A DNA stretch of 63,973 nt, counting the filler, from Stramenopiles sp. TOSAG23-6 (taxonomy: Eukaryota), in NCBI GenBank assembly GCA_900128565.1. It is 3 parts of 3 records of this genome, joined end to end, with 100 filler letters (N's around TTAATTAATTAA, not from the genome) between each part and the next. Parts side by side here need not be neighbours in the genome. Positions count along the whole stretch, not along the records: positions 1 to 23,040 come from LT636010.1; positions 23,141 to 45,882 come from LT636011.1; positions 45,983 to 63,973 come from LT636069.1. One strand, given 5' to 3'. The position numbers and the translations under genes were made by a program. How positions within the stretch are numbered: position 1 is the stretch's first letter; the number at the start of each line of letters is the position of its first letter. The notes under the pieces are model-generated. The model searched no databases. It was not told the origin of the DNA and saw only the letters and a list, made by a program, of their open reading frames with translations. Positions 1-63,973 of the stretch are shown here, piece by piece.

Positions 1-968
1 AAAANGANGANGANGAAAAAAAAGAAGAAAAAGAAGAAGAAAGGAGACACAGAGACAGAAGCAACAGACGAGGAAACACCAGAAGCTGACAACGCTGTTG
101 CAACTGAAGAAACCCCAGAGGACGGCACAGAAGACAACGCTGTTGCAACTGAAGAAACCCCAGAGGACGATACAGAAGTTAAAGAAGAAACTAGAAGATT
201 TCGTTTCAGACAACTTAGCCCTAACCCTACAAGATTTCGTTTTAGACACAAAATACAAAGCCAACAAAATTTGTATTTGGGACTGAGAAATCGAAATATA
301 TCTAAAACTGGATGTGCAGATGTATGTTTTATTATTTTTTTTTTGAATTTTGATTTTGATTTTTTTTTTCATACGAAATTTTGTACCTAACAATTGTTTT
401 TTTACTCAATTTTTTTTTTTTGAAATATTTTTCCAAAATATATGGTCTTGCACCAACTGTAAAAGCTGACACTCCTCAACCTCCAACTCATTTCACAGAT
501 TTTTCATGTCAAACATTTTGTGTTATAAAAGATCTATTTTGTCAAGATCAAAGATTTGTGAAGTTTTCGCCAATGTACATGTATGTTTTATTTTTTTTTT
601 TTTTACCGAAAAAAAAAATCGAATTTATTTTTCGTACGAAATTTTGTACCTAACAATTTTTTTTAGATTTTTTTTTAAATATTTTTCCAAAATACATTGA
701 ACTACTCCAAGATATGCATGATCGTGGAATGATTGTTGACGAATCCGTTTATATCGCGATAATGCAACCTTTTATTTGGGATTGTACAGTTTCATCCGTG
801 AGTATCTTGCAAACACTTTTAGAGGATCGAGTTATGAGAGGTGGTGAAGCTACTGCTGATATATATCGATGTGTTATATTAGGTCATCAAAATATTGGCG
901 ATGAGGAAAGTGCAAATGAATTAATTAAAGCAATGGAAAATCAAGGAATGTGTTACCATTCAAGATGA
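1..968 (+). CDS. 5'-truncated protein with acidic N-terminal repeat and C-terminal PPR-like repeats; exons <1-321, 444-580, 698-968
   Basis: Frame 1 is open from the window start. Removing 322-443 and 581-697 gives ..SKTGCAD|GLAPT..KFSPMYI|ELLQDMHDRGM.. The C-terminus (IELLQDMHDRGMIVDESVYIAIM; IYRCVILGHQNIGDEESANELIKAMENQG) resembles PPR motifs. Confidence 0.6.
88..169 (+). repeat. Coding direct repeat, two copies of ~37 nt with period 45 (DNAVATEETPED)
   Basis: GACAACGCTGTTGCAACTGAAGAAACCCCAGAGGACG at 88 and 133. Confidence 0.9.
322..443 (+). other. Non-canonical repeat intron copy 1 (GT..TAT, 122 nt, phase 0)
   Basis: GAT|GTATGTTTT..TTTCATACGAAATTTTGTACCTAAC..GAAATATTTTTCCAAAATATAT|GGT; removal keeps the frame. 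Confidence 0.8.
581..697 (+). other. Non-canonical repeat intron copy 2 (GT..CAT, 117 nt, phase 2)
   Basis: TAC AT|GTATGTTTT..TTTCGTACGAAATTTTGTACCTAAC..CCAAAATACAT|T GAA; joins ORF 381 frame to ORF 714 frame. Confidence 0.85.
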
Positions 969-1019
969 ATAAACAAATTGAAAATAAACCAATTTTTATG
1001 ATGTATACTTCTTTATCGT

Positions 1020-4000
1020 TTACTTTTTCTTTATTGGGATACATTCTTCTCTGATCCAATATTTTGGTGATATTTCTTTTGCAAATCTTGAAACTTTTGC
1101 AAAATTCCCATTTTCATCCTTTAACACAAAAGTCGCATAAAACTCCTCCCGAGCTCTCGTCAATGCAACAAAAGCTAACCTTCGTTCTTCCTGAACATGA
1201 GTTGTAGAAAAATATGTCATTTTGTTTTCATTTTTTAATTTTTTTTAATTTTTTTTAATCTTTTGTTACGAAAACAAATTTTAATTTAAAAAAAAAAAAA
1301 AAATTAAAAACAACTTAATTCGAAATTGAAAACGTACATCAGTAATTGTATTTTGCATTATATTCAAATCATCTGCAAGAGTTTCAATTGTCGCAAAATT
1401 ACGTTGTGGTACTTTCCAATGCATACCCCAACGAACTCCATTGGTAAGTGATGAACTCGCAACCTTTGCTGATTTATATGCATTTTGTATCGGTGTCAAG
1501 ATCTCTTCATGTTGCTCAATTAAGGGTATTATTCTTTCATTGAAACGCATTAGAAATACAACTGGCCATTCTAAACCCTTTGCTTGGTGAATAGTTGACA
1601 CTACGACAGCATCAGCTCTTGTTTTGATACCATGTTTACTATGCTTCTCCATTTGTCTTCTCTGTAATACTGACAGTATACATCGACGGAGATTTTCACT
1701 TCCTTTACTTTTATTTTCTGTATTTGTTTCAAATTTGAGATCGATTTCATAGGCTAAAATATCTTCTTTCAAAACTGAAATATTATGTCTTTTTGTTTGC
1801 TCTGTTTTTTTATTTATTCGTAAATAGTCTAAATATCCTGTTTGTTGTAGTATAAAATTAATAATTTCACTTGGTTTCATGTCCACAATTTCTTTACGAA
1901 TCTTTTTAATGTCTCGACAAAGATTTTTTAGAGATTTTTTTTGATCTGAATTTAATTTTGGTATTATATTTTCGTCCTCTCTAGAATTTTGTCCGTCATT
2001 TGCGGCAAGACAAAAGACTTCCCATGCAGAGAGTTCAGGATCTGACTGCCATATTTTTTGTAATTCCTTTCGAGTTTTATGTCGTATACCCGTTGTTTTA
2101 ATGCCAAGTACACGAAATAATGAACTATTAAAATCAGATTCGTCATGTGATGAAAAAGGATTTGTCTTTGAGAAAGAATTGTTCATTCTCATAGTGAGTA
2201 CATCACACCAAGCGAGAATATGGATTATGAAAAAATATTAAAAAAAAAAACCTAAATTTGTTAGGTACAAAATTTCGTACGAAAAAAAATCTAATTTCGA
2301 AATTGAAATGAAAACGTAAATCCTTTACTTCTGGTGTAGCATAAGCATCACCAGAGACATGCTCTGCCGTATTTAACGTAGGAATATTTAACTTTTTAAT
2401 TGCTACTTCGACCATTTTTGCTAGTCTTTTCGTTCGGGCTAAAACACAAATATCACGAAATCGCCTGCCTCGCTCTGACCAATGGTGCCGTATATTTGAT
2501 GCGATACGGGACACTTCATGATGAATATTTAAACATGGTAATAAATGTAATTTACTACCATTGGCGTTTGAAGTCCAAATATTCTTCTGTTCCCTGCCAA
2601 AAAACGCATAAATTGGAATCCTACTAGAATATCCTATATTTTCTATACTTTTATTATTTTCTATATTTTTATTTTTCATCAGAATTGGCCCATTTTTACT
2701 AGGGTTAGTGCTAACTAATTGTTGTAAAACTCCTGTTGAATCTTTAGAATCTTTAGAATGTTTAGAATGTTTAAGATCTTTAGAACATTTATAATCGTTA
2801 TGTTGAATAAGAGAAAATGCTGCTTTGACAATCGTTTTTGTTGATCTAAAATTTCGTTTTAGTGTTAATATTTGAGTGGTGGGGAAAATATCTTGAAATA
2901 AAACAAAAGCACGTGCAGAAGACCCACGAAAACTGTATATTTGTTGATCATCATCTCCAACCACCGTAATAGCAAGTGATTTTTCACATAATAGTTGTAT
3001 TAAATCAATTTGTTGTTGACTAGCATGTATTTTGGAAAAATATTTCAAAAAACAATTGTAAAAATCGTTAGGTATAAAATTTCGTACGAAACAAAAATCG
3101 AATTTGAAAAACAATAAAACATATATCTTGAAACTCATCTACTAAAAAGTGTGTGAATTTTTTTCTAATATTTTTTAATATAGTATTTGCATTCGTTTTG
3201 AGCAACATCAAACACATCGGAATAATATCAGCGAAATCAACTAAATTTTTTTCTTGGAGATTTTTTTCATACATTTTGTATATTTCAAAAAATTCACTAA
3301 CAGCAGCACCAGATTTTTGCTTTTCTTTTTTACCACTATCCAGGCTATATTGCAACGGCGTCAAACTATTGATATATTCCGAAACCAAGCACGGTCGGTG
3401 CAATCTTTGTTTACACATTTTGATAAATTTCATACAAATTCCCACAGATTTTTCTACTACGGGATCTTTTTGACTATTATTTTTTTCAGTTTTACATTCC
3501 GTACCAAATTCCGTACCATTTGATATTTCTGTGTCTACGAAATCTTTTTCAATTTGATCAACTTTATTCAAAATTCTTAGATTAGTACTATCTAATGCCT
3601 GTATTGCTCCAAAATTATCACTATGGTGTATTTTATATTGTTTATAACATTCTCTAATTATTTTTTTCTGCTCTTCGGGATTGACCACTTTTAGCTCATT
3701 GGATGACCTACAGCGACCCGTGGCACCAACGTTTCTTTTTAGAATGCGAAGGCAAAATCCATGGAAAGTACAAACCTGTAAAGTTCGAATTGATTCACTT
3801 CGAAATACTTGACTCACTCGTTCTCGTATTTCATTTGCGGCCTTGCGAGTAAATGTCACAACACATATATTTTCAGCTTTTATACCTGATTGAAGCATGT
3901 TGATGATACGACAAGTCAAAGTTAATGTTTTACCTGCACCAGCAGAAGCGATAATAGCTAGGGGTCGATCAAAGGAAGCAGTGACTGCCTTTCGCTGATC

Positions 4001-4648
4001 CTGTGTCAGGCGCGCCATATATTTCTTATCCGAGGAGGCTACCAAAGAACCCAAGAGTTGATTTGAAAAAAGATTGGCAACATTAAGAGGTTCAATCGAA
4101 GACGTTGGAGTTTCGATGTTGTTTTCGTTTTGTTTGTTTGCACATGTTGCAGAAGTTTTTGTGCTTGAAGAATGCGGGTTTGAATTCAACTTTGTGATAG
4201 GTTTGGCGGACTTTGGTGTTTTGTATGTTAATAAAGTACTATTTTGTTGATGAGAGTGTGAATTACCCCGATTGCTAAGAAAAGTGTCCCACATACTTAC
4301 ATTATTTGTTTTAGTAAATCTAGATCTTCTATTTGCATCACTAGAAATCTTTTTTGTTGTTGCTGGATTCAAAGTATTCTGATTGAGATCAGAACGATGC
4401 TTACTATCGGAACTTTGGCGGGGGACAGATGTTTTCAGCGATTTCGAGAGATGTGTCGACGAAGAGGAATATCCCCGCTTTCGTTGATCAAAACCTCTCA
4501 CACAACTACGATTTCTCTTCCTTCGAGACTTCAAGTCGTTCTTGATTTCATAAGGTCGTGGAGGCAGGACCTTTGGGCGAAACCAATTAAACTTGTTCGG
4601 CATTCCCAATAAAAACTTGCCAAATCTGAAATCTGAGATTGGGGCCAA
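1020..4648 (-). CDS. SF1A UvrD/PcrA/Srs2-type ATP-dependent DNA helicase; exons ~4648(ATG 4603)-3125, 3024-2320, 2219-1338, 1196-1020
   Basis: Motifs LTQDQ, ASAGAGKT, TFTRKAA, TFHGF, DEFQD, VGDDDQQIYSFRGS, L.RNFRS, EVKDILAW, STIHQAKGLEW and EERRLAFVALTRA are spread over four ORFs that fuse in frame when three repeat introns are removed. The start codon is uncertain. Confidence 0.92.
1197..1337 (-). other. Non-canonical intron copy 3, degenerate (GT..CAT, 141 nt, phase 0)
   Basis: ACT GAT|GTACGTTTTCAATTTCGAA..TTTTCGTAAC..CATATTTTTCTACAACTCAT|GTT CAG GAA GAA CGA; gives ITD|VQEERRL. Confidence 0.8.
2220..2319 (-). other. Non-canonical intron copy 4 (TT..CAT, 100 nt, phase 0)
   Basis: AAG GAT|TTACGTTTTCATTTCAATTTCG..TACCTAAC..TTTTTTCATAATCCAT|ATT CTC GCT TGG; restores UvrD motif EVKD|ILAW. 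Confidence 0.88.
3025..3124 (-). other. Non-canonical intron copy 5 (AT..CAT, 100 nt, phase 0)
   Basis: CAA GAT|ATATGTTTT..TACCTAAC..CCAAAATACAT|GCT AGT CAA; restores Walker B region DEFQD|ASQQQ. Confidence 0.88.
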
Positions 4649-4756
4649 GCTTTGTTCGAACGAGTCGCCCTGTGTCTGCTGCTGTCATTTTTTTTTGTTA
4701 TTTGGGATCTTGTTTTATTTTTTTGCAGTAAAAAGTTTGAAAATAAATTTATTTTA

Positions 4757-7700
4757 TTAAGGAAGTGGATGAGAATTAAATTCTTCTTTTTTTAACATTT
4801 CCTTTCTTTCTCGTAGCTGAGCAAAATAATCACTATAGTAGTCACTATAATAGTCTGCATAATAATTTGAATAGTGCATGGTTGTATACATTCGTCTCTG
4901 TGAGTGATGGCATTTATCACAAAATTTCTGCTCTTTTTGACACAAATAACAATAATGTTTTTCTGTCGCATTTGAACCGAGTGTGTAAAGCAAAGTAGGT
5001 GTGAGTGTGTGTGTCAATGCCCTTGTCAAAGAATGTGTCAAAGTTATAGTCATTGAGCTGTGCAATGCATTTGGTAACATTTGGTTAATTATCTTTGGAA
5101 TTGAATATGAAAGAGATTGTGAAAGACTGTGTCCCAGTCCATAAGCAATCCGATTTGAAAGAAAATTTGTTAAAGGCAGGCGAATCTTACTTGTAACAGT
5201 AGCAAGTAGATTTGGAGTTATCGTATTTATTAGGCTTTCGCTAACAATTCCGCCAAGCATAGTAGTGAGTTTATGGACCAATTCCTTTAGCATTGGTTTA
5301 CAAGTTGCAGATAAACAAACGGCTTCTGATTTTTCAACCATTAGAAGTTGTCGGCCGCCACTGCGAATATTATTCTCACTGTTTGCAAATGAAAGATCAG
5401 TATTCTGTTCATTCTTATTCTTAATATTTTGTAATGCTTTTTCGGTATACTTCGTGAATGTGCGATCGAGTTTATCGGACAGGTGTTTAATACTGGCACT
5501 GCTCTTAGCGTCTCTTTCGGTAACAATGTCGGAAGATAGAGTAGCAAAATTTCGTATTCTTCGTTTACTCGAACCTTTCGCCATATTATTTCGCTCTTCA
5601 AGTTGTATGAGAATTGTATCAATTTCTGCATGTGTCATTATTTCATGTCCAATTACGTCATCTTTTTTTCTGTTGGGTTGTACATTCTTAAATTTAGGAA
5701 TATTATATTTATGATGCAATCTGTCATTCCATTCGAGAAATGAAAATGCCTTACCATTTCTATCATCTCCATTAATTGTTGAAACTTTAGAATCCTCGCC
5801 ATTTGTATCTGAATTTACATTAAACCATGATGAAACATCACTGTCTAAAATATTCCTCTGGTTTTCTTCCAGTTTTGTAAGTTTTTCCAGTATATTTCGC
5901 ATAGCGTAACTTTGTGCTTTGGCCAAATGAAGATTTTTTTCCTCAATGAAGGAAGTTCCTAAATCTTTCAATGCTGTAGAATAAGTAATATTTCTGTGTT
6001 TCTGTAGCAAATCTGTTACTACTTTGCCTTTCTCACCTCCAAGTCGATTACCATAATCTTCTTCTAATGATGTATCGATGCTTTCCTTGCCTTGTTGTTT
6101 TGCATTCGCAAAGATATTATCTATGGCATTAAAATACCCTTCGTGTAATGCTTTTGAGTTGTTTGCAAAATGTGACGCTTCATGAAGCCTGCCTTGACTG
6201 TGTAAATTAAGTAAATGCTTCAGTTTTGTTTGCTGATATTTTCTTAATTTTGACCTCTGTATCTCTTGCCACCTGGCAGATGCATTTGCAGAGAATGATG
6301 AAATAGGCAAATCATGACGTTCGAATCTATTTTGAATTGATTTGACGTATTCCTTTGCAAACATTGATGCACTAGCTGAACTACGAGATTTATTTTGTAG
6401 TATATATTCCGTGCCATTATTACCCGTAGAAGTATACAAATGAGTTATATTAGTTGTTTCGGTTATATTGTGTAAATTATTGAAATTATTAGAAGCAAAT
6501 AACTTTTCGCCACCATCATCGCCAAAATAACGATCCTGATGATAACCATTCCTTTTTGCTGCTGATAAAAGCTTTGCATTGGCCTCACGAAATCGTATAA
6601 ATTGTGGGTCACCATAACCACGACCAGTACCAAATGCAGTATTTTTTGATAACTCTGTCCAATTTCCAATGCTACTTCCAACGACAATATTCCTCATTCC
6701 CCAGACTTCTACACTTCGCCAACCAAACGGAGATTCTGCTTTTAGTGTTCGAATACGAATCCTTGAAGTTCCCCGTTTTGCTTTTGGAAAGTCTACTTCC
6801 AGCCACATTTTATCAAATTCTCTAACTTTGATTTCGGTAACTTTTTCCCATGTTTTGCCTTTCAATGAAGCAGATCGTTCAATGATGTGATGTGCATCAG
6901 CAATCTTTCTTCCAAACTTTCGAGTGTTTGGAATTTTCTTGTACTCTGTAGATAAAACAGCGATGTCATCATTTGCTTTCTTGCTGCATTTTTCAAGACA
7001 CAGTCCTGCTTTCCATGCAGCTTTAGATTGTGTACCCTTCACTTTGATAGATTTAGCTTTTGTAAGCATACACTTACTAGTACAATTCTTTCTTTTTTTA
7101 TCTAATTCGTTGACCTTTTTTGTCCATTCTGCCACAATACTTTTTGTCGCCGAGTTTTCTAATTGTTTTTGTGGTAGTCGAGTTTTGTCTGGGGGTCTAA
7201 ATACTCTTAAACGCATTCGTGTTACATTTTGAGGTTTTGTCCAAGATAATTCAAACCAGTGCGGTGGTTTAGTCGCGGCTGCAATCCAACCATACACAGC
7301 AGGTTTTCGGCTACCATGGTCCATCATTTTTTCTATGCCAACAGCTAGTTTAGCAGGAGTGTTGAAATTATCTAACATTTCCCAGAATGTATCCTTAGAA
7401 TGTAAGAATTGTCGGAGTAGTTCTGGCACATGAATATCCATTGGTCCACCCACACCGTACAATTTACGCATCCCATGCCAGAACTTGATTAGCTTATTAT
7501 GGCCTAGGTTCATTCCACCCGTAGCTTCTGAATCGAACCATTTTGTATCTTTAGTAAGTTTATGCTCTTTCTTTGTCCCAATTTCACTAGATAATACATT
7601 GGCCATTCGAGCCACTTGAAGAATATTATTCAATTGTGGCGATGTTATCCCGGAACCAGAGCTCGATGCGGTTACAGTAGCAGCGACAGAAATAAGAGCT

Positions 7701-10700
7701 TCCCAGTCAACAGTAACATTAAATGGGGGTGGTTGCATCGCTTTTATTGCTGTTACATTCGGAGATGGAAAGGGTGGAGCTTCCTCTGGTAACAATGGAA
7801 CTAATTCTCCTTTTGGAGGTTCTTCCCCTTTAACTTTTGCCATAAGTGTTGCAAGCTCATTGAACTGCTCCTGTAGATTTTCTTTTAGAGCATCTCTTTC
7901 TTTTTCCAAAGCTTCGATTTTTTCATTTGTTTTTTCAGCAGTATTTGCAATTTGTGCTGCTACATTCTTTTCTACTTCTTGCTTTTCAGTTTCTTTTTCC
8001 TTCAAATCATCTTTAAGGCTTTTCACTTTTGCCTGAAGCTCTGGAACAGTTGAAGCTTCAAGTCTAGTTTCTATTGCAAGTTTTCTTGCATTTAATTGAC
8101 CCATTTCTCTTTGAATACTTAAACATTTTTGTTTTTCCTTGAGACTTGCGCCACTAGTTGGTTTTAGCACCGATGTGAGACATTTATTGAAATTCATTTT
8201 TAAACCTTCTAATTTTGGGAGCATTCCAAATTCAGGTAAACAAGCTTTCGTTGTAGCCATCACTGCTGCCATTGTCAAATTCATAGGCACACCATTTGTT
8301 ATTGCGAGGGGTTTTATTTTCTCAAAATTAGAGCATTTTAACTCAAGTGGGCCCAAAAGATTCAAAAGCTGTTCCATTTTGAGACGTTTCATGTCCATTT
8401 CTATTTGTAATTTAATCCTCTTCATTTCCAATTCGATAGCTAGCTTTATTTCTTTGGCAAGTCTTATGGCAGCAAGTCTCATTTCCCTCGCAAGTTGTAT
8501 CGCAGCTTCAATTTCCAATTTTATTTGGATTTTAATTTGTTCTAACTGTTTAATAGTAAATTCAATAGCTAACTTCATTTGTTCAATCTTCAGCAATTGC
8601 TGGGCTATTTGCAGTTGTATTTCTGCTTTCATCCTGGCAATTTTGTCCATGATTTCTTGTTTCATTTTGTTAATTAATGCCATTATATCTGTGACGTCTG
8701 GAATCCCGATATTGAGTACAAGATTAAGTACGACTGGTATAACTTCAAGCATTACTTTTGCAGCCTTTTCAATCATCTGCATGATGAGTTGCGGTGCAGT
8801 CATCGCAATAACACAGAGGACAATTAAGCCCAACAACGAAGACATATCAAAACCAAATGGAAGGGGTGGTTTAGGGAAGGGAAGCATTGCTGGAAGTCCA
8901 AATCCTGGTAATACTACACCCCCGTTGGTTGGACAGTCGCCTTGATTCAACACAGATTTTGTATATTTTTTCCCATACACATCAAGTGGTTCTTCACCAG
9001 CCCTGGAATCTGATTCCATTAGAGATAGAGCTGGTACGATCCGATTATACCGGCGTTTCTTTGCATAATTTACAACACTAAGAAATGGATCGGTTTCTAT
9101 ATTACTATCTGACTTTGGCAACCCATGTGACCGTGTGGTTCTGTCTTGACTATAAAATATTGGCATCTGATTTACTCCGTATTTCATTGGACCAGTTGAT
9201 GAGGAAGTCAGTGTAGACATTTCAGATCCTATTTCCAAGAAAGAAGTACTCCGTTTTCCATACTCACCTTTAGCTGGATCAGTCGACTTTAACAGTCCAT
9301 TGATTGTATTTTCATAATAACTAACTTCTCTAGCATACTCTTCTTTTGATATGACTGCTTTTACATTATCATTTTCAGATGACTTTACTGATTTAGCTTC
9401 AGATTTGGATTTTTCTGCACAATACTGTGCTAATAATTTTGCTTTTTCTTGACGCTGTTTCATTGTAGATGTGCTTCTCGATGTTGATTTAAATGAAAAC
9501 ACATCAGAAGGAGAAAATTCTCCTGGTCTTGTTGCAGGTTTTCTAGATAAGTTGTATTGTTCTGTGCCTACAATGCCTCGTTTTTTGCATGCCATATACT
9601 GTGCTTGCTCAATTGAACAATTCCCCAAGTCATTTGCAGCTTTAAAGCATGATTTGAAGGCGGCTGTTTCTACAATACACCCGTTTGGATCTTCTTCCCG
9701 AAAAAATGCATATGCTGCATCGTATGCTGCTGTGGCAGAGGCTGACTCTAAAAATATAACTGAGCTCTCCGCATTAGCTCTGGCAAGAACATCTTCTGCG
9801 GTAATTGGGCCAATTAAATTCTCTACTATATCTGTTGAATTAGTCCTAACAAGACTATTTTGAAGAGTCTCTACTCGGCCACCATTTATTGTAGTATTAT
9901 CTCTGCTTAGATCTTTTATAGTATTATGTATTGTACCGTTAGTAGGGTTATGGTTTGCAGCAGCAACAACATTTTTTATAGTAGTTGGCGAATTCTTTGA
10001 CTTGGTGCTTTCATTTTTCCTCCTAACACTATTGGCAGCTTTCTCGGCCGCGGATGCTGCTACTTTTGGATTATGTACGTTTGGATTGACGATGATAAAT
10101 TCTGCAGCATTCAGTGGAACTTCATGGGGTGAGAAAGAAATTTTACCAATGAATGAATTTCCGTCGATATCTAAAAGTCCTTGACCCCAAATGTTTTTTT
10201 TTCCTGTCTCTTCATTAACGACATTTACGTCATTCAAAGAACGAAATATTAAACGACATGATGGAATAATGGAACGTGGTATTCGACCTCCAACTAACTG
10301 CTCTATACCAAATACAAGATTTGATAGTAATAATCGTACTGTAAGTATTGATTCCATCGCCTTATGGTTCTTAGAATTTTTATCTTCAATAATTTTCGAG
10401 TCGTTACTTGTTAATGGAAGCGTTCGAAACCACCGCCCAATAATGTCTCGACGGCCCATAATTGGAGAAAATCTTGGGTGGCCTGCCTTTTTTTGTGATG
10501 TGGTGAATTTCAAACTATTTGGGTCATAAACAACTTTTGATGGAAAAGTATTATTTTGAACCTTTTTGACACATTCTAGTTGTGTTGTAAGCTCAAGAAG
10601 ATCTCGAACAGATTCCCAATCTGCCTCATTGATAATTGGCCACGTTCCATTGAAAAATGGACCTCCATCTTGAGAAAAATGAACCCGAAAATTTGCAGAT

Positions 10701-10879
10701 TCGAGCACCTGTGAACGTATAGTGTCCTGCTCATCATGACGGCTCATTGTAGAAATCGACGCTCTTTGGAATTGGTAAGTGGACTCTCGGACGCGCAAAG
10801 ACTCTGCACTAATGACGAGATAAATCAAGAAGACTCCACTAAAAGTATTGCTCGCATGTCTCATTTGATAGTAAATCAT
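4757..10879 (-). CDS. Large intronless hypothetical protein (2040 aa), probably secreted or membrane-associated; coiled coils, possible discoidin-like beta segment, Cys/Tyr-rich C-terminus
   Basis: Uninterrupted 6.1-kb ORF with a hydrophobic N-terminus (GVFLIYLVISAES), internal hydrophobic stretch, long heptad regions, and C-terminal CYLC..FCDKC and YYADYYSDYYSDYF. Confidence 0.75.
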   Translation of the reverse strand: MIYYQMRHASNTFSGVFLIYLVISAESLRVRESTYQFQRASISTMSRHDEQDTIRSQVLESANFRVHFSQDGGPFFNGTWPIINEADWESVRDLLELTTQLECVKKVQNNTFPSKVVYDPNSLKFTTSQKKAGHPRFSPIMGRRDIIGRWFRTLPLTSNDSKIIEDKNSKNHKAMESILTVRLLLSNLVFGIEQLVGGRIPRSIIPSCRLIFRSLNDVNVVNEETGKKNIWGQGLLDIDGNSFIGKISFSPHEVPLNAAEFIIVNPNVHNPKVAASAAEKAANSVRRKNESTKSKNSPTTIKNVVAAANHNPTNGTIHNTIKDLSRDNTTINGGRVETLQNSLVRTNSTDIVENLIGPITAEDVLARANAESSVIFLESASATAAYDAAYAFFREEDPNGCIVETAAFKSCFKAANDLGNCSIEQAQYMACKKRGIVGTEQYNLSRKPATRPGEFSPSDVFSFKSTSRSTSTMKQRQEKAKLLAQYCAEKSKSEAKSVKSSENDNVKAVISKEEYAREVSYYENTINGLLKSTDPAKGEYGKRSTSFLEIGSEMSTLTSSSTGPMKYGVNQMPIFYSQDRTTRSHGLPKSDSNIETDPFLSVVNYAKKRRYNRIVPALSLMESDSRAGEEPLDVYGKKYTKSVLNQGDCPTNGGVVLPGFGLPAMLPFPKPPLPFGFDMSSLLGLIVLCVIAMTAPQLIMQMIEKAAKVMLEVIPVVLNLVLNIGIPDVTDIMALINKMKQEIMDKIARMKAEIQLQIAQQLLKIEQMKLAIEFTIKQLEQIKIQIKLEIEAAIQLAREMRLAAIRLAKEIKLAIELEMKRIKLQIEMDMKRLKMEQLLNLLGPLELKCSNFEKIKPLAITNGVPMNLTMAAVMATTKACLPEFGMLPKLEGLKMNFNKCLTSVLKPTSGASLKEKQKCLSIQREMGQLNARKLAIETRLEASTVPELQAKVKSLKDDLKEKETEKQEVEKNVAAQIANTAEKTNEKIEALEKERDALKENLQEQFNELATLMAKVKGEEPPKGELVPLLPEEAPPFPSPNVTAIKAMQPPPFNVTVDWEALISVAATVTASSSGSGITSPQLNNILQVARMANVLSSEIGTKKEHKLTKDTKWFDSEATGGMNLGHNKLIKFWHGMRKLYGVGGPMDIHVPELLRQFLHSKDTFWEMLDNFNTPAKLAVGIEKMMDHGSRKPAVYGWIAAATKPPHWFELSWTKPQNVTRMRLRVFRPPDKTRLPQKQLENSATKSIVAEWTKKVNELDKKRKNCTSKCMLTKAKSIKVKGTQSKAAWKAGLCLEKCSKKANDDIAVLSTEYKKIPNTRKFGRKIADAHHIIERSASLKGKTWEKVTEIKVREFDKMWLEVDFPKAKRGTSRIRIRTLKAESPFGWRSVEVWGMRNIVVGSSIGNWTELSKNTAFGTGRGYGDPQFIRFREANAKLLSAAKRNGYHQDRYFGDDGGEKLFASNNFNNLHNITETTNITHLYTSTGNNGTEYILQNKSRSSASASMFAKEYVKSIQNRFERHDLPISSFSANASARWQEIQRSKLRKYQQTKLKHLLNLHSQGRLHEASHFANNSKALHEGYFNAIDNIFANAKQQGKESIDTSLEEDYGNRLGGEKGKVVTDLLQKHRNITYSTALKDLGTSFIEEKNLHLAKAQSYAMRNILEKLTKLEENQRNILDSDVSSWFNVNSDTNGEDSKVSTINGDDRNGKAFSFLEWNDRLHHKYNIPKFKNVQPNRKKDDVIGHEIMTHAEIDTILIQLEERNNMAKGSSKRRIRNFATLSSDIVTERDAKSSASIKHLSDKLDRTFTKYTEKALQNIKNKNEQNTDLSFANSENNIRSGGRQLLMVEKSEAVCLSATCKPMLKELVHKLTTMLGGIVSESLINTITPNLLATVTSKIRLPLTNFLSNRIAYGLGHSLSQSLSYSIPKIINQMLPNALHSSMTITLTHSLTRALTHTLTPTLLYTLGSNATEKHYCYLCQKEQKFCDKCHHSQRRMYTTMHYSNYYADYYSDYYSDYFAQLRERKEMLKKEEFNSHPLP

Positions 10880-10986
10880 TAGAAAACAAAGATCACTAAA
10901 ATTAGAAATGAAAACATGAATGAACTGCTGCTGTCACGCTGTTTGTTCTTCTTTCACTTGAATGTGATTGCTCCTCTGAACTTCGT

Positions 10987-10998
10987 GTACCGGGTAAC
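10987..10998 (+). promoter_or_regulatory. Candidate promoter element GTACCGGGTAAC (second copy at 19094-19105)
   Basis: Exact 12-mer found in two short divergent intergenic regions. Confidence 0.35.
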
Positions 10999-11137
10999 AT
11001 TTTTTTTGAAAAATTCAACTCGCAACTCGCTCTACAAAAAGACAGCGGAGAGAGAGAGTTTGTTTCTCTCTAATTCTCTGAACTGTGTTGACAGGAGGAC
11101 AGTTTTTGTTTTCACGTGTGTTATATTAATAGATTAT

Positions 11138-14100
11138 ATGAAGATGAAAGGGGCAAAGGGGCAATTAGAACTTGTTGATGTAGGAGTCTCTATTCCTTTC
11201 GAAAAGGCTGCTGGTCCTGAAAAGCATTTCAAACCTTCCGAAACCTCACGTTTAGCTTGTTGCACACAGTTATCTGCATTATTAGCCAAAAATAAAACGC
11301 AGCAGTGTCGTCATAAGCTTTCCACCACATGTGAACTCTTATGCCCATTGTTTTGGATTGCTTTATTTGGTTTTGTTTATTTACAGTTTGAATTCAAGAC
11401 TACATGTGAATATATTCCTTTAGGAAGGTCAAATGATGACATTTTTGTCGTGTCCGGGACACCCTATTCGGATGATCACTGGGCATCTCACGAAGAAAAA
11501 AAGCAAAACATTAACTTACAATTATTTTTGATGAGAGCACGAAAATGGAAAATTGCTTTATACCCAGACTCAGCTGATTTGCGAAAATTTGTCGATCGAG
11601 TAGATAAGATTGTACCCGGTATAAATCCAGCTGAAATATTTTCCGAAAGTCAGATGAAGAATACGCCAGATTTAAAGTATTTCTCTATGCCAAAGTTTTC
11701 TGATTTAGTCGTATACAAGAAAGATGAAAATGCACTGCACGATTATATAGGCCAAGCTAGTTATGATTCTCTCGATAAAATCGTATTTGCAGTTGCTTTT
11801 GAGAAGACTGGCTTCCAAGATAATATTTGGGAATATACCATTCGTAACAATCAAACATTGGCTGCGAGCCCCGACATTGGCCAAACTGATATGACAATTC
11901 GCAATGGAAAAGGATGGGTACAGGATTGGGGTAATGACAATTCTGTTGAAGGTCAATCAGCAAGGTATGTAAGAGGATATGCTGATGAGATTACTCGAGC
12001 AGAAGGTTTCGATAACAAAAATGATGACAACCACAATAATAACTACTGTACGTTTTCATCATGAATTTCAATTTTTTTTTTTTTGGTTTCATACGAAATT
12101 TTGTACCTAACAATTTTTTTTTGAAATATTTTTTCAAAAGACATGTGATCATCAAACAGGACATCCAAAAGATTTTCCAAAGTCACAGGAAGTACATTGG
12201 GGTAGTGTACCAAACTTTGCAGGAATACAACTATTACTCGATAGAGCTATTATAAATACGCCGTCTACGACATTGTCATCTGCACAAAATTTCTACAAAG
12301 CAATCGCACCTAATCATTTTCAGTGGAGTGATCACAACGCTCTTCGTAGTGCAGCCTGGGAAAGAACATCTAATTTATTTAAGAATCTTTCGTGGTGTCA
12401 TTTTGGAAACTTTATAGACAAAACTGTTCGTCCTCTTATTTATGGATTAGATGAATCAGGACGCAAAAAATTTATTGAAACTGTATTTGCATTTGAAAAG
12501 TCACATATAATGGCACCACAATCAATTACACTTGCTAATTTTCCAGAACCTCGTTTTAGATCAAATATTTTCTTTGAACAAAAAACCATCTTGAATATGA
12601 TGAGTATTTTTTTCGTTTTTGCATTTTGTGTTCCAGTAAAACATCTGCTGAATAAGATTGTTTATGAACATGTATGTTTTCAGGAACAATTTTAAATTTA
12701 AATTTAAATTTATTTATATTTTTATAAAAATTTTGTACCTAACAAAAAAACAAAAAAAAATGAAAATGAAAATATTTTCCTAAAATACATGAGTCTGGAA
12801 TAAAAGAAGGTATGAAAATGATGGGGATGAATGAATTTGCATTAGTCACATCATGGTTAATAACGTATGGTTCACAAATTATATTAACTATGCTTATGGT
12901 TAGCGTCGCAGTGAAAATGACAATGTTTGCAAATTCTTCGATTATCTGTCTGTTTGGATTCTTCTCTTGCTTCTCTTTTTCAGTAATTTCATTTTGTTAT
13001 ATGATGAGTGGATTTTTTTCAAAGGCGACGACCGCAGGAGTTATAGGTGCACTCGCATTTTTTTGTTCATTTTTCGTTTATTTTGCAGTGAATAGTGATT
13101 CTCCCGAAGTCACAGTCCGGATGATCTCTTTCTCTGGAACTGCTTCATTTGCTATGGGTCTTGACACAATCGCGCTATTTGAAAAAAGTGAAATTGGCAT
13201 GACATCTGAAACGTTTGATAGCGTTGGGTTGAACGGTTTAAGTTTAATGGAATTTTGTATACATATGCTTATAGACAGTGCACTATATATTTTAATTGGA
13301 TTTTACGTAGACAAAGTTGTACCAAAAGAAAGGATGATTTCTTTACATCCTTTATTTTTTATCTTACCATCGTTTTGGTGTCCAAGAAGGTGCACATCGT
13401 CAAAAACGCAGTATCAACAAAACGATCGAGTGGGTAACTATTTTGGTGAAGTTGGGGAAGACAATCAAGATAAAGATCCTCATTTTGAACCACTTGCACC
13501 TTTACAAATGAAACAACTTGAAAATCAAAGATGTTTGCAAATTGATAATCTTCGGAAAGAATTTCACACAGCTGATGGAACAAAAAAAGTTGCTGTTGCT
13601 GGTCTAAATGCCGCAATGTTTGAGGGACAAATTTATGTATTACTCGGTCATAATGGTGCTGGGAAGACGACAACGATATCCATGCTCTGTGGGTTGATTT
13701 CTCCTTCTGGTGGCTCAGCTACTGTATTTGGTTATAATGTTCAATCAGAAATGCATAAAATCCGTCAAATGATTGGAGTGTGTCCTCAGCACAACGTATT
13801 GTACGCAGATCTAACTTGTATGGAACACCTGATGCTATACTCGCGAATAAAACTTATACCTTCTTCAAAGCGCAAGGCACAATGTCAACAGCTATTGAAA
13901 GATGTCGGTCTTTCTGAAAAGACAAATATGTTAACACCAACTCTCTCTGGTGGTCAGAAACGTAAATTGTGTCTTGCGATTGCTTTGTGTGGTGATTCGA
14001 AAGTATTATTTCTAGATGAGCCGACCTCTGGTATGGACGTTTTTGCTCAACGTTCAACCTGGAATCTTCTACAAAAAGCAAAAGCCAGTCGTATAATTAT

Positions 14101-17100
14101 TCTGACTACACATTCTATGGAAGAAGCTGATGTGTTGGGTGATCGAATCGGAATTATGGCAAATGGTAAAATGGTGTGCAGTGGATCACCTTTATTTCTG
14201 AAAAATCTGTACGGAGTTGGTTATTGTCTTACTTGTACACGAGCACCTGATGCTATTGCTGGAGGCACTGAAGATGTTGCGCTAGAACAAGCGATTATGG
14301 GACTCATTCCTTCTGCGAAGAAGCTGTCGGAACATGGTAAAGAACTGTCGTATCAGTTACCTCTCGCATCAGCTTCATCATTCGAAAGATTATTTGAAGA
14401 TCTTGGAAAGTTAAGTGATCAAGGAACTCTAGACTCGTTTAATGTTTCAGTAACTACAATGCAAGAGGTATTTCTTCGATCAGCAATTGAAGCTGAGAGA
14501 AGTGTCGCACAAAAAAAAGCAGACGAAGATTTGAAACGAAAATGTTCAATGAGAAAAGAATCATTTCGAGGCTTGTCTTTGGAAGCGAAAGAAAACGAAG
14601 AGAAGAATGCAAACGCTGAAGAAAAGTCACGAATTCAACGTCAAAGGACTTTGATGGGTGAAGAGGCCGAAAAAGCTCTTAACAATCGCCTCAAGCGATT
14701 GAATCGAAGTATGATATGTGTACATTTTGTGGCTCTTTTAGCAAAACGATGGCATAATGTTAAACGTGATTTTAAAGCAGTTTTGTTTCAGGTTATTGTA
14801 CCTATATTTGCACTGTTTATTGGTATTTACTTTGTGTCAAATGTAACAACGGAATACAATGCAATAGTACCAAATACAGCCAAGTTTAATGAGAAATTGA
14901 AGGCTCCGTATTCACACAATACGAGACTTCCATTTACAATGATAAACCCTTCACCAAAAGTGAATGAACTGATTTCTAGTGTCAAATCCAGAAAAGATTA
15001 TCAAATCTCAGGTTCTGATTTTGATGCAATTTCTGTTATTACAAAATACGATGGTCAGTATTGCCATAATGAAGACATTAAAGAAACTGATGAGTGGTAT
15101 GCCACAAATATGCCTGGTAAAGATCCCTGTGACCCAAATACAGCTCGAACTATGATTTTTCCCGGAGTTTGTGCGACATGTCAGCAAGCTAATCTTGATT
15201 GTAAAGGTTTGGTGAAGGGAAGTATTTGTTACCCAAAATCTCAAAGTCAGATACAATCGATTGGTGCCATGGGATATACTGATTTAGAGCTATTGCACAT
15301 TGTGCAATCTGGCTGCAAGGATAAAGCTGTGGGTGACTCTTGTAAGTTCACTTTAGAACAAGACATTAATAAATTTGATCCTTATACAAAGAGTCAGTTG
15401 ATAAGTGCTGCTCGATACTCAGTACTCGAAAATAAGAGAAAACTGAAAACTATTTCTAAAAATGAAAAAATCGAAATGCAGAGAATAGCTTTTTGTGCAA
15501 TGAATAAGCGAGTAATTGAGACTTCAAAATTAGATGCTTCTTCTGTGTATAGCGCTATGATGTTTCACGGTGACACAGATATAGTTGATGGGCGTTTTCA
15601 TGCTTCCCTTCAATTTAATCAAACAGCACCACATGGTCCTGTCCTAATGCAAAATATATTGAACACGGCCATTTTACGGCGGACTTTACAATCTACCACT
15701 GCTTCAATACAGGTGACAAATCATCCGCTACCACCTACAGCATCTGAAATTGCATTCAGTACTCAAGTCGCTGGTTTCATGGTCGTGTTTATTGTTGGCA
15801 TTGCGTGGGCTTTTATTCCAGCTGCTGCGGCTGAATTTATCGTTCACGAAAGATATCACGGTGTTAAACATCAGCAATTAGTTTCAGGTGTCTCATTGAC
15901 TGCTTATTGGTTATCAAATTTTTTCTGGGATTCTATTCAATATACTATTCCTGCTGGTGCTGGTGTCGCGATATTTTTATATTGGGATATTGATGTATAC
16001 ACTCGATCATCGGGTAATAATTTCATGTGTTGTGTCACTTTAATTGCCACATACGGGCCTGCAGCTATAGGTCATGCGTACTTACTCAGTCGTCTTTTCG
16101 AGAAACCGGCAAAGGCTGTAAATTCCATTCTTGTCATGAATGTTCTCCTTGTTATTGTAATTATCGCTATATTCGTTGCACAAACAGTTAATGCGTCGTC
16201 TTGTAATATTGCATCTAATTTGAGACGACTGTTTTTAACTTTTCCAGGATACGCATTCGTTGATGGCCTTTTAAGACTATCATTATCAAGTATCATGATG
16301 ACATGTGATGAGCGCCACAATCCTCTTGTAATGCCACCCCGTCTCGCTGAAGGACAATTTCCTGATGCATTTCAAATGAAAATTACTGGCGATTCTATAA
16401 TGTATATGGGAGTTTGTAGTCTTTTATATCCGATTCTGTGCATACTTATTGAACTCTTTTATAGTGTTCCAACTTTACGAAAACTATTTTGTGGTTGCTT
16501 TGAACCTAGCACAACTGATAAATTATGTTATGATGACGATGACGTAGGTACTGAGGTGAAGAATATGAAGAAAAATGCAAATGTATCATTGGCTGAATCG
16601 ATGGTTGAGGTACGCGGTCTTCGAAAAGTATATAATGTAAAGAAAGCTTCAGGTGGAAGAAGTGTCAAAGCTGCAGTCAAGGATATGTGGTTTCGAATTC
16701 CACAAGGTGAATGTTTTGGTCTTCTTGGTGTAAATGGTGCAGGCAAATCAACTACTTTTAAGATGCTCAGTGGTGATGTGTTACCATCCAGTGGCACTGC
16801 GCGTCTTGGTGGCCGTGATGTCATGTCTGAGCAAGTTGCCGTTCGTCGGCTAATTGGATATTGCCCTCAGCATAATGCATTATTACCACGACTTACTGTA
16901 ATTGAGCATTTATATTTATTTGCAAGGATCAAAGGTGTAACGAATGGAATTGATTTGGTTGTTAAAAATCTATTAAAATCTATGGATTTAGTTGAATTTA
17001 CTCATAAACGCTCATCGTCTCTTTCAGGGGGTAATAAGCGAAAGTTATGTGTTGCCATTGCACTTATTGGAAATCCTCCTGTTATTTTCCTGGATGAACC

Positions 17101-17974
17101 TTCGGCAGGTATGGATCCTGTAGCAAAACGATTCATGTGGGATTTAATTTCGAAAATGTCAACGGAAAATTCTGAAGCTTCACAGAAGCTTACGATAATT
17201 CTCACTACACACTCTATGGAAGAATGTTCAGCACTCTGTACTCGCATTGGTATAATGGTTGATGGTCGTTTGCAGTGTTTAGGATCTGAGCAGCATTTGA
17301 AAAACAGATTTGGTCAAGGATATCAATTGGATATTAAGTTGAAGGAACCTACAACAGAAGAGATAAATAACATTCTAGATACTATTCGAAAGACAATAAA
17401 TCCAGCGGGACATATTTTATCGAAAGATATAGATAAAGCATGTAGCGCACTGGGTGATATTGGTAGAAGTGTTCAGTTGATGCCTGATGATGTTAATGCC
17501 AAACCTAAAAGATCGAAAACATCTAATAATTCCGAGGCTAATGATAACAAGACAGCTGGAAGTTCATGGTTATTGAAAGAAGCTCTCACGAAAGAAGGAT
17601 TCTTAGAGGCTACTTCATTCGCTAGGTGGTGGTTACGTACGGATTGGACGTTTGCCGTATCGACTTGGGTATCACAGGAACTCTCGTCTACTACAGATTT
17701 ACAAGAGCAACATGGAGGAACTATTCGATATGCTGTGGATGGGATGCCTAAATCGAATGATGCACAGGACACTCAAGGTGCTCAACATGCGGCAAGCACT
17801 AGCGATGGTAGTAGACGGGTTAGTCTTGCGCGAATGTTTGGTATGATGGAAAGTGCTAAGCAAAAACTTTTCGTTGAAGAATATGCACTTGGGCAGACTA
17901 GTCTTGAACAAATTTTTATTTCTTTTGCCAAGAAGCAAGAAAATGATGCAGGTAATGTAAAAGGCTTCAAATAG
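11138..17974 (+). CDS. Full-size ABCA-subfamily ABC transporter; exons 11138-12047, 12145-12671, 12791-17974
   Basis: Two NBDs (LLGHNGAGKTT, LSGGQKRKL, FLDEPTSG; LLGVNGAGKST, LSGGNKRKL, FLDEPSAG, HSMEE), two TMDs, ABCA signatures IQLLLDRAII, VYEHESGIKEGMKMMGM and TSLEQIF. ATG 11138 is chosen as the likely start. Confidence 0.95.
12048..12144 (+). other. Non-canonical intron copy 6 (GT..CAT, 97 nt, phase 1)
   Basis: TAC T|GTACGTTTT..TACCTAAC..TTTTCAAAAGACAT|GT GAT; joins into the frame containing IQLLLDRAII. Confidence 0.88.
12672..12790 (+). other. Non-canonical intron copy 7 (GT..CAT, 119 nt, phase 0)
   Basis: GAA CAT|GTATGTTTT..TTTTGTACCTAAC..CCTAAAATACAT|GAG TCT GGA; gives VYEH|ESGIKEGMKMMG. 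Confidence 0.88.
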
Positions 17975-18313
17975 ATGTTTTTATTATTTATATTTAGTAC
18001 CTCACTGGTACGATATTAATTTTAAAAATAAATTTGACTCCATTACTTTTATGCATTTGTTAAATTTTCTCAATGATGTAATATTTTTCAATTGATTTTA
18101 AAAAATACTTCAAATTCTTCGAAACTAATTCTTCCATCCACTTTCGACTAAAGATACGACACGAAATATAATATAATTACTCCTGTGAAGAAACAAAAAA
18201 AGAAATTTGTTTTCTACGTATAATAATTCATTTTGGAGACCTTACTACAATTTAAGTAAAATAATGTTTTTATATCATTTTAAAAATTGAAAATATTCAA
18301 AGTATTTTTTTAT

Positions 18314-19069
18314 TCATTTTATTGATAATTTTAAAAAATTCCTACAATATTTTTTTATCAGTGTATTACTTTTTGAGTAGCAACACTCTTTTTTGTGTGT
18401 ACTCTTCCAATGTGTTTTTTGACACTTCTTTGAACAATACCACACACATTTACACGCATTACAAAAGTATAATTCAGTAATTTTGTCAACTTTACCACAA
18501 TTCACACATTTTGAGTTGTCATATTCCAGTATCTCGTTTTTTAGTGTCTCATCTGTTGTATCTGTTATCTGTTTTTTTGCTTTCCTCATCCACTTTGCTC
18601 CTGCTTTATAACATTTAGTGACACCCAGACCCTGCAAATAAAATAAACCAAGATTACACTGTGCTTTCACGCAGCCTTGTTTTGCAGCTTTTGTATACCA
18701 TTCAGCAGCAGTTTTATAACATTTAGTTACACCGTGACCTTTTTCATAACATACACCAAGATTATACTGTGCGTGCGTAAAGCCTTGTTTTGCAGCTTTT
18801 GTAAACCATTCAGCAGCAGTTTTATGACATTTAGTAACTCCATGACCTGTATAATACCATAAACCAAGATTAAACTGTGCTTCCATTCGGCCTTGATTTG
18901 CATCTTTTGTAAGCTCCTCAGCGGTTGGCGCATAAACATCACCATGAACACCACCAAAAAATTTCAGTCCTTCCATGTGGCATTCAGTAGCACACCCGTA
19001 TGTAAAACGTATCCTAGGTCCTACTTCAGATTCGCGTTTAGTACTGTCGTACTGTCTTCTTCTTGGCAC
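18314..19069 (-). CDS. Sel1-like repeat protein with C-terminal MYND zinc finger
   Basis: Three 36-aa repeats AQ.NLG..Y..G.GV.K....A..W..KA.KQ, then CVNC..CNAC..YCSKKCQ..HW..HK..C. The ORF opens on GTG; the first ATG is at 18976. Confidence 0.85.
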   Translation of the reverse strand: MPRRRQYDSTKRESEVGPRIRFTYGCATECHMEGLKFFGGVHGDVYAPTAEELTKDANQGRMEAQFNLGLWYYTGHGVTKCHKTAAEWFTKAAKQGFTHAQYNLGVCYEKGHGVTKCYKTAAEWYTKAAKQGCVKAQCNLGLFYLQGLGVTKCYKAGAKWMRKAKKQITDTTDETLKNEILEYDNSKCVNCGKVDKITELYFCNACKCVWYCSKKCQKTHWKSTHKKECCYSKSNTLIKKYCRNFLKLSIK

Positions 19070-19229
19070 AGGTCCGATCTGAGCCGATTTCGAGTACCGG
19101 GTAACTCAATTTTTCTAACACGTGCCGCTACTGTTCTCCCCTTGTGACAATATTTTGTTGTAAGTGTACTAATTAGCTACATTAATAATCAACACAAGTA
19201 CATACATTTACGTGTTATACTTGAGAAAG

Positions 19230-19532
19230 ATGTCAAAAATAGTGAAGCGTGGCGCAGAATTTATTGCTGCAAGTAATCGCTTATTTGCAGGGATGAATGG
19301 ACGTGCTGGGAGAAAAGGAGTGAAGAAGCGCCCCATTGCCCGGTCACAGTATATGGTTGGTGACTTGACCAAAGGTATTATGGGATATTGGCCTGAATGG
19401 CGACCTCATAACTTACCATTATATTTCTCTACTGAGATGGAACAGAAAGAACTAAAGGATGATCGTTTGAAGCGACGTGGCAAGGGTCCACCAAAGAAAG
19501 GCGCTGGAAATAAAAAGAGAAAAAAACGCTGA
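19230..19532 (+). CDS. Mitochondrial ribosomal small subunit protein mS33 (MRPS33/Rsm27 family)
   Basis: Small basic protein ending in the family signature RLKRRGKGPPKKGAG.K; ATG at 19230. Confidence 0.75.
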   Translation: MSKIVKRGAEFIAASNRLFAGMNGRAGRKGVKKRPIARSQYMVGDLTKGIMGYWPEWRPHNLPLYFSTEMEQKELKDDRLKRRGKGPPKKGAGNKKRKKR

Positions 19533-19768
19533 ATGGTCCCTCCAACAGTGTGGTATTAAGTTATAAGTGTATTATACTACATGTTTTATGTCCCTTGAAA
19601 AGTGTATAGATAAACGAATGATATTTTAATTAAGTAGTTTACTCGTATAGTACTGTAATTATGAAATTGAAAATTTAATAGTAGCCAAAATAATATGTAA
19701 AGTAGGCAGTTTACTGTTGGTAATGCTGAAAGTGACGCCTGTCTAGCAACACAAGACACCAAAGCTAC

Positions 19769-21552
19769 TTAAATATTGTCGTACCAACGATCTTCAACAG
19801 TCACACTTGTCAATCTTTCATATGGATCCACTAAAGGAAGGCCATTTGTTGCATATTCTATTTCCTTTTTGAATTCCAAGAGCTCCATATGTTTCAAACG
19901 TTGGATTTTCTTTTGTTTTGTTTCCTCAATTTGTGCATTCAAAGTTCGTTCTTTTAGCGAAAGACCACCTTTATTCCTCTCTGCTATTCTTAGTGCTGTC
20001 GCAACCTCTATTTGACTAACACCCACTCGCTTTCGTTTGACTTTGATTTGTGGTGGTTTGCGTAAAGCAGCAAGAATTCTTTTTGTTGAAAGATTTTTTC
20101 TTTTCCGTATAATTTTTTCGTTTTTTCGGAGTCGTAATAATTGAAACTTTAATTCATTTTGTTCTCGTTCAAATTTCTCATCCTCGCTTTCATTTTGTGT
20201 ATTGTCTCTTATGTGTCTCGTACTATTAATGATACCATTGATAGTACCATTGATAGTACCATTGATAGTACCATTGATAGTACCATTACAACATGAATGA
20301 TTTTTATTGTTACTACAATTTCCATTTCTAATCATCTCAACTCTATTTGATATTTCTTTCGTTAATTTTTGCTTTTCTATTAGCATATTTGATCTGCCAT
20401 TAAAATCACATGGGTTACATTGTGTTTTCTCATTTAGTTTCACAGAGCATTTTATACTACTATTATATCCGATGCGCTGATTTTTCAGCCAATTGGCAAT
20501 TTTATAATGATGTTTTGTTCGCGCTACATTTTCTGGCTTTTCTCCCGTAGTTTTTGTGACAATATTTAGTAGCTTTTCTCGATCTTTACTTTTTCTATTT
20601 TTTTGTCTTTCAAGATGAAAACTTGAAGAAGAATAGTTTATATTTGATGCTTTTATATGCTCTATATATCTGGGAATATTTGAAACGACACCAACAAGAA
20701 ATTTCACAATCACTTGACTACCTTGTCTTGCAGCTAGATGTATTTTGGAAAAATATTTAAAAAAAAATCGTTAGGTACAAAATTCCGTACGAAAAAAAAA
20801 TTATTTACTAAAAAAAAAAAAATAAAACATACATGTAGAGCCGTCCAATTTTCTTTGTCAACTGTTCCTATCAACCTTTTTACTGCAGCAGCACCACCTT
20901 CCTTCAAACATTGTTCAATGAGCCATTGAACTACAGAAACATGCCCTTGATCACACGCAAGCATAAGAGTAGTACGACCCCTCCTTTCCTTTGCTTCCAT
21001 AAAAGCACCATTATCTTGTAGCCAACGCATCATCTCTAGGTTGCCTGCAGAGGCTGCGACATGTATTGGATGAAAACCTCTTTTATCAAGGGATACGATA
21101 CTCCCCCCCATACTATATATGATTAAATGCGCAATATGAATGTTGCCAGTCATTGCTGCTATATGTATAGCTTTGAGATTTTCTCCACCGGTCGCTTCGT
21201 CAGCTAAAACCACGTTAGCGTTACGTGCACTTTGTAGCAAAGTCTTACGAAAAAGGTCAACTTGGCCTGTGCGAATTGAAGCCACAACTTTCTTTTGCTG
21301 TTCTATAGTAAAAGGCACCGAATAGTCACACAATAGTATTCGAGGTTTTCTGGGTAAATTTATTTGGTTAGCATCTGATAAAAGTTCCTTCAAACGTTGA
21401 GGTTTCCTTGAGGAATGAAAAGGTATTTTACATTCATGATCAACTTTACTTTGTATAGTTTTATATAATTTTAGCCCTTGCCCTTCTTTTGAAGTTGGTT
21501 GACTATGAGGCCGACTATTTCGACTTCGAGAACTAAATCCAATGGCACGCAT
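19769..21552 (-). CDS. Ankyrin-repeat protein with basic coiled-coil C-terminus; exons 21552-20833, 20737-19769
   Basis: AIHIAAMTG, PIHVAASAG, TTLMLACDQG. The fourth repeat WTALH|LAARQG is restored by removing intron copy 8. Confidence 0.88.
20226..20288 (-). repeat. Coding 12-nt tandem repeat (NGTI x ~5)
   Basis: (ATTGATAGTACC)n on the + strand; protein NGTINGTINGTINGTINGIIN. Confidence 0.9.
20738..20832 (-). other. Non-canonical intron copy 8 (GT..CAT, 95 nt, phase 0)
   Basis: CTA CAT|GTATGTTTT..TACCTAAC..CCAAAATACAT|CTA GCT GCA; restores ankyrin TALH|LAA. The nearest downstream AGs give frameshifts. Confidence 0.92.
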
Positions 21553-21644
21553 GTACGAATGAATAATCTATAGAGAATTAATCTTTGTAGATCTTTTGAT
21601 ATTGACTAGGGACGTTTTCTTGTTGTCATCTGGAGGGAAAGTCA

Positions 21645-21686
21645 ATGACGTCATAACAGAAACGAAGCCATCATAACAGAAACGAA
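21645..21686. promoter_or_regulatory. CRE-like palindrome ATGACGTCAT overlapping a 16-nt direct repeat in a divergent promoter
   Basis: ATGACGTCAT at 21645-21654; TCATAACAGAAACGAA at 21651 and 21671. Confidence 0.35.
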
Positions 21687-21764
21687 AAACTGCTACTGCC
21701 GCTACGAATGGTTGGCTGTTAAACTTATATTACGTATCTTAACACAATCAGTAAATTGAATAAA

Positions 21765-22957
21765 ATGCATATTTTAAAGTCCATCGCATTGTGTGCTGTG
21801 ATTACTTTGGTATCTGCCGCACCAGAGAGTGACTTTGTTGAATCATTACCTCTCTATGGTCCTCCGCCAACACCAATGTACAGTGGCTTCTTGAATGCGA
21901 CTTCGTCATCACCTGACCGTGGAGTCCGCTTGCACTACTGGTATGCGCAAAGCACTAAACTAAACCATAGATGGGCTCCTACTGTCCTTTGGTTAAATGG
22001 TGGACCAGGTAGTACGTCTATGTTGGGTATGCTTCAAGAGAATGGCCCGCTCTTAATCAACGCCACTGGCGGGTTGATGGACAATCCTTATGCCTGGACA
22101 AAGTACGCAAATATGCTATATCTAGAAAGCCCTTCTGGTGTTGGATTCAGTTACTGTCATTTATCAAGTGTTCCCGATTCTGACTGCAAAAACACAGATG
22201 TAACAACAGCTCGAGATGCTCGTATTGCTTTACAAGACTTTTTTACGAATAAATTTCCTGAATTGAGAGGAAATGAATTCTTTATTACAGGCGAGTCATA
22301 CGGTGGAGTGTATGTATTTTAGAATTTTTTTTCAATTTTGAATTTTTTTTTCGTACGAAATTTTGTACCTAACAAATTTTAGTTTTTTTTTTTAAATATT
22401 TTTCCAAAATACATGTCCCTACACTGGCTCGTGAAATTTTAGACAATGCTCCAGAAATTAATCTTAAAGGTGTTGCCGTTGGCGATCCCTGCACTGATAA
22501 TAAGGCTCAACAGGATTCAATGGACATGCTCTGGTATGCTCACAAACACGGTTTTGTTCCTGATGTACGTTTTCAAAATTGATTTTTTTTGAAACATTTT
22601 CATACAAAATGTTGTACCTAACAATTTGTTTTTCTAAAAAAAAATATATTTTTTCAAAATTTATGATGAGTTCGATTTATTATGGAATAAATGCCGCGCT
22701 CGTCACCCACCCCCACTTGTACTAGGTACGGTCAAAGGTAAAGGAAATGCAGATTCTCGAGGACGAATGCAAATGTCAGTCTGGAGTGAAGAATGCCTCA
22801 TTGCAAAACGAAAATACATGCTACAATCGTCCATGGCATTTTCACAAGTTTGGGATCATGCTTGGATCAATAATTTATCATTATATGGACCGGGATCTCC
22901 AGGTGATGTCTCTTTTGATCAACCAGGAAGTTTGAATTATATGACTTTACAATTTAT
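21765..22957 (+). CDS. Serine carboxypeptidase (peptidase S10), secreted, 3'-truncated by gap; exons 21765-22313, 22415-22564, 22665-22957
   Basis: Signal peptide, YSGFL, WLNGGPGSTS, NPYAW, LESPSGVGFSY, nucleophile motif GESYGGVY|VPTLA and NLKGVAVGDP. Confidence 0.93.
22314..22414 (+). other. Non-canonical intron copy 9 (GT..CAT, 101 nt, phase 0)
   Basis: GTG TAT|GTATTTTAG..TTTCGTACGAAATTTTGTACCTAAC..CCAAAATACAT|GTC CCT; restores GESYGGVY|VP. Confidence 0.9.
22565..22664 (+). other. Non-canonical intron copy 10 (GT..TAT, 100 nt, phase 0)
   Basis: CCT GAT|GTACGTTTT..TGTACCTAAC..TTTTCAAAATTTAT|GAT GAG TTC; gives HGFVPD|DEFDLLWNKC. Confidence 0.82.
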
Positions 22958-23040
22958 GTACGTTTTCATTTCAATTTCGAATTTTTGTTTTCGTACGAAA
23001 GTTTGTACCTAACGATTTAAAAAATTTTATTGTTTTACAA
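22958..23040 (+). other. Non-canonical intron copy 11 (5' part; runs into assembly gap)
   Basis: TTT AT|GTACGTTTTCATTTCAATTTCGAA..TTTCGTACGAAAGTTTGTACCTAAC. Confidence 0.85.
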
Positions 23041-23140
23041 NNNNNNNNNNNNNNNNNNNNNNNNNNNNNNNNNNNNNNNNNNNNTTAATTAATTAANNNN
23101 NNNNNNNNNNNNNNNNNNNNNNNNNNNNNNNNNNNNNNNN
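23041..23140. other. Assembly gap with artificial TTAATTAATTAA six-frame-stop linker
   Basis: 100-nt N-run with a central TTAATTAATTAA; identical structure at 45883-45982. Confidence 0.97.
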
Positions 23141-23141
23141 A

Positions 23142-26100
23142 ACATTTCTTCGTCATAAATCACACGTAACACGTGGCAAAACAAGATGGGAATTACACCA
23201 ACTATTACTTGTATTGCTTAAAAGAGGAGAGGTATCAGATGTTGAATTATTAGGATTCAATCTCACACATCTGACGGATATGAAAACAAAAAGTCAATAT
23301 GGACGACCTAGTGTGAAACTATGCATAAAACAACGGGGTTTGTTATTGGCGTGTTTAGAAGAAGTTGTTACATTCATTCTACGTGGTCGAACAATTAGTC
23401 CCAATGAGTTAGACTATGCTGCTAAAATCATGGCATTATGTGCGATACGAAATAGTAAGATTAGGCGGGGATTGTTTCAAGCTGTTCTGTCCCAAGCTGA
23501 AGAAAAGAAAGAAATTCGTCAATGGCAAAATGTCAATTTTTTTCTTGATGAAAAATTGTATTTTCCTGGTGAAGCTCCGCTTGCACCTCCACTAAAACCA
23601 CGCTTGAAATTAAATAAATTGGACACAAAGGATAGTAAAAATGATCCTGGTATTGTAGCAGTTAGATCAATGTCATTTCCTCAGAAACAGAATAAACGAA
23701 ATCGTAGGTCTAGTGCAGTGTCGCAGGATGTTTCACTTTTAGTACTAGATTGGCATTTAGTTGACGACTTAATTCGGTCAGATGCTAATGCTGGGCAAAA
23801 TATTTTAGATAAACAGGAAAATAAGTTTTGGAATCCAAGATACTCACAGGTATGGGCAAATAAACTTCGGGGTAGTTCTACAAAAACTGAAGACAACACT
23901 GTTTTCAATAATTTAGTCGATAGTTGTGAGAGTGGTGGTGTGTCAACAACGGGTACATTATTGTTTCATAAATTTGCCGAAGCTTGGCTCAATAATGTCA
24001 TAGAATATGTCGGATTATTTGAATCATCGAAACGATTTGGTAAAAAAAATCTTGCCTGGGAAGATATTCCTGGATATCGTATACTTCTTCGTATTGTAAT
24101 GATTCAATTAGATGGCAGTGCTCCTCATTTATGGCCAGATTCTCTCATTGAGTTGTGTACTTCTCTTTTATGCGATTCGCGTAATATAACACCATTTGTT
24201 AGAATTGCTTTTGAAAAAACGAATATGAATTCAAGTATTCAGTGTGTAAAAGCTACGATTGATACAGTAGCAATGTGGATGAGGCATTCTCGTATTGGGT
24301 GGAAATCAATCAAAACTATATGGAAACAAAGTTTGGAGTGCTTGTGTCGTCCTCACTTACCTGCTACATTTGACTTTATTTTTTTTCAGGAATGTTTTAG
24401 AAGATTGTTGACTAATCCAAAAATATCTATTGTATTGAAAGGCATCTGGCTTCTTGGAAATGAATGGGACTCTTTGCCGCCAACAGAAGCAAGACGATTT
24501 TCACAGTGGATACTTAATCGCCATTTTTATCGTATCTTACTTCATTGGTGGCGACCTCATTGTGCACCACTGATGGCCAAGCTAACTCTATATCGTCTTC
24601 TTCGTGAACGGTTTTGGCATGAAACGGAAGATAACGATGCAAATAATCACATTCAAAAGTTTCAGGTAAGAGGAACAATGTCATCTGTGATACAAAGTAA
24701 AAAGACTTTTATGAAAAGCAGTAGTTTCTTCGAGACACTTGAGCCCAAAAATGAAACGATGAAAAAGAGTTTTGATTTATCTGAACTACGCGATAAAATG
24801 TTACAAACTGTTGGTAAAAACTGCACCTCATGCTCCTCATGGCGTATGTGTGGAAATAGACAATCAATAAGACATGAATCAAGTGCGAGGTTGAGAAAAT
24901 GTTTGGATGGCATCAAAGAAGTTGAAGGTATGGATATCATTAATTGGCTTTCGTCGATGGAAGAGATAAATACAGATGTGGCTCATTCCATGGCAAATAT
25001 AATGGTTCAATCTGGCTTATTGTATTGTATAAGAGAAAACCTAAATATCGCAACTTCTTTGGACGAAAAGTTTTCTAATGTTGATGAAATTCCTTCTATT
25101 CCAAGTTTAGCGTCTAAAAGTTCTTTCTCAGAAGCCTCGGGTATTGCTATACTAGAGCTTCAAGAAAAACCTAATGATATTAATGAAGAGATATCATTTT
25201 CTGTTGAATCTACCTATGCTTGTCTACCTCATACGAAATATAACAAGATCGAAAGCGACGACAGTTCAAAGGTTTCTGAAATTAATATACCAACTATCGC
25301 TGGTTTGGGACACGGAATTGCAGAATCAAATATTCCAGTAGTATTCAAATGCCACGAAGAAAGTTCTTCACTTGATGTTGATGTGAGTTCCCGTCGAGTA
25401 TTTATGGCAATGATTCGACATCTTCAGCGAATGCTTATTCCATTTTGTGGTGGCGAACTGAAACGCATTAGTCTTTTATTGCCACAGCTTAAACAAACTT
25501 TGGAAGAGCGAAAAGAGTATTTTCAATCAGATAATTGGAAAGCGAAAATAAAACATAATGTGGAAGCCTCAGCAAACCTTGCACGCGAAGAATTTAAATC
25601 TGGTTGTCAACTACAAGAAGCTGATATTAAATTGAAGACGGCGTCGATATCGAGACAAGCTGCTGCGAAAGCCCATAGAGCTAGCTTGATGCAAGACTCA
25701 CGTAACGTAGATCGTGCTGTACAAGTTGCTACTGAAACGAGCCGCAATGTGGATGTCACGAACGCATTGACTTTATTACAAAAATTACAAACAGAAATTG
25801 ATGATTTAGAAGAAACTTTCAAATTATACGAAGATATTAATGATGTTATCCCCGTTTTAAAATGTATGGAATATTTCGATAAAACTACACTGAAATGTGT
25901 CACCCTACCGCCTGATATCGAAACATACTCTAGTAGTCCAAGTAATGATGATACGAAGCAAGACGATGGAGTTTGTATACCTTCAAGCAGCTCTAGCATA
26001 AGTGATTCGAAGTACATTGCCGCGTCATTCAGTGATGATTACAAACGATCATATGTCGTTCGTGAGTCTATTGTTGCATATTCTCTCACCTCATTATATA

Positions 26101-26189
26101 CGGAAGATATGATTTTATCCAATTCTCTTGCTTGTGATAATATTGTATCACTACCTGAATTTGCTTGTGAATTGGTCCCACACAGTTAA
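23142..26189 (+). CDS. 5'-truncated DUF1765-like protein with possible DEP-like domain and coiled coil
   Basis: Frame open from the gap edge. FDFIFF..LL..IWLL..W..WILNRHF..LHWW..L..YR resembles DUF1765; G.DIINWL..A..MV.SGLL resembles a DEP domain. Recognised by eye only. Confidence 0.55.
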   Translation, partial: TFLRHKSHVTRGKTRWELHQLLLVLLKRGEVSDVELLGFNLTHLTDMKTKSQYGRPSVKLCIKQRGLLLACLEEVVTFILRGRTISPNELDYAAKIMALCAIRNSKIRRGLFQAVLSQAEEKKEIRQWQNVNFFLDEKLYFPGEAPLAPPLKPRLKLNKLDTKDSKNDPGIVAVRSMSFPQKQNKRNRRSSAVSQDVSLLVLDWHLVDDLIRSDANAGQNILDKQENKFWNPRYSQVWANKLRGSSTKTEDNTVFNNLVDSCESGGVSTTGTLLFHKFAEAWLNNVIEYVGLFESSKRFGKKNLAWEDIPGYRILLRIVMIQLDGSAPHLWPDSLIELCTSLLCDSRNITPFVRIAFEKTNMNSSIQCVKATIDTVAMWMRHSRIGWKSIKTIWKQSLECLCRPHLPATFDFIFFQECFRRLLTNPKISIVLKGIWLLGNEWDSLPPTEARRFSQWILNRHFYRILLHWWRPHCAPLMAKLTLYRLLRERFWHETEDNDANNHIQKFQVRGTMSSVIQSKKTFMKSSSFFETLEPKNETMKKSFDLSELRDKMLQTVGKNCTSCSSWRMCGNRQSIRHESSARLRKCLDGIKEVEGMDIINWLSSMEEINTDVAHSMANIMVQSGLLYCIRENLNIATSLDEKFSNVDEIPSIPSLASKSSFSEASGIAILELQEKPNDINEEISFSVESTYACLPHTKYNKIESDDSSKVSEINIPTIAGLGHGIAESNIPVVFKCHEESSSLDVDVSSRRVFMAMIRHLQRMLIPFCGGELKRISLLLPQLKQTLEERKEYFQSDNWKAKIKHNVEASANLAREEFKSGCQLQEADIKLKTASISRQAAAKAHRASLMQDSRNVDRAVQVATETSRNVDVTNALTLLQKLQTEIDDLEETFKLYEDINDVIPVLKCMEYFDKTTLKCVTLPPDIETYSSSPSNDDTKQDDGVCIPSSSSSISDSKYIAASFSDDYKRSYVVRESIVAYSLTSLYTEDMILSNSLACDNIVSLPEFACELVPHS

Positions 26190-26400
26190 ATGTAAAATAT
26201 GAGACTACAATTTTAAATAAATCTATCCTGAAAATTTTATATATTTTTCTAAAACCTTAAAGCAGGTAAGTGATATTTGTAAAGTTATTCAAAGTTTACC
26301 GAATATAACTTTACGTCATTTTATAACAATTTTTATTGATTCTTTGTAATATTTATATAATATTGTACACATTTTGAAGCTGTGGTTCGCGAAGGGTATT

Positions 26401-29235
26401 CTATGGCTTTTCCCTACGAAATGCTAGTGGGTATTCTCCATCATCGGTATCATCAGCAAACTCATCTGGATCTATACAATGCGCATTCAAGGTATTCCTT
26501 GTAGTTTCTGCTTTACCTCCACCATAATTCATGTCGCTACTTTTGTGCTCTGTAGTGGATGTAGATTCCCCAAATGCCCTCATTACATTAATGAGATGTT
26601 GGTTTGCATTCTTTTGTATAGCAAGTTGTAGTGGTGTCAATCCTTGTTTATCTTTCTTCATAAAATCTACTCCAGCTGCATACAAACATTTCACTGCTGG
26701 CTCATGGTTATTTGCAGCCGCAAGATGCAATGGAGTCCAACCAAAGTCATCCACTGATTCTAGAGTACTATTTCTGCATTCACTCGTTAATAACCTAATA
26801 ACATTTGCCCGACCCTTGGAGGCTGCAAGATGCAAAGGTGTTCGTCCATACTTTGTCAATCCTAAAAGCAAACCACTCAATTTATATTCTTTTCCGCGAG
26901 ATTGATGTTTTGTATGTGATTTATTTTTGGCAAAACTCTTTTCTAGCAATAAATTGATTATTCCCGTACTTCCAGCCCATGCAGCATAATGTGCAATATT
27001 CCAATCTCGTTTGTCTTTTCCATTTATATTCACACCAGCACTAATTAATATTTGTGCTGTGCTCACATGATTGCCACCTACCTTGCTATAATGCGCAGAA
27101 GCATGCAATGGCGTCCGGTTGTGTTTATCACGCAATGTCAAATTAGCACCAGCATCTATCAACATCTTTGCTATACGAGGTCGCCCAAAACATGCTGCTA
27201 TATACAAAGGTGTTCGGCCATGTGAATCCTGCGCATCAATATTACTATCCTGTGCATCAATTAATATTCTAACAACATTATGAAAACCATGTTCAGCAGC
27301 TCTGTGACATGGTGTGCGAAATTCTTCATCTCTGGTACATGGATCCCCACCGTTTTTGATTAGCGCTGAAACTGCACCAACATGACCACCTCCAGCAGCC
27401 AGATGCATTGCTGTTCTCCCACATTCATCTGTCGCTTCAATATCAACGATTGATTCGTGGCCATTTCCTAAAAGAAAGTTAATAACATCAGCATGTCCTT
27501 TTTTGGAAGCCCAGTGCAATGGCGAACCTCCATCTTCATCTTCTCTAGATATATCAGCACCAGCTTCAGCTAATTGCTTGAGTACATCAACGTGTCCCAT
27601 ATCTGCCGCTAGATGTGCTGCCGACCTTCCACTATGATTAGTTACATTGGGGTCAATTCCTGCTGATAATATCTGACTACTACAATCATCATGACCTTTC
27701 CATGCAGATAAATGGAGACAATTCCAGCCATAAGCATCACTTAAGGCGGCCTCTGCACCATTTGCTAACAGCCATTTAGTTAGTTTTGAATGACCTGATA
27801 AACATGCTAAATGGAGAACACACCGTCCTGACTTATTAGGCGTCATTAAAAGACGTTGAATTGCCTTTTTTTGTGATTCTTTGTAATTTACTCGCAACAT
27901 TTGTTTACTATTTTTATCATTATTCATTACATCATTCTCTTCTTTTTTGAGCATTTCGAGCCTGTGTAAATCCAATTCATTTGCTACTCTAGTCTTGTTC
28001 TCATTGATTGCAACAAGTGCCGTGTTGTCACCAACTCGTTTTGCACCAGCAAATAATAATATCTTTACTATTTCCATCTCTCCTTTGTCTGCCGCCCAGT
28101 GCTGTGCTTGTCGTCCTGTAATATCAACCGCCCGAATATCTGCACCATGTTCTAAAAGAAATGTTACCATGTCAATCCGGCCTTTCGTCGCTGCCCAATG
28201 CAGAGGTGTAGCTCCTTCTGCATCAGCAGTAGACACAAGAGCAAACACACCTTTTTTTCTGCTCAACAGAATCTTTGCAACATCAACATATCCTTTTCCA
28301 GCTGCTAGTATTAAAGCTGTGCGGCCTGCTTTATCTATCATTCTAAGAAGATCATTTTGGCCTGTGTTATTTTTTGATTCTACAGCTGGTGCTTTTTCGA
28401 ATCGATCCAAGAGCAATTCAACTGCAATTGGGTGGCCTTTAACAGCTGCCCAATGCATAGGGGTCGCGCCATCTTTATCAAGAGCACAAATACGTTTTCT
28501 CAATGGAATACCAGATTTTTTATTTGCCATTGAACTGCAGAGTAGTTTAATACATTCTATGTGACATTTTGCAGCACCTGTATGTAAAGGTGTCTTGCCT
28601 TTTAAATCCATAGCTAACAGTGAAGCCCCACTTGTAACGAGTAACTTGGTTGTCTGTATCTGATCCATACGAACCGAGTAGTGCAACGCAGTAGCCCCAT
28701 AGTTATCAACAGAATCAATGTTGATGTTTAAATTTTCTAGACAATATTTTAGGACACCTGTATGTCCCGCACCGGCACTTAGATGCAAAACGTTGCGACC
28801 TTTATCATTCTTAATTCTAATGTCTGATTCATTGTCAATCTTACTGACTACTTCTTTAAATCTCAGGAAATCGCCAGTCCTCGCCAAAGTGAGGAGTGTG
28901 GACGTATCAGCACCCTTACCTCTCCGAATCTTTCGCCGTCGTATACCTCGACTTTTACTATGGGGTTTCAGCTTTGGTGTTCCTGATGGTCTCTTGGGCA
29001 TCCGTGGGGGTGGTACGGATGCATTTGATCGACCAACATCCGTATGCTCTACTGTATTTGTTGTTCTCTCTGGAATGCTCGGAACTGCTATGGCGGTTGG
29101 AATGTTGTCAAGCTGTGAAACATTAACTGCAAAAGGCACAGTTTGATTTTGCACAACAGCGAAGGGGGGCATACATGTTGGAGGTCGAGGCTGTCTACGC
29201 GCGGCACGACTAGCTCGTAAACCACTTTCTGACAT
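26401..29235 (-). CDS. Ankyrin-repeat protein (roughly 20 repeats), intronless
   Basis: Many G.TPLH.AA..G repeats (GATALHYSV, GKTPLHTGA, GATPLHWAA, GRTPLHLAA, GWTPLHLAA). Confidence 0.93.
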   Translation of the reverse strand: MSESGLRASRAARRQPRPPTCMPPFAVVQNQTVPFAVNVSQLDNIPTAIAVPSIPERTTNTVEHTDVGRSNASVPPPRMPKRPSGTPKLKPHSKSRGIRRRKIRRGKGADTSTLLTLARTGDFLRFKEVVSKIDNESDIRIKNDKGRNVLHLSAGAGHTGVLKYCLENLNINIDSVDNYGATALHYSVRMDQIQTTKLLVTSGASLLAMDLKGKTPLHTGAAKCHIECIKLLCSSMANKKSGIPLRKRICALDKDGATPMHWAAVKGHPIAVELLLDRFEKAPAVESKNNTGQNDLLRMIDKAGRTALILAAGKGYVDVAKILLSRKKGVFALVSTADAEGATPLHWAATKGRIDMVTFLLEHGADIRAVDITGRQAQHWAADKGEMEIVKILLFAGAKRVGDNTALVAINENKTRVANELDLHRLEMLKKEENDVMNNDKNSKQMLRVNYKESQKKAIQRLLMTPNKSGRCVLHLACLSGHSKLTKWLLANGAEAALSDAYGWNCLHLSAWKGHDDCSSQILSAGIDPNVTNHSGRSAAHLAADMGHVDVLKQLAEAGADISREDEDGGSPLHWASKKGHADVINFLLGNGHESIVDIEATDECGRTAMHLAAGGGHVGAVSALIKNGGDPCTRDEEFRTPCHRAAEHGFHNVVRILIDAQDSNIDAQDSHGRTPLYIAACFGRPRIAKMLIDAGANLTLRDKHNRTPLHASAHYSKVGGNHVSTAQILISAGVNINGKDKRDWNIAHYAAWAGSTGIINLLLEKSFAKNKSHTKHQSRGKEYKLSGLLLGLTKYGRTPLHLAASKGRANVIRLLTSECRNSTLESVDDFGWTPLHLAAANNHEPAVKCLYAAGVDFMKKDKQGLTPLQLAIQKNANQHLINVMRAFGESTSTTEHKSSDMNYGGGKAETTRNTLNAHCIDPDEFADDTDDGEYPLAFRREKP

Positions 29236-29360
29236 GACAACTTTGTTCTAGTAACTTGGGAACTACCTACTTATACTACTATATGTAAGGTGCGGTAATA
29301 ATAAGCTGTTGTTCACTTATATCGGCACAGATAATAATTTCTCAGCATAAATGTCCATAA

Positions 29361-29768
29361 ATGTCTAAGATGAACCAAACGGACACGAAGAAAAATGTTT
29401 TCGAAGTAGAACATTCCGTTCCTAGTGCAAACATTATCAACGCTGAACTAGTCGAACGAGTAGTACGTTGTGTCAAAGAAATCGTAGACAGTCAACGCGA
29501 TTTGCTAGATAAAGGTTGTAGCGATACTGTCTTAGACAAAACTCTCGGAAATGGCCTAGTAGCACTGCGTGTAGAAATGATACACATCTTGCAGCTCCAG
29601 AGATCATTGTTAACAGCTATTGGGCCGCAGAAATCTACGGAGGATGTATGTGAAACTTTAGACAGCATTGAATATGACCAAAATATTACATTGGAATTGC
29701 AGCGAGAAAAAAACTGTTGTTTGGATGATTTATCCAAAGAGGTTGATAGCATACTGAATATAGAATAA
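29361..29768 (+). CDS. Hypothetical protein (135 aa)
   Basis: ATG-initiated ORF filling the space between two minus-strand genes; helical composition; no motif recognised. Confidence 0.55.
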   Translation: MSKMNQTDTKKNVFEVEHSVPSANIINAELVERVVRCVKEIVDSQRDLLDKGCSDTVLDKTLGNGLVALRVEMIHILQLQRSLLTAIGPQKSTEDVCETLDSIEYDQNITLELQREKNCCLDDLSKEVDSILNIE

Positions 29769-29836
29769 TTATGCAAATAAAAATACAAATTTAATTTTAC
29801 CTTAATTCTTGGAAATATTTGTTGGCCGAAAAAAAA

Positions 29837-31990
29837 TCAGTCAACCACTGTAAAGAATGAAAGCATTCGTTCTATCAAAATACTTTTTTTACCTGAAACT
29901 TTTCCTCCTTTCACTCTCAAGCAAGTCTTTAGCTGTGCACAAGTCATATTAAGCATGTGGCTCCTCATACTTTCTTTAGATTGTAGCTTTGATATATTTG
30001 AAATTGTTAAATCTACATTAGCATCTTTCGCGGCTGATTGTTTGTTCTTTAGTTTTCGTTTCGTCTTACCAAAAGAAGCACAACGATTTGAACGACTATT
30101 ATCTGGTGCCATCACTGTAGGAATATTCCTTCTAATCAGCATGGGGTTTATTTGTGTAGTACCATATTGCTTTATTTTACCTCGGACAAACATGGTTTTC
30201 TTCTTTTGGAGCAATAAAGGATTCTTGATACTTATTGCTTTGAACCGTTTAGGTTTTCTGTTGGTGCTATTTGAGAAAGATGAATGAGACAATAAAATAT
30301 TATTTCGTTTAGATGGAATACCAAAGTTTTTTGAAACTGAAAATACATTTCGATTTGTTTTTGTATTAACAGGTAATCTACTAGTGATTTTACGTTTTCT
30401 GCAAATATTTTTTATAACTTTCTTTTCTACTTCAGGTGAGTATATAGTGCGAGATGAAGGAGAACGAGGTGGACGCGAATTTAATTTTCTTACCGGAGCT
30501 TTCACGAGAGATAACATTTTGACAAAATCATCTATGGACAATATTCTTTGATTTTCATCATTATCTATTATTGACAGACTTGGCAGAAAAGTATTATCTT
30601 TATTGTGAGATAAACTCTTTTTATGAGATGTACTATTATTTTTCTTCTCTGATAATATAGATGTAGCTGAGGTGCAATGAAACTGAGAAATGTTTGTAGC
30701 TTCATTTTTATGCTTAGCTAAGAGTTTGTTCGCTGAAGTAAAATGAAATTTTTGTCGCTTCGTTGATTTCAATGTTTTTTTTTTTTCTCTAAGATTTTGC
30801 AAAGGCGCAACATTACTTGAAGCATTTTCGTTGGTTGTCTTTTTACAATGTGTATTATCAGTGTTATTTAAATTTCCAGATATGTATGCCATACTTTGAT
30901 TATTTATCAAAATAATCAATCCATCAGATGAATCTACTAAACTCGACGTTGCATCACTGCTTATTTCGGCACAATATCTCCAACTAAATAGTTTTAATTC
31001 GTACATATTAGTCCAAAGATAACATAACGGGAGTCTGTGCATATCAATGGATCCAGGGTTTACTAATTTCATTTTCACAATATCACAGCAGAGGGAAATT
31101 TCCTCGATATTTTCATTGATTGTTCCAAGATTAAAAGTAGGTTTATACAGACGCTCAACTTCAACGAAAGGACAAACATTAGCTTCTATATTAGATCTAC
31201 CGAATAAATCAAACCAGCACTGAATATGTTCGTCTCGACTAGAAACTTCGTATAAACCAAAACCACGGTCTCTATTTTGATAGTCTAACTTTGTAACAAA
31301 TTCTTCGGGTGAAGAAACAACTTTGAAAAGTTCTACATCTTCTAGTGAAGGCAAGGATTTTGCTGTGGCTTTTATCGACATATTGATGTACTTTTTAGTT
31401 GCGTCAAGTGATTTGTGTGTATACGATTCACAACGAAATATACCTGATTCGATATTGAGTAATACTGGTACAGTCGATTGATTTCTTTTACGAATAAGAA
31501 CTCTATTCTTGAATGCTTCCCTGGGTATAGAAATAGAAAATTTGAAACAATCAAGAAGCCCTTGGTCTGTTGTATTTAATCTAGGAGTGACAAACCAATC
31601 ACCAGCTGGTTTCCAAGCACGTAAATTACGTGTCATGATTTTGCGCCGCAGCCTGAACGTTAGTAAATTTTCCAAGTGTGTTTTCCCGTCAATTTGCACT
31701 AAACAAGGTTTACCAACACTTACGCCTTTTTTCGTAGCAACGATTTTGACATCTATATCCACAGTTTCAGATACAACTAGTTGCATTTGATGAGATACAA
31801 GCACATATGCTCGTTGACCTTTGTCGATAAGAATGTGACCAATCCTAAGAAGTGTTTTTGTATCACACTCTCCTATAATTTGGTGTACAAAGACATTCAA
31901 AGTTTTCTTCAAAATAAGTTTCGGAGACAGACCAACAACGAAAGTATGTTGATTTGATTTAAAAGGATTCACTGGCACCTTATACTCCAT
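29837..31990 (-). CDS. Hypothetical nuclear protein with C-terminal SAP domain
   Basis: C-terminal MTCAQLKTCLRVKGGKVSGKKSILIERM matches the SAP consensus; basic low-complexity linker; ATG at 31990. Confidence 0.7.
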   Translation of the reverse strand: MEYKVPVNPFKSNQHTFVVGLSPKLILKKTLNVFVHQIIGECDTKTLLRIGHILIDKGQRAYVLVSHQMQLVVSETVDIDVKIVATKKGVSVGKPCLVQIDGKTHLENLLTFRLRRKIMTRNLRAWKPAGDWFVTPRLNTTDQGLLDCFKFSISIPREAFKNRVLIRKRNQSTVPVLLNIESGIFRCESYTHKSLDATKKYINMSIKATAKSLPSLEDVELFKVVSSPEEFVTKLDYQNRDRGFGLYEVSSRDEHIQCWFDLFGRSNIEANVCPFVEVERLYKPTFNLGTINENIEEISLCCDIVKMKLVNPGSIDMHRLPLCYLWTNMYELKLFSWRYCAEISSDATSSLVDSSDGLIILINNQSMAYISGNLNNTDNTHCKKTTNENASSNVAPLQNLREKKKTLKSTKRQKFHFTSANKLLAKHKNEATNISQFHCTSATSILSEKKNNSTSHKKSLSHNKDNTFLPSLSIIDNDENQRILSIDDFVKMLSLVKAPVRKLNSRPPRSPSSRTIYSPEVEKKVIKNICRKRKITSRLPVNTKTNRNVFSVSKNFGIPSKRNNILLSHSSFSNSTNRKPKRFKAISIKNPLLLQKKKTMFVRGKIKQYGTTQINPMLIRRNIPTVMAPDNSRSNRCASFGKTKRKLKNKQSAAKDANVDLTISNISKLQSKESMRSHMLNMTCAQLKTCLRVKGGKVSGKKSILIERMLSFFTVVD

Positions 31991-32340
31991 TTTCAATGTT
32001 TACAATTGAAATGTTTGGGGCGTTTTAGCGAAAGTCATGTGAAAACTGCACAAGAAGTAACTAATGTCCGTGACATTCATTGTCCTGTTTGTTTGATATA
32101 TATTTGATCGTGGCCATCCATCATCCGAAAAACGAAAAAACGAAAAAAAACGAATAATATCGAAAATATCGCCCGAGAGATCGAGTCCTACCTACGAATA
32201 GAATGTCGAATACATGAGGGGGAGGTAATATTTCTTTGCTGAAATTTTATGTTGGGTAATCAATTCTAATTGTTGAAAATATTCTTTGTCACAACGTCTG
32301 TATATACTATTCGTGTAAACATACTACTTATTGTGTATTC

Positions 32341-33033
32341 ATGAGTACTCAGTCTTATTCCCGGACAAAGAGTGGAACCCTACGGTTCAAGGGTGAAAGT
32401 GGTGATGGTTCAGTTGCTGCGTTACGTCGGAAAGAAAAGGAAAAGAAGAAACGAAAAAAAGACAAGAAAAGAGAGAAAAAGAAGAGAAAACGTGAATCTC
32501 TGAATGGCAGTGGAGAAAATGTATCATCTTCCTATGTAGCCACTAAGAAACTAGGTACAGGTCGTTTTATTACAAGTGGCACATCTGTCATGGGTCAAAA
32601 TGGGACTCTTTTTCAGAGGGAGTTAGCTGCCGGTGACTGCATTATGATCACACACCCTTCAAGTTTAGTGGAAGAAACACGTGTTGTAACAATGGTTGTA
32701 AGTGATGTTTCGCTTGGAATAAGTTCTCCATTTAGTACTGACTTAATTTCAGCAACGCAGTTTCACTATTTAAAAGCTCCACCTCGGAAACGTCAGAAGG
32801 AAGAAGAGACAAAAAAGCTTCGAAAATCTAAAAATAATGCCGAAACAGCTCAATTCGGCACATACGCAGGTAATTCGGGCCAAACGTTTACTTATCGTGA
32901 AAGAAAAGGTGGTTCAAATGCATCAGGAGGCTATAGAATTGTCACTGTGTCTTTGGATAATTCAACAAAATCCAGAGAGCAGCTTCTTAATATGCGAAGT
33001 AAGAAAAAAAGCGACCGACATTGCAGCGTCTAG
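32341..33033 (+). CDS. Hypothetical Lys-rich nuclear protein (230 aa)
   Basis: Clean ATG-TAG ORF with an NLS-like KKKRKKDKKREKKKRKR, globular core GTGRFITSGTSV..ETRVV and C-terminal SREQLL.MR.KKKSDRHC. Confidence 0.75.
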   Translation: MSTQSYSRTKSGTLRFKGESGDGSVAALRRKEKEKKKRKKDKKREKKKRKRESLNGSGENVSSSYVATKKLGTGRFITSGTSVMGQNGTLFQRELAAGDCIMITHPSSLVEETRVVTMVVSDVSLGISSPFSTDLISATQFHYLKAPPRKRQKEEETKKLRKSKNNAETAQFGTYAGNSGQTFTYRERKGGSNASGGYRIVTVSLDNSTKSREQLLNMRSKKKSDRHCSV

Positions 33034-33229
33034 TGCAATACTCTAAATTTAATAGAAAGAAATTATCAATATAGAAGCCAATTAATAAAATATCGATTAT
33101 ATTCAGCTTTTGTTTTCACTTTTTATCTCTCCTTCGTATACAATGTCAAGTGCTTCCATAAGAAATAAAAAGAAACAAATAAATTATTTCAATAATCTAT
33201 TAAAAAAAAGAGAAAAAGGTATCCCTATT

Positions 33230-36200
33230 TTATAAGTCTTCGGTATAAGGTATATATATTCTTTCTTTTTCTTCTGGGACTAAAATGACATAGATAGTAA
33301 ACCACATAACAAATATTATCAAAAATACAATAATCATAAAATATTTCATACGGCGTTGAAACACTTCAGCTGCTTTCTTTGCTTTAATAGCTTTACTAGC
33401 TGATAACCTGGCTTTTGTAGCCGGAAGCGATACATGTTTTCTAGGACCAAGACTTAATTGATGTATAGTGTTACTAATCAGTGTATTTTTTTTTAGTGTT
33501 GAAAAACTCACGATTGGGCTTTGACCACTCATTCCAACATTACTCTGAGCCTGTAGGCGAAATTTGTACGATTTGCCTGGTAATAAACCTACAACTTCAT
33601 ACTCCAAATTTTTACCAGTGTATATAGTATGATATTCATTTCCATAGCTATCATTCATCAATAAACTATATGCTTCTACTTTATGACCACGCCCGTCAGT
33701 TGGTGCCCATGGATTATGAAAAAATATTTCAAAAAAAATCGTTAGGTACAAAATTTCGTACGAAAATACATTCAAAATTGAAATGAAAACGTACACTCTA
33801 ACAAAAATGATGTAGTTGTCCTAGTATGAACATCAATTACTGGTGGTAATGGAGGTAAAGGAGGTCTTTCGCGTTCGACTGTAGTTCTTGCAACAACCCA
33901 TTCGCTACACTTACCAGGTCCAATACTATTGATACCACGAACACGAAAACGAAACACAGAATCTGGAAATAATTTCGATATTATAACTTTACGTTTTGAA
34001 AAACTGACAGAACGCGGTGTATTTTCATGTCCTTCTCTAAATATCTCATATCCTAATATAGTAGATCCATTACAATCAGGACAATCCCATTGTATAACAG
34101 CAGATGAGTCAGTTGTAGAAACAACTGTTACATTCGCAACTATGGATGGTGCCAAAGAACACGTTTTAAATTCTAAATTGCAGCTAGATTCTGATAGTCC
34201 AATAGCATTCTCTGCTTTTACATTTACTCGGTACGTCGTACCAAGGGCAAGATCATCAAGATAAAGTACACCAGAAGAAACATCTACATAATGTACCAAC
34301 ATGTTGTTATTTGGTAATATATCATTTGAATTGTTTTTCTTATTTTCCATTGCTGTATCTGCAAGTGACGTAAACGTCTTAAACTGAAACACAGCACTAC
34401 CGTGATGATGATGAGGTAGATTAAGGCGAATTCGAGCAGTAGTGGCTCGAACATCAAGTAACTTTGGTTGTGGAGGAATAGAAGGTCTACCAGCTAATGT
34501 CGTATACCCTACAATCAGACTACACGGACTCCATCCAATTTCGTTTCCCATTTGCAAGAAATACCGAGATGATCTTCCCATGATGAGATTGTTTACAACA
34601 CAATATGGTTCGACACCTTCATAAATTATAGTAAAAGAACTAAAACTTGTGTTTCCTAGATTTCGTGGTAATTGCGTTTTTTTTAACTTGTGGTTTTCAC
34701 TACATTTGGAGGCATCTTGACTATAATCAGACCAAAGGCGCCATCTACAGATACGACTTCCGCCTTTGTAATCATGACAAAATTTTTCTGATGAGGCAAA
34801 AGTAAAATTCATTGATGTTTTACATCGCTTACTCACGCATGGGACGTAAGGTTCTTGGGGTGCAACTACAAGTGTTGATGATGTGATAATGGGTGAAGCT
34901 TCGCCAAGACCTTTTGCATTTTGTGCATACACACGGAATTCATAAGAATGACCCGGTAGTAAATCATTAATACTTGTACCACAAATGTTTGCATTTTTTT
35001 CTTTACACCATGGAATAATCGCATTATTCCAATCCATAATATCTGATTCATTACAAGAAACAACATCTGATTTATCAAGAGAAATGTTATCTCTGTCTTC
35101 TATATAAGAATAATCAAATGTTGCGCGTGGGTGAAAATATATAGCATCCGTATTAACTTCAAAACTCACCTCATTGCTATCGTACCGTACACCATATCCT
35201 ATTGAAGTATAGTAATCAATAATTACATTCTTATTTTCCACAGAGCATGCACTGCCGATAGGTAAACGAGGGCGTATTTCTGTAATGGGTAAAACCAAAG
35301 TTTGATTAAATTGTGATAAAATAATTTTCACAGATGTGCATTCCTTTGGAAATGTTTGCTTCGCTACAACACCAACATACCAGTCCACAAGTTCCATCTT
35401 TTGATTGCTTCTATTCAAAATCTTTCTCGCTACATCGGCATTGACTTCACATTCAACACCACAGCATAGTAACTGTCCTAGCTCTCTGATACCATTTTGT
35501 TTGATATCACGACACTGATTTACAAGCGCATCTCCATCCCACATAGCTGGAGGTAGATGTCTATACTCTAGTATAAAGTTAGATAGTGCACATCCTCCAT
35601 TATTACATTGTGTTGACCATTGTAGATGTAATGCTTTAGTGTCACTCTTTACGACATATGGCTTTTCAAGTAATTGACCAGGAGAAACACCATGAGTTGT
35701 CAATACATTCCCTATACTCCATGGGCTCGAACCTGCATCGTTAAAAATACGAATTCTATATTCATATGAAATACCAGGTGATAGGTTTGTATGATTATGT
35801 CTCATTGAATTACCCAAGTATATTGTTTCATATTTGCTAATGGCTGCCAAGAGACATGTAGAAGAATTTGTATGCTCCGCTTGTACACGACATAGTCGCA
35901 TCTGTACTTCATATTTAGAGGCTTCCTCTTTATCATGCAGTTTCCACTGTAATCGTATAAATGTCGATCCTATAGGATTATTTGCTTTTGTGTCGATAAC
36001 AGGTGGTTTCATAGCTTGTGGTAAAGATGCCGATGTTCTGACAGATACAACATTAGACCAATGCGACTTTCCAATACTATTTTCACANCAAACACGGAAC
36101 CAATACAAATGCCTTGGTAAGAGACGCTTCACTTCGTATTGACATACGAGTTTATTACACACTGTGATAAATATACCTGAGGAAATTTCACTAGTCTTGC

Positions 36201-37623
36201 CATTATCTATTTGCAGAATATATGAAGTTACTTCATTTCCACCATCATCTTCTGGCTTATCCCACGTAATCAAAATACTTTGAGGCGATGTTACAAAACA
36301 TTGCAGTGTGGTTGGTGGAGACTGAGGTTTCCGTGCAAGTGTTTTAATTTCAATTCTATCTGACCATTCACTAGAACCTTTGCTATTGATAGCACAAACA
36401 CGAAATGTGTATGATGTACCAGCCTTAAGCTTGGTGATATTACAATGCGTTTGAGATCCGTTATAAACATCATTCCATACTTCATCTGATACATTTTGTA
36501 CCATATTTAGATTTTTTGAATTGTGTAAAATATTACTGGAAATATGCATTTGCACTCTATAAGCAAAGATAGCTGCACCATTATCTGAATCCGGAGGACG
36601 CCATTTTAGCTTGGTAGACGTTGATTTTCGACTGGCTCGTTGAGGTGGATGAGGCTTCCCAGGGGATCTAGCTGGGATAGCAACTGTCAATATGTCAGAG
36701 CAACGATACGGTAGAGCATTTTGTTGTTCAATGACTGTCTCTTCTTCTATATTTTTCTTATCTACGGCGGCTCTATAATTTATACGATTTTCAAGATACT
36801 TCATACGCATCCATTTGCTTAGACCAGAAGCCCCCATTTCTTCCTGAGGCCGGGGCAGTAATACACTTCTTCCATCTGGTAATTGACCCTTGTACGTTGA
36901 AGGAGAAGCTTGACGAAGGGATACTTGAAATTTACTTCCTGGACTTACACCATCTGTAAGCTTTATACGAACTTTTTCTTTTATCGATGGTATATCTATA
37001 TTCGCAAATCCACCAGGGTCAATACCACTTGGGGGGGCAATCAAATTTAATGTGATATTTCGAAATGAAGACTCTTTATTTTGTAATAAAGGGTCAGCTT
37101 TTAAGGTAGATAGCTCAATCAAGTCTTTATCTGAGATTTGTTTCTCTTGAACGTTTGCGTTTTGTTCCTCCAATGATACCGTTCGCTTGGGGGGAGCTGG
37201 CGGGTATGCAATGACACAAAATTGATAAGTTTTACCATATGAAAGACCACCCGCTGAAATGTTTAAAGGAGTAGAATTTTCATTAAACGAATTTAAATAT
37301 TCGGCTGTTGGTTCTCCCTGTATTGACCAAGAAAGTTCTGGTACTGCTGATTTTATTCCTTTACAATCAAGACTTTTTTCTTCACATAGATCCAACTTCT
37401 TATTTTCCTGCTTTGTGTTACATTTTTGTTTTGATGTTTTATCCTCGGAACAATTCCTCATTATTGTGTATTTATAGCCCTTTGAGTGTCTAAGTATATC
37501 GAAATAAAGGTCAACTGTCCCTACACCAATCTTTTTAAGCCTCAAAGAACCAGTAGGTTGAGCATCATCCACTAATATCTTGGATTTTACAGGAGGTAAA
37601 TCTGTTGTTGCTGTGCCAGCCAT
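33230..37623 (-). CDS. Multi-fibronectin type III domain protein with C-terminal transmembrane anchor (FNDC3-like architecture); exons 37623-33795, 33708-33230
   Basis: Repeated W..P..GG....Y and L.PG..Y.FRV.A.N..G.S.WS. Intron removal restores SFLLE|WAP. C-terminal YFMIIVFLIIFVMWFTIYVILV. Confidence 0.9.
33709..33794 (-). other. Non-canonical intron copy 12 (GT..CAT, 86 nt, phase 1)
   Basis: GAG T|GTACGTTTTCATTTCAATTTTG..TTTCGTACGAAATTTTGTACCTAAC..TTTTTTCATAATCCAT|GG GCA; restores the FN3 Trp. Confidence 0.9.
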
Positions 37624-37979
37624 GTTCTGTTTAATATTATCGTTATCCTGGTACGTACTAGATAGATGACCTCGTATTAAATACGTTGATGATAGATATG
37701 TACCGATACGTCGTAGGATTTCAGATTAGCTAGTAGTGGTATAACGAGTACCATTATACGTAAATGATCTCAAAAGGCCGAGGCGTCTTCGACTCTTGTC
37801 AAAAACGAAAGAAAGTTGGAGTGGTCAAAATCAAAAATGGCGCAGCTGCTCAGCAGCTGCTTTGTTTGCACAGCGTCGAGTTCTACAGTTACTCAAGACT
37901 TAGGTAACCTTAACTATAATATTAAACAATACTCTCCTACTAGCCGACAACGAGCAATCTCCTTTTGTAATTCTACATT

Positions 37980-38699
37980 ATGTCTGACTCTGAAAGCATT
38001 GATGACACTGGTGGATCTCTAAACGATGAAGTTCGCGAAGCAGCATTAGAGCGTATTGGTGGACAATTGGAGGAATGTGGTTTCGAGAAACAAAATCTGG
38101 AAACTGGTAAAATTAGATATTCCAAATTACTCCCTATTCGCCAATTAGAACGCGTTTGTTTGTCAGAGGCAATACTTTTACAAGAACTAGAAGATGCTGG
38201 TGATAGCATTGTTGTTGTTTCATTTGTGGCTAGTTGGTGTGGTTCATGCGAATTTATTTATGGACCAAAGATAACCCGCACTGCTGAGAGATTTTCAAGA
38301 TCTAGTGATAAAGATATTACCTTTCTTAAAGTAGATGTAAATAGTAATAGTGGCGCGGCAGAAGCATTTGACATACGATTTACCCCAACGTTTATTTTTT
38401 TTCGCGAAGGAGATGAAATTGGGAGATTCTCCGGTCAAAGTCATCGACATTTTCAAGAAGCTCTCGAAGGAATTCTCGACGATGAAAATTGGGATGAAAA
38501 AGCAATGCCTAGAAGTCAAGATGTCCGTCCATTTTATCACCACCACTCAATAGACTGTGAGCTGCCGCCCATAGCTGCACATAAAGTAAATACAAAATAT
38601 ACAAATCCGCTATATCTTACAACAAATAGAGCCGGCTTTGGTGCAGCTGGAAATTATACTTTCAATAAGTCTTTCAGGCCTGACAGATTAATGAAGTAG
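37980..38699 (+). CDS. Thioredoxin-domain protein (WCGSC) with N- and C-terminal extensions
   Basis: VVVSFVASWCGSC..FLKVDV..A..FDIRFTPTFIFFREG.EIGRF.G. Confidence 0.85.
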   Translation: MSDSESIDDTGGSLNDEVREAALERIGGQLEECGFEKQNLETGKIRYSKLLPIRQLERVCLSEAILLQELEDAGDSIVVVSFVASWCGSCEFIYGPKITRTAERFSRSSDKDITFLKVDVNSNSGAAEAFDIRFTPTFIFFREGDEIGRFSGQSHRHFQEALEGILDDENWDEKAMPRSQDVRPFYHHHSIDCELPPIAAHKVNTKYTNPLYLTTNRAGFGAAGNYTFNKSFRPDRLMK

Positions 38700-38822
38700 T
38701 CATAAATATTTAATATAATAAACAATCTATTTACTTTAATAAACCAGTTACTTTGCTAAAATAATATTATTTCTGGGGTTTAGATTTGAGGTTTCGTGAA
38801 TAAAGCATCCACTTCCCCTTTG

Positions 38823-39530
38823 TTATTTGTGTCCATCGATGTCAGCAAATAATTGCTTTTCTATTGCATTTTTATGCTTTCTCACGTCTTCTACAACTAA
38901 TAACAATGTTTCCTTCTTGTTCACTTTATATGGATCAAGCAATAAACGCACAAGGTGAGGAATGACAGCATCGTCGTCGTTGTCTTGCCAGGGTGGAATA
39001 AGAAGCAAGTTTCTTTCTTCACCTGGTGCTCCTTTTTCTCTTGAATCATCAATTAAAAATACACGTCGAAGATCGAAATGTCCTCTTTCTACTAATGGTT
39101 TTATTGTGCCTGGACCACCATCCACAAGTTTGCAATGATCGCGGAATAATATTTTGTCAAATTCCATCGAGCATTGTTTTCGCAACATATTAACTACGTG
39201 TGTAACTGTTTTTTTCGAAGAAGAGGACCAAACACATAAAAAAAATCCTGCATTCTTTAACTTTTGAAGTTCACGGCATCCAGGGCGAAGACGCAGAATA
39301 CCTTTATATCTATTCTCGGTTAGCGAGCATAGAGATCCATTCAAGTCAAAGCATAACCATGTTGGCTTTGAAGGAGTGACTCGCGGTTTCTTGGGTGGGG
39401 AATCCTCGAGAAACGTAGTCTGACGTTTTCGAAGTTTCTTTGAGCTCTCAGATCCACATGTATCACTAGAAGAAGACACTTTGATTTCACGATCTACTGT
39501 TATCAGAGACTGTTCAGGAACATTTGACAT
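38823..39530 (-). CDS. NIF/FCP1-like (CTD small phosphatase-like) HAD-fold protein
   Basis: FDLNGSL, LRPG, VWSS, FRDHC, IKPL, LIDDS, IPPW..DDD. Confidence 0.8.
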   Translation of the reverse strand: MSNVPEQSLITVDREIKVSSSSDTCGSESSKKLRKRQTTFLEDSPPKKPRVTPSKPTWLCFDLNGSLCSLTENRYKGILRLRPGCRELQKLKNAGFFLCVWSSSSKKTVTHVVNMLRKQCSMEFDKILFRDHCKLVDGGPGTIKPLVERGHFDLRRVFLIDDSREKGAPGEERNLLLIPPWQDNDDDAVIPHLVRLLLDPYKVNKKETLLLVVEDVRKHKNAIEKQLFADIDGHK

Positions 39531-40179
39531 GAATCTTGATGGTATAGAAACAATGGTAAAATAACTTTACAGTTCTTTTATAGTTTTCTGGTGTTAAACA
39601 ATACCAATACTGGAATTCATGCAGATAGGAATATCCTATATGGTTACACTGACACAAAACAACAGAAATGGACTATACGTTGAAAATTATTGCATACTTT
39701 ATTTTTGGATTATACCTTAGTACCAGCTTTGAGACTTGAGTTTTTTTGCGAAACTTATGAAGGGGTGTAATAATTATCGCTTAAGATTTGATTGTATACC
39801 GAGTATAAACTCAATAGAAAACGTACTCACTTGAGGAGCATTTTCTCGGGAAAATTTAATGAAATCATTACCAAAAAATACAACGAAAAATATTTATCTC
39901 ATTAAATATTCCAAAGAAATACGATGAAAAGGGTTGGATTTTCTTTTTTATTTTGTTTTTTATCATTTTTAAGAGAATCCACTTAATATATTATTTAATT
40001 TCACAAAACTATACAACCCCTACATATTTTTCAGGTGGACTATAAGATGGTAATCTTCAATCCTGCCTTTTACTAAAATCTTCTTTTACTGGTACCATTT
40101 TTTCCAGATTTCCACTGATTCTTCTTTTCTTGGCAGCTATTTTTGGTATTTAAAACTTCAATTTTTTCAACTATCCTTC

Positions 40180-43100
40180 TCATAGCCACTCACCTGCAGC
40201 AAATTCTTCGTTGTCTGATGATGAAGATGAATCATCAATAGTATCTTCTATTGCGTTTACTTCATCGATTTGATTCACGCCGCTTGTCGGTGGTAGATCC
40301 GGTAAAGAAATTTCATTTTCGGTAGTGTTGTCTCGTTTCTTTCGGCGCTTTCTTCGACGATGAGATTTTGCTTGAGCTTCATCCTTAGCATTGCGAGTGT
40401 TCTCTTCGTGTGCTTGAAATTCCCCTANTGCNTCATTATGAAGAGTATCTGTANCATGTGTGGCCTGAGCTTGCTCCATGGCTTGCTCTCTACTTGCATG
40501 GTCCTTTAGTGCATCGCTTGCAAATGCATTTTCAGTTTGTTGTCTCTTCTTTTTGAGTTCTTCCCGTTGTTTTCTTTTCAATGCCTTTGCATCGTNATCA
40601 ACTGCACTCTTGCTTGTTTCGTTCATTGGAAACACTTTCTTGTTAGTTTTAGGATGAGAACCCATTGAAAACGCAGCTGGCATTACAGCCAAAGCTTTCG
40701 NATGAAGCTGAAAATCGAGTAACTCGTCATGGTGTTTATTAGATGGCTTTAAGAATTCTCGAACACGAGCTTTAATTGGTGGAATCATGAAGAAAAGAAC
40801 AATACCACCGTATGCAAAGCCAATAAGGTGTGCAGNCAGTAAAACANTTCCCAAATCNTCTGAAGNACTTTCTATGAGACCCCCCGATATCAAAATGTTC
40901 AAATAGAACGTGAAGAATGTTAGTGNCAATAANAGGANTTGGAGCGAATAATCTCCANCGCGTTTAAATGGATTAATANTTGCGCANANAATTACGAANG
41001 TCGCNGAAATTGCAACAGCCGCAGCATTTCGCTTTATGCCGACGGGAAATATTGTCAATAAACCAGTCATTGAAGCTTTACGGAACATCTCCACAAACTC
41101 AAACCACCAAACGTAGTGCTTATAATTAAGAAAGAGGGAACCGAATTNGTCTGTGTATCTCCTGTGGGTAGCTCTCATTTCATCACTATGCAGAAGNGCA
41201 TTATACATTCCATCATCCATGTCCTCTTCTGCAACAAGCCAATGTCGTACTCTATAAAGCAAAAAGAATCCAATTACTGGAATTCCTATCACATATGCGC
41301 ATATACATAATATTGCCACTGTTTGCATCATTTCATAATCTGAGCCTGCGCACTCAATGCTAATGTCAGCATAAAGATATCGCCTATCGTTAACTTGAAA
41401 GCAACTCAAAGCTCGGAAACACTTTACAGATAAGCCAGGGTACATTACGAATAAGATAGTACTCATTAAACGAGACGCATTCATTTGGGCGCTCTGTCGC
41501 GAAAACTTNGCTTTCTTGCCACACAGGCCTTTTAAGAGCATCGCCGTGACCAGTGCAAGAATAACCATTGCTATTAAAATGGGTAGTAAAGTCATGTGCC
41601 CGTAAAACTTATCGGAAAAGTCCGAAGAAAATTCACAGGGGTTAAGGATGGTAAATAACTTGGTATAATCCAAATTGATAANACTCAAACTTTCAGTAAA
41701 TTCTTCAAACTTCTTTGGTTGGGGCTCGCCCGAAGTGTGTTTCAATTGTGATGTTACCTGAANGAAACTGATAATTAGTTTCAAAGTAGCTTGCATCTCA
41801 GCAATATCCTGTGCCTTNTTCTCTTCTTTTATTGTTTTTAATTTGCCACCCTTCTTCTGTTTGCCGTGAAGACGACGTCGATTTTTCCTCTTCATTTTTT
41901 CTTCGTGTGTTAAAGCTCTATGAGCCTTACTCATTTGTTTNTGAAGACTTCTAATCGCCTTCTTATGTCCTCCNTTATTTGAAGTTAATTCCGTGATTCT
42001 CTGATTAAATGAACTATGCTTCTTTGNAATTGCAAGTCGTTTTTGATTAGCTTGCAAATCTTTTAGACCCAACTTTCCTTGTGGTGTAACTTTAGCTGCT
42101 CCAATNCCAGGTTTCCCAAATAACATAGCAGCACCCATTGCGGNGTTTAATTTGGCTACCTTTTGAAGCCGTTTCTTAACAGCTCGTCNCTTTTTTGCTC
42201 GTTCATCATTGTATATTTTTGGATCTGCTTTTGAAACCATTGTGACAACAAGAAGAATGTATGTCAATGCAGCCATTATCAAAGATAATGTAACTTGTCC
42301 CGATCCAGATCCCTGGGTAGTAGTACAGTCGATACAAAATGTAGCATCACCGGGTATCCACTCACTTAATGGAGGGCAGCCAACACGCCATTTTTCTGTA
42401 CATTTATATTCACAATTTTCTTCTTTATCATCGCTAGTACACCTAACCAAACACAACTCGTATTTCTTTTGTGAACAACAATTACTACAAAGTTGACCGG
42501 TGTGGCCTTCACGGCAGTTACGACCAGATAAGCTTGGAAATGGTCTATCAACACCTCCTAGGCAGATATCTTTCGCAAGGTACTTTGGTGTCACATAGAA
42601 TTCACAATCAAATGGGGCAAATGCGCTCGGGTTTTCCAAGAAGAATTCTCTCTCCTGCCAAAATCCAGGCTTTAATTCCACTTCCCTAGTGACATCTTCT
42701 GTAAACAAAGCCAACCCATTGGTACAATGGTTTTTTGCTGTTGTGTTGCTGCATGATGTTACAGTTTCTATTGCATCATCACAGGTACACTTTGTTCCTG
42801 CTGGACACTTGACACATTGAATAGCAAATGTTTCCATATCGCTCAAAAGTTCGACTCTNAGTTTCGAAGTGGAATTGATTTGGTGGGAGACAGAATACTT
42901 AGCAAGAAGATTTTTCTCCAAATAAACCAGGTCGTCGGAATTTGTTGCCGTTGTATTGTTTGCTGTCGAAGATGAATCTTCACAGGATGANAAATTGGCA
43001 GTATTTGTAGCAGTATCGTCAGCACTTGGTTGTACCAAATGTCCAAAGTAACTAGCAGGGCACTCACATCGACTGTGACTATTATCCGCCAGTGCTAAGC

Positions 43101-45882
43101 TTCCTGGGCAAGTGGTAGCAACAAATGATCCAGCAGCACANAACTCATTTCCNGTACAAGCTGTAATTGTCGTTGGTGTTGGGCATACTGAATCTGAAGG
43201 ACATATACTTGCTGCGTACGAACCTTCGCCACAATACGATGCAAGTCCATCAGAACGTTCTTTGCAATTAGTTATTGTCTTTGAGTCTNCACAAAATGAT
43301 CCTGCTGGACACTTAGGAGGACTTGTTCTTGGATCATCTCCAGTATTAATCGTAGGATATGTTCCAGTACCTGATGGACAGTAGTACGATACGCTGTATA
43401 GGATAGTATTGTCTTTCACATCTACTTGAGTATGAGGTGTCGACGAATCATTAAATGTGAGTGTTTTGCTATTTACCGTAGTTATGGTTCCCAAAAATTC
43501 GAATACACCTGATGAATTTTTAATATAAACATTATCGCCCCTATTATCAAAACCTTCGCCAGTAAGTTTGGTTGTCGCGTCAATGCCCTTCACTGTAATA
43601 GATTTCGAACCAGCACGAAATTTTCCATCGGATAATGATGACGCATCTACAATTATTCCTGTATTACCATTTACCACTGGAAAAGTTTTATCTTTGATTT
43701 CATCCCCCATAGGATTATCACANCTGTATTTGAACTTTCCTTCTTCACAGTAATACCCATCGGGGCACCTCGTAGGATTTTTACTATTAAGCGGGCATAA
43801 CCATGCCGTGACTGAATTTTGTAATCCTGCATCAGGCATATTCGTGTCCCAAACACATGATTTTTTCAAAGTCGAATTAGTACAGTAATATCCTAGAGGA
43901 CACTTGTTTTTTTCAAAGGATCCATCTGGACAGTATGTTCCATCATTGGGACATGTAACCTTTGTAGTTGCTCCTTTTTCACAATAATTACCTGCTGGAC
44001 AATATGCAACATTCGNTGATATTGTACCTANAGGACAGTAATAAGCTTTANTTAATTTGTCTGTGATNGGGGGATNCATTGATGNATCACCTGTAGCAGT
44101 TACCTTNATTGCCTCNGGTTTCCCGTCCTGAGGTGTATAATTGATAATATCCCCAACTTTGTACCCCTTGCCTCTATCAGTTGGACATAATGTGAATGAA
44201 ATAATCCCATCGTTATTAATTACAGCATCAACTTTTGCCCCAGTACCATNTCCCGTTGAAGTTGTTGGCAATCTCGATAATGTTCCCTTTTGATATGTAT
44301 TTTGCTTTCCGTCTGTTTGTAAAGTAATTTCAGCNANGTTAGTATCAATTTCNGAACAAGAGTATTTGAACTTCCCANATACACAATAATACCCTACAGG
44401 GCATTTTACNGGATTTGTTGTNTTTTCAGGACAAAACCATGCNGTACTAGAATTTTCCAGAGCCGATATAGGATTNCTCTCATAAACACAAGANTTCTGT
44501 TGAGTTGAATTTGTACAATAATGTCCAAGCTCACAGTCAAGAGATGCAAATGACCCTTCTGGGCAATATAAACCAGNGATGTCNCATGCATTTGTTGTAG
44601 CTGCTCCTTTTGGGCAATATTGGCCNATTGCACACACCGTTGGCATCTTACTTCCTCTGGGGCAANAATAGGCCTTTGTNACNTTATNAGTAACTTTATT
44701 TGTCACGTCTCCAATATCAGTTATTGTAATTATTTTAGGTTGATCGCCTCCAATCTGAGAAGAATCTAACTTGACCGTATCCGATATTTTGTAGCCACTA
44801 CCTCGGTATTCCATATTTACTTGTATATCAGTAATTTTCCCTCCTTGAACAACGACATCGAATGAGGCACCACTTCCCGTAGAATTAACCCCAGTTGAAG
44901 CAACTGCTACATATGCACCATTTTTGAAACCAGTAGAAATTTTTGCATAACTAATAAGAGCTACATTAGAGTCATCGTCTGAACATGAATATACAAATTT
45001 TCCCTCTTCACAATATTTTCCACTTGGGCACTGTAATGGACTTTTACTTCCACTTGGACAGTAAAAACCGGTACTTGAGCTACCACCAAAATTAGCAAGA
45101 ATGCTTCCCCCAGAGGTCCACAAACATGAATGTTTTTCAGTTGGATTTGGACAGAAAAATCCATGGGGACATTTTTCGGCAGTACTACTCCCCTCAGGAC
45201 AGTAATAGCCAATGGTATAATCTGAAATATGGTCGTTCGGGTCTCCGATTCGATCTATAGTTACATTTATAGTAGTTGACCCTGATATTATTANCCTGAG
45301 TTGATTACCTGATATATACCCTGAGCCTCTATTATCATCGTTTACATTTACTTTTGTTATTTTTCCAGCTGAAACAGTCACATCAAATCTAGCATCTTTG
45401 CCATTTCCAGTTAAAGTCTCAGAAACCTTATTACTATATACACCGTCACTAATACCTGGTACATCGAGATTCGCATCTGCAGCTGTACTAACATTGCCAA
45501 CCGTTGTATCGTCATCACTACTATTACTACAACTATACCTATACTGACCCTTTTCACAATAGTATCCAGCTGCGCATTTATTCATTCCTTGTTCTCCCTC
45601 TCTGCAATAATGCGCATAGTAGTTCAGCCCCCCAGAAACTACGGAACCAGAGGGATCAAATGGATGATCTGACCATGTGCCCTTCAAGTTATTTGGTATC
45701 CCCTCAGCTTCACATGAAATCTTGTTAGTTCGCGCAGGATACCAGTATCCCGAAGCATTGTTGCAGGCACTTTCCGTTGATAAATCTCCTGAAAGTTCAT
45801 GGTTTTCAGGGTTCGAGATAAAATAAAAAAATGGATCAAATAAATTTGGACCTATAGGTGGATATTTCGAGCAATATGCTTT
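40180..45882 (-). CDS. 5'-truncated large Cys-rich (CPxGxYC repeat) cell-surface protein with multi-pass TM C-terminus
   Basis: Frame appears open to the gap. Many C.xG.YCP.G repeats, GHTGQLCSNC, about 7 hydrophobic segments, FGSLF.NYK..WWFE.VEM.RK. Many N ambiguities. Confidence 0.8.
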   Translation of the reverse strand, partial: KAYCSKYPPIGPNLFDPFFYFISNPENHELSGDLSTESACNNASGYWYPARTNKISCEAEGIPNNLKGTWSDHPFDPSGSVVSGGLNYYAHYCREGEQGMNKCAAGYYCEKGQYRYSCSNSSDDDTTVGNVSTAADANLDVPGISDGVYSNKVSETLTGNGKDARFDVTVSAGKITKVNVNDDNRGSGYISGNQLRXIISGSTTINVTIDRIGDPNDHISDYTIGYYCPEGSSTAEKCPHGFFCPNPTEKHSCLWTSGGSILANFGGSSSTGFYCPSGSKSPLQCPSGKYCEEGKFVYSCSDDDSNVALISYAKISTGFKNGAYVAVASTGVNSTGSGASFDVVVQGGKITDIQVNMEYRGSGYKISDTVKLDSSQIGGDQPKIITITDIGDVTNKVTXXXTKAYXCPRGSKMPTVCAXGQYCPKGAATTNAXDIXGLYCPEGSFASLDCELGHYCTNSTQQXSCVYEXNPISALENSSXAWFCPEXTTNXVKCPVGYYCVXGKFKYSCXEIDTNXAEITLQTDGKQNTYQKGTLSRLPTTSTGXGTGAKVDAVINNDGIISFTLCPTDRGKGYKVGDIINYTPQDGKXEAXKVTATGDXSMXPXITDKLXKAYYCPXGTISXNVAYCPAGNYCEKGATTKVTCPNDGTYCPDGSFEKNKCPLGYYCTNSTLKKSCVWDTNMPDAGLQNSVTAWLCPLNSKNPTRCPDGYYCEEGKFKYXCDNPMGDEIKDKTFPVVNGNTGIIVDASSLSDGKFRAGSKSITVKGIDATTKLTGEGFDNRGDNVYIKNSSGVFEFLGTITTVNSKTLTFNDSSTPHTQVDVKDNTILYSVSYYCPSGTGTYPTINTGDDPRTSPPKCPAGSFCXDSKTITNCKERSDGLASYCGEGSYAASICPSDSVCPTPTTITACXGNEXCAAGSFVATTCPGSLALADNSHSRCECPASYFGHLVQPSADDTATNTANXSSCEDSSSTANNTTATNSDDLVYLEKNLLAKYSVSHQINSTSKXRVELLSDMETFAIQCVKCPAGTKCTCDDAIETVTSCSNTTAKNHCTNGLALFTEDVTREVELKPGFWQEREFFLENPSAFAPFDCEFYVTPKYLAKDICLGGVDRPFPSLSGRNCREGHTGQLCSNCCSQKKYELCLVRCTSDDKEENCEYKCTEKWRVGCPPLSEWIPGDATFCIDCTTTQGSGSGQVTLSLIMAALTYILLVVTMVSKADPKIYNDERAKKXRAVKKRLQKVAKLNXAMGAAMLFGKPXIGAAKVTPQGKLGLKDLQANQKRLAIXKKHSSFNQRITELTSNXGGHKKAIRSLXKQMSKAHRALTHEEKMKRKNRRRLHGKQKKGGKLKTIKEEXKAQDIAEMQATLKLIISFXQVTSQLKHTSGEPQPKKFEEFTESLSXINLDYTKLFTILNPCEFSSDFSDKFYGHMTLLPILIAMVILALVTAMLLKGLCGKKXKFSRQSAQMNASRLMSTILFVMYPGLSVKCFRALSCFQVNDRRYLYADISIECAGSDYEMMQTVAILCICAYVIGIPVIGFFLLYRVRHWLVAEEDMDDGMYNXLLHSDEMRATHRRYTDXFGSLFLNYKHYVWWFEFVEMFRKASMTGLLTIFPVGIKRNAAAVAIXAXFVIXCAXINPFKRXGDYSLQXXLLXLTFFTFYLNILISGGLIESXSXDLGXVLLXAHLIGFAYGGIVLFFMIPPIKARVREFLKPSNKHHDELLDFQLHXKALAVMPAAFSMGSHPKTNKKVFPMNETSKSAVDXDAKALKRKQREELKKKRQQTENAFASDALKDHASREQAMEQAQATHXTDTLHNXAXGEFQAHEENTRNAKDEAQAKSHRRRKRRKKRDNTTENEISLPDLPPTSGVNQIDEVNAIEDTIDDSSSSSDNEEFAAGEWL

Positions 45883-45982
45883 NNNNNNNNNNNNNNNNNN
45901 NNNNNNNNNNNNNNNNNNNNNNNNNNTTAATTAATTAANNNNNNNNNNNNNNNNNNNNNNNNNNNNNNNNNNNNNNNNNNNN
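45883..45982. other. Assembly gap with TTAATTAATTAA linker
   Basis: N-run with central TTAATTAATTAA. Confidence 0.97.
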
Positions 45983-46038
45983 AATTTTGTACCTAACAAA
46001 TTTAAGTTTTTTTTTTGAAATATTTTTCCAAAATACAT
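45983..46038 (+). other. Non-canonical intron copy 13 (3' part, ..CAT, phase 1)
   Basis: AATTTTGTACCTAAC..GAAATATTTTTCCAAAATACAT|TA CTT GGT GGA directly after the gap. Confidence 0.85.
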
Positions 46039-46736
46039 TACTTGGTGGAATAGTCACTACGAGACAGAATCGTCTAGATGAACTCGTTCCTCTTCGGTAC
46101 GAATATGTATATACACTAAAAGAAGATTTTCCTCATTTGGATATTGAACTTAATGGTGGTGTCAAAACTATGAATGATATAAAAAAGCATATAAATAATG
46201 GAGTAGATGGTGTAATGATGGGTCGACTTGCACGTGATGATCCGTTCTTCTTTTCAAAAGTGGACTCTGATTTTTTTGGATTAGAAGATAAATTTGCTAA
46301 TGTAACACCATTAGAATCTCGGTATTTAGTTTTAGAAGAATACGCAAAATATGCATCTCAAGAACAATTAGAAAGAGGGAAATTTACGTCTCGTGAAATG
46401 CTTTTAAAACCTTTGAATCAACTTTTTGAAGGTTTACCGGTTGAAAAGAAAATATTTGCATCTTTTCTTCGAACTCCTGAAAAAAATAAAAGACCAGAAT
46501 TATTTGGCGATGAGATTCTAGCTGCTGTAGAAGCAATGAGAAATACAAAGTGTTCTTCCAGCTCTTCTACTATAGAAGCAATGAGAAATACACAGTTTTC
46601 TTCTACCTCTCCGACACCCCTACTGAGATATACACCAAAGAAAAAGGTACAGTGTTATCATTCAAAGAATTCAAATAATCCAAATAATTCAAAGACAACT
46701 TATAAAAAATATCGAAAGAAATTCTATAGAAAATAG
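46039..46736 (+). CDS. dusA: tRNA-dihydrouridine synthase, DusA-type, last exon (5' part lost in gap)
   Basis: NR...VPLRYEYVYTLKEDFPHLDIELNGGV, VDGVMMGRLARDDP, LLKPL..LF.G match the DusA C-terminal half. Confidence 0.8.
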
Positions 46737-46761
46737 TTTAAAAAAAAAATTTAGTAAATTA

Positions 46762-47466
46762 TTAGTTATAAAAATTAGTATGAAATTCTGGAATTGTTAT
46801 ATGAAACGAATTCACTTCTTCGTGATTCAAATCCTCTTTTCCTTGTGATATATAAGGCAGTACAAGTTGACATCCTAAACGAGATGTCGGACAAACACCA
46901 TCGGCCAAATCTAACATATCCAATTCTGCTTCTGATGGTGGAGACAAATGCTTGAAGGAATCTTCATCAACGATAACATGGCATGTTGAACAAGCCATTA
47001 AACCACTACAAGCACATTCTAAAAAATTTGATAATTCTTCTCCATCTGAAGATTCTATGATATCAAATAAAGTATCACCTTCAAAAGCTTTCATACTGAA
47101 ACTCGAACGCTCGTGTGGAACAGAAACATGAAGTGTCACTTGTTGTTTATTTTTATGCTTTTCTCTCCGCAAATTCATTTCATGTTTTACAGAAGTGGAC
47201 AAAGCTTGTAACCCACTTTTTCCCATAGCCTTAAGTGAAGCTACTGAAGCACCACCAGTTCCCGGTCGGTCAAAGACATCAACCATTGCGGTCGCAACGT
47301 CCTCATCATAGTCACTTCCAAGTGCCAAGAGGTATTCTATCGCTTCACGACGTTTTCGATCTTTTGGGCTATCAGTTTTGTCACTGATAAAGCGCAAACC
47401 TCGTTGGTACAAGTGTGGTAAATGCCAAGAATACGGTCGGATGGTGAGTCTATTCAATGCAATCAT
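46762..47466 (-). CDS. Mitochondrial-type 2Fe-2S ferredoxin (adrenodoxin family) with long N-terminal extension
   Basis: ECACSGLMACSTCHV..E.DMLDLA....TSRLGCQ; Arg-rich presequence-like N-terminus. Confidence 0.9.
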   Translation of the reverse strand: MIALNRLTIRPYSWHLPHLYQRGLRFISDKTDSPKDRKRREAIEYLLALGSDYDEDVATAMVDVFDRPGTGGASVASLKAMGKSGLQALSTSVKHEMNLRREKHKNKQQVTLHVSVPHERSSFSMKAFEGDTLFDIIESSDGEELSNFLECACSGLMACSTCHVIVDEDSFKHLSPPSEAELDMLDLADGVCPTSRLGCQLVLPYISQGKEDLNHEEVNSFHITIPEFHTNFYN

Positions 47467-47849
47467 TACAGTGACATGTTTACTGTGATATCAAGATCAA
47501 TGATCATCTCTCTTCAACAAATCTTAGAAATCTCTAGAAATTTATCACATTGCCGATTTCAGAGAGTTTTGACCTGCTCCCATGGCACAAACATGTTTCT
47601 CCTTCAGGGTGAAAAAAAAAAAAATGTGAAGCGCGTTACTTTTGAGAACGTTACATCTGAAAAGAATCTAAACTCCATCATCTTGTAGTCTCAGCGCTTA
47701 CGATTCAACTTTAAGTTTTGTAATTGTCTCAATTTCATTTTTGTGATTGTATAGAGTTACTGATTTAAACGTGTTGAGTATAGCAAGTAACCATACGGTA
47801 CCGAATAATAGTTTACATAGTACGAAATAAGGGTCGCCTTGTGTAAAAG

Positions 47850-50800
47850 ATGTCTTTTTCCCACCGTCCATCCCACCGTTCTAACCAAGTATCTGATAGA
47901 AAACTACGTACGTCTGGGTTAAAGGAAATGATGGAAGGACTACGGCCCACTAATCATGTCCCGGAAATTGTGGAATTCCTTCATATTGGTGATTATTCTG
48001 ATTCGAAAAAGTCGTCAGTTCTTATTAATAAGCCACTTTTTCGCCCTGAGCCATCTCAGATTGTATTTGAGCAGTACGAGCCATTTCAAACATATCAAAG
48101 TATTTTATACATGAGAAACAACGATAATGTCCCAAGAAGAATAAAGATATCGTTTCCAGATTCACCATTCTTTCAGGTATCAGCACCGCGTCCAGCTCAA
48201 AAGGGACAAAAACTTGACAAAGGTGGAAAAGTCGCAGCAGGAATGGAACTTTGCTTTACAATAACTTTCAAACCTCAGTCAAAGGTAGCATATACTTATG
48301 ATCTAATATGTGTCACGGAGAGAGAAAAATTTATAGTTCCAATCATTTGCGTAGGAACTCGTCCTTGTCTTGATTTTCCTGATGAGTTTCGCTTTGATAT
48401 TGGTCCTGTAAAGTTTGCTCAAACAAAATCTTTTGTCGCACGAAATGTTGGTCAATTAGCGGACCGTTTTAAACTTCAAACTTCACCTCCATTTTCTGTG
48501 CATTGTGACAGCACACACGTTAATGTAGGTGAAAGTGTACAAGTGAGTGTTACATTTACACCCCCAGACGCATCGGACTACGAAGAAGAATTGATGATTA
48601 CCTATGAAAGTAATCCTGACGTTAAGATCTATATGAAACTAGTAGGAGGCGCAAATAGCGTCGACGTGAGTGTTGACAAAAATGTCGTGGATTTAGGATC
48701 TCAGTATATTTCTTTACAAGCGCATAGTACACTTCGCATTCAGAATAGAACAGATGTACCAGTAAAATTTGAATGGAAATCATTTGGTAATCATCGCGAT
48801 GAAGTTGAAGAACGTCGTCGATTAGAAGCAGAGATCAGTGCAATGGAAGATATCGAATATCAAGCTTTAAATAATCGAGTATTTGATGCGGATGATGACA
48901 GTGATGCTTTGAGTGATGATGAAGGTGTGCCTATTGCAAAGCGTCGTGAAATCTCAGCATTAACACGGAAATACAAAAACTTGAGAAAGCAATTGGCTGA
49001 TGATCCCTTGCTCTTTGCCAACGATAACTTCTCCATCGAGCCCATGACTTCGGAAATATGGGCAAACTCAGATTTAGAAGTCACTATAAATTTTCTGCCT
49101 TCAAATGCAGCATCATATCAAACTGTGGCATTTCTAGATATAACGGGTAGAGATAATCGTTTGCCTGTAAAATTGTGTGGTGTTGGTATTGGACCCAAAG
49201 CAGCTTTCTCATTTGATGTTTTGGATGTCGGTGATATTTTTCTAGGATCAGTACATAATTATCAATTGGAGCTCATAAATCGGGGAGACATTGCTGCATC
49301 ATGGTCCCTACAAGTCCCAGATTCTCCTTTTGATCAAAACTTTTCGTTTGAACCAAAACGTGGCGAATTAGCTACAGGAGAAACCGCAGAAATTAACGTG
49401 ACTTTTAGTTCGAATATCTTGGGTGAGTTTTCTGAACACTATATCTTTGCTCTCCAAGGCTCACAGCAAACGCTTTCGGTACACTTCAAAGGTCATGTCG
49501 TTGGTCCAACGTTTCATTTTGATACAGATTCTATCAAATTTGGTCGTATAAGTTATGAATTCTTAAATTCGAAAGTATTATCATTATTCAATACTTCTGA
49601 AATTCCAATGACATTTAATCTAAGGGTGCCTCAGGATGGAAAAAATCTTGATAAAGAATTTGATATTCTACCAAGCTCAGGTACAATACAGCCAGGCGAC
49701 CGTAAAAAGATACAAATCGATTTTATATCAAATACTGTCAAAGTTTATAATTATTTCCTTACAGTTGATGTCGAGGGTGTTGGAGATGCTCTCCTATCTT
49801 TGCCGATAACAGCTTCATGTGGAGTTCCAAATGTTATTCTTGAAAAGGAAGAAATTCCCTATGGGACTTCTTATCTGCGATATAAATACGAAAAGTCAAT
49901 CACGTTGACAAATAAGTCAAAAGATCTCAGAGCGAGGTATGAAGTATTGCCACAAGATAAACACTCAGTTGCTATTGCGAAATACTTTGCAATGCATAAT
50001 AAAGGAGTGATAGAAGCTGGTGAAACACTTGAAGTTCCACTTTATTTGGTATGCCAAAAACTTGGCAAGATAAAAATGCCAATTTATATTCGAATTTCTG
50101 GTTCGGAAAATCCTCCTCTTGTTCCAATGGTATTTGCTCTTGGTGTTGGTCCAATTATTACTTCGAACATTTCAGAAATGAAGTGGGGAAATGTACCATG
50201 CTTGAAAGATGCAGAAAAGACACTGGTGCTAAGAAACACGTGTCCAATTGTTGCCCCATTTCAAGCTTACATTGAAAATGCACGGTCTAAATTTCGGGTA
50301 AATGTAGGCAAAGGTCAATTGCAGCCCGGGCAAAACGTGAAACTTACTGTTACCGCATTACTCGACGATATTGTGAATACAAGTGATGAGCTTATTATTG
50401 CGGTTTCAGAGGGAGATGCATTAACTATACCACTTTTAGCAAGAGGTGTAGGTACAACAATGCACTGTGATGAAGCTCTTGAAGTAGTTGACTTTAGTCA
50501 TCAATTTACAAACAATGAATGTAAGCGAAGATTTCTTCTTGAAAATAAAGGCCGGCGTCCACAAATGTTAACATGGGTTAATTTAACACATAAAGAACGT
50601 ATTGTTGAAATGAGGCGGATACAAGCTGAAAATAAACGATCCGATGGAAAAGGCAAGAAGAAATCGAAAACAAACAAAAAGCAAATTGATATAAACTCTA
50701 TTGTGCCCTGTTTTACAATATCTCCAGATCAAATTGAATTGAAACCTCGAACAGCTTGTTATTTTACGTTTATTGGTAAGAGTTTAGAAGCTGGTCCCGT

Positions 50801-53800
50801 AGAGGAAATGCTAAGACTAGAATCTAAAGTTGGTAAAGATCAAACAATTCACAAAGTGTTTAACACTTGTTTTAAGGCAAATTTTATTGACCCTCTATTG
50901 GAAATGGTAGAAAACCTAGACTTTAGTTACACTTTCTCTCCCAGTGTTCCGTTAAGTACACAAAGTAAGGCTATTACACTCAAAAATGTTTCTTCACTGG
51001 AACTAAAGTTTGTACTGAGAACACAACCTCCTTTCAAAGTTGATGTCTATGAAGTAGAACTAGAACCTGGAAGTAGCACCACTGTGAATGTCGAATTTAA
51101 TCCAGGATATAAAAGTGATCGTTTAAGCCGAAAAGTTGAAGGTAAAATCACTGTTGTTTATAGAGACCACCCTCAAAAAGATAGCATTGCTGTTAATGGA
51201 GAGATCAACTTCCCCAATCTTGATTTTGACTTTTCTCAGATTAATTTTGGGTGCATTTTAAATGATACCACCAAATCAATGACGATGACAATCTCGAATA
51301 ATTCAAAAATTGATACAACTTATTCATGGGCATTTTTTGAAAATGAATCTGACTGTCGTGCAGTATCAACATCAAGAAAACCATATATTCCGATAAATCA
51401 GGTTTTTGATATTCTCCCTATAAGATCCTTTTTAAAACCTGGGCAAAGTGAAAAGATTGAATTCGTCATGTATGGGCACACAAATCGGTCATTCAAAGGC
51501 AAATGTGTCTGTGAAGTTGAAGGTGGTCCAGATTATGATATGGATCTCATCGGTGAAGCATCGAGTGTTAGTTATAAAGTTGATAAACTTGAACTTGATT
51601 TCGGTGATTTACTTCATAACAGAGCTGAGGAATTGGAATTCAATATAAGTAATACTGGGAAAGTTCCATTCAGTTTTCGCGTTTCGACAGATTTGATCAG
51701 TAGACCTGGTATCGTGGAGGTTATTCCAACTTCAGGTCGAATATTTGGGAAAGATAAAGCAAAGGTTGTAGTTCGATTCTGTCCCGTGCTACCAGAGACC
51801 ATTGACGAAAAACTTGTACTAGAGGTCGCTCACTTTGAACCAGTTGAGATTCCTGTGCGTGGTATCGGTGTGTATTCTTCAGTGTCATTATCGCTTCCAC
51901 AGACGATTACAGAAGAATGGACAGATTTAATGGAGAGTGCGCGTGAATATCTTTTAGCTGCAGAAGAATCCCTTTCAGAAAATAGTGAAAACTTATCAGA
52001 AACGAAGAGATACAAAAATGAGAATGTGGACACTAAAGTACCGATTGTATCTACAAAACCAGAAGAGGAAAGCACAGACCAAAAGAATGGCGACGGGCCA
52101 ACTGATGAAACTACGAAACCAGAAGATACTGTAGTAGCGGAAACATCTGAAGCGACGGAAATAGATACAAAAAACAAAACTGAGACTGACGAAATTCAAC
52201 TAGATACAAAAGAAACTGAAATAGTTGAATCAAATGAGGGGGGCGTAAAAAAAGATAACAAGGGAAATACAACTGATAATTTAGACACAGATGTTGCAAA
52301 GAGTGATGATGCCAAGACAGATAATGAAAAGACCGAAAAATCTAATGAAAATGCTGAGAAAAATGCAGATGCTGATGCGATTCCCGTCGACACACCCATG
52401 CCTTTGTCTGAAAAAAAAATGCAAAAGAATGAAAAGATAAAACCACCACAAGCATTAATGCTAGTCGATGTTGAAAGAGAAGCAAGAAGAATTCAATATT
52501 TGCAACATTTACAAGATCAGCTGGAAAAGAATTTTTCATCAATCATGACCAAGCAACAAAATGAGTCAGTAGCTAATCAATTATTTGAGGATAAAAAAGA
52601 CGACGACGATGATCAGCTGAGTGTCGTTGTCCCTCCAACACCTCCTTCTGTGGCCCCAGCATCGGTTTTAGGTATGGGTTTAATCGCGAGTAACGTCGAG
52701 CCATATGTTATTGCAGAGCATTATGCTGATTTTGGTAATGTTATCACTGGATCTTCAAGAAAAAAGACATTTCGTATCACTAACAGAGGAAAGGTTCCCG
52801 TGTCGTTTTGTATCAACAACCGAAAAGGTTCTTGTGGTTTTACTGTTGAGCCTGAAAAAGTTAATAGATTACCCGAAGGAATGTCTGTTGATTTTACTAT
52901 CAAATTTAAAGCGCGTAAAAAACTGGGACCTGTGGAAATTGAAGTACCAATTGAAGTAAAGGGGGGACCTTCTGTAATGCTTTCTCTTAGAGCTATCGTG
53001 ACCATTCCTGATTTAGTTATTCGCCCAAACGTTATCGACTTTAGGAAAGTCCTTGTTGGGCATTGCAAAGAAATTTATGTCACATTATTTAACCCAGCAC
53101 CAGTTCCAACAGAGTGGGTACTTAAAATACCTACATCGGGCCCGATGACCAAAGCTAGCTCTCGTTTCAAACTTATACCTGCATCGGGGACATTAGCACC
53201 AGGGCAAAAAGAGCAAGTAATGATAGTTTTCACTCCATCTTCAGAACAAACGTACTTATACAAGATGAGTTTTCAGTTAAATTCGAACAAAAAAAGGAAA
53301 ACATTGACGTGTAAGGGTATTGGGAAAGAGTTTAAATTTAAATTTTTCCCACGAATGCTAAAAATGGAGCCAATGAAACCATTTGAGCCTCCCCGAGACA
53401 CAATAGTCACTGCTCGTAATGATTGTGATTATCCTGTTGAGTTTTATTCTCTTGATTTTGACACACAATATAAAGATGAAGAAAATATGTTGATCTCGAA
53501 GGGAGAATTTGACGAACATGGCACATTATTTATTGAACCAAGACAACCCGGGAAGCAATTAGAACTCGAAAATGTGATAAATATTTATGATGATGCCGAT
53601 GATACTGAAAGTAAATTACCAAGTAAACCTTTTGATAGATCGTCTGCAGCAAATATTTTGATTGTAGGTGCCCCTTGTAGTGGGAAAACTTCTTTGGCTA
53701 AGCATCTTTCAGAAAAACACGGATTGACATATATGTCACTTTCTAACTTACTTGAGACTGCACGAAATACCCAGACATCATCATGGCAATTTATAAAAGC

Positions 53801-56800
53801 TGCTCTTGATGCTGCCGAGATTCTAGCAGTTGGAGAATCATCTTCCAATGCATTCGAAATTTCCACAGAGCTTATTTCTCAACTTTTGTGGGAATTTCTA
53901 TCAACTAAAGAATTTAGAAAATCACAGGGTATTGTAATTGATGGTTTATTATTCACCCTTTCATCTAGCCAGGAAGGATCAGAATACCCCAACTTACGCA
54001 CTGCAGCTGGGATTCCAGTGGAGGAAGATTTACCCCTTGCATCAAAAGTGTCATTAGCATCATCATTGGTCACATTATTTGGTCCGTCTGAATACGGGGG
54101 ACTTTCTACAGTAGCTTGCCAGGCAACCAATGAGGTTCTCGAAGCCCGCTTAGAAGAAATTCTTTTAAAGATTAGTGGAACATCTGTTGATAACAATATA
54201 GAACCAACAGAGGATGGAGCAAATGTAGAAATAAATGCAGAGGTAAAGGTAGAACATAGTGATGTTAGTCCTAACGAGCCTTCGCCAGAACAAATCGCAT
54301 TAAAAGCTAGAGTCGACCGTGTTAAAACATCAGGTGCTCTTGCGTTGTACGAAAAAGATAGAACAACAATTGAGTCTCTTTTAGGTAGTTCCAAGGAAAA
54401 TGTAGCAGACGGTGGGACTGAAAGTAATGCCAATAGCAACTCAAATACATCTAATACCTTAAATTTTATACACATTGACATTAATCAATCGCAAGAGGAA
54501 TGCGCGACAAATACAAGCGAGCAGCTTGGTTTAAAAGACGCACCAGAGGATGATGGGTTTGATCCTGTTCCATTTCCACGTGACTTACAAATTATTCAAA
54601 AACCATCTGGGCGATTGAAAAGACCTCATGTGAAGAACTTTTGTGTAATGCCTTTTCCTGAAGGAGACCTTGGTGATATTGTTGGAGAATATGGAACGAT
54701 TGGATCATCCTGGAAGATAAATGGGGATGGTAATTGTCAAGGTCCAGGTGGAGAATTTAAATTTGAACGGAAAAGCAAAACACTTCTTGAAGATTCTGCT
54801 AAAGGAAAAAAAATAGAGATACAATGGGGAACACTTCAGGCGACGGCTATTGTAGATACTTCAGACGACAAAATATATCCATTGATCATTGAAAACGACA
54901 ATTCAAAAACGCAGACAACAGATAATACGGAAAATGGAGATACACCAAAGGATGCTGAAGCTGATGACGAAAATGAAAATGAAACAGACGAAAAGTCTAC
55001 TGAACTGCTCATAAAAAATAATAATCCTACACGGTGGGTGATTCCACCAAATTCTGAGTTAAAGCTGCAAATCCGATTTGGCGCAGGCCGAACAGGAAAG
55101 TATGATACGACCCTGGGATTTGAAATTGTTGGTGGTCAAAAACAATATAATTTACCAGTGCGCGGAACTTGTCAAATTCCAAGCATCAATTCTGATCCTC
55201 GTAATGTTTTTATGAATAGAATAAAGTCGGCCCCCCCTGAAAGAGTATCTCGCAAATTTGTGATTTCGAGAAATTGTTATGAATTTGGACCTTTGCTTGC
55301 AGGAAAGGATATCGAGGCTTGTATTGTGAAAGGTGCAGCTGAGTCGGGAAGCGGGAAACGTCCTGGTCGTAATGCTGAGTTCTTTCGAGTATCTAATAAT
55401 TCAATGTTTTCGGCAAAAGTAGTTTTTGCTTTTTCCGGAACGACTTCACACCACCACCACCACGGTAAAGAACACCATCATCACAAAGATCAGCATCATG
55501 AAAATAAAGAGAATGGCGAAGAAGAAGATGTGTCATGTCCTTTTGTCGTTGATCCCAAAGAACTTGAGCTTCCTGTTGGGGAGACAAAAGATATTGTAGT
55601 TTGGGCGTTTCCTCAGAAATGTCATACTTATAAGGATACACTAATATGTTGCGTTGATGATAATCATACTCCTGTCACATTCGATGTGTCATGTATTGGT
55701 ACTAGTCCAGATATAGCTCTAGATGGAGATTGGTGGAAACCGACAAAACAAAAAGAGGAAATAGAAACAGGCTCGGCTGAAGGTGAATTAGCTGAGGGTG
55801 AAGAACCCAATAAAGTTGAAGTTGAAGTTGAAACTGAAGACCCAGCAGTAAAAGCAGCACGAGAAGCTAGGGAAGAGGCTTTGTTGAAAGGTCCCCCATT
55901 GTTAGACTTTGATAGACTTCTTTTAGATCGGCGAGAATTTAGAAAATTCGTGGTAAAAAATGTTTGTACTATTTCAGTAGCTTGGAAATTAGATTTGCGT
56001 GCATTCGAGGAACACCCTGAATTCGAAATAACACCAACGTCGGGGATTTTGCGCCCACGAGATTCGACGATTGTTTCCGTCAGTTTTTCTGCAATAGAAG
56101 AAAAGTTTATCGATGACCCACTTAACATTAAAGTGATTTATTCTGATAATGAAGGTGGACTTAATATCGAAAATGAGGAAAATTCTGAAAATACCCGTGT
56201 GAAGGAAACTGATGTTGCAGTTCGCGCTGAAGCTTATAAAATTTCTACTAACTTCAAACTTGAAGATGAAGAAGGAAATGCATTGCAAACGCTGGATTTC
56301 GGTGCCAATTGTGTTGGGGTGCCAAAGCAAAAGTCATTCAAATTAGGAAATGATGGTAAGTATGATGTGAAATTTCAATTTAAGTTTAGAAGAAATTCTA
56401 CAAAGTCTGTATTTTCTATTGATCCAATGAGTATTGTTGTAAAACCTGGTACAGATGAAGATATTAATGTCACGTTCCTTTCAAAAAGAGAAGTCCGATT
56501 CTTTGATTGTAAAGATATTTTATGCAAAGTCATTGAAGTGAAAACAGAGGAAATTGTTGAGGACTTTGATATTGCTGTGAGTGCTCAGTCTGTGTTTTCG
56601 AAATTCCGCCTCCAACCTATGCGTGGTATTAACTTTGGTGCTCTAAAATTTGGAAATTCTAGTTCAAGGAAGTTTGAATTGCGAAATGACGGCGTCTTTC
56701 CGTTTCGTTACAAAGTAATTCAATGGGAAAATAAAGTCCCGGAAGTGAATGAAAATTTCCCAAATGAAAACAAAAAAGATGAAAATGGCGAGCCTATACC

Positions 56801-59800
56801 AATAGCAGTAGACGGCGAAAATGTCCTAAAATGTGGACAATTTACCATTGAACCAGCTTGTGGTACAATCATGCCTAACGGTATCGTTTTGTTTGAGGCT
56901 TCATTTACTGCTGAAGGTTCTCAAGTATTTAATGAGGAATTTCTCATAGATACTTCAAATCGTGATCCATCTGTTGGAATCGAAGCACTGCGGTATAATA
57001 TGTCGGGTGAAAGTTGTGTTCCTGCTCTTGAAAACAAAAACTTCGAGTCAATATTTGAGGAACAAGAAGTCATGCGAAGTATTGGACCTAACGATACTTT
57101 ACGCCGTGCATTTGCTGAAGAAGATAACACATTTACATTTGGGGCTATTGTGCCACAAATGAATCCAGAAGGTGCAAAAGAAAGATTTAAAATCACAAAC
57201 CCAAGTAAGGTTCGTGCCATTATTAGGTTCAGTACAACCTCCACAGATGATAAAGAAGACAATATATTCAGTGTTCAACCAGAGATGGAAGAAATACCAC
57301 CTCATGAACATCGATACATCACAGTTTATTTTAAACCAAAAAAGATCCAGCATTATTCTGCAACTTTCAAAGCACTTGTTGATGATAGTGAATACAATGC
57401 GGAGAATGGGTTGCTCGAAGTGCAACTAACAGGCCAAGGTACCATGCCATGCATCACTATAATGGATCCAATGACACGGTCGGCTAACGGTAGAGTATTA
57501 CTTGACTTTAACAAATTACAAATAGGTAAATCACGAACTAGATCAATCACCGTGAGAAATGACGGTATCGTCCCATGCACTGTTCGACTTTCTGTTTCCG
57601 GAAAATCAAAACAAATGTTTGCATTGAAAAATTCAATATCTTCGACGTTGACGTTAGGAACCAAGGCGGAAGAAAAGGTTGACTTGGTATTCGCACCAAC
57701 TGCTAACCAAGACACACCATTTGCTGCATCTCTCAACGTTGATGTAATGTCGAATAAATTTGACAGCGAAGTTGTTGATCTTTTAGGAAGTAGTTTTGCT
57801 GAAGATATTTCATTTAGAAATTTGCCCGAGAAGAAAGAAGATGAACTTATTTTTGGTGAACAGGATATGGATCTCGAAACTGAAGGAATTCAACAAAGCT
57901 TTACTATTGTCAATCATCAGAGTAAACCTGTTAAATTTGAATGGGCTAATCACCGAGATTTTTCTTTCTTACCTATTTCGGGTCATCTATCCGCACATGG
58001 GTCAAAAGAAATCATAGGAACATTTTCATGCCAAGCCGAGGAGAATAAAGTTATGTATGAGAAGGAGGACATTGCTCTGACTATTAATTCTATACAATAT
58101 AATGGGAGTACTGTTCCAGAAACTGTTTGGGACTCATCACAGATAGCTGTAACATTTGATGAGGAGGGTAAAGAAGTTACAAATGCCATTGCTGAACCAG
58201 AGCACGAAATCATTGGAGAAGCAAAAGTTGTAATGCTTGCATGTACTGCCCGAGCAGATAAAGTCGGTTATGAATGTGATTGCCCAAAATCTATTTCTTT
58301 TAGAGATACGTTGATGTTTCAAAAGCGCAACTACAAATTTGTCTTGAAAAATCCAACTCAAACAGTTCTTAAATTTGATTGGCAGCTGGATGATGAAAGT
58401 GAGGGTATGGCAGGGCGCCCGCTAGCTAATGTTACTGGTGGTATTACCGCTCCCAACCCCTTTGAATTTGAACCATCGAATGGTTCTATAATGCCGGGTG
58501 ATTCACAAACAATTTGTTTATCATTTAAGCCCATTGAAGCTGATGTATTTAGATATAACTGTCTTTGCGCAATGGAAGGTCTCAGTAAGGATTATAAACC
58601 TTTAAATATTACTGTGATTGGAAGAGCACAACGACCTGTTTGTCATTTTGAGATATCTCAAAGTCATTATCTTGCAGTACGAGGGGCAGACCTGCCTGGA
58701 CCTGATGGTGTACGGGGTAAACCTCTCGACCCATCAGTAAAAATTGTTGAGATTGATAGCTTAGGCACAAATGTACGTAATACTAAACGTTTTTATGTTA
58801 CAAATCCAATGGATTCTAATTATGAATTCTCATGGGAGCCAGTTGGAGGTGCGACATCAATGTTTAGATGTATTGCAGCACAAGGTCTTGTCTTATCAGG
58901 AAAGCGGTTTGAGATGGCGTTTGAATATACACCAATTAATGTTGGAACACACGAAAGTTTCTGGAGGTTTTCAATTCCACAGCGCAACGTTTCAACCATA
59001 TTTTTATTAGTTGGTAAAGTCGGAGAGCCACGTGTTCGATTTGATATGCCGAGTATCAACTTTAAGCATGTCTTACTGCGTTCAAGATCTACCGAGACAT
59101 TGAATATTATTAATGATGAACACATCCCTTTTGCATACAGTTTTGATTTATCTCAGTTTGAAGGGCGAGATGAAAAACCTGCTATTCGAATTCAGCCTGC
59201 TCGTGGGGTTGTTCCTCCTAATGGTAAAACCCCAATACAGATAATGTTTGTTCCAACAAATGAAAAACATTCTAACTTCAATCTTTCATGCTCGATCAAG
59301 AATAAACCTACTCAGCTCAGTGTCAATGTAAAAGGACAGGGATATGCTGTACACGACAGAGCAACGTTGATAACATCACAAAATCAATCAGGAAATGAAT
59401 TATCTCGCAGAGGTATCAATTATGTTGATTTTGGTGATGTAACTATGAATGCGATACAAACTAAAGATATTGTTCTCACAAACACAGGAGAGTTCAACTT
59501 TGAATTCTCCTGGAGTCGATTAAAGCACCCAATGTTGACAATCGAACCTGCATTTGGTACAGTTCGCAAAGGAGCAAGGGTCCCATGTAAGCTAACATTT
59601 AATCCAAAGACTGAGTGTTCACTGAAGCACATCAAATTGACATGTACAGTGGCAGGATCAAGTTCTTATGTCCTTCAAATTGATGGGAGAGGAACAAAAG
59701 CCGCTGTACACTTTTCTCAGACGGAGTTTGACTTTGGACCAATATTCGTCGCCCCACCTGGGTCGGGAGCTGTAATACAAACACGAACAGAAACACTTCG

Positions 59801-62216
59801 CATTGTCAATAATGAAATGGACTCCGATATGACGATAGATTGTCTTTATGAGAAAAAACCTCATCTTGATGTTCAATGTGATACACAAGTCTTGTCACCA
59901 CATCAAAGTATGGAAGTCCCAATTATATTTACACCAAAAGAATGCAAATCATATACTGAGGCTGTCGTATTTGAGATCAACTCATTATATACAGTGAACT
60001 GCATCGTTCGTGCAGAGGGGACTTCTATGAGACTAGAACTGGCTGACCCATCAATGAGGCACATTGCATTTGGATCTCCAACACCTGGGAATGATGTGGA
60101 ACGACAAATTAGAATTGTCAATCGTTCCAAAGTAGCTACAAAGTTTGAATTACTTGAACCCAACGGAAAAGATGGTGTAGGTTTACTCACCTCGAAGAAT
60201 ATATCATTTTATCCATTTGGTACTCAAACACTGAAGCCTCGAGAGAGTTGTGCCGTTGAGCTACGGTTTTCGCCAATTGGAAGTATGCCACCATTTAATG
60301 AAGTACTCCAAATGCGACAAGAAGATGGACGCACCCTTACTTTATGCACTGTCGCAGGCGCTTGCCTTGGTGTGGATGCACGGTTAGACACAGAATGTCT
60401 CCCATTTGGCGCAGTTTGCTCTCAAAGTTTTATTAAGCGTAAAGTTGTACTACAAAACAGTGGTGACGTTGGGACAAAATACAGATGGAATTCCTTATTT
60501 AAGCCACACTTTAGCATAGAACCCAAAGAAGGTTACCTCGACTCACATTCACAAGTTATATTTGAAATTACGTTTCATCCACAGAAAGTATCAGACGACA
60601 TTCGCAACGAAAGTCCCCAAATAATGTTGGAGGGTTCACAGCCCATTGGATTGACTCTTACCGGTTCATGTGTGCCTCAGCCCGAGCAAGAAGAATTAAA
60701 TTTTGAAAGCCGTGTACGAGAGACACAAGTTAAAACTGTAACTATATCAAATCCAACAAAAATGGAATGGAATTTATGTGCGGCATTTGAAAATGAATAT
60801 TGGAGTGGTCTTGATGTATTAACTATTCCCGCTGGATCCGAGGGTCAATATGAAGTTAAATATACACCATTGACGATGACACCAAACGTCAAGGATGAAG
60901 ACGGTAATGAGGTAGCTGGTGCAGTTGATGATGATGCAAAACATAATGGTTTATTATTTTTTGCATTGCCAAATGGAAAGACTGCCTCGTGGAAGCTAAT
61001 TGGGGTTTCAACAAAACCGGTGGTTGATGAGTTGCCCGAAGGAACAAGACTCAGTACACCTTGCAAAGAAACACTTATTATAGCGCTTCCAGTGAGAAAT
61101 TGGCTCAAAGAGGCCCAGAAATTTACAGTAGAGATAAAGGTAGCAGATGAAGATGAAAAAGAAGCTACATTTCTTCGTGGGGCGCAAACTGTAGTGTTGC
61201 CAGCAATGGCAAAGCGTCAGTATAAATTAAGTTATACTCCATGGACGGTAAGCGATACTCGGACAACTGTTACATTTAGGAATGAGAAAACTGGAGAATA
61301 TTTCTTTTATGAATTTACATTAAGATCACTTTCCTCAGAAGAGGCAAATTTCATACTTCGTCTAGGATCAATATGCCGTGTTCCAACAACACAGCTAATC
61401 ACAGTAGAAAACCCATTACCACCAACAACAGTTGTAAATCTTCCTGAAGATTTTTGGACATGTGATGATTCAAATGTGCGCGTGAAGGCAGTGGGAGAAT
61501 TATCTGGCCGACCCGAAGGCACATTCGAAGTTGAGTATAGGCCTTTAGTTGTAGGGGTAAAACAAGCTACGCTCATGCTGAATCTAGGATCTGTATTAGG
61601 CAGCTTCAAATATGATCTTGAGTTGATTGCAACCGAAGGAGCTGCTGAATCAAGCCTACACTTCAATGTCCCACTTGGTGAATCATCAAAGAAAATCTTT
61701 CGATTCAAATCATTTTGTCCCGAGGCAGCAAGGTACTCATGTAGCGTAACTGACCCACTATTCTTTGAAGTAGTTGATGGAGTGGATGTTGCTGCGGCTA
61801 CTAGTTGGAATGGAATAGAAGGAACCGTGGAAGTTAACTTTGAACCTGAACGGCTTGGAAGCATTCAAGATAAATTGATCGTTAAGTCTCCCACAGGGGG
61901 AGAGTTTATGTGTCTCCTTAATGGTGAGTGCACGCCTCCTTTACCTCGTGGACCGGTTGACATGAAACCAGGAGGAAGTGATTCTGTTGTCTTCAAAAAT
62001 GTTTTTAATGAAGAGCATACGTTTACATTCTCAGTTGACAATGATGCATTTTCTGTGGACGTCAGCGAACAAAAAATACCTAGACATACTGAAGCAACAG
62101 TGAAAGTTTCTCAGGCAGTAGGTACCCCTGCAGATGCATGTGGGAAACTATTAATTACATGTTCTGAGATCGCTGGATTGCCTCCTTGGGTTGTATATAT
62201 TGGAGGAAAAAATTAA
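47850..62216 (+). CDS. HYDIN: HYDIN, axonemal central-pair protein (4788 aa), intronless
   Basis: LFRPEPSQIVF..YEP, CVTEREKFIVPI, GHVVGPTFHFD, many ASH/Ig-like modules (F.I.P..G.I.P), PVEFYSLDFD.QY..EE, central P-loop GAPCSGKT, RPVCHFE; size typical of HYDIN. Confidence 0.95.
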   Translation: MSFSHRPSHRSNQVSDRKLRTSGLKEMMEGLRPTNHVPEIVEFLHIGDYSDSKKSSVLINKPLFRPEPSQIVFEQYEPFQTYQSILYMRNNDNVPRRIKISFPDSPFFQVSAPRPAQKGQKLDKGGKVAAGMELCFTITFKPQSKVAYTYDLICVTEREKFIVPIICVGTRPCLDFPDEFRFDIGPVKFAQTKSFVARNVGQLADRFKLQTSPPFSVHCDSTHVNVGESVQVSVTFTPPDASDYEEELMITYESNPDVKIYMKLVGGANSVDVSVDKNVVDLGSQYISLQAHSTLRIQNRTDVPVKFEWKSFGNHRDEVEERRRLEAEISAMEDIEYQALNNRVFDADDDSDALSDDEGVPIAKRREISALTRKYKNLRKQLADDPLLFANDNFSIEPMTSEIWANSDLEVTINFLPSNAASYQTVAFLDITGRDNRLPVKLCGVGIGPKAAFSFDVLDVGDIFLGSVHNYQLELINRGDIAASWSLQVPDSPFDQNFSFEPKRGELATGETAEINVTFSSNILGEFSEHYIFALQGSQQTLSVHFKGHVVGPTFHFDTDSIKFGRISYEFLNSKVLSLFNTSEIPMTFNLRVPQDGKNLDKEFDILPSSGTIQPGDRKKIQIDFISNTVKVYNYFLTVDVEGVGDALLSLPITASCGVPNVILEKEEIPYGTSYLRYKYEKSITLTNKSKDLRARYEVLPQDKHSVAIAKYFAMHNKGVIEAGETLEVPLYLVCQKLGKIKMPIYIRISGSENPPLVPMVFALGVGPIITSNISEMKWGNVPCLKDAEKTLVLRNTCPIVAPFQAYIENARSKFRVNVGKGQLQPGQNVKLTVTALLDDIVNTSDELIIAVSEGDALTIPLLARGVGTTMHCDEALEVVDFSHQFTNNECKRRFLLENKGRRPQMLTWVNLTHKERIVEMRRIQAENKRSDGKGKKKSKTNKKQIDINSIVPCFTISPDQIELKPRTACYFTFIGKSLEAGPVEEMLRLESKVGKDQTIHKVFNTCFKANFIDPLLEMVENLDFSYTFSPSVPLSTQSKAITLKNVSSLELKFVLRTQPPFKVDVYEVELEPGSSTTVNVEFNPGYKSDRLSRKVEGKITVVYRDHPQKDSIAVNGEINFPNLDFDFSQINFGCILNDTTKSMTMTISNNSKIDTTYSWAFFENESDCRAVSTSRKPYIPINQVFDILPIRSFLKPGQSEKIEFVMYGHTNRSFKGKCVCEVEGGPDYDMDLIGEASSVSYKVDKLELDFGDLLHNRAEELEFNISNTGKVPFSFRVSTDLISRPGIVEVIPTSGRIFGKDKAKVVVRFCPVLPETIDEKLVLEVAHFEPVEIPVRGIGVYSSVSLSLPQTITEEWTDLMESAREYLLAAEESLSENSENLSETKRYKNENVDTKVPIVSTKPEEESTDQKNGDGPTDETTKPEDTVVAETSEATEIDTKNKTETDEIQLDTKETEIVESNEGGVKKDNKGNTTDNLDTDVAKSDDAKTDNEKTEKSNENAEKNADADAIPVDTPMPLSEKKMQKNEKIKPPQALMLVDVEREARRIQYLQHLQDQLEKNFSSIMTKQQNESVANQLFEDKKDDDDDQLSVVVPPTPPSVAPASVLGMGLIASNVEPYVIAEHYADFGNVITGSSRKKTFRITNRGKVPVSFCINNRKGSCGFTVEPEKVNRLPEGMSVDFTIKFKARKKLGPVEIEVPIEVKGGPSVMLSLRAIVTIPDLVIRPNVIDFRKVLVGHCKEIYVTLFNPAPVPTEWVLKIPTSGPMTKASSRFKLIPASGTLAPGQKEQVMIVFTPSSEQTYLYKMSFQLNSNKKRKTLTCKGIGKEFKFKFFPRMLKMEPMKPFEPPRDTIVTARNDCDYPVEFYSLDFDTQYKDEENMLISKGEFDEHGTLFIEPRQPGKQLELENVINIYDDADDTESKLPSKPFDRSSAANILIVGAPCSGKTSLAKHLSEKHGLTYMSLSNLLETARNTQTSSWQFIKAALDAAEILAVGESSSNAFEISTELISQLLWEFLSTKEFRKSQGIVIDGLLFTLSSSQEGSEYPNLRTAAGIPVEEDLPLASKVSLASSLVTLFGPSEYGGLSTVACQATNEVLEARLEEILLKISGTSVDNNIEPTEDGANVEINAEVKVEHSDVSPNEPSPEQIALKARVDRVKTSGALALYEKDRTTIESLLGSSKENVADGGTESNANSNSNTSNTLNFIHIDINQSQEECATNTSEQLGLKDAPEDDGFDPVPFPRDLQIIQKPSGRLKRPHVKNFCVMPFPEGDLGDIVGEYGTIGSSWKINGDGNCQGPGGEFKFERKSKTLLEDSAKGKKIEIQWGTLQATAIVDTSDDKIYPLIIENDNSKTQTTDNTENGDTPKDAEADDENENETDEKSTELLIKNNNPTRWVIPPNSELKLQIRFGAGRTGKYDTTLGFEIVGGQKQYNLPVRGTCQIPSINSDPRNVFMNRIKSAPPERVSRKFVISRNCYEFGPLLAGKDIEACIVKGAAESGSGKRPGRNAEFFRVSNNSMFSAKVVFAFSGTTSHHHHHGKEHHHHKDQHHENKENGEEEDVSCPFVVDPKELELPVGETKDIVVWAFPQKCHTYKDTLICCVDDNHTPVTFDVSCIGTSPDIALDGDWWKPTKQKEEIETGSAEGELAEGEEPNKVEVEVETEDPAVKAAREAREEALLKGPPLLDFDRLLLDRREFRKFVVKNVCTISVAWKLDLRAFEEHPEFEITPTSGILRPRDSTIVSVSFSAIEEKFIDDPLNIKVIYSDNEGGLNIENEENSENTRVKETDVAVRAEAYKISTNFKLEDEEGNALQTLDFGANCVGVPKQKSFKLGNDGKYDVKFQFKFRRNSTKSVFSIDPMSIVVKPGTDEDINVTFLSKREVRFFDCKDILCKVIEVKTEEIVEDFDIAVSAQSVFSKFRLQPMRGINFGALKFGNSSSRKFELRNDGVFPFRYKVIQWENKVPEVNENFPNENKKDENGEPIPIAVDGENVLKCGQFTIEPACGTIMPNGIVLFEASFTAEGSQVFNEEFLIDTSNRDPSVGIEALRYNMSGESCVPALENKNFESIFEEQEVMRSIGPNDTLRRAFAEEDNTFTFGAIVPQMNPEGAKERFKITNPSKVRAIIRFSTTSTDDKEDNIFSVQPEMEEIPPHEHRYITVYFKPKKIQHYSATFKALVDDSEYNAENGLLEVQLTGQGTMPCITIMDPMTRSANGRVLLDFNKLQIGKSRTRSITVRNDGIVPCTVRLSVSGKSKQMFALKNSISSTLTLGTKAEEKVDLVFAPTANQDTPFAASLNVDVMSNKFDSEVVDLLGSSFAEDISFRNLPEKKEDELIFGEQDMDLETEGIQQSFTIVNHQSKPVKFEWANHRDFSFLPISGHLSAHGSKEIIGTFSCQAEENKVMYEKEDIALTINSIQYNGSTVPETVWDSSQIAVTFDEEGKEVTNAIAEPEHEIIGEAKVVMLACTARADKVGYECDCPKSISFRDTLMFQKRNYKFVLKNPTQTVLKFDWQLDDESEGMAGRPLANVTGGITAPNPFEFEPSNGSIMPGDSQTICLSFKPIEADVFRYNCLCAMEGLSKDYKPLNITVIGRAQRPVCHFEISQSHYLAVRGADLPGPDGVRGKPLDPSVKIVEIDSLGTNVRNTKRFYVTNPMDSNYEFSWEPVGGATSMFRCIAAQGLVLSGKRFEMAFEYTPINVGTHESFWRFSIPQRNVSTIFLLVGKVGEPRVRFDMPSINFKHVLLRSRSTETLNIINDEHIPFAYSFDLSQFEGRDEKPAIRIQPARGVVPPNGKTPIQIMFVPTNEKHSNFNLSCSIKNKPTQLSVNVKGQGYAVHDRATLITSQNQSGNELSRRGINYVDFGDVTMNAIQTKDIVLTNTGEFNFEFSWSRLKHPMLTIEPAFGTVRKGARVPCKLTFNPKTECSLKHIKLTCTVAGSSSYVLQIDGRGTKAAVHFSQTEFDFGPIFVAPPGSGAVIQTRTETLRIVNNEMDSDMTIDCLYEKKPHLDVQCDTQVLSPHQSMEVPIIFTPKECKSYTEAVVFEINSLYTVNCIVRAEGTSMRLELADPSMRHIAFGSPTPGNDVERQIRIVNRSKVATKFELLEPNGKDGVGLLTSKNISFYPFGTQTLKPRESCAVELRFSPIGSMPPFNEVLQMRQEDGRTLTLCTVAGACLGVDARLDTECLPFGAVCSQSFIKRKVVLQNSGDVGTKYRWNSLFKPHFSIEPKEGYLDSHSQVIFEITFHPQKVSDDIRNESPQIMLEGSQPIGLTLTGSCVPQPEQEELNFESRVRETQVKTVTISNPTKMEWNLCAAFENEYWSGLDVLTIPAGSEGQYEVKYTPLTMTPNVKDEDGNEVAGAVDDDAKHNGLLFFALPNGKTASWKLIGVSTKPVVDELPEGTRLSTPCKETLIIALPVRNWLKEAQKFTVEIKVADEDEKEATFLRGAQTVVLPAMAKRQYKLSYTPWTVSDTRTTVTFRNEKTGEYFFYEFTLRSLSSEEANFILRLGSICRVPTTQLITVENPLPPTTVVNLPEDFWTCDDSNVRVKAVGELSGRPEGTFEVEYRPLVVGVKQATLMLNLGSVLGSFKYDLELIATEGAAESSLHFNVPLGESSKKIFRFKSFCPEAARYSCSVTDPLFFEVVDGVDVAAATSWNGIEGTVEVNFEPERLGSIQDKLIVKSPTGGEFMCLLNGECTPPLPRGPVDMKPGGSDSVVFKNVFNEEHTFTFSVDNDAFSVDVSEQKIPRHTEATVKVSQAVGTPADACGKLLITCSEIAGLPPWVVYIGGKN

Positions 62217-62253
62217 TTGTATATATTAGAATAAAATTTATTGAATGATATAT

Positions 62254-63917
62254 TCATCCGAACTCTCGAATTAAAAATTCCTCATAAAATTGTCGAACGT
62301 CAGCAAGCATTTTACCAGCAGATTCTTCATTATAATTCGGTGCGAGTATATGTATTTTGGAAAAATATTAAAAAAAATATATCGTTAGGTACAAAATTTC
62401 GTACGAAAAAAAATTTCGAATTTGAAAAAAAGTAAAACATACATTCGGAATCCAATGTGCATTAGATACTTCAATTCGAAGAAAATACAAACCCGTAGGA
62501 TGAAGCAACTGTTTAAATGCTGAGTGCTCTATTTCATTTTTTACACACTCAACATCATCCCATTTATACGAGAGATCTACTTCAAGGTCTAAATATTGTC
62601 TAATCTCAATTTCAAATTTACGAGCCAATTGGAGAGTCATTTGTCTTTGAGAATTTATATCATCAGTGGAAGAGATTTCAAAATTCTGTGAGTTCTGCTT
62701 AATCGTTTCAACGGATTTTTCATTTTCAATAAAAGTCACACTATCAGTAGTTTGTTTTATTGTTTGTGTTTTCGCAGTTGTTGTACTTTTGTTCGAATAG
62801 AACGAAAATGAAAATCGAATATGAGCCAAAAATGGATATTTTTTTTTCGCCGCTGCGCTTCCAGAAGATGTGTTAGGATTGTTTGAAGACAAAGACACTA
62901 CACCTGATAGTGCTAATGGCGAATCTGCTTTTGAATACTCTGGAAATTGTAGTATATTTAATCCTTGAGCAGCAGCACATCTATATAATTTCTTCATATA
63001 ATCTGCAATTTGACCACAGGACGCGGCTAGCCACTGAACCTCTAAATGGAAGCATTTGTCATAAAAAAATTGGGAATCCATTTTTAGTAAAAGCCATTCA
63101 TACCTAAAATATGGCCCAGATGAATCATTCGCACCTTTTGTAGATTTATCACTATTTAAAGCATTAATCTTACTATTTGAACTTGAACTAGAAAACGATT
63201 TCGACCGCAAAGGAATTTTTAAAAGTCGCGATTGTTTGTCTCCTGTCCAAAGTTCAGTTGGCGAAGGGGTCCATCCCATAATAGTTTGATAAAACTGTGA
63301 AAATCTGTCATTTGCTTTCTTTACAAAATTCGCTAGTTGTACCGCCTCGTTTGCGATTTCATTTGCCTTATGAGCAGCTACTGCAGCATTCTGAGCAATT
63401 GTAATAGGAATGTCAAATATAGACGAAGAAGATTCAATATTTCGTTTTGAATCATCTATTTTTACTGTATTTGTAGTTTGATTTACATTGTTCTTTGTTC
63501 TATACCGGCTAACAGGAATTATAGCATGATGCTGTCTCATTGTGCGCTTCCTCTCTTGAATTGTAACATCCCAATTTTCCCATTGTCCTGAAACAATTTC
63601 ATCTATATAAGTCCAATTTGTGTCCTCTGCACTATCCTCCTTAAAATAAGTGTTATATGCAACATATGAATGTATTTTGGAAAAATATTTCAAAAAAAAA
63701 AAACTAAGATTTGTTAGGTACAAAATTTCGTATGAAAAAAAAAATTGAAAAAAAATAAAACATACATTTACACAAGGAGACCAAATATTATAGGAATAAG
63801 GGACAGACTCTATAAAATCTTCTTTCGTCTTTAGGGTATAAATAGCACCACGAAGTTTACTTGGAATTTCTGATGAATCATAAATTAATTGTTGAATCCG
63901 TTTCCCAGTGGAGACCC
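62254..63917 (-). CDS. DEPDC5: DEPDC5/Iml1 (GATOR1/SEACIT subunit) C-terminal part; exons 63917-63766, 63669-62443, 62349-62254; 5' part beyond window
   Basis: W.S.G.RIQ.L.YD, NWTYIDEIVSG, YEW......F....FHLEVQWLAAS..I......R.A...GL.I..FP, LLHPTGLYF..I....WIPN resemble the Iml1/DEPDC5 C-terminal domains. Confidence 0.75.
62350..62442 (-). other. Non-canonical intron copy 14 (GT..CAT, 93 nt, phase 0)
   Basis: CCG AAT|GTATGTTTT..TTTCGTACGAAATTTTGTACCTAAC..CCAAAATACAT|ATA CTC GCA. Confidence 0.85.
63670..63765 (-). other. Non-canonical intron copy 15 (GT..CAT, 96 nt, phase 0)
   Basis: GTA AAT|GTATGTTTT..TTTCATACGAAATTTTGTACCTAAC..CCAAAATACAT|TCA TAT; joins two open frames. Confidence 0.87.
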
Positions 63918-63973
63918 AAGTATTTTGGAAAAATATTTCAAAAAAAAAAAACTTAAATTTGTTAGGTACAAAA
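63918..63973 (-). other. Non-canonical intron copy 16 (3' part, ends ..AAAATACTT, phase 1)
   Basis: TTTGTACCTAAC..GAAATATTTTTCCAAAATACTT|GG GTC TCC; 5' end is outside the window. Confidence 0.78.

What the first reader, a model, noticed from the sequence alone, without database searches (positions are those of the whole stretch)
322..63973. A single family of AG-less (GT-AT) introns accounts for every identifiable intron in the window
Seen: 16 related AT-rich inserts in 8 unrelated genes. Complete copies are at 322-443, 581-697, 1197-1337, 2220-2319, 3025-3124, 12048-12144, 12672-12790, 20738-20832, 22314-22414, 22565-22664, 33709-33794, 62350-62442 and 63670-63765; three more are truncated. 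Consensus: T|GTAYGTTTT..TTTCGTACGAAATTTTGTACCTAAC..AAATATTTTTCCAAAATACAT|. Of 15 visible 3' ends, 12 are CAT, 2 TAT, 1 CTT and none AG. Exact removal restores conserved motifs with no residue gained or lost: DEFQD|AS, EVKD|ILAW, D|VQEERRL, TALH|LAA, GESYGGVY|VP, LLE|W. Established: GTATGT/GTACGT and CTAAC are U2-type 5' and branch signals, and U2 acceptors are normally YAG. Inference: these are spliceosomal introns with a YAT acceptor, a lineage-wide departure from the GT-AG rule. I do not know of this exact GT-AT family, although other non-canonical intron systems are described in Fritillaria and Amoebophrya.
Basis: partly seen in the sequence, partly recalled or inferred. Interest (0 to 1): 0.93.

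Follow-up and report, generated by a model that had tools for sequence, protein, structure and literature searches.

The report
AG-less transposon-like introns in a marine flagellate
One family of about 100-base AT-rich inserts interrupts eight genes of a marine flagellate, and the proteins only make sense if each insert is cut out exactly at a GT...AT boundary, not the near-universal GT...AG; no RNA read has yet shown the cut.

Summary

Exact removal joins the longest upstream and downstream frames in 13 of 13 complete copies. Five junctions are collinear with homologues or profiles.

All 13 complete copies end in AT. Two of these AT ends are preferred over an in-frame AG 3 or 6 nt downstream.

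- 11 of 13 copies are also preceded by AT, a 2-bp direct repeat. This looks like a target-site duplication, and it makes GT..AT, TG..CA and AT..AC equivalent. One copy excludes the AT..AC register.
- Two copies lack the 5' G.
- Public gene models of the same sequence force GT-AG and corrupt conserved motifs.

No RNA junction was seen. The one read-laying run gave no bridging contig, and the element was depleted in only 2 of 3 RNA runs.

Verdict: most likely introner-type spliceosomal introns with an AU acceptor. This is a new variant of a known kind, still unproven at RNA level. "Lineage-wide" is untested.

The parts
322..443 (+). Complete copy, 122 nt, GT..TAT, preceded by AT. Lies in an unnamed ORF (1-966).
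   Evidence: E 6.9e-13; frame restored, phase 0
581..697 (+). Complete copy, 117 nt, GT..CAT, preceded by TACAT, which equals its own last 5 nt. Same gene as 322-443.
   Evidence: phase 2. The AG at -31 is not usable in frame with the family donor.
1197..1337 (-). Divergent complete copy, 141 nt, GTACGT..CAT, without CTAAC. Third insert of the UvrD-like helicase gene.
   Evidence: (E 0.007). Downstream exon residue 2 aligns to PcrA 598 (1pjr_A). An in-frame AG at +6 cannot be excluded here.
2220..2319 (-). Complete copy, 100 nt, starts TT (no 5' G), ends CAT. UvrD-like helicase gene.
   Evidence: Its length is not a multiple of 3, so removal is required. By my reading of the sequence, an upstream in-frame GTAAAG donor at -9 paired with the same AT acceptor cannot be excluded; paired that donor only with AG acceptors.
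3025..3124 (-). Complete copy, 100 nt, starts AT (no 5' G), ends CAT. Splits helicase motif II, DEFQD|AS.
   Evidence: (E 2.4e-17). Pfam PF00580 profile positions 1-224 and 225-270 lie on the two sides.
12048..12144 (+). Complete copy, 97 nt, GTACGT..CAT, preceded by CT. ABCA transporter gene.
   Evidence: phase 1. The AT..AC register would create an in-frame TAA. An ungapped block of homologue P0242 spans the junction.
12672..12790 (+). Complete copy, 119 nt, GTATGT..CAT. ABCA gene. An in-frame AG lies 3 nt downstream.
   Evidence: Exact removal gives YEH|ESGI, collinear with P0242 FERESGI inside a 263-residue ungapped block.
20738..20832 (-). Complete copy, 95 nt, GTATGT..CAT. Ankyrin-repeat gene, TALH|LAA.
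   Evidence: The repeat spacing LHLAA..G matches the other repeats of the protein.
22314..22414 (+). Complete copy, 101 nt, GTATTT..CAT. Serine carboxypeptidase gene, GESYGGVY|VP.
   Evidence: PDB chain numbering is continuous, 157|158 in 4az0_A. 60 of 60 homologues have no gap at the junction.
22565..22664 (+). Complete copy, 100 nt, GTACGT..TAT. Serine carboxypeptidase gene, VPD|DEF. An in-frame AG lies 6 nt downstream.
   Evidence: 60 of 60 homologues have no gap at the junction. The AG+6 model deletes two residues.
22958..23040 (+). 5' part of a copy (GTACGT.., preceded by AT), cut by a contig end. Serine carboxypeptidase gene.
   Evidence: E 2e-11
33709..33794 (-). Complete copy, 86 nt, GTACGT..CAT, preceded by GT. 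Fibronectin type III protein gene, LLE|W.
   Evidence: phase 1
45983..46038 (+). 3' part of a copy (..ACAT), starting at a contig start, upstream of a dihydrouridine synthase exon.
   Evidence: E 1e-08
62350..62442 (-). Complete copy, 93 nt, GTATGT..CAT. Gene with a weak DEPDC5 C-terminal match.
   Evidence: No GT/GC..AG pair of any kind keeps the frame open.
63670..63765 (-). Complete copy, 96 nt, GTATGT..CAT. Same gene as 62350-62442. The only copy with no in-frame stop if retained.
63918..63973 (-). 3' part of a copy, cut by the window end. The only visible 3' end that is not AT (CTT).
   Evidence: E 1e-06. Its junction cannot be checked.

Best explanation
The inserts are one family of short, non-autonomous, transposon-like elements ('introners') that work as spliceosomal introns. 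Each copy brings its own 5' splice site (GTAYGTTTT), a yeast-like branch motif (ACCTAAC) and a conserved 3' block (ATATTTTTCCAAAATAC). Each copy sits between two copies of the dinucleotide AT.

Inference: AT is the target-site duplication. The intron that is removed is the element plus the downstream AT. The acceptor is therefore A-U instead of A-G, and the original coding sequence is restored to the base.

Shown here: the family, its sense-only orientation, the AT repeat, and the exactness of the required excision at protein level. Inferred only: the spliceosomal mechanism, the use of ACCTAAC as branch site, and transposition.
For: 1. 16 copies lie in 8 unrelated genes and none outside genes.
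2. 16 of 16 are in the sense orientation of the host gene (p 1.5e-5).
3. Exact removal joins the longest open frames in 13 of 13 copies, although copy lengths fall in all three classes mod 3. 12 of 13 carry in-frame stops if retained.
4. Residue-level checks:
   - Both carboxypeptidase junctions are gap-free in 60 of 60 homologues, with continuous PDB numbering in 6 chains.
   - The second ABCA junction lies inside a 263-residue ungapped block with P0242.
   - Helicase motif II falls at Pfam positions 224|225.
   - The ankyrin repeat register is kept.
5. The 3' end is A(-2) T(-1) in 13 of 13 copies, while positions -3 to -5 vary. At the 5' end, T2 and A3 are 13 of 13 and G1 is 11 of 13.
6. AT precedes 11 of 13 copies against a background AT frequency of 0.093 (p 3e-10).
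7. With the family donor there is no in-frame AG acceptor in 7 of 13 copies.
8. An independent DNA metagenome (X3) has contigs that run 4-43 nt into the element at 5 of 5 exon-element borders listed. Bins holding a copy reach depth 3682-17060, against 5.4-10.7 in 23 of the 25 bins without a copy (the other two read 287 and 0), so the family is highly repeated.
9. The host genes are under purifying selection: 25 of 33 listed coding differences are at third codon positions.
10. Element-bin to exon-bin depth ratios are far lower in RNA runs X6 and X8 than in DNA.
Against: - No RNA contig bridging a copy was seen. Of 143 joints only 15 were printed, and none is an exact skip of a copy. The RNA pieces listed do not cover any junction.
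- RNA run X7 shows element-bin depths of 548-5173 against exon bins of about 0-6. That ratio is as high as in DNA.
- RNA contigs that carry the element's 3' end followed by other exons exist (loose ends at 22414 in X6 and 22416 in X7). Unspliced copies, or DNA, are therefore present in RNA libraries.
- Two copies lack the 5' G that U2-type splicing normally needs.
- An AG lies about 10 nt after the branch motif in 4 copies and would have to be skipped.
- No empty site, transposase or long terminal inverted repeat was found, so mobility is inferred only.
- One truncated copy ends CTT.
Confidence: 0.68

Rival explanations
1. The same inserts are introns of a divergent minor (U12-type) spliceosome, or are read in the AT..AC register.
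For: - 11 of 13 copies can be written AT..AC with the same mRNA.
- GU-AU is listed among the rare U12-type termini, and the U12 consensus is (A/G)UAUCCUUU and UCCUUAAC (PMC8199999, passage).
- By my own comparison, the family's GTATGTTTT matches that 5' consensus at 7 of 9 places and ACCTAAC resembles the branch consensus.
- Copy 3025-3124 starts with A.
Against: - The AT..AC register puts an in-frame TAA into the ABCA gene at copy 12048-12144.
- The branch-like motif lies 33-53 nt from the 3' end. From memory, U12-type branch sites lie close to the 3' end.
- Positions 5-6 are GT, not CC.
- No minor snRNA matches in the window. That says little, because the window is only 64 kb.
Confidence: 0.1
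2. The inserts are removed from RNA by a route that does not use the spliceosome, as proposed for the repeated non-canonical introns of Amoebophrya or the nonconventional introns of euglenids, where the intron ends are brought together by pairing.
For: - The short imperfect inverted termini are GTAT(G)TTTT / AAAATAC in the main subfamily.
- Direct repeats overlap the boundaries, as in Amoebophrya (PMC7789003, passages).
- The 5' G is dispensable in two copies.
Against: - The consensus fold has 5 pairs, -0.91 kcal/mol, none between the ends and no covariation.
- The second subfamily (GTACGTTTTC../..CATAATCCAT) has no complementary ends.
- GTAYGT and ACCTAAC are the best-conserved internal signals.
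Confidence: 0.1
3. The inserts are ordinary GT-AG introns that use nearby AG acceptors, as in the public gene models of this sequence.
For: The public models P0121 and P0241 use such sites. In-frame AGs exist with the family donor in 6 of 13 copies.
Against: - The public models replace GESYGGVY by GESYVFFFKYFSKIH, delete DE after VPD, and delete the E of EHESGI.
- 60 of 60 homologues and P0242 contradict these changes.
- 7 of 13 copies have no such AG with the family donor, and copy 62350-62442 has no canonical pair at all.
Confidence: 0.05
4. The inserts are cut out of the DNA (like ciliate internal eliminated sequences), or are not removed at all (pseudogenes or assembly artefacts).
For: The short flanking direct repeat and short inverted ends resemble transposon-derived eliminated sequences.
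Against: - 16 of 16 copies are in the sense orientation.
- The element is present at the same borders in an independent DNA metagenome.
- The genes use the standard code, have very long intact ORFs, and show third-position bias of polymorphism.
- Frame restoration holds in 13 of 13 copies.
Confidence: 0.04

Closest known systems
Introner elements of Micromonas, Aureococcus and Pelagomonas (transposon-derived intron families)
   Same: Many near-identical short copies act as introns in unrelated genes. They have direct repeats at the borders and short inverted ends, and the splice signals are carried by the element.
   Different: The Pelagomonas putative introners have GT or GC donors and an AG acceptor 'in all cases' (bioRxiv 10.1101/2021.10.25.465678, passage). 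Here 0 of 15 visible acceptors is AG.
Repeated non-canonical introns (introners) of Amoebophrya A25 and A120
   Same: These are repeated introns with 3-5 nt direct repeats overlapping the boundaries and with inverted repeats. They lack GT-AG and occur in a marine protist (PMC7789003, passages).
   Different: Amoebophrya shows no clear terminal dinucleotide signature, has 8-20 nt hairpin-forming ends, and no U1 was detected. Here the 5' site and branch motif are U2-like, the acceptor is a uniform AT, and the ends do not pair.
Non-canonical introns of Fritillaria borealis
   Same: These are non-canonical introns whose pattern is quoted as AG-A(N), so the second-to-last A is kept as here. I saw this only as quoted in PMC7789003. 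That many of these introns derive from transposon insertions is my recollection, not seen in any call.
   Different: There the 5' end is AG and the last base varies. Here the 5' end is GT and the last base is always T. I did not read the original paper.
Rare GU-AU subtype of U12-type introns, and U2-type AT-AC introns
   Same: They share the same terminal dinucleotides (GU-AU), or the same alternative register (AT..AC).
   Different: Those are isolated rare introns with the U12 consensus. This is a whole family with U2-like signals and a distant branch motif. My knowledge of U2-type AT-AC introns is recalled, not from a call.

Membership tests
Introner (transposon-derived spliceosomal intron family) | Many similar copies that sit as introns in unrelated genes | tested here: met
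   16 copies in 8 genes; median pairwise identity 0.76
Introner (transposon-derived spliceosomal intron family) | Removal restores the host reading frame and protein | tested here: met
   13 of 13 frames restored; five junctions collinear with homologues or profiles
Introner (transposon-derived spliceosomal intron family) | Transposon hallmarks: target-site duplication and terminal inverted repeats | tested here: inconclusive
   An AT direct repeat is present in 11 of 13 copies (p 3e-10). Inverted ends are only about 8 nt, imperfect, and confined to one subfamily. No empty site or transposase was seen.
Introner (transposon-derived spliceosomal intron family) | Spliced out of mRNA | tested here: inconclusive
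   No bridging RNA contig was found. The element is depleted relative to exons in 2 of 3 RNA runs and not in the third.
U2-type GT-AG intron | 5' GT with an extended consensus, and a CTRAY branch motif | tested here: met
   GT in 11 of 13 copies, TA at +2/+3 in 13 of 13; CTAAC in 12 of 13
U2-type GT-AG intron | 3' terminal YAG | tested here: not met
   0 of 15 visible 3' ends is AG; 14 of 15 are AT
U12-type intron | 5' (A/G)TATCCTTT | tested here: not met
   The family has GTAYGTTTT; positions 5-6 are GT in 12 of 13 copies
U12-type intron | TCCTTAAC branch site close to the 3' end | tested here: not met
   ACCTAAC lies 33-53 nt from the 3' end. The usual U12 distance is recalled, not from a call.
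U12-type intron | Minor snRNAs present in the genome | not testable with these tools
   No genome is held. There is no Rfam match in the window.
Germline-limited DNA (ciliate-type eliminated sequences) | Excision at DNA level, independent of gene orientation, so that the inserts are absent from somatic DNA | tested here: not met
   16 of 16 copies are in the sense orientation. The inserts are present at the same borders in an independent DNA metagenome.
Structure-defined nonconventional introns (euglenid or Amoebophrya type) | Stable pairing that brings the two intron ends together | tested here: not met
   The consensus fold is -0.91 kcal/mol, with 5 internal pairs and none between the ends

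The most novel reading that the evidence does not exclude
In this marine flagellate the major spliceosome has changed its acceptor rule from AG to AU for essentially all of its introns. The cause would be a DNA transposon with an AT target site that flooded the genome with thousands of introns whose acceptor is the duplicated target site. That would make it a lineage in which GT-AG is replaced by GT-AT.
Probability: 0.3. Interest if true: 0.92.

Novelty: new variant of a known kind. Interest (0 to 1): 0.76.

Why it matters
1. A whole family of U2-like introns that ends in AU would be a natural experiment on how the second catalytic step picks its site. The second-to-last A is kept and the last G is replaced. 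A nearby in-frame AG is passed over at two or more sites.

2. It would show that a transposon's target-site duplication, rather than the AG rule, can dictate the acceptor.

3. There is a practical consequence now. The public gene models of this very sequence (labels GSMAST32.ASY1.ANO1.946.1 and .947.1) force GT-AG and give wrong proteins. Intron-coded residues replace part of the GESYGGVY motif of a serine carboxypeptidase. At 16 copies per 64 kb, a large share of the proteome of this lineage is probably mis-predicted.

Tried and rejected
- Whole genome: none is held.
- RNA evidence: one run search and one laying of 3 RNA runs and 1 DNA run on 2900-22899. RNA contigs do not cover any junction. 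Parts without cover are not evidence.
- More copies elsewhere:
  - A 20-nt core pattern gave 1 hit in genome contigs, a chance match inside a bacterial ORF.
  - It gave 0 hits in viral contigs and 0 in metagenome contigs.
  - A looser gapped pattern gave 74 metagenome loci, none of which matches the family profile at E 1e-3.
- Transcript-derived proteins of this organism:
  - ABCA exon 2 against proteins of 96-307 aa gave nothing.
  - Carboxypeptidase exon 1 found only the public gene model P0121 as near-identical; the next hit was 65% identical.
  - C-termini of the shorter carboxypeptidase hits that carry the GESY motif show no read-through of a related element.
- Taxonomy from the protein atlas was uninformative.
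- RNA structure: none found. Rfam: no match.
- Other introns: a GTAYGT..YTAAC scan gave 10 places outside the family. None lies at one of the frame breaks between the ORFs of 150 aa or more, but they were not checked one by one. No frame break outside the family was seen among those ORFs. Short exons were not searched.
- Scanning model 'first YAT after the branch': rejected, because AAATAT inside the 3' block comes first in most copies.
- Literature: nine searches found no description of this family. Paper supplements are closed and could hold intron tables that bear on this.
Full report
What the window is

The window has 30-42% G+C and uses the standard genetic code. It is gene-dense, with very long open frames, among them a single-exon 4789-aa HYDIN homologue. 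This points to a flagellated eukaryote.

The window is three contigs joined by N44-TTAATTAATTAA-N44 linkers at 23041-23140 and 45883-45982. Public runs that hold the sequence are two small DNA runs of a coded organism, plus seawater metagenomes and poly(A) metatranscriptomes.

The closest named carboxypeptidase homologues are algal and stramenopile sequences, and none is above 67% identity. Two public gene models of the same sequence carry labels beginning GSMAST32. I did not pursue the source further.

The observation

A profile built from the 13 claimed copies finds exactly 16 places in the window. These are the 13 complete copies and three partial ones, which are cut by a contig end, a contig start and the window end.

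The core and the 3' block occur 12 and 14 times, against 0.00 and 0.14 expected. The copies lie in 8 genes:
- an unnamed ORF at 1-966;
- a UvrD-like helicase;
- an ABCA transporter;
- an ankyrin protein;
- an S10 serine carboxypeptidase;
- a fibronectin-III protein;
- a dihydrouridine synthase;
- a gene with a weak DEPDC5 match.

All 16 copies are in the sense orientation of their host gene (p 1.5e-5).

Three blocks are conserved: GTAYGTTTT at the 5' end..TTTCRTACGAAATTTTGTACCTAAC in the middle, and ATATTTTTYCAWAAKNYAT at the 3' end. T-rich stretches of variable length separate them. The last two bases are AT in 13 of 13 complete copies, although positions -3 to -5 vary. Of 15 visible 3' ends, 12 are CAT, 2 TAT and 1 CTT. 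None is AG.

1. AT precedes 11 of 13 copies and T precedes 13 of 13, against a background AT frequency of 0.093 (p 3e-10). Each copy therefore lies between two ATs. The registers GT..AT, TG..CA and AT..AC give the same mRNA in those 11 copies. Copy 12048-12144 is preceded by CT, and there the AT..AC register would create an in-frame TAA. If all copies are cut homologously, the register is GT..AT, or its equivalent TG..CA.
2. Two copies lack the 5' G. Copy 2220-2319 starts TT and copy 3025-3124 starts AT. The second is secure. It splits helicase motif II (DEFQD|AS), and the Pfam UvrD profile runs 1-224 on one side and 225-270 on the other. For the first, by my reading of the sequence, an upstream in-frame GTAAAG donor cannot be excluded. 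One search paired that donor only with AG acceptors.
3. The window's contig ends fall inside copies, so the family breaks assemblies.

Must the inserts be removed, and exactly where?

Exact removal joins the longest upstream frame to the longest downstream frame in 13 of 13 copies. The chance expectation is one in three per copy, and copy lengths are 0, 1 or 2 mod 3. 12 of 13 copies have in-frame stops if read through.

At residue level:
- Carboxypeptidase exon 1 ends at residue 157 of chain 4az0_A and exon 2 starts at 158. The numbering is likewise continuous in five further chains.
- In a MAFFT alignment with 60 homologues, 60 of 60 have no gap within six residues of either carboxypeptidase junction.
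- The second ABCA junction lies inside a 263-residue ungapped block with homologue P0242 (YEH|ESGI against FERESGI). The first lies inside a 19-residue ungapped block.
- The ankyrin junction keeps the repeat register.

Canonical alternatives fail. With the family donor there is no in-frame, stop-free AG acceptor in 7 of 13 copies. Copy 62350-62442 has no GT/GC..AG pair at all within the range examined. At 22664 and 12790 an in-frame AG lies 6 and 3 nt downstream. Using it would delete residues that all 60 homologues, or P0242, retain.

The public gene models of this sequence took exactly those canonical options:
- P0121 reads GESY-VFFFKYFSKIH-VPT and VPD-FDLL, and runs into the third insert.
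- P0241 reads YEH-SGI.
- Both models also contain further deletions that homologues contradict.

The hosts are live genes. Of the 33 coding differences listed between the window and other populations in ABCA exons 2-3, 25 are at third codon positions (p 8e-7). Only 40 of 147 differences were printed.

DNA and RNA data

In the independent DNA metagenome X3, the five listed contig ends next to copies run 4-43 nt into the element. The exon-element borders therefore exist in another population.

Depth bins holding a copy reach 3682-17060, against 5.4-10.7 in 23 of the 25 bins without one. One copy-free bin reads 287 and one reads 0. The family is therefore highly repeated in that sample, though the depth cannot be assigned to one genome.

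In the RNA runs the picture is mixed:
- X6: the same bins reach 6.5-20.1, against exon bins of about 1-8.
- X8: 0-5.75, against about 1-6.
- X7: 548-5173, against about 0-6, a ratio as high as in DNA.

RNA contigs that carry the element's 3' end followed by other sequence exist (X6 one, X7 five). No RNA contig bridging a copy was listed. Only 15 of 143 joints were printed, and all are joins between copies. Splicing is therefore not shown. The depletion in two of three runs is weak support, and X7 counts against it.

Mechanism

The sense-only orientation, the yeast-like GTAYGT and ACCTAAC, the T-rich tract and the exact excision fit spliceosomal removal best.

The branch-like motif lies 33-53 nt from the 3' end, and this distance varies. 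The acceptor instead sits at a fixed place after the conserved 3' block. It is not the first YAT after the branch motif. An AG about 10 nt after the branch motif in four copies is passed over.

The ends do not pair. The consensus fold is -0.91 kcal/mol, with 5 internal pairs. This argues against the structure-guided route proposed for Amoebophrya.

The AT on both sides is most simply a 2-bp target-site duplication. The intron would then be the element plus one duplicate, which restores the coding sequence exactly. This is inference. I found no empty site, no transposase, and only short imperfect inverted ends.

From memory, not from a call: structures of the spliceosome after the second step pair the second-to-last A with the branch adenosine and the last G with the first G. 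That would make the kept A and the changed last base a meaningful pattern.

Comparison with what is known

- Introners are well described. In Pelagomonas the acceptor is AG 'in all cases' (passage).
- Amoebophrya has repeated non-canonical introns with direct and inverted repeats, but no terminal signature and no detectable U1 (passages).
- Fritillaria is quoted there as AG-A(N).
- GU-AU is listed as a rare U12-type terminus (passage). However, this family lacks the U12 5' consensus and its branch motif is distant.
- Papers on marine stramenopile single-cell genomes that I searched for 'intron' or 'splice' mention nothing of the kind (passages only).
- Nine literature searches found no description of this family. 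Supplements could not be read.

Verdict

The family and the AG-less boundaries are real. The reading as introner-type spliceosomal introns with an AU acceptor is the best supported (about 0.68), but it lacks a direct RNA junction. It is a new variant of a known kind. Whether the whole lineage has left the GT-AG rule is open.

Noticed in passing
23041-23140 and 45883-45982: N44-TTAATTAATTAA-N44 linkers show that the window is three contigs joined artificially. Genes on either side of a linker are not neighbours.
   Followed up: partly
21723-22955 and 12510-17974 (public models P0121, P0241): Apart from the family, the public gene models contain further short canonical 'introns' inside exons. 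One is a 48-nt deletion that removes the conserved LHYWY of the carboxypeptidase. Two are deletions in the ABCA protein. Homologues contradict all of them.
   Followed up: partly
47847-62216 (+): A single uninterrupted 4789-aa ORF with many HYDIN/CFAP65/ASH-type Ig domains, so a HYDIN-like central-pair protein without any intron.
   Followed up: no
40428-45294: About 60 isolated single N positions are clustered inside a 1900-aa ORF on the minus strand that has no Pfam match. They could be ambiguous calls or masking. Cause unknown.
   Followed up: no
20233 and 21426: The DNA metagenome X3 differs from the window by a 24-nt deletion and an 18-nt insertion in the ankyrin gene. Both are multiples of three (table 4).
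   Followed up: no
copies 2220-2319, 33709-33794, 12048-12144, 22565-22664 and 22958-23040 against the rest: Two subfamilies are visible: GTACGTTTTCATTTCAATTTCGAA.. and GTATGTTTTATTTTTT... Two short CG-centred palindromes (AATTTCGAAATT and TTTCGTACGAAA) lie upstream of the branch-like motif. Their role is unknown.
   Followed up: no
L001 6187-6206: The only exact match of the 20-nt core in 185,579 prokaryote genomes lies inside an ordinary ORF of a Bacteroidales MAG. It is a chance match.
   Followed up: yes

What the first reader, a model, noticed from the sequence alone, without database searches (positions are those of the whole stretch)
2220..3124. First intron base is relaxed (TT.. and AT.. 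donors) while +2 to +6 TAYGT is kept
Seen: among 14 visible 5' ends, 12 begin GT. Copy 4 begins TTACGT and copy 5 begins ATATGT, both inside essential helicase motifs. TAYGT at +2..+6 is kept in 13 of 14, and the exon -1 base is T in 14 of 14. Established: the first and last intron nucleotides interact (G-G, or A-C in AT-AC introns), and +4..+6 pair with the U6 ACAGAGA box. Inference: once the terminal G became U, the constraint on +1 was lost. This predicts changes in Prp8, U2AF35 (AG recognition), U1 or U5 loop 1, which would now read an exon-terminal U.
Basis: partly seen in the sequence, partly recalled or inferred. Interest (0 to 1): 0.75.

Follow-up and report, generated by a model that had tools for sequence, protein, structure and literature searches.

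The report
Repeat introns that lack first G
Two copies of a short, mobile-looking intron inside a DNA-helicase gene of a marine protist begin with T or A instead of the near-universal G, and the gene only makes sense if they are still cut out, but no RNA data could be obtained to prove it.

Summary
The window holds 14 family introns with a visible 5' end. At +1, 12 have G, one T (base 2319) and one A (base 3124). Exon -1 is T in 14 of 14, TAYGT is kept in 13 of 14, and the last two bases are AT in 13 of 13 complete copies.

Both odd copies lie in one UvrD/PcrA-like helicase gene. Removing exactly 100 bases at each restores ungapped alignment to homologues.

Because the exon ends AT and the intron ends AT, three cut registers give the same mRNA. 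"First base" therefore holds only in the GT...AT register.

+1 varies about as much as an average family column. A dead gene or sequencing errors fit poorly.

I obtained no RNA or read evidence. Splicing of these two copies is therefore inferred, confidence about 0.5.

The invariant exon T is better explained by an AT duplication of a mobile element than by U5 reading. The claim that +1 became free because the last G became U is untested. Yeast prp18 data suggest G+1 pairs with U-1.

The scan had already found this GT...AT family on other DNA of the same genome.

The parts
3125..4018 (-). Helicase exon 1, counted from the ATG used by the public model. The frame is open upstream to 4684. It ends in motif II ...FLVDEFQD.
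   Evidence: PF00580 profile positions 1-224, E 2e-48. Translation.
3025..3124 (-). Family intron 'copy 5', 100 bases, ATATGT...ATACAT. It has A at +1 (base 3124) in the GT...AT register.
   Evidence: Removing it restores DEFQD|ASQQQ with the same 20-residue spacing to VVGDDD as in the homologues.
2320..3024 (-). Helicase exon 2, 235 codons.
   Evidence: PF00580 positions 225-270 and PF13361 positions 7-116. 100% identical to part of public model P0014.
2220..2319 (-). Family intron 'copy 4', 100 bases, TTACGT...ATCCAT. It has T at +1 (base 2319). Its 25-base core matches the family pattern exactly.
   Evidence: Removing it joins EVKD|ILAW, which aligns without a gap to E[VI][KR]D|hxxY of the homologues.
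1338..2219 (-). Helicase exon 3, containing TIHQAKGLEWP.
   Evidence: PF13361, E 8e-13. Translation.
1212..1337 (-). Third, more diverged family intron of the same gene, GTACGT...ACATAT, 126 bases.
   Evidence: Ending the intron two bases earlier gives a stop after 12 codons. Ending at 1212 restores EERRLAFVALTRAR.
1020..1211 (-). Helicase exon 4 with motif VI and the stop codon.

Best explanation
Bases 2319 and 3124 are true point variants (G to T, G to A) at the first position of two copies of a roughly 100-base, transposon-like spliceosomal intron family. The family normally reads AT|GTAYGTTTT ... TACCTAAC ... YAT|.

Both copies sit in one intact UvrD/PcrA-like helicase gene. They are most likely still removed from the mRNA as the same 100-base unit as their G-starting relatives.

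In this lineage the cut sites seem to be set mainly by the retained +2..+9 bases, the branch-like TACCTAAC and the conserved 3' motif ending YAT. The identity of the first base is then only weakly constrained, and splicing may be less efficient in a gene that tolerates that.

Shown: the sequence pattern, the family membership, and the exact length that must be removed. Inferred: that removal happens, its efficiency, and the GT...AT register.
For: - Family and counts.
- Frames: in all 13 complete copies, removing the GT...AT unit keeps an open frame. For 11 of them one search shows this directly. 22314 needs the second GTAT as donor to keep GESYGGVY|VPTLA. 62442 gives 31 codons against 25 and 5 in the other frames.
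- Copy 5 junction: PF00580 stops at profile position 224 at the end of exon 1 and resumes at 225 at the second residue of exon 2.
- Copy 5 junction: there is no gap at the junction in 14 of 14 shown homologues and 12 of 12 further ones.
- Copy 4 junction: there is no gap at EVKD|ILAW in 14 of 14 homologues and 11 of 12 (the twelfth lacks the region).
- Retention breaks the protein: it gives stops after 18 and 38 codons.
- Gene intact: 1112 open codons.
- Against a dead gene: if the gene were decaying, the chance of a second specific +1 hit with no stop arising is at most about 0.002-0.003.
- +1 variability: 2 variants, which is ordinary for the family. 158 of 1108 cells are non-consensus, and 40 of 86 columns have 2 or more variants.
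- Consistent with neutrality: P(2 or more of 14 changed) is 0.15-0.42 for 5-10% divergence.
- Ancestry: the nearest copies of both variants begin with G.
Against: - There is no RNA or read evidence at all. The read-laying tool gave nothing.
- No spliced fragment of this gene was found among proteins of 30-128, 129-412 or 413-2000 residues.
- No close relative was found in metagenome contigs (best 43% identity), and the intron core was not found there or in viral contigs.
- Homology fixes the removed length but not the register. For copy 5 a slide of +1 scores 151.5 bits against 148.3 for the family register. For copy 4 the top eight of 798 candidates all score 58.9-59.6.
- Both variants lie in one gene that holds 3 of the 14 introns. 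By my own arithmetic the chance that two random variants share a gene is about 0.1, which hints at something gene-specific.
- The sample is 14 copies with two events.
- The helicase has no close orthologue: only its own public model reaches E 1e-30 among 1.84 billion representatives. Purifying selection therefore cannot be measured.
- G at +1 is needed for both catalytic steps in model organisms (my own recall).
Confidence: 0.5

Rival explanations
1. The helicase gene is a null or weak allele. The +1 changes abolish or cripple splicing, and the gene is a very recent pseudogene or a dispensable gene in the sampled cells.
For: Both variants fall in one gene. The gene has no close orthologue and looks like a divergent bacterial-type PcrA, so it may be dispensable. 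G+1 mutations block splicing in model systems (my own recall).
Against: The gene has 1112 open codons and all helicase motifs intact. The chance of a second neutral hit on one specific base before any stop arises is at most about 0.0026, and that figure does not count indels. Both variant introns keep the family core and 3' motif.
Confidence: 0.22
2. The introns are removed at other cut points than the family register. For copy 4 this could be the in-frame cryptic donor GTAAAG nine bases upstream, which loses VKD. For copy 5 it could be the -2 register, ATATAT...ATAC, an AT-AC pair that gives the same mRNA.
For: GAA|GTAAAG lies 9 bases upstream of 2319 and is in frame. Shifts of 0, -1 and -2 give one product for copy 5. 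U2-type AT-AC introns are known (PMC1557818, passages read).
Against: The VKD that would be lost aligns with the near-invariant [VI][KR]D of the homologues. GTAAAG matches the lineage's GTAYGT at only 3 of 6 positions. In the -2 register TAYGT would move to +4..+8, out of line with the other 12 copies. Copies 12048 and 33794 lack A at -2, so AT-AC cannot be the family rule.
Confidence: 0.1
3. Excision is guided by pairing of the intron's inverted ends, as proposed for Amoebophrya introners. End identity then matters less than end complementarity.
For: The first 10 and last 10 bases pair at 8 of 10 positions in 8 of 13 copies and at 9 of 10 in one more. +1/-1 is G:U in 11 copies and becomes A-U in copy 5. 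Amoebophrya introners have 8-20-base inverted repeats and 3-5-base direct repeats at their borders (PMC7789003, passages read).
Against: There is no compensatory change. The GTACGT subfamily breaks pair 4 without any repair. Copy 4 pairs at only 5 of 10 positions and its T+1 faces T. The family keeps a strong classical 5' site and a branch-like motif.
Confidence: 0.08
4. The family is handled by a divergent minor (U12-type) spliceosome. There, A or G at +1 and AT at the 3' end are both known.
For: GT-AT (7) and AT-AT (12) borders are catalogued among U12-type introns, and AT-AN and GT-AT can splice (PMC1557818, passages read). Copy 5 begins ATAT.
Against: +2..+8 match TATCCTT at only 4-5 of 7 positions. 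The branch-like A lies 33-54 bases from the 3' end rather than about 10-20. T-rich tails are present. T at +1 (copy 4) is not a U12 feature. No U11, U12, U4atac or U6atac is found in the window, which is weak evidence for 64 kb.
Confidence: 0.05
5. One or both bases are amplification or assembly errors.
For: The window carries 243 N, and many single ambiguous residues lie in the ORF at 40180-45930. Base quality is therefore uneven in places.
Against: There is no N in or near the helicase gene. Two random errors landing on 2 of the 14 +1 positions in 64 kb is very improbable (my own arithmetic). Earlier notes report similar AT- and GG-starting copies elsewhere in this genome (unchecked by me).
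Confidence: 0.05

Closest known systems
Introner elements: transposon-derived spliceosomal introns of Micromonas, Aureococcus, dinoflagellates and others (PMC12130899, passages read; PMC11282704, search listing only)
   Same: Many near-identical copies of about 100 bases lie in unrelated genes of one genome. A short duplication (here AT) sits at the borders. The ends are inverted repeats. One strand is used relative to the host gene.
   Different: The 3' end is YAT, not YAG. Some copies lack G at +1. No transposase or source element was seen here.
HAU 3' splice sites used by yeast lacking Prp18 (PMC10711555; abstract, passages and discussion read)
   Same: CAU and UAU are the non-G 3' sites used best. 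Upstream U tracts help. The authors propose that U-1 pairs with G+1.
   Different: In yeast these are minor alternative sites in a mutant. Here YAT would be the regular end of a whole family, and two copies lack the G that the yeast model uses.
Non-canonical U12-type introns, GT-AT and AT-AT (PMC1557818, passages and table read)
   Same: The same terminal dinucleotide pairs occur, and A and G interchange at +1 between species.
   Different: The U12 5' site TATCCTT and the short branch-to-3' distance are not met. T at +1 is not known there.
Non-canonical introner elements of Amoebophrya (PMC7789003, passages read) and non-GT/AG introns of Fritillaria borealis (10.1101/2025.08.15.670264, abstract read)
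   Same: The introns are repeat-derived, have non-GT/AG borders, and carry direct repeats that blur the exact border.
   Different: Those lineages show no fixed border motif. Here GTAYGT, TACCTAAC and YAT are strongly kept, and only +1 wavers.

Membership tests
U2-type (major) spliceosomal intron | 5' site GTRNGT-like, paired by U1 and U6 | tested here: met
   GTAYGT in 11 of 14 copies. TAYGT at +2..+6 in 13 of 14, including both variants.
U2-type (major) spliceosomal intron | G at +1 | tested here: not met
   The two flagged copies have T (2319) and A (3124). The other 12 have G.
U2-type (major) spliceosomal intron | Branch site similar to TACTAAC upstream of a pyrimidine-rich tail | tested here: met
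   TACCTAAC in 12 of 13 complete copies. The branch-like A lies 33-54 bases from the 3' end. The tail is about 50-59% T in 11 of 13.
U2-type (major) spliceosomal intron | 3' end YAG | tested here: not met
   The last three bases are YAT in 13 of 13. Six copies skip an internal AG.
U2-type (major) spliceosomal intron | Removal from RNA through a lariat | not testable with these tools
   No reads could be laid and no transcripts were found.
U12-type (minor) intron | 5' site RTATCCTT | tested here: not met
   4-5 of 7 matches at +2..+8 in all 13 copies.
U12-type (minor) intron | Branch site TCCTTAAC within about 10-20 bases of the 3' end | tested here: not met
   The motif is TACCTAAC, 33-54 bases from the 3' end. 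The family thresholds are from my own recall.
Introner (mobile intron) family | Many near-identical copies in unrelated genes | tested here: met
   14 copies with 5' ends plus 2 more 3' ends, in at least 8 genes of a 64-kb window. Nearest-copy identity is 88-91%.
Introner (mobile intron) family | Target-site duplication and terminal inverted repeats | tested here: met
   Exon AT in 12 of 14 mirrors intron-final AT in 13 of 13; P about 3e-11 against a background AT frequency of 0.091. The ends pair at 8 or more of 10 positions in 9 of 13 copies.
Introner (mobile intron) family | Presence/absence polymorphism or an autonomous source element | not tested
   No genome is held and no relatives were found in the collections.
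UvrD/PcrA/Rep helicase (the host gene) | N-terminal and C-terminal UvrD domains with motifs I-VI | tested here: met
   PF00580 E 2e-48, PF13361, PF13245. AGAGKT, DEFQD, VVGDDDQ, TIHQAKGLEW and VALTRAR are seen.

The most novel reading that the evidence does not exclude
In this marine stramenopile lineage the major spliceosome no longer reads either terminal G of an intron. A whole mobile intron family ends in U, and copies beginning with A or even U are still spliced. Both 'invariant' end nucleotides of spliceosomal introns are then dispensable when +2..+9, the branch site and a 3' motif are strong. The change may be tied to altered second-step factors such as Prp18, Slu7 or Prp8.
Probability: 0.3. 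Interest if true: 0.85.

Novelty: new variant of a known kind. Interest (0 to 1): 0.5.

Why it matters
G at the first intron position and G at the last are the most conserved letters in eukaryotic gene structure, and their contact is part of the model of exon ligation.

A natural lineage in which the last G is regularly U, and the first G can be A or U, would be a ready-made test of that model. It would also test the yeast Prp18 fidelity work.

It would further show how mobile introns can spread without supplying canonical ends.

There is a practical consequence too. Public gene models force GT-AG here and mis-translate these genes: model P0014 reads into both introns.

Tried and rejected
- Reads. 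The run search listed three RNA runs (shares 0.17, 0.10, 0.09) and independent DNA runs (0.63, 0.50). Laying failed three times: once on short pieces between N, once on a filter, which was counted, and then on the cap. Read support for 2319 and 3124 and any splice joints therefore remain unchecked. The small shares are not evidence of expression.
- Whole genome: none is held. No Prp8, U2AF, Slu7, Prp18 or snRNA survey was possible, and no genome-wide +1/-1 table.
- Rfam on the window: 0 matches at gathering score. At E up to 1 there was only a weak snoRNA-like hit.
- Intron core pattern: 0 loci in metagenome contigs and 0 in viral contigs.
- Helicase exon 2 as a protein query. Metagenome contigs gave 6 loci at 43% identity or less. 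The protein collection near, longer and shorter searches gave only the public model at 100%, with all other hits at 50% or less. Among 1.84 billion representatives only the self model reached E 1e-30 or better. No orthologue and no spliced fragment was found.
- Scoring all in-frame donor/acceptor pairs within 36 bases against a homologue profile. This fixes the removed length for copy 5 but not the register, and does not discriminate for copy 4.
- End-pairing covariation: none.
- Earlier-findings look-ups by words and by sequence returned nothing.
- Literature. Searches for GT-AT introns, and for introner with non-canonical splice with stramenopile, found no description of such a family in stramenopiles. 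A paper on MAST single-cell genomes has 0 occurrences of 'splice' in its main text (passages only; supplements not opened). Chanfreau 1994 (PMC308110) is not held.

Full report
WHAT IS THERE

The window is gene-dense eukaryotic DNA of about 30-42% G+C with very long open frames. A public protein 100% identical to part of the region carries a source's name that points to a marine stramenopile, MAST. Earlier notes of this scan describe the same genome in that way.

A 25-base core, TCGTACGAAATTTTGTACCTAACAA, occurs 12 times with up to 3 mismatches, against 0 expected. A 5'-end scan adds two more diverged copies.

Together there are 14 family introns with a visible 5' end. Two further copies show only their 3' part: one is cut by N near 46000 and one by the window end.

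The family reads AT|GTAYGTTTT ... TCGTACGAAATTTTGTACCTAAC ... AAATATTTTTCCAAAATACAT| and is 86-126 bases long.

THE OBSERVATION

The counts are:
- +1 is G in 12/14, T once (base 2319) and A once (base 3124).
- Exon -1 is T in 14/14 and exon -2 is A in 12/14.
- +2 T, +3 A, +6 T and +7 T are each 14/14.
- +5 G is 13/14, so TAYGT is kept in 13/14. The exception is 22314, GTATTT.
- The last two bases are AT in 13/13 complete copies.

THE HOST GENE AND THE JUNCTIONS

Copies 4 and 5, and a third more diverged copy (1212-1337), lie in one minus-strand gene for a UvrD/PcrA/Rep-type helicase. The Pfam matches are PF00580 (E 2e-48), PF13361 and PF13245.

With the three units removed the frame is open for 1112 codons. 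It carries AGAGKT, DEFQD, VVGDDDQ, TIHQAKGLEWP and EERRLAFVALTRAR.

At copy 5, the Pfam profile stops at position 224 at the end of exon 1 and resumes at 225 at the second residue of exon 2. DEFQD|ASQQQIDLIQLLCEKSLAITVVGDDD has the same 20-residue spacing as in 14 of 14 shown PcrA-like homologues. In 12 further homologues there is no gap at the junction; one has an insertion further on.

At copy 4, ATPEVKD|ILAWCDVL aligns without a gap to xRKE[VI]KD|[VI]xxYLRL in 14 of 14 homologues and in 11 of 12. The twelfth lacks the region.

Retaining either intron gives a stop after 18 or 38 codons. The protein therefore needs exactly 100 bases removed at each place.

The public gene model instead reads into both introns. 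It gives DEFQD-ICFIVFQIRFF-QQQ and a read-through tail after EVKD.

LIMITS OF THE JUNCTION EVIDENCE

I scored all in-frame, stop-free donor/acceptor pairs within 36 bases of each end against a profile of 74 homologues.

For copy 5 there were 926 distinct products. The best eight all remove 100 bases. The family register scores 148.3 bits and a slide of +1 scores 151.5.

For copy 4 there were 798 products. The top eight all score 58.9-59.6.

Homology thus fixes the length but not the exact cut. The exon ends AT and the intron ends AT, so shifts of 0, -1 and -2 give one and the same mRNA.

In chemical terms copy 5 could be AT...AT, TA...CA or AT...AC. Copy 4 could be TT...AT, TT...CA or AT...CC.

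The GT...AT register is chosen for two reasons. It puts the yeast-like GTAYGT at +1..+6 in all copies. And copies 12048 (exon ...CT) and 33794 (exon ...GT) do not allow the -2 shift. cDNA could never separate shift 0 from shift -1; only lariat data could.

IS +1 RELAXED?

In an alignment of the 13 complete copies, 86 columns are well occupied. Of these, 27 never vary, 19 vary once and 40 vary twice or more. Overall, 158 of 1108 cells are non-consensus.

With 2 variants, +1 is an ordinary column, while +2, +3, +6 and +7 are invariant.

The nearest relatives of the two variants begin with G: 33794 at 78/86 identity and 62442 at 81/92 identity. The variants are therefore substitutions, G to T and G to A.

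If +1 were neutral at 5-10% divergence, two or more changes among 14 copies would be expected with probability 0.15-0.42. This fits a weakly constrained +1.

With 14 young copies, however, it cannot exclude a moderate constraint. 12/14 G is also what inheritance alone gives.

DEAD GENE OR ERROR?

The open frame offers about 141-172 stop-creating substitutions per unit divergence. The chance that a decaying gene takes a second hit on one specific base before any stop appears is therefore at most about 0.002-0.003, before counting indels.

Two random base errors on two of 14 +1 positions in 64 kb are far less likely still (my own arithmetic).

Some points count against my reading. Both variants sit in one gene, and by my own arithmetic the chance of that for two random variants is about 0.1. 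The gene has no close orthologue, so selection cannot be measured. A tolerated weak allele in a dispensable gene remains a real possibility.

WHAT SETS THE ENDS?

Exon AT in 12/14 mirrors the terminal AT in 13/13. Against an AT frequency of 0.091 in seven long ORFs, this has a chance of about 3e-11.

The first and last ten intron bases pair at 8 or more of 10 positions in 9 of 13 copies.

This is the signature of a mobile element with a two-base duplication and inverted ends. Earlier notes on other windows came to the same view. It explains the invariant exon T without any change in U5.

There is no compensatory change in the end pairing. The GTACGT subfamily breaks pair 4, and copy 4 pairs at only 5 of 10 positions. 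A required end helix is therefore not supported.

One detail is interesting: +1/-1 is G:U in 11 copies, becomes A-U in copy 5, and becomes U/U in copy 4.

COMPARISON WITH WHAT IS KNOWN

Yeast without Prp18. These cells use non-YAG 3' sites. CAU and UAU are the best non-G sites, U tracts help, and the authors propose a U-1/G+1 pair (PMC10711555; abstract, passages and discussion read). This is the closest mechanistic parallel for a YAT end. It argues that G+1 would still be useful rather than free.

U12-type introns. GT-AT and AT-AT borders and A/G switching at +1 are known (PMC1557818, passages and table read). The family fails the U12 5' site, with 4-5 of 7 matches. It also fails the branch-to-3' distance, at 33-54 bases.

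Amoebophrya introners. They share border repeats and inverted ends but have no fixed border motif (PMC7789003, passages read).

Fritillaria. It shows that U2AF paralogues and snRNA modification can retune the border rules (10.1101/2025.08.15.670264, abstract read).

I found no paper describing a GT...AT family, or non-G starts in one, in stramenopiles.

WHAT COULD NOT BE DONE

Read support and RNA joints could not be checked. The spliceosome parts list could not be examined because no genome is held and the window contains no snRNA. A genome-wide table could not be built.

VERDICT

The reading that +1 is weakly constrained is the best available explanation (about 0.5) but rests on gene integrity and small counts, not on RNA. 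The proposed cause, and the U5 idea for the exon T, are not supported by anything found here.

Noticed in passing
window 2203-4018, minus strand: The public gene model P0014 (100% identical over exon 2) forces other borders. It reads 11 intron-coded residues after DEFQD. It also reads through the second intron to a stop, losing the C-terminal half of the helicase.
   Followed up: yes
window 1212-1337, minus strand: In the third, diverged intron of the helicase the frame is restored only if the cut is after ...ACATAT, two bases beyond the family's usual ACAT. Equivalently, the unit could start two bases earlier, as AT...AT.
   Followed up: partly
window 22310-22414, plus strand: A tandem GTATGTAT lies at the 5' end of an intron in a serine-carboxypeptidase-like gene. 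Keeping GESYGGVY|VPTLA needs the second GT, giving a GTATTT donor. This is the one copy without TAYGT.
   Followed up: partly
window 63915-63973, minus strand: A family 3' part at the window edge reads ...CCAAAATACTT before the exon instead of ...ATACAT. This may be a variant at the next-to-last base. The 5' exon lies outside the window, so the cut cannot be placed.
   Followed up: no
window 45983-46039, plus strand: A further family copy whose 5' part is lost in a run of N. It ends ...CCAAAATACAT, just before the Dus-domain (dihydrouridine synthase-like) coding sequence.
   Followed up: no
the 13 complete family introns (list): Six of the 13 contain an AG between the branch-like motif and the YAT end. 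That AG must be skipped to keep the frame.
   Followed up: partly
window 40180-45930, minus strand: A 1916-codon ORF carries many single ambiguous bases (X in the translation). Base calls are therefore uneven in parts of this assembly.
   Followed up: no
window 1020-4684, minus strand: The helicase is an orphan within its family. Among 1.84 billion representative proteins only its own public model reaches E 1e-30. The next best hits are about 38-42% identical over some 80 residues, and the hits that a source names are called bacterial PcrA-like helicases.
   Followed up: partly

Follow-up and report, generated by a model that had tools for sequence, protein, structure and literature searches.

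The introners of Micromonas pusilla and Aureococcus anophagefferens are, in the available parts of the literature on them, MITE-like elements that supply one splice site themselves and obtain the other from a target-site duplication (TSD). According to the accessible sections of Gozashti et al. 2022, 59% of the introner families callable for both features (78% without ascomycetes) show a TSD or a terminal inverted repeat (TIR), and the accessible part of Gozashti et al. 2025 describes one helitron-derived introner family without TSDs. For Fritillaria, a review available in part states that the exonic TAC preceding the intron forms the 3′ splice site. No description of the pattern reported below was found in the published literature, and the available portions of single-cell MAST papers and of a related preprint do not mention non-canonical introns.

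In the window (the whole stretch of DNA analyzed, 63,973 nt in length), scanning for motifs, profiling with nhmmer and reading the sequence directly yielded 16 copies of one intron family of 86-141 nt (Table 1). Of these, 13 are complete; the other three are truncated, either by a contig linker or by the end of the window. At least eight unrelated genes carry copies. E-values obtained with nhmmer ranged from 9e-18 to 2e-7 across 15 copies, and the median pairwise identity between copies was 89%. Similarity reaches both exon-intron boundaries and stops there, the exon flanks being unrelated, which is the pattern by which Gozashti et al. 2022 defined introners. About 70 of ~95 positions are common to the copies, including spacer blocks without a known role in splicing; the donor, the branch box and the 3′ end are best conserved. 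Two subfamilies, A and B, differ by linked changes at both ends, A being the younger and more uniform. Subfamily B copies share derived ends, so this subfamily has also multiplied. The introns are copies of one element, related by common descent, and very probably represent a mobile, introner-type family. Of the introner/MITE origin put forward in the preliminary description, the copied mobile intron is borne out by the identity, the spread over unrelated genes and the boundary-sharp similarity; its status as a TIR/TSD MITE is not, the TIR being short and lacking in subfamily B and the duplication ambiguous.

Table 1. Positions of the intron copies in the window, with the exon dinucleotide that precedes copy 9.
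Feature	Position	Strand	Ends	Phase	Subfamily	Gene and remarks
Exon AT before copy 9	22312..22313	+				End of Tyr codon TAT; GGVY/VPTLA junction gap-free against relatives
Copy 1	322..443	+	GTATGT...ATATAT	0		
Copy 2	581..697	+	GTATGT...ATACAT	2		
Copy 3	1197..1337	-	GTACGT...ACTCAT	0		UvrD-like helicase gene; divergent 141-nt member without ACCTAAC box
Copy 4	2220..2319	-	TTACGT...ATCCAT	0	B	Helicase gene
Copy 5	3025..3124	-	ATATGT...ATACAT	0		Immediately after helicase motif DEFQD
Copy 6	12048..12144	+	GTACGT...AGACAT	1		Flank CT; cut shifted by -2 (AT-AC type) gives in-frame TAA
Copy 7	12672..12790	+	GTATGT...ATACAT	0		ABCA-type transporter gene
Copy 8	20738..20832	-	GTATGT...ATACAT	0		Ankyrin-repeat gene
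Copy 9	22314..22414	+	GTATTT...ATACAT	0	A	Serine carboxypeptidase gene; 101 nt
Copy 10	22565..22664	+	GTACGT...ATTTAT	0	B	Serine carboxypeptidase gene; VPD/DEF junction gap-free
Copy 11	22958..23040	+	GTACGT...	2		Serine carboxypeptidase gene; 3′ part lost in contig linker
Copy 12	33709..33794	-	GTACGT...ATCCAT	1	B	Fibronectin-III repeat gene; flank GT
Copy 13	45983..46038	+	...ATACAT	1		Dihydrouridine synthase gene; 3′ part only (5′ part in contig linker)
Copy 14	62350..62442	-	GTATGT...ATACAT	0		
Copy 15	63670..63765	-	GTATGT...ATACAT	0		Sole copy in frame and stop-free if retained
Copy 16	63918..63973	-	...ATACTT	1		3′ part only (window end)

The host is a marine flagellate with densely packed genes and few introns. 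Every recognizable intron in the 64 kb (16/16) belongs to the family. Introns are concentrated in few genes, and three giant ORFs, including a 4788-aa HYDIN ORF, have none. All 16 copies interrupt coding sequence in the sense direction, and intergenic copies are absent (P = 0.016 to 0.12, according to the definition of intergenic DNA applied); neighbors within one gene are not mutually closest relatives. By extrapolation from 16 copies per 64 kb, the family would count on the order of ten thousand members per genome. Identical signals in every intron of the window would also be expected if these were old, non-mobile introns of an intron-poor lineage, kept alike by a reduced or altered spliceosome that needs long fixed signals. 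Against this very unlikely reading stand the shared positions, which extend into the spacers, and the linked end changes of two subfamilies; convergence over whole introns, independently reached, is very improbable.

Precise removability, an AT flank and a non-AG end characterize the family. When GT...AT is cut out, the open frames on either side match and are joined in 13/13 complete copies, and retention would shift the frame or stop translation in 12 of these 13. The junctions of copies 9 and 10 are gap-free when compared with uninterrupted relatives, and that of one further copy is gap-free relative to PcrA residues 227/228. The intron ends in AT in 14/15 copies, no possible register ends in AG, and in 7/14 the branch box is followed by an AG that is passed over. 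GT...AT fits better than AT...AC, with AT ends in 14/15 in the former register and AC ends in 10/15 in the latter. U12-type AT-AC introns have AT...AC boundaries, an ATATCC donor and a TCCTTAAC branch site; this type was rejected, the donor here being (AT)GTATGT and the AT-AC register giving an in-frame TAA at 12046. The nonconventional type of euglenids, in which positions +4 to +6 (CAG) pair with -8 to -6 (CTG) according to the available part of a review, was also rejected: the family has TGT or CGT at +4 to +6 and AAA at -8 to -6 in the majority end ...AAAATACAT. A search of the window against Rfam gave no match, hence no snRNA gene for comparison with the donor. The exon lying between introns 6 and 7, used as a protein query to look for an ORF from a transcript that spans the decisive junction, had no hit.

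For the 14 copies whose 5′ flank falls in the window, the flanking exon dinucleotide is AT in 12, CT once (12046-12047) and GT once (33796-33795), with T at exon position -1 in all 14. With AT accounting for 9.1% of the coding dinucleotides in the window, the binomial P of this count is 2.6e-11. Written as TG...CA, the unit sits between A and T in 12/14 copies, and between C and T or between G and T in the remaining two; these are exactly the counts given in the preliminary description. Its phase tally was likewise recovered on recounting: phase 0 in 10/16 copies, always after NAT codons (Asp five times, His and Asn twice each, Tyr once). The phase-0 excess has P = 0.016 against an expectation of 1/3 but only P = 0.094 when the expectation is the 43% share of coding AT dinucleotides in codon-final position, so most of the phase bias is explained by the preference for AT.

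The arrangement AT/GT...AT/ is present in 11 of the 13 complete copies, and the identity of exon AT and intron-end AT would explain the odd acceptor. An earlier proposal, that the mirror image of the donor became the acceptor, may hold as history; the part that is conserved is only ...AT (mostly CAT), not ATAC. No locus-specific duplication was detected among the 13 complete copies, in which flank matches within a locus equaled the rates between loci (position -1, 13/13 versus 1.00; -2, 11/13 versus 0.85; -3, 3/13 versus 0.21), and in a permutation of the flank matching the observed value was reached 3481 times out of 20000. Three copies carry a more extended direct repeat, TACAT or ACAT, which was not significant, and a 3-nt ATG duplication showed no covariation across copies. 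Where the flank is CT or GT, the intron nonetheless terminates in AT, and an ancestral A at 12046 would give an in-frame TAA; a strict AT duplication therefore requires extra mutations. The second AT may be a 2-bp target duplication or may result from a TG...CA unit dropped between A and T, and the two non-AT sites favor the latter. We know of no transposon superfamily that makes a 2-bp AT duplication.

Helitrons end in 5′ TC and 3′ CTRR and carry a 3′ subterminal hairpin. A Helitron classification was rejected, the family lacking the 5′ TC and the 3′ CTRR. A Helitron-like rolling-circle element inserting between A and T without duplication would account for the 12/14 placements and for the C/T and G/T sites with no duplication needed, but the same placements can equally be read as AT duplication. 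It is extremely unlikely, given ends of TG, TT or TA...CA, TA or CT, the lack of a G+C-rich 3′ hairpin and the lack of a Rep/helicase partner in the window, where the UvrD-like gene is a host gene. Precedent is provided by the helitron-derived family without TSDs in the accessible part of Gozashti et al. 2025.

In copy 9, ATGTATTTT and AAAATACAT form a perfect 9-nt inverted repeat. The 9-nt run is unique to this copy, because copy 9 lacks 2 nt of the family consensus donor. In five further copies ATGTAT is paired, followed by a bulged G and three paired bases; two copies carry a mismatch at position 3. In the five subfamily B copies, perfect runs do not exceed 0-3, and the 4-5 pairs formed out of 11 are no more than chance would give. 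The consensus repeat measures 6 nt counting the exon AT and 4 nt inside the intron. Inverted ends had previously been described as perfect in copy 9 and as present in most other copies; they are genuine, if short, and the five subfamily B copies lack them. Over all ends, 86/143 Watson-Crick pairs were counted, compared with 55.8 +/- 5.1 in shuffled tails (reached in 0/2000 shuffles); since the copies are related to each other, this amounts to one or two independent observations. End-to-end pairing was part of the minimum-energy RNA fold in 6/8 A copies and 0/5 B copies. Folding energies were ordinary (z between -2.3 and +1.1) and thus lend no support to a terminal stem being required.

An element-defined acceptor, set for the whole intron population by the element's own end and not by a search for AG, with the 3′ tail AAAAUACAU complementing the donor AU/GUAU(G)UUUU, is conceivable but unlikely. 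As part of the same reading, the host spliceosome would accept GT...AT genome-wide, even in copies starting with AT or TT. The tail AAAAUACAU may act as a built-in guide that joins both cut sites, the element then defining both splice sites.

The mirrored ends and AT-flanked sites hint, short of proof, at an origin of the family from jumping DNA. Insertion at the DNA level of a short non-autonomous element is the best explanation, in which moderate confidence is placed; we infer that copies insert as DNA, are removed by the spliceosome and depend on an enzyme encoded outside the window. The element would multiply as DNA and insert at AT sites within genes, bringing a yeast-like donor (GTATGT or GTACGT), the strict branch box TACCTAAC and a 3′ end of its own. 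Its removal from the RNA, in the manner of a spliceosomal-type intron, would be the reason why it is tolerated. After insertion, AT would lie on either side (AT/GT...AT/), and as the cell would cut after the second AT and not at AG, the mRNA would be restored exactly to the uninterrupted sequence. An insertion at AT would be expected to leave an identical non-canonical dinucleotide at exon end and intron end, as observed, and the inverted end of subfamily A (6 nt, bulge, 3 nt) agrees with it. DNA-level insertion fits less well with the shortness of this repeat (4 nt within the intron; runs of 0-3 nt in subfamily B), the lack of within-locus flank matches, the CT and GT sites, the restriction to sense copies in genes, the lack of a transposase in the ORFs scanned and the lack of an empty site among the joints listed.

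A strict MITE, i.e., a TIR transposon GTAT...ATAC moved in trans by a DDE transposase and making a 2-bp AT duplication of which the downstream AT became the acceptor, is possible, if doubtful. The 11/13 copies with AT/GT...AT/ and the inverted end of subfamily A are in line with it. Known transposon superfamilies use palindromic targets such as TA or TTAA, and AT is palindromic as well. However, the internal TIR consists of 4 nt plus a T/A run and is absent from subfamily B, which pairs at chance level, so that no TIR is common to all multiplying copies, and the perfect repeat of copy 9 stems from a secondary 2-nt deletion. The dinucleotide at 12046-12047 cannot have been AT. A MITE would moreover be expected in both orientations and outside genes, whereas 16/16 copies are sense and coding, of which selection can explain the orientation. 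Splice sites supplied by a TSD have precedents in Micromonas and Fritillaria (review, available part); under the rule given in the accessible sections of Gozashti et al. 2022, both the flank pattern (TSD) and the inverted end (TIR) of this family class as ambiguous. That definition asks for at least one matching position specific to the locus in a TSD, and for a clear consensus TIR of at least 6 nt.

Spread at the RNA level, by reverse splicing of an excised intron at AT/N sites followed by reverse transcription and recombination, is rather unlikely. It would match the sense orientation of all 16 copies in coding sequence, the coincidence of repeated and removable unit, and the strong conservation of donor, branch box and 3′ end; sense orientation is, however, equally explained under DNA-level insertion by selection against antisense insertions in exons. 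Multiplication of subfamily B without an inverted end, the lack of a locus-specific duplication and the CT and GT exceptions, which need no added mutation, also agree with it, as do the clustering in few genes and the avoidance of giant ORFs, expected if transcript abundance matters. Fungal families without TSDs and TIRs are read in this way in the accessible sections of Gozashti et al. 2022. It offers, on the other hand, no direct reason for the same unusual AT at exon end and intron end, leaves the inverted end of subfamily A unexplained, and is at odds with adjacent introns of one gene not being closest relatives and with the lack of a reverse transcriptase in the window.

A partner for the DNA-level insertion was sought in the window and in other collections. 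Scanning 33 ORFs gave no match to a transposase domain, in agreement with what had been reported for this window, and no ORF among those scanned in the window encoded a reverse transcriptase. Unpaired family termini were absent from the window save for one 10-nt match at 39826, and the UvrD-like gene proved an ordinary interrupted host gene. Pattern scans of contigs returned chance matches only: for an 18-mer from the branch block, one in unrelated sequence of viral contigs; for a 20-mer, one in JGI metagenome contigs, inside bacterial-looking coding sequence without the family ends. The lack of a partner element in the window and in these viral and metagenome pattern scans weighs against the strict MITE.

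Three polyA RNA runs and a DNA run (X3) supplied contigs that were mapped on positions 2880-22879. In X3, an independent run from seawater, 7383 contig pieces piled on the six intron places, while exons were single-copy (depth 5-9). X3 exon contigs ended 4-43 nt inside five of the six introns; both contig linkers of the window (23041 and 45883) also lie inside family copies, assemblies thus breaking in copies. Four of the six introns were entered from the flanking exon, which argues for occupancy there; copy 9 was entered for only 4 nt, too short to settle the matter. Such occupied-looking sites would suit old, non-mobile introns. Among the joints listed (15 of 143), which are cross-matches between family copies, there were neither spliced joints (e.g., 22313 to 22415 or 12047 to 12145) nor empty-site joints. 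As to presence/absence polymorphism in metagenomic reads, raised in the preliminary description, the outcome is no empty joint among those listed and four introns that look occupied. RNA-run contigs also lay on intron places (1479 pieces in X8), which shows neither retention nor transcription, since traces of DNA could equally yield this pile-up when the copies number in the thousands.

Intron age was assessed in 120 carboxypeptidase relatives, the nearest of which are only 65% identical at the protein level. At the copy 9 position, the ORF breaks exactly in 4 relatives and within a few residues in 26 more, so an older intron may have been present at or near this site; 71/120 pass the junction uninterrupted. 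The exact and near breaks are in favor of non-mobile introns, but the 71 uninterrupted relatives are not, nor is the copy 10 junction, at which none of the relatives reaching it has an exact break. The read-through peptides of the relatives are, moreover, unlike this intron family.

Provided that the cuts are borne out by RNA data, GT...AT is where essentially every intron of this protist is removed. The organism would then be a natural test case for 3′ site recognition in the second splicing step, would show a mobile element bringing or creating splice sites, and would be a clean case of intron gain following near-total intron loss. In practice, gene models of such uncultured marine protists will come out wrong if the caller presupposes GT-AG.

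Comparison with described systems was based on the available parts of the respective sources. Like the introners of M. pusilla and A. anophagefferens, the present copies are short, non-coding, near-identical introns in many unrelated genes, with a direct repeat overlapping the boundary, short inverted ends and perfect removal at the mRNA level (here predicted). Those introners, according to the review, have GT/GC-AG ends, locus-varying duplications of at least 3 bp and clear TIRs, whereas this family has an AT 3′ end, only the invariant AT repeat and a marginal TIR that is absent in one subfamily. Ascomycete introner-like elements (Gozashti et al. 2022) are similarly restricted to genes, sense-only and without a clear TSD or TIR, and their copies drift into ordinary-looking introns; they differ in their canonical GT-AG ends and proposed reverse splicing, as opposed to the non-AG end and AT-flanked sites found here. 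The introners of Amoebophrya (Syndiniales) share non-canonical ends, inverted repeats joining the ends, short direct repeats at the boundaries and the occurrence of repeated introns without an explanatory transposase (Farhat et al. 2021). Their inverted repeats are 8-20 nt and their direct repeats 3-5 nt and variable, the end dinucleotides are not fixed and U1 is undetectable, in contrast to the fixed GT...AT ends, the inverted repeat of at most 9 nt and the donor of this family, which looks compatible with U1/U6. The MITE-derived introns of Fritillaria borealis (AG-AC, AG-AT) also use non-AG acceptors at genome scale, some ending in AT, and there too an exonic motif preceding the intron is repeated at the intron 3′ end and forms the acceptor. 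The Fritillaria introns have AG donors, TAC as exonic motif and an animal host, whereas the present introns combine a strong GTATGT donor and a strict branch box in a single dominant family.

The 101-nt insertion in the serine carboxypeptidase gene (copy 9) belongs to a family of which 16 copies were recovered in the window by motif scanning, a profile search and reading of the sequence itself; this one family is the source of every intron seen there. Thirteen copies are complete (86–141 nt); a linker or the end of the window truncates the other three. All copies carry the donor GTATGTTTT or GTACGTTTT, the block TTTCGTACGAAATTTTGTACCTAACRA and a T run, and the 3′ block of the family is GAAATATTTTTCCAAAATACAT or a variant. 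Pairwise identity over aligned columns has a median of 89% (range 75–98%) and the exon flanks are unrelated to one another. Two subfamilies were distinguished by differences linked at both ends. Copies of A (GTATGTTTTA...TTTCCAAAATACAT) are the more uniform, and those of B (GTACGTTTTCA...TTTTTCA[TA]AA...AT) are more diverged. The A copies at 385, 648, 20776, 22367, 62390, and 63719 are 88–98% alike; within A, divergence is greatest at 3073 and 12737. Beside the central TTTCGTACGAAA palindrome, several copies hold in their 5′ half another block that resembles a palindrome, AATTTCGAAATT or a variant of it.

Coordinates of the intron copies and other features discussed (counted along the whole stretch)
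Feature	Position	Strand	Remarks
Copy 9 with exon AT	22312–22414		directly 3′ of GESYGGVY codons; exon AT and frame-interrupting 101 nt
Helicase intron	2220–2319	minus	starts TT in GT register
Helicase intron	3025–3124	minus	starts AT in GT register; exactly between motif DEFQD and residues aligning with PcrA 228 onward (PcrA 227/228)
Block AATTTCGAAATT	2290–2301	minus	equivalent places in copies 9, 11, 12, 14
Copy 6	12048–12144	plus	flank CT
Copy 12	33709–33794	minus	flank GT
Copy 15	63670–63765	minus	96 nt, no in-frame stop
Linker N44-TTAATTAATTAA-N44	23041–23140		contig join; break inside copy 11
Linker N44-TTAATTAATTAA-N44	45883–45982		contig join; break inside copy 13
Giant ORF	4757–10879		no intron
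Giant ORF	40180–45687		no intron
Giant ORF	47850–62216		no intron
Scattered single Ns	40428–45294		within one 1835-aa ORF
Match GTACGTTTTC	39826–39835	minus	613-nt non-coding gap; GTGA before
Gene	62368–63973		3 introns

The window is gene-dense eukaryotic DNA (G+C approximately 37%), and stop-to-stop ORFs 100 codons or more in length cover 93% of it. A HYDIN-type flagellar protein is encoded as a single 4788-aa ORF; among the other genes are an ABCA-type transporter, the serine carboxypeptidase, a UvrD-like helicase, and ankyrin and Sel1/MYND proteins. Parts of the window are present in seawater DNA and polyA RNA runs of 8 studies, so the source is a marine flagellate. Both linkers lie inside copies; the assembly evidently breaks at the family repeat, and the three contigs may stand in arbitrary order. 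About 60 single N letters are dispersed in one ORF and nearly absent from the rest of the window; they may represent ambiguity codes that were masked in a polymorphic or co-assembled region.

Excision of the aligned unit, first G to last T inclusive (GT...AT), joined open frames in matching phase in 12 copies and in the divergent 13th. Retention would cause a frame shift or stop in 12 of the 13 complete copies, copy 15 being the sole exception, with a gain of 32 residues. The conceptual junctions GGVY/VPTLA (copy 9) and GFVPD/DEFD (the next copy) aligned without gaps to the uninterrupted carboxypeptidase relatives P0003, P0054, P0047, and P0097. With AT on either side of the cut unit, three registers are possible, GT...AT, TG...CA and AT...AC, and none of them gives AG as the 3′ end. 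In 7 of 14 copies, an AG that follows the branch box is bypassed before the 3′ end is reached. The GT...AT register yields GT in 12/14 donors and AT in 14/15 ends; the AT...AC register yields AC in just 10/15 ends and an in-frame TAA at copy 6. Two helicase introns deviate from GT at their start, and the gene appears intact. Among the listed matches of contigs from polyA RNA and DNA runs placed on positions 2880–22879, none was a clean spliced joint. Judged from reading frames and alignments, the copies are predicted introns with GT...AT as the removable unit.

The flank counts of the preliminary description (AT at 12/14 sites, CT and GT once each) were reproduced, as was its phase count of 10/16 copies in phase 0 after NAT codons (Asp ×5, His ×2, Asn ×2, Tyr ×1). 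AT makes up 9.1% of coding dinucleotides, and its excess at the flank is far above chance (P = 2.6e-11); exon position −1 is T in 14/14. The phase-0 excess has P = 0.016 when the expectation is one third, but only P = 0.094 when it is 43%, the share of coding AT dinucleotides in codon-final position; the AT preference thus accounts for most of it.

What speaks most strongly for DNA insertion at AT is that exon and intron end in the same non-canonical dinucleotide. In this interpretation, which is the most probable one, a short non-autonomous element would insert as DNA at AT sites and itself supply the donor, the branch box and the 3′ end; AT would then stand on both sides, and the RNA would be cut after the second AT. 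We consider the chances of DNA-level insertion, strict TIR/TSD MITE included, to be evenly balanced. At the two informative loci (copies 6 and 12) exon position −2 is C or G and the corresponding position of the intron end still is A; these sites argue that the second AT is the element's own (TG...CA dropped between A and T) and not a true 2-bp duplication. An ancestral A at −2 of copy 6 is impossible because TAA would result. The TSD test of Gozashti 2022 asks for at least one position at which the two flanks agree locus by locus but not across loci, and no such position was found in the family; under the rules given there, TSD and TIR would each score 'ambiguous'.

The 9-nt perfect inverted repeat reported for copy 9 is indeed present, and in the alignment it is perfect only because 2 nt of the consensus donor are missing; it is thus derived by accident and not ancestral. 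Terminal complementarity amounted to 86 pairs, compared with 55.8 ± 5.1 in shuffled tails (0/2000 shuffles as high), and also exceeded slid registers, but was limited to subfamily A. Five A copies pair ATGTAT/ATACAT with a bulged G and 3 more pairs and two have a mismatch at position 3, whereas five B copies show perfect runs of 0–3 nt and 4–5 pairs of 11, the shuffle level. The exon AT itself supplies two of the six consensus inverted-repeat pairs. Predicted RNA folds, of ordinary energies, brought the ends together in 6/8 A copies and 0/5 B copies. The introner/MITE origin proposed earlier is therefore partly supported: the observation and the repeat that multiplied stand, but there is no locus-specific duplication and the inverted end is confined to subfamily A. 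A strict TIR/TSD MITE, as one form of DNA-level insertion, is a doubtful candidate. A Helitron-type element is highly improbable, as its end motifs fail.

The family is found in many unrelated genes, and all 16 copies are in coding sequence in sense orientation; their absence from intergenic DNA is weakly surprising (P 0.016–0.12). Reverse splicing, by which introns would spread through RNA, is rather unlikely. The copies are strongly clustered among genes: the three giant ORFs (48% of coding DNA) hold 0/16 (P = 2.9e-5), the carboxypeptidase has 3 introns in approximately 1 kb of coding sequence seen (P = 0.003), and small genes carry two or three each. Neighbouring copies in the same gene are not each other's nearest relatives, so the clustering looks like gene-level susceptibility and not local hopping. 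As the preliminary description stated for transposases, neither a transposase nor a reverse transcriptase domain was found in the 33 window ORFs scanned. The window holds no unpaired family terminus except a 10-nt match to the start of subfamily B, with nothing family-like 3′ of it; this match may be due to chance, belong to a decayed copy or form the donor of an ordinary 5′-leader intron. Viral contigs and JGI metagenome contigs, when scanned, gave chance matches only.

Contigs of an independent seawater DNA run (X3) were compared with positions 2880–22879. On six intron places 7383 contig pieces stacked, and the exons there lay under single contigs of depth 5–9 that ended 4–43 nt inside five of the six introns. 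This stacking, the spread over unrelated genes and the linker breaks inside copies speak for a repeat that has multiplied. Contigs reach well inside four sites, which therefore look occupied in the X3 population too; at copy 9 the contig enters by 4 nt only. No empty allele was seen at the six places among the matches listed.

The 120 closest carboxypeptidase fragments of the protein collection, relatives of 21756–22322, reach a local identity of at most approximately 68% (best full matches 65%). Copy 9's position is passed uninterrupted by 71, 30 break at most a few residues from it, and 19 end before it. Four of the 30 (P0009, P0025, P0049, and P0080) break exactly at copy 9's position; none of those reaching the second junction breaks exactly at it, and no family resemblance was found in the read-through peptides. 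The ORF breaks of these marine fragments pile up in the ten residues ITGESYAGVY around the catalytic serine, several just before copy 9's site, which suggests that this region is intron-prone in several lineages. The breaks may reflect either common ancestry or parallel gain; they are the sole result leaning toward positions shared with distant orthologues, as expected of old introns maintained under constraint, an explanation that we consider very unlikely.

The main interest of the family lies in its non-AG acceptor and in the testable case of intron gain that it offers. No published description of such a family was found in the literature, and the accessible parts of single-cell genome papers make no mention of non-canonical introns. 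As far as the consulted parts of the respective reports indicate, the introners of Micromonas and Aureococcus are closest in working; also close are the introns of Fritillaria borealis, whose 3′ site duplicates a motif of the exon, and the elements of Amoebophrya, with their paired ends and short direct repeats. Unlike all four, the window family joins a fixed AT acceptor to a donor and branch box that are strong and of canonical type, and it alone provides all introns seen in the window.
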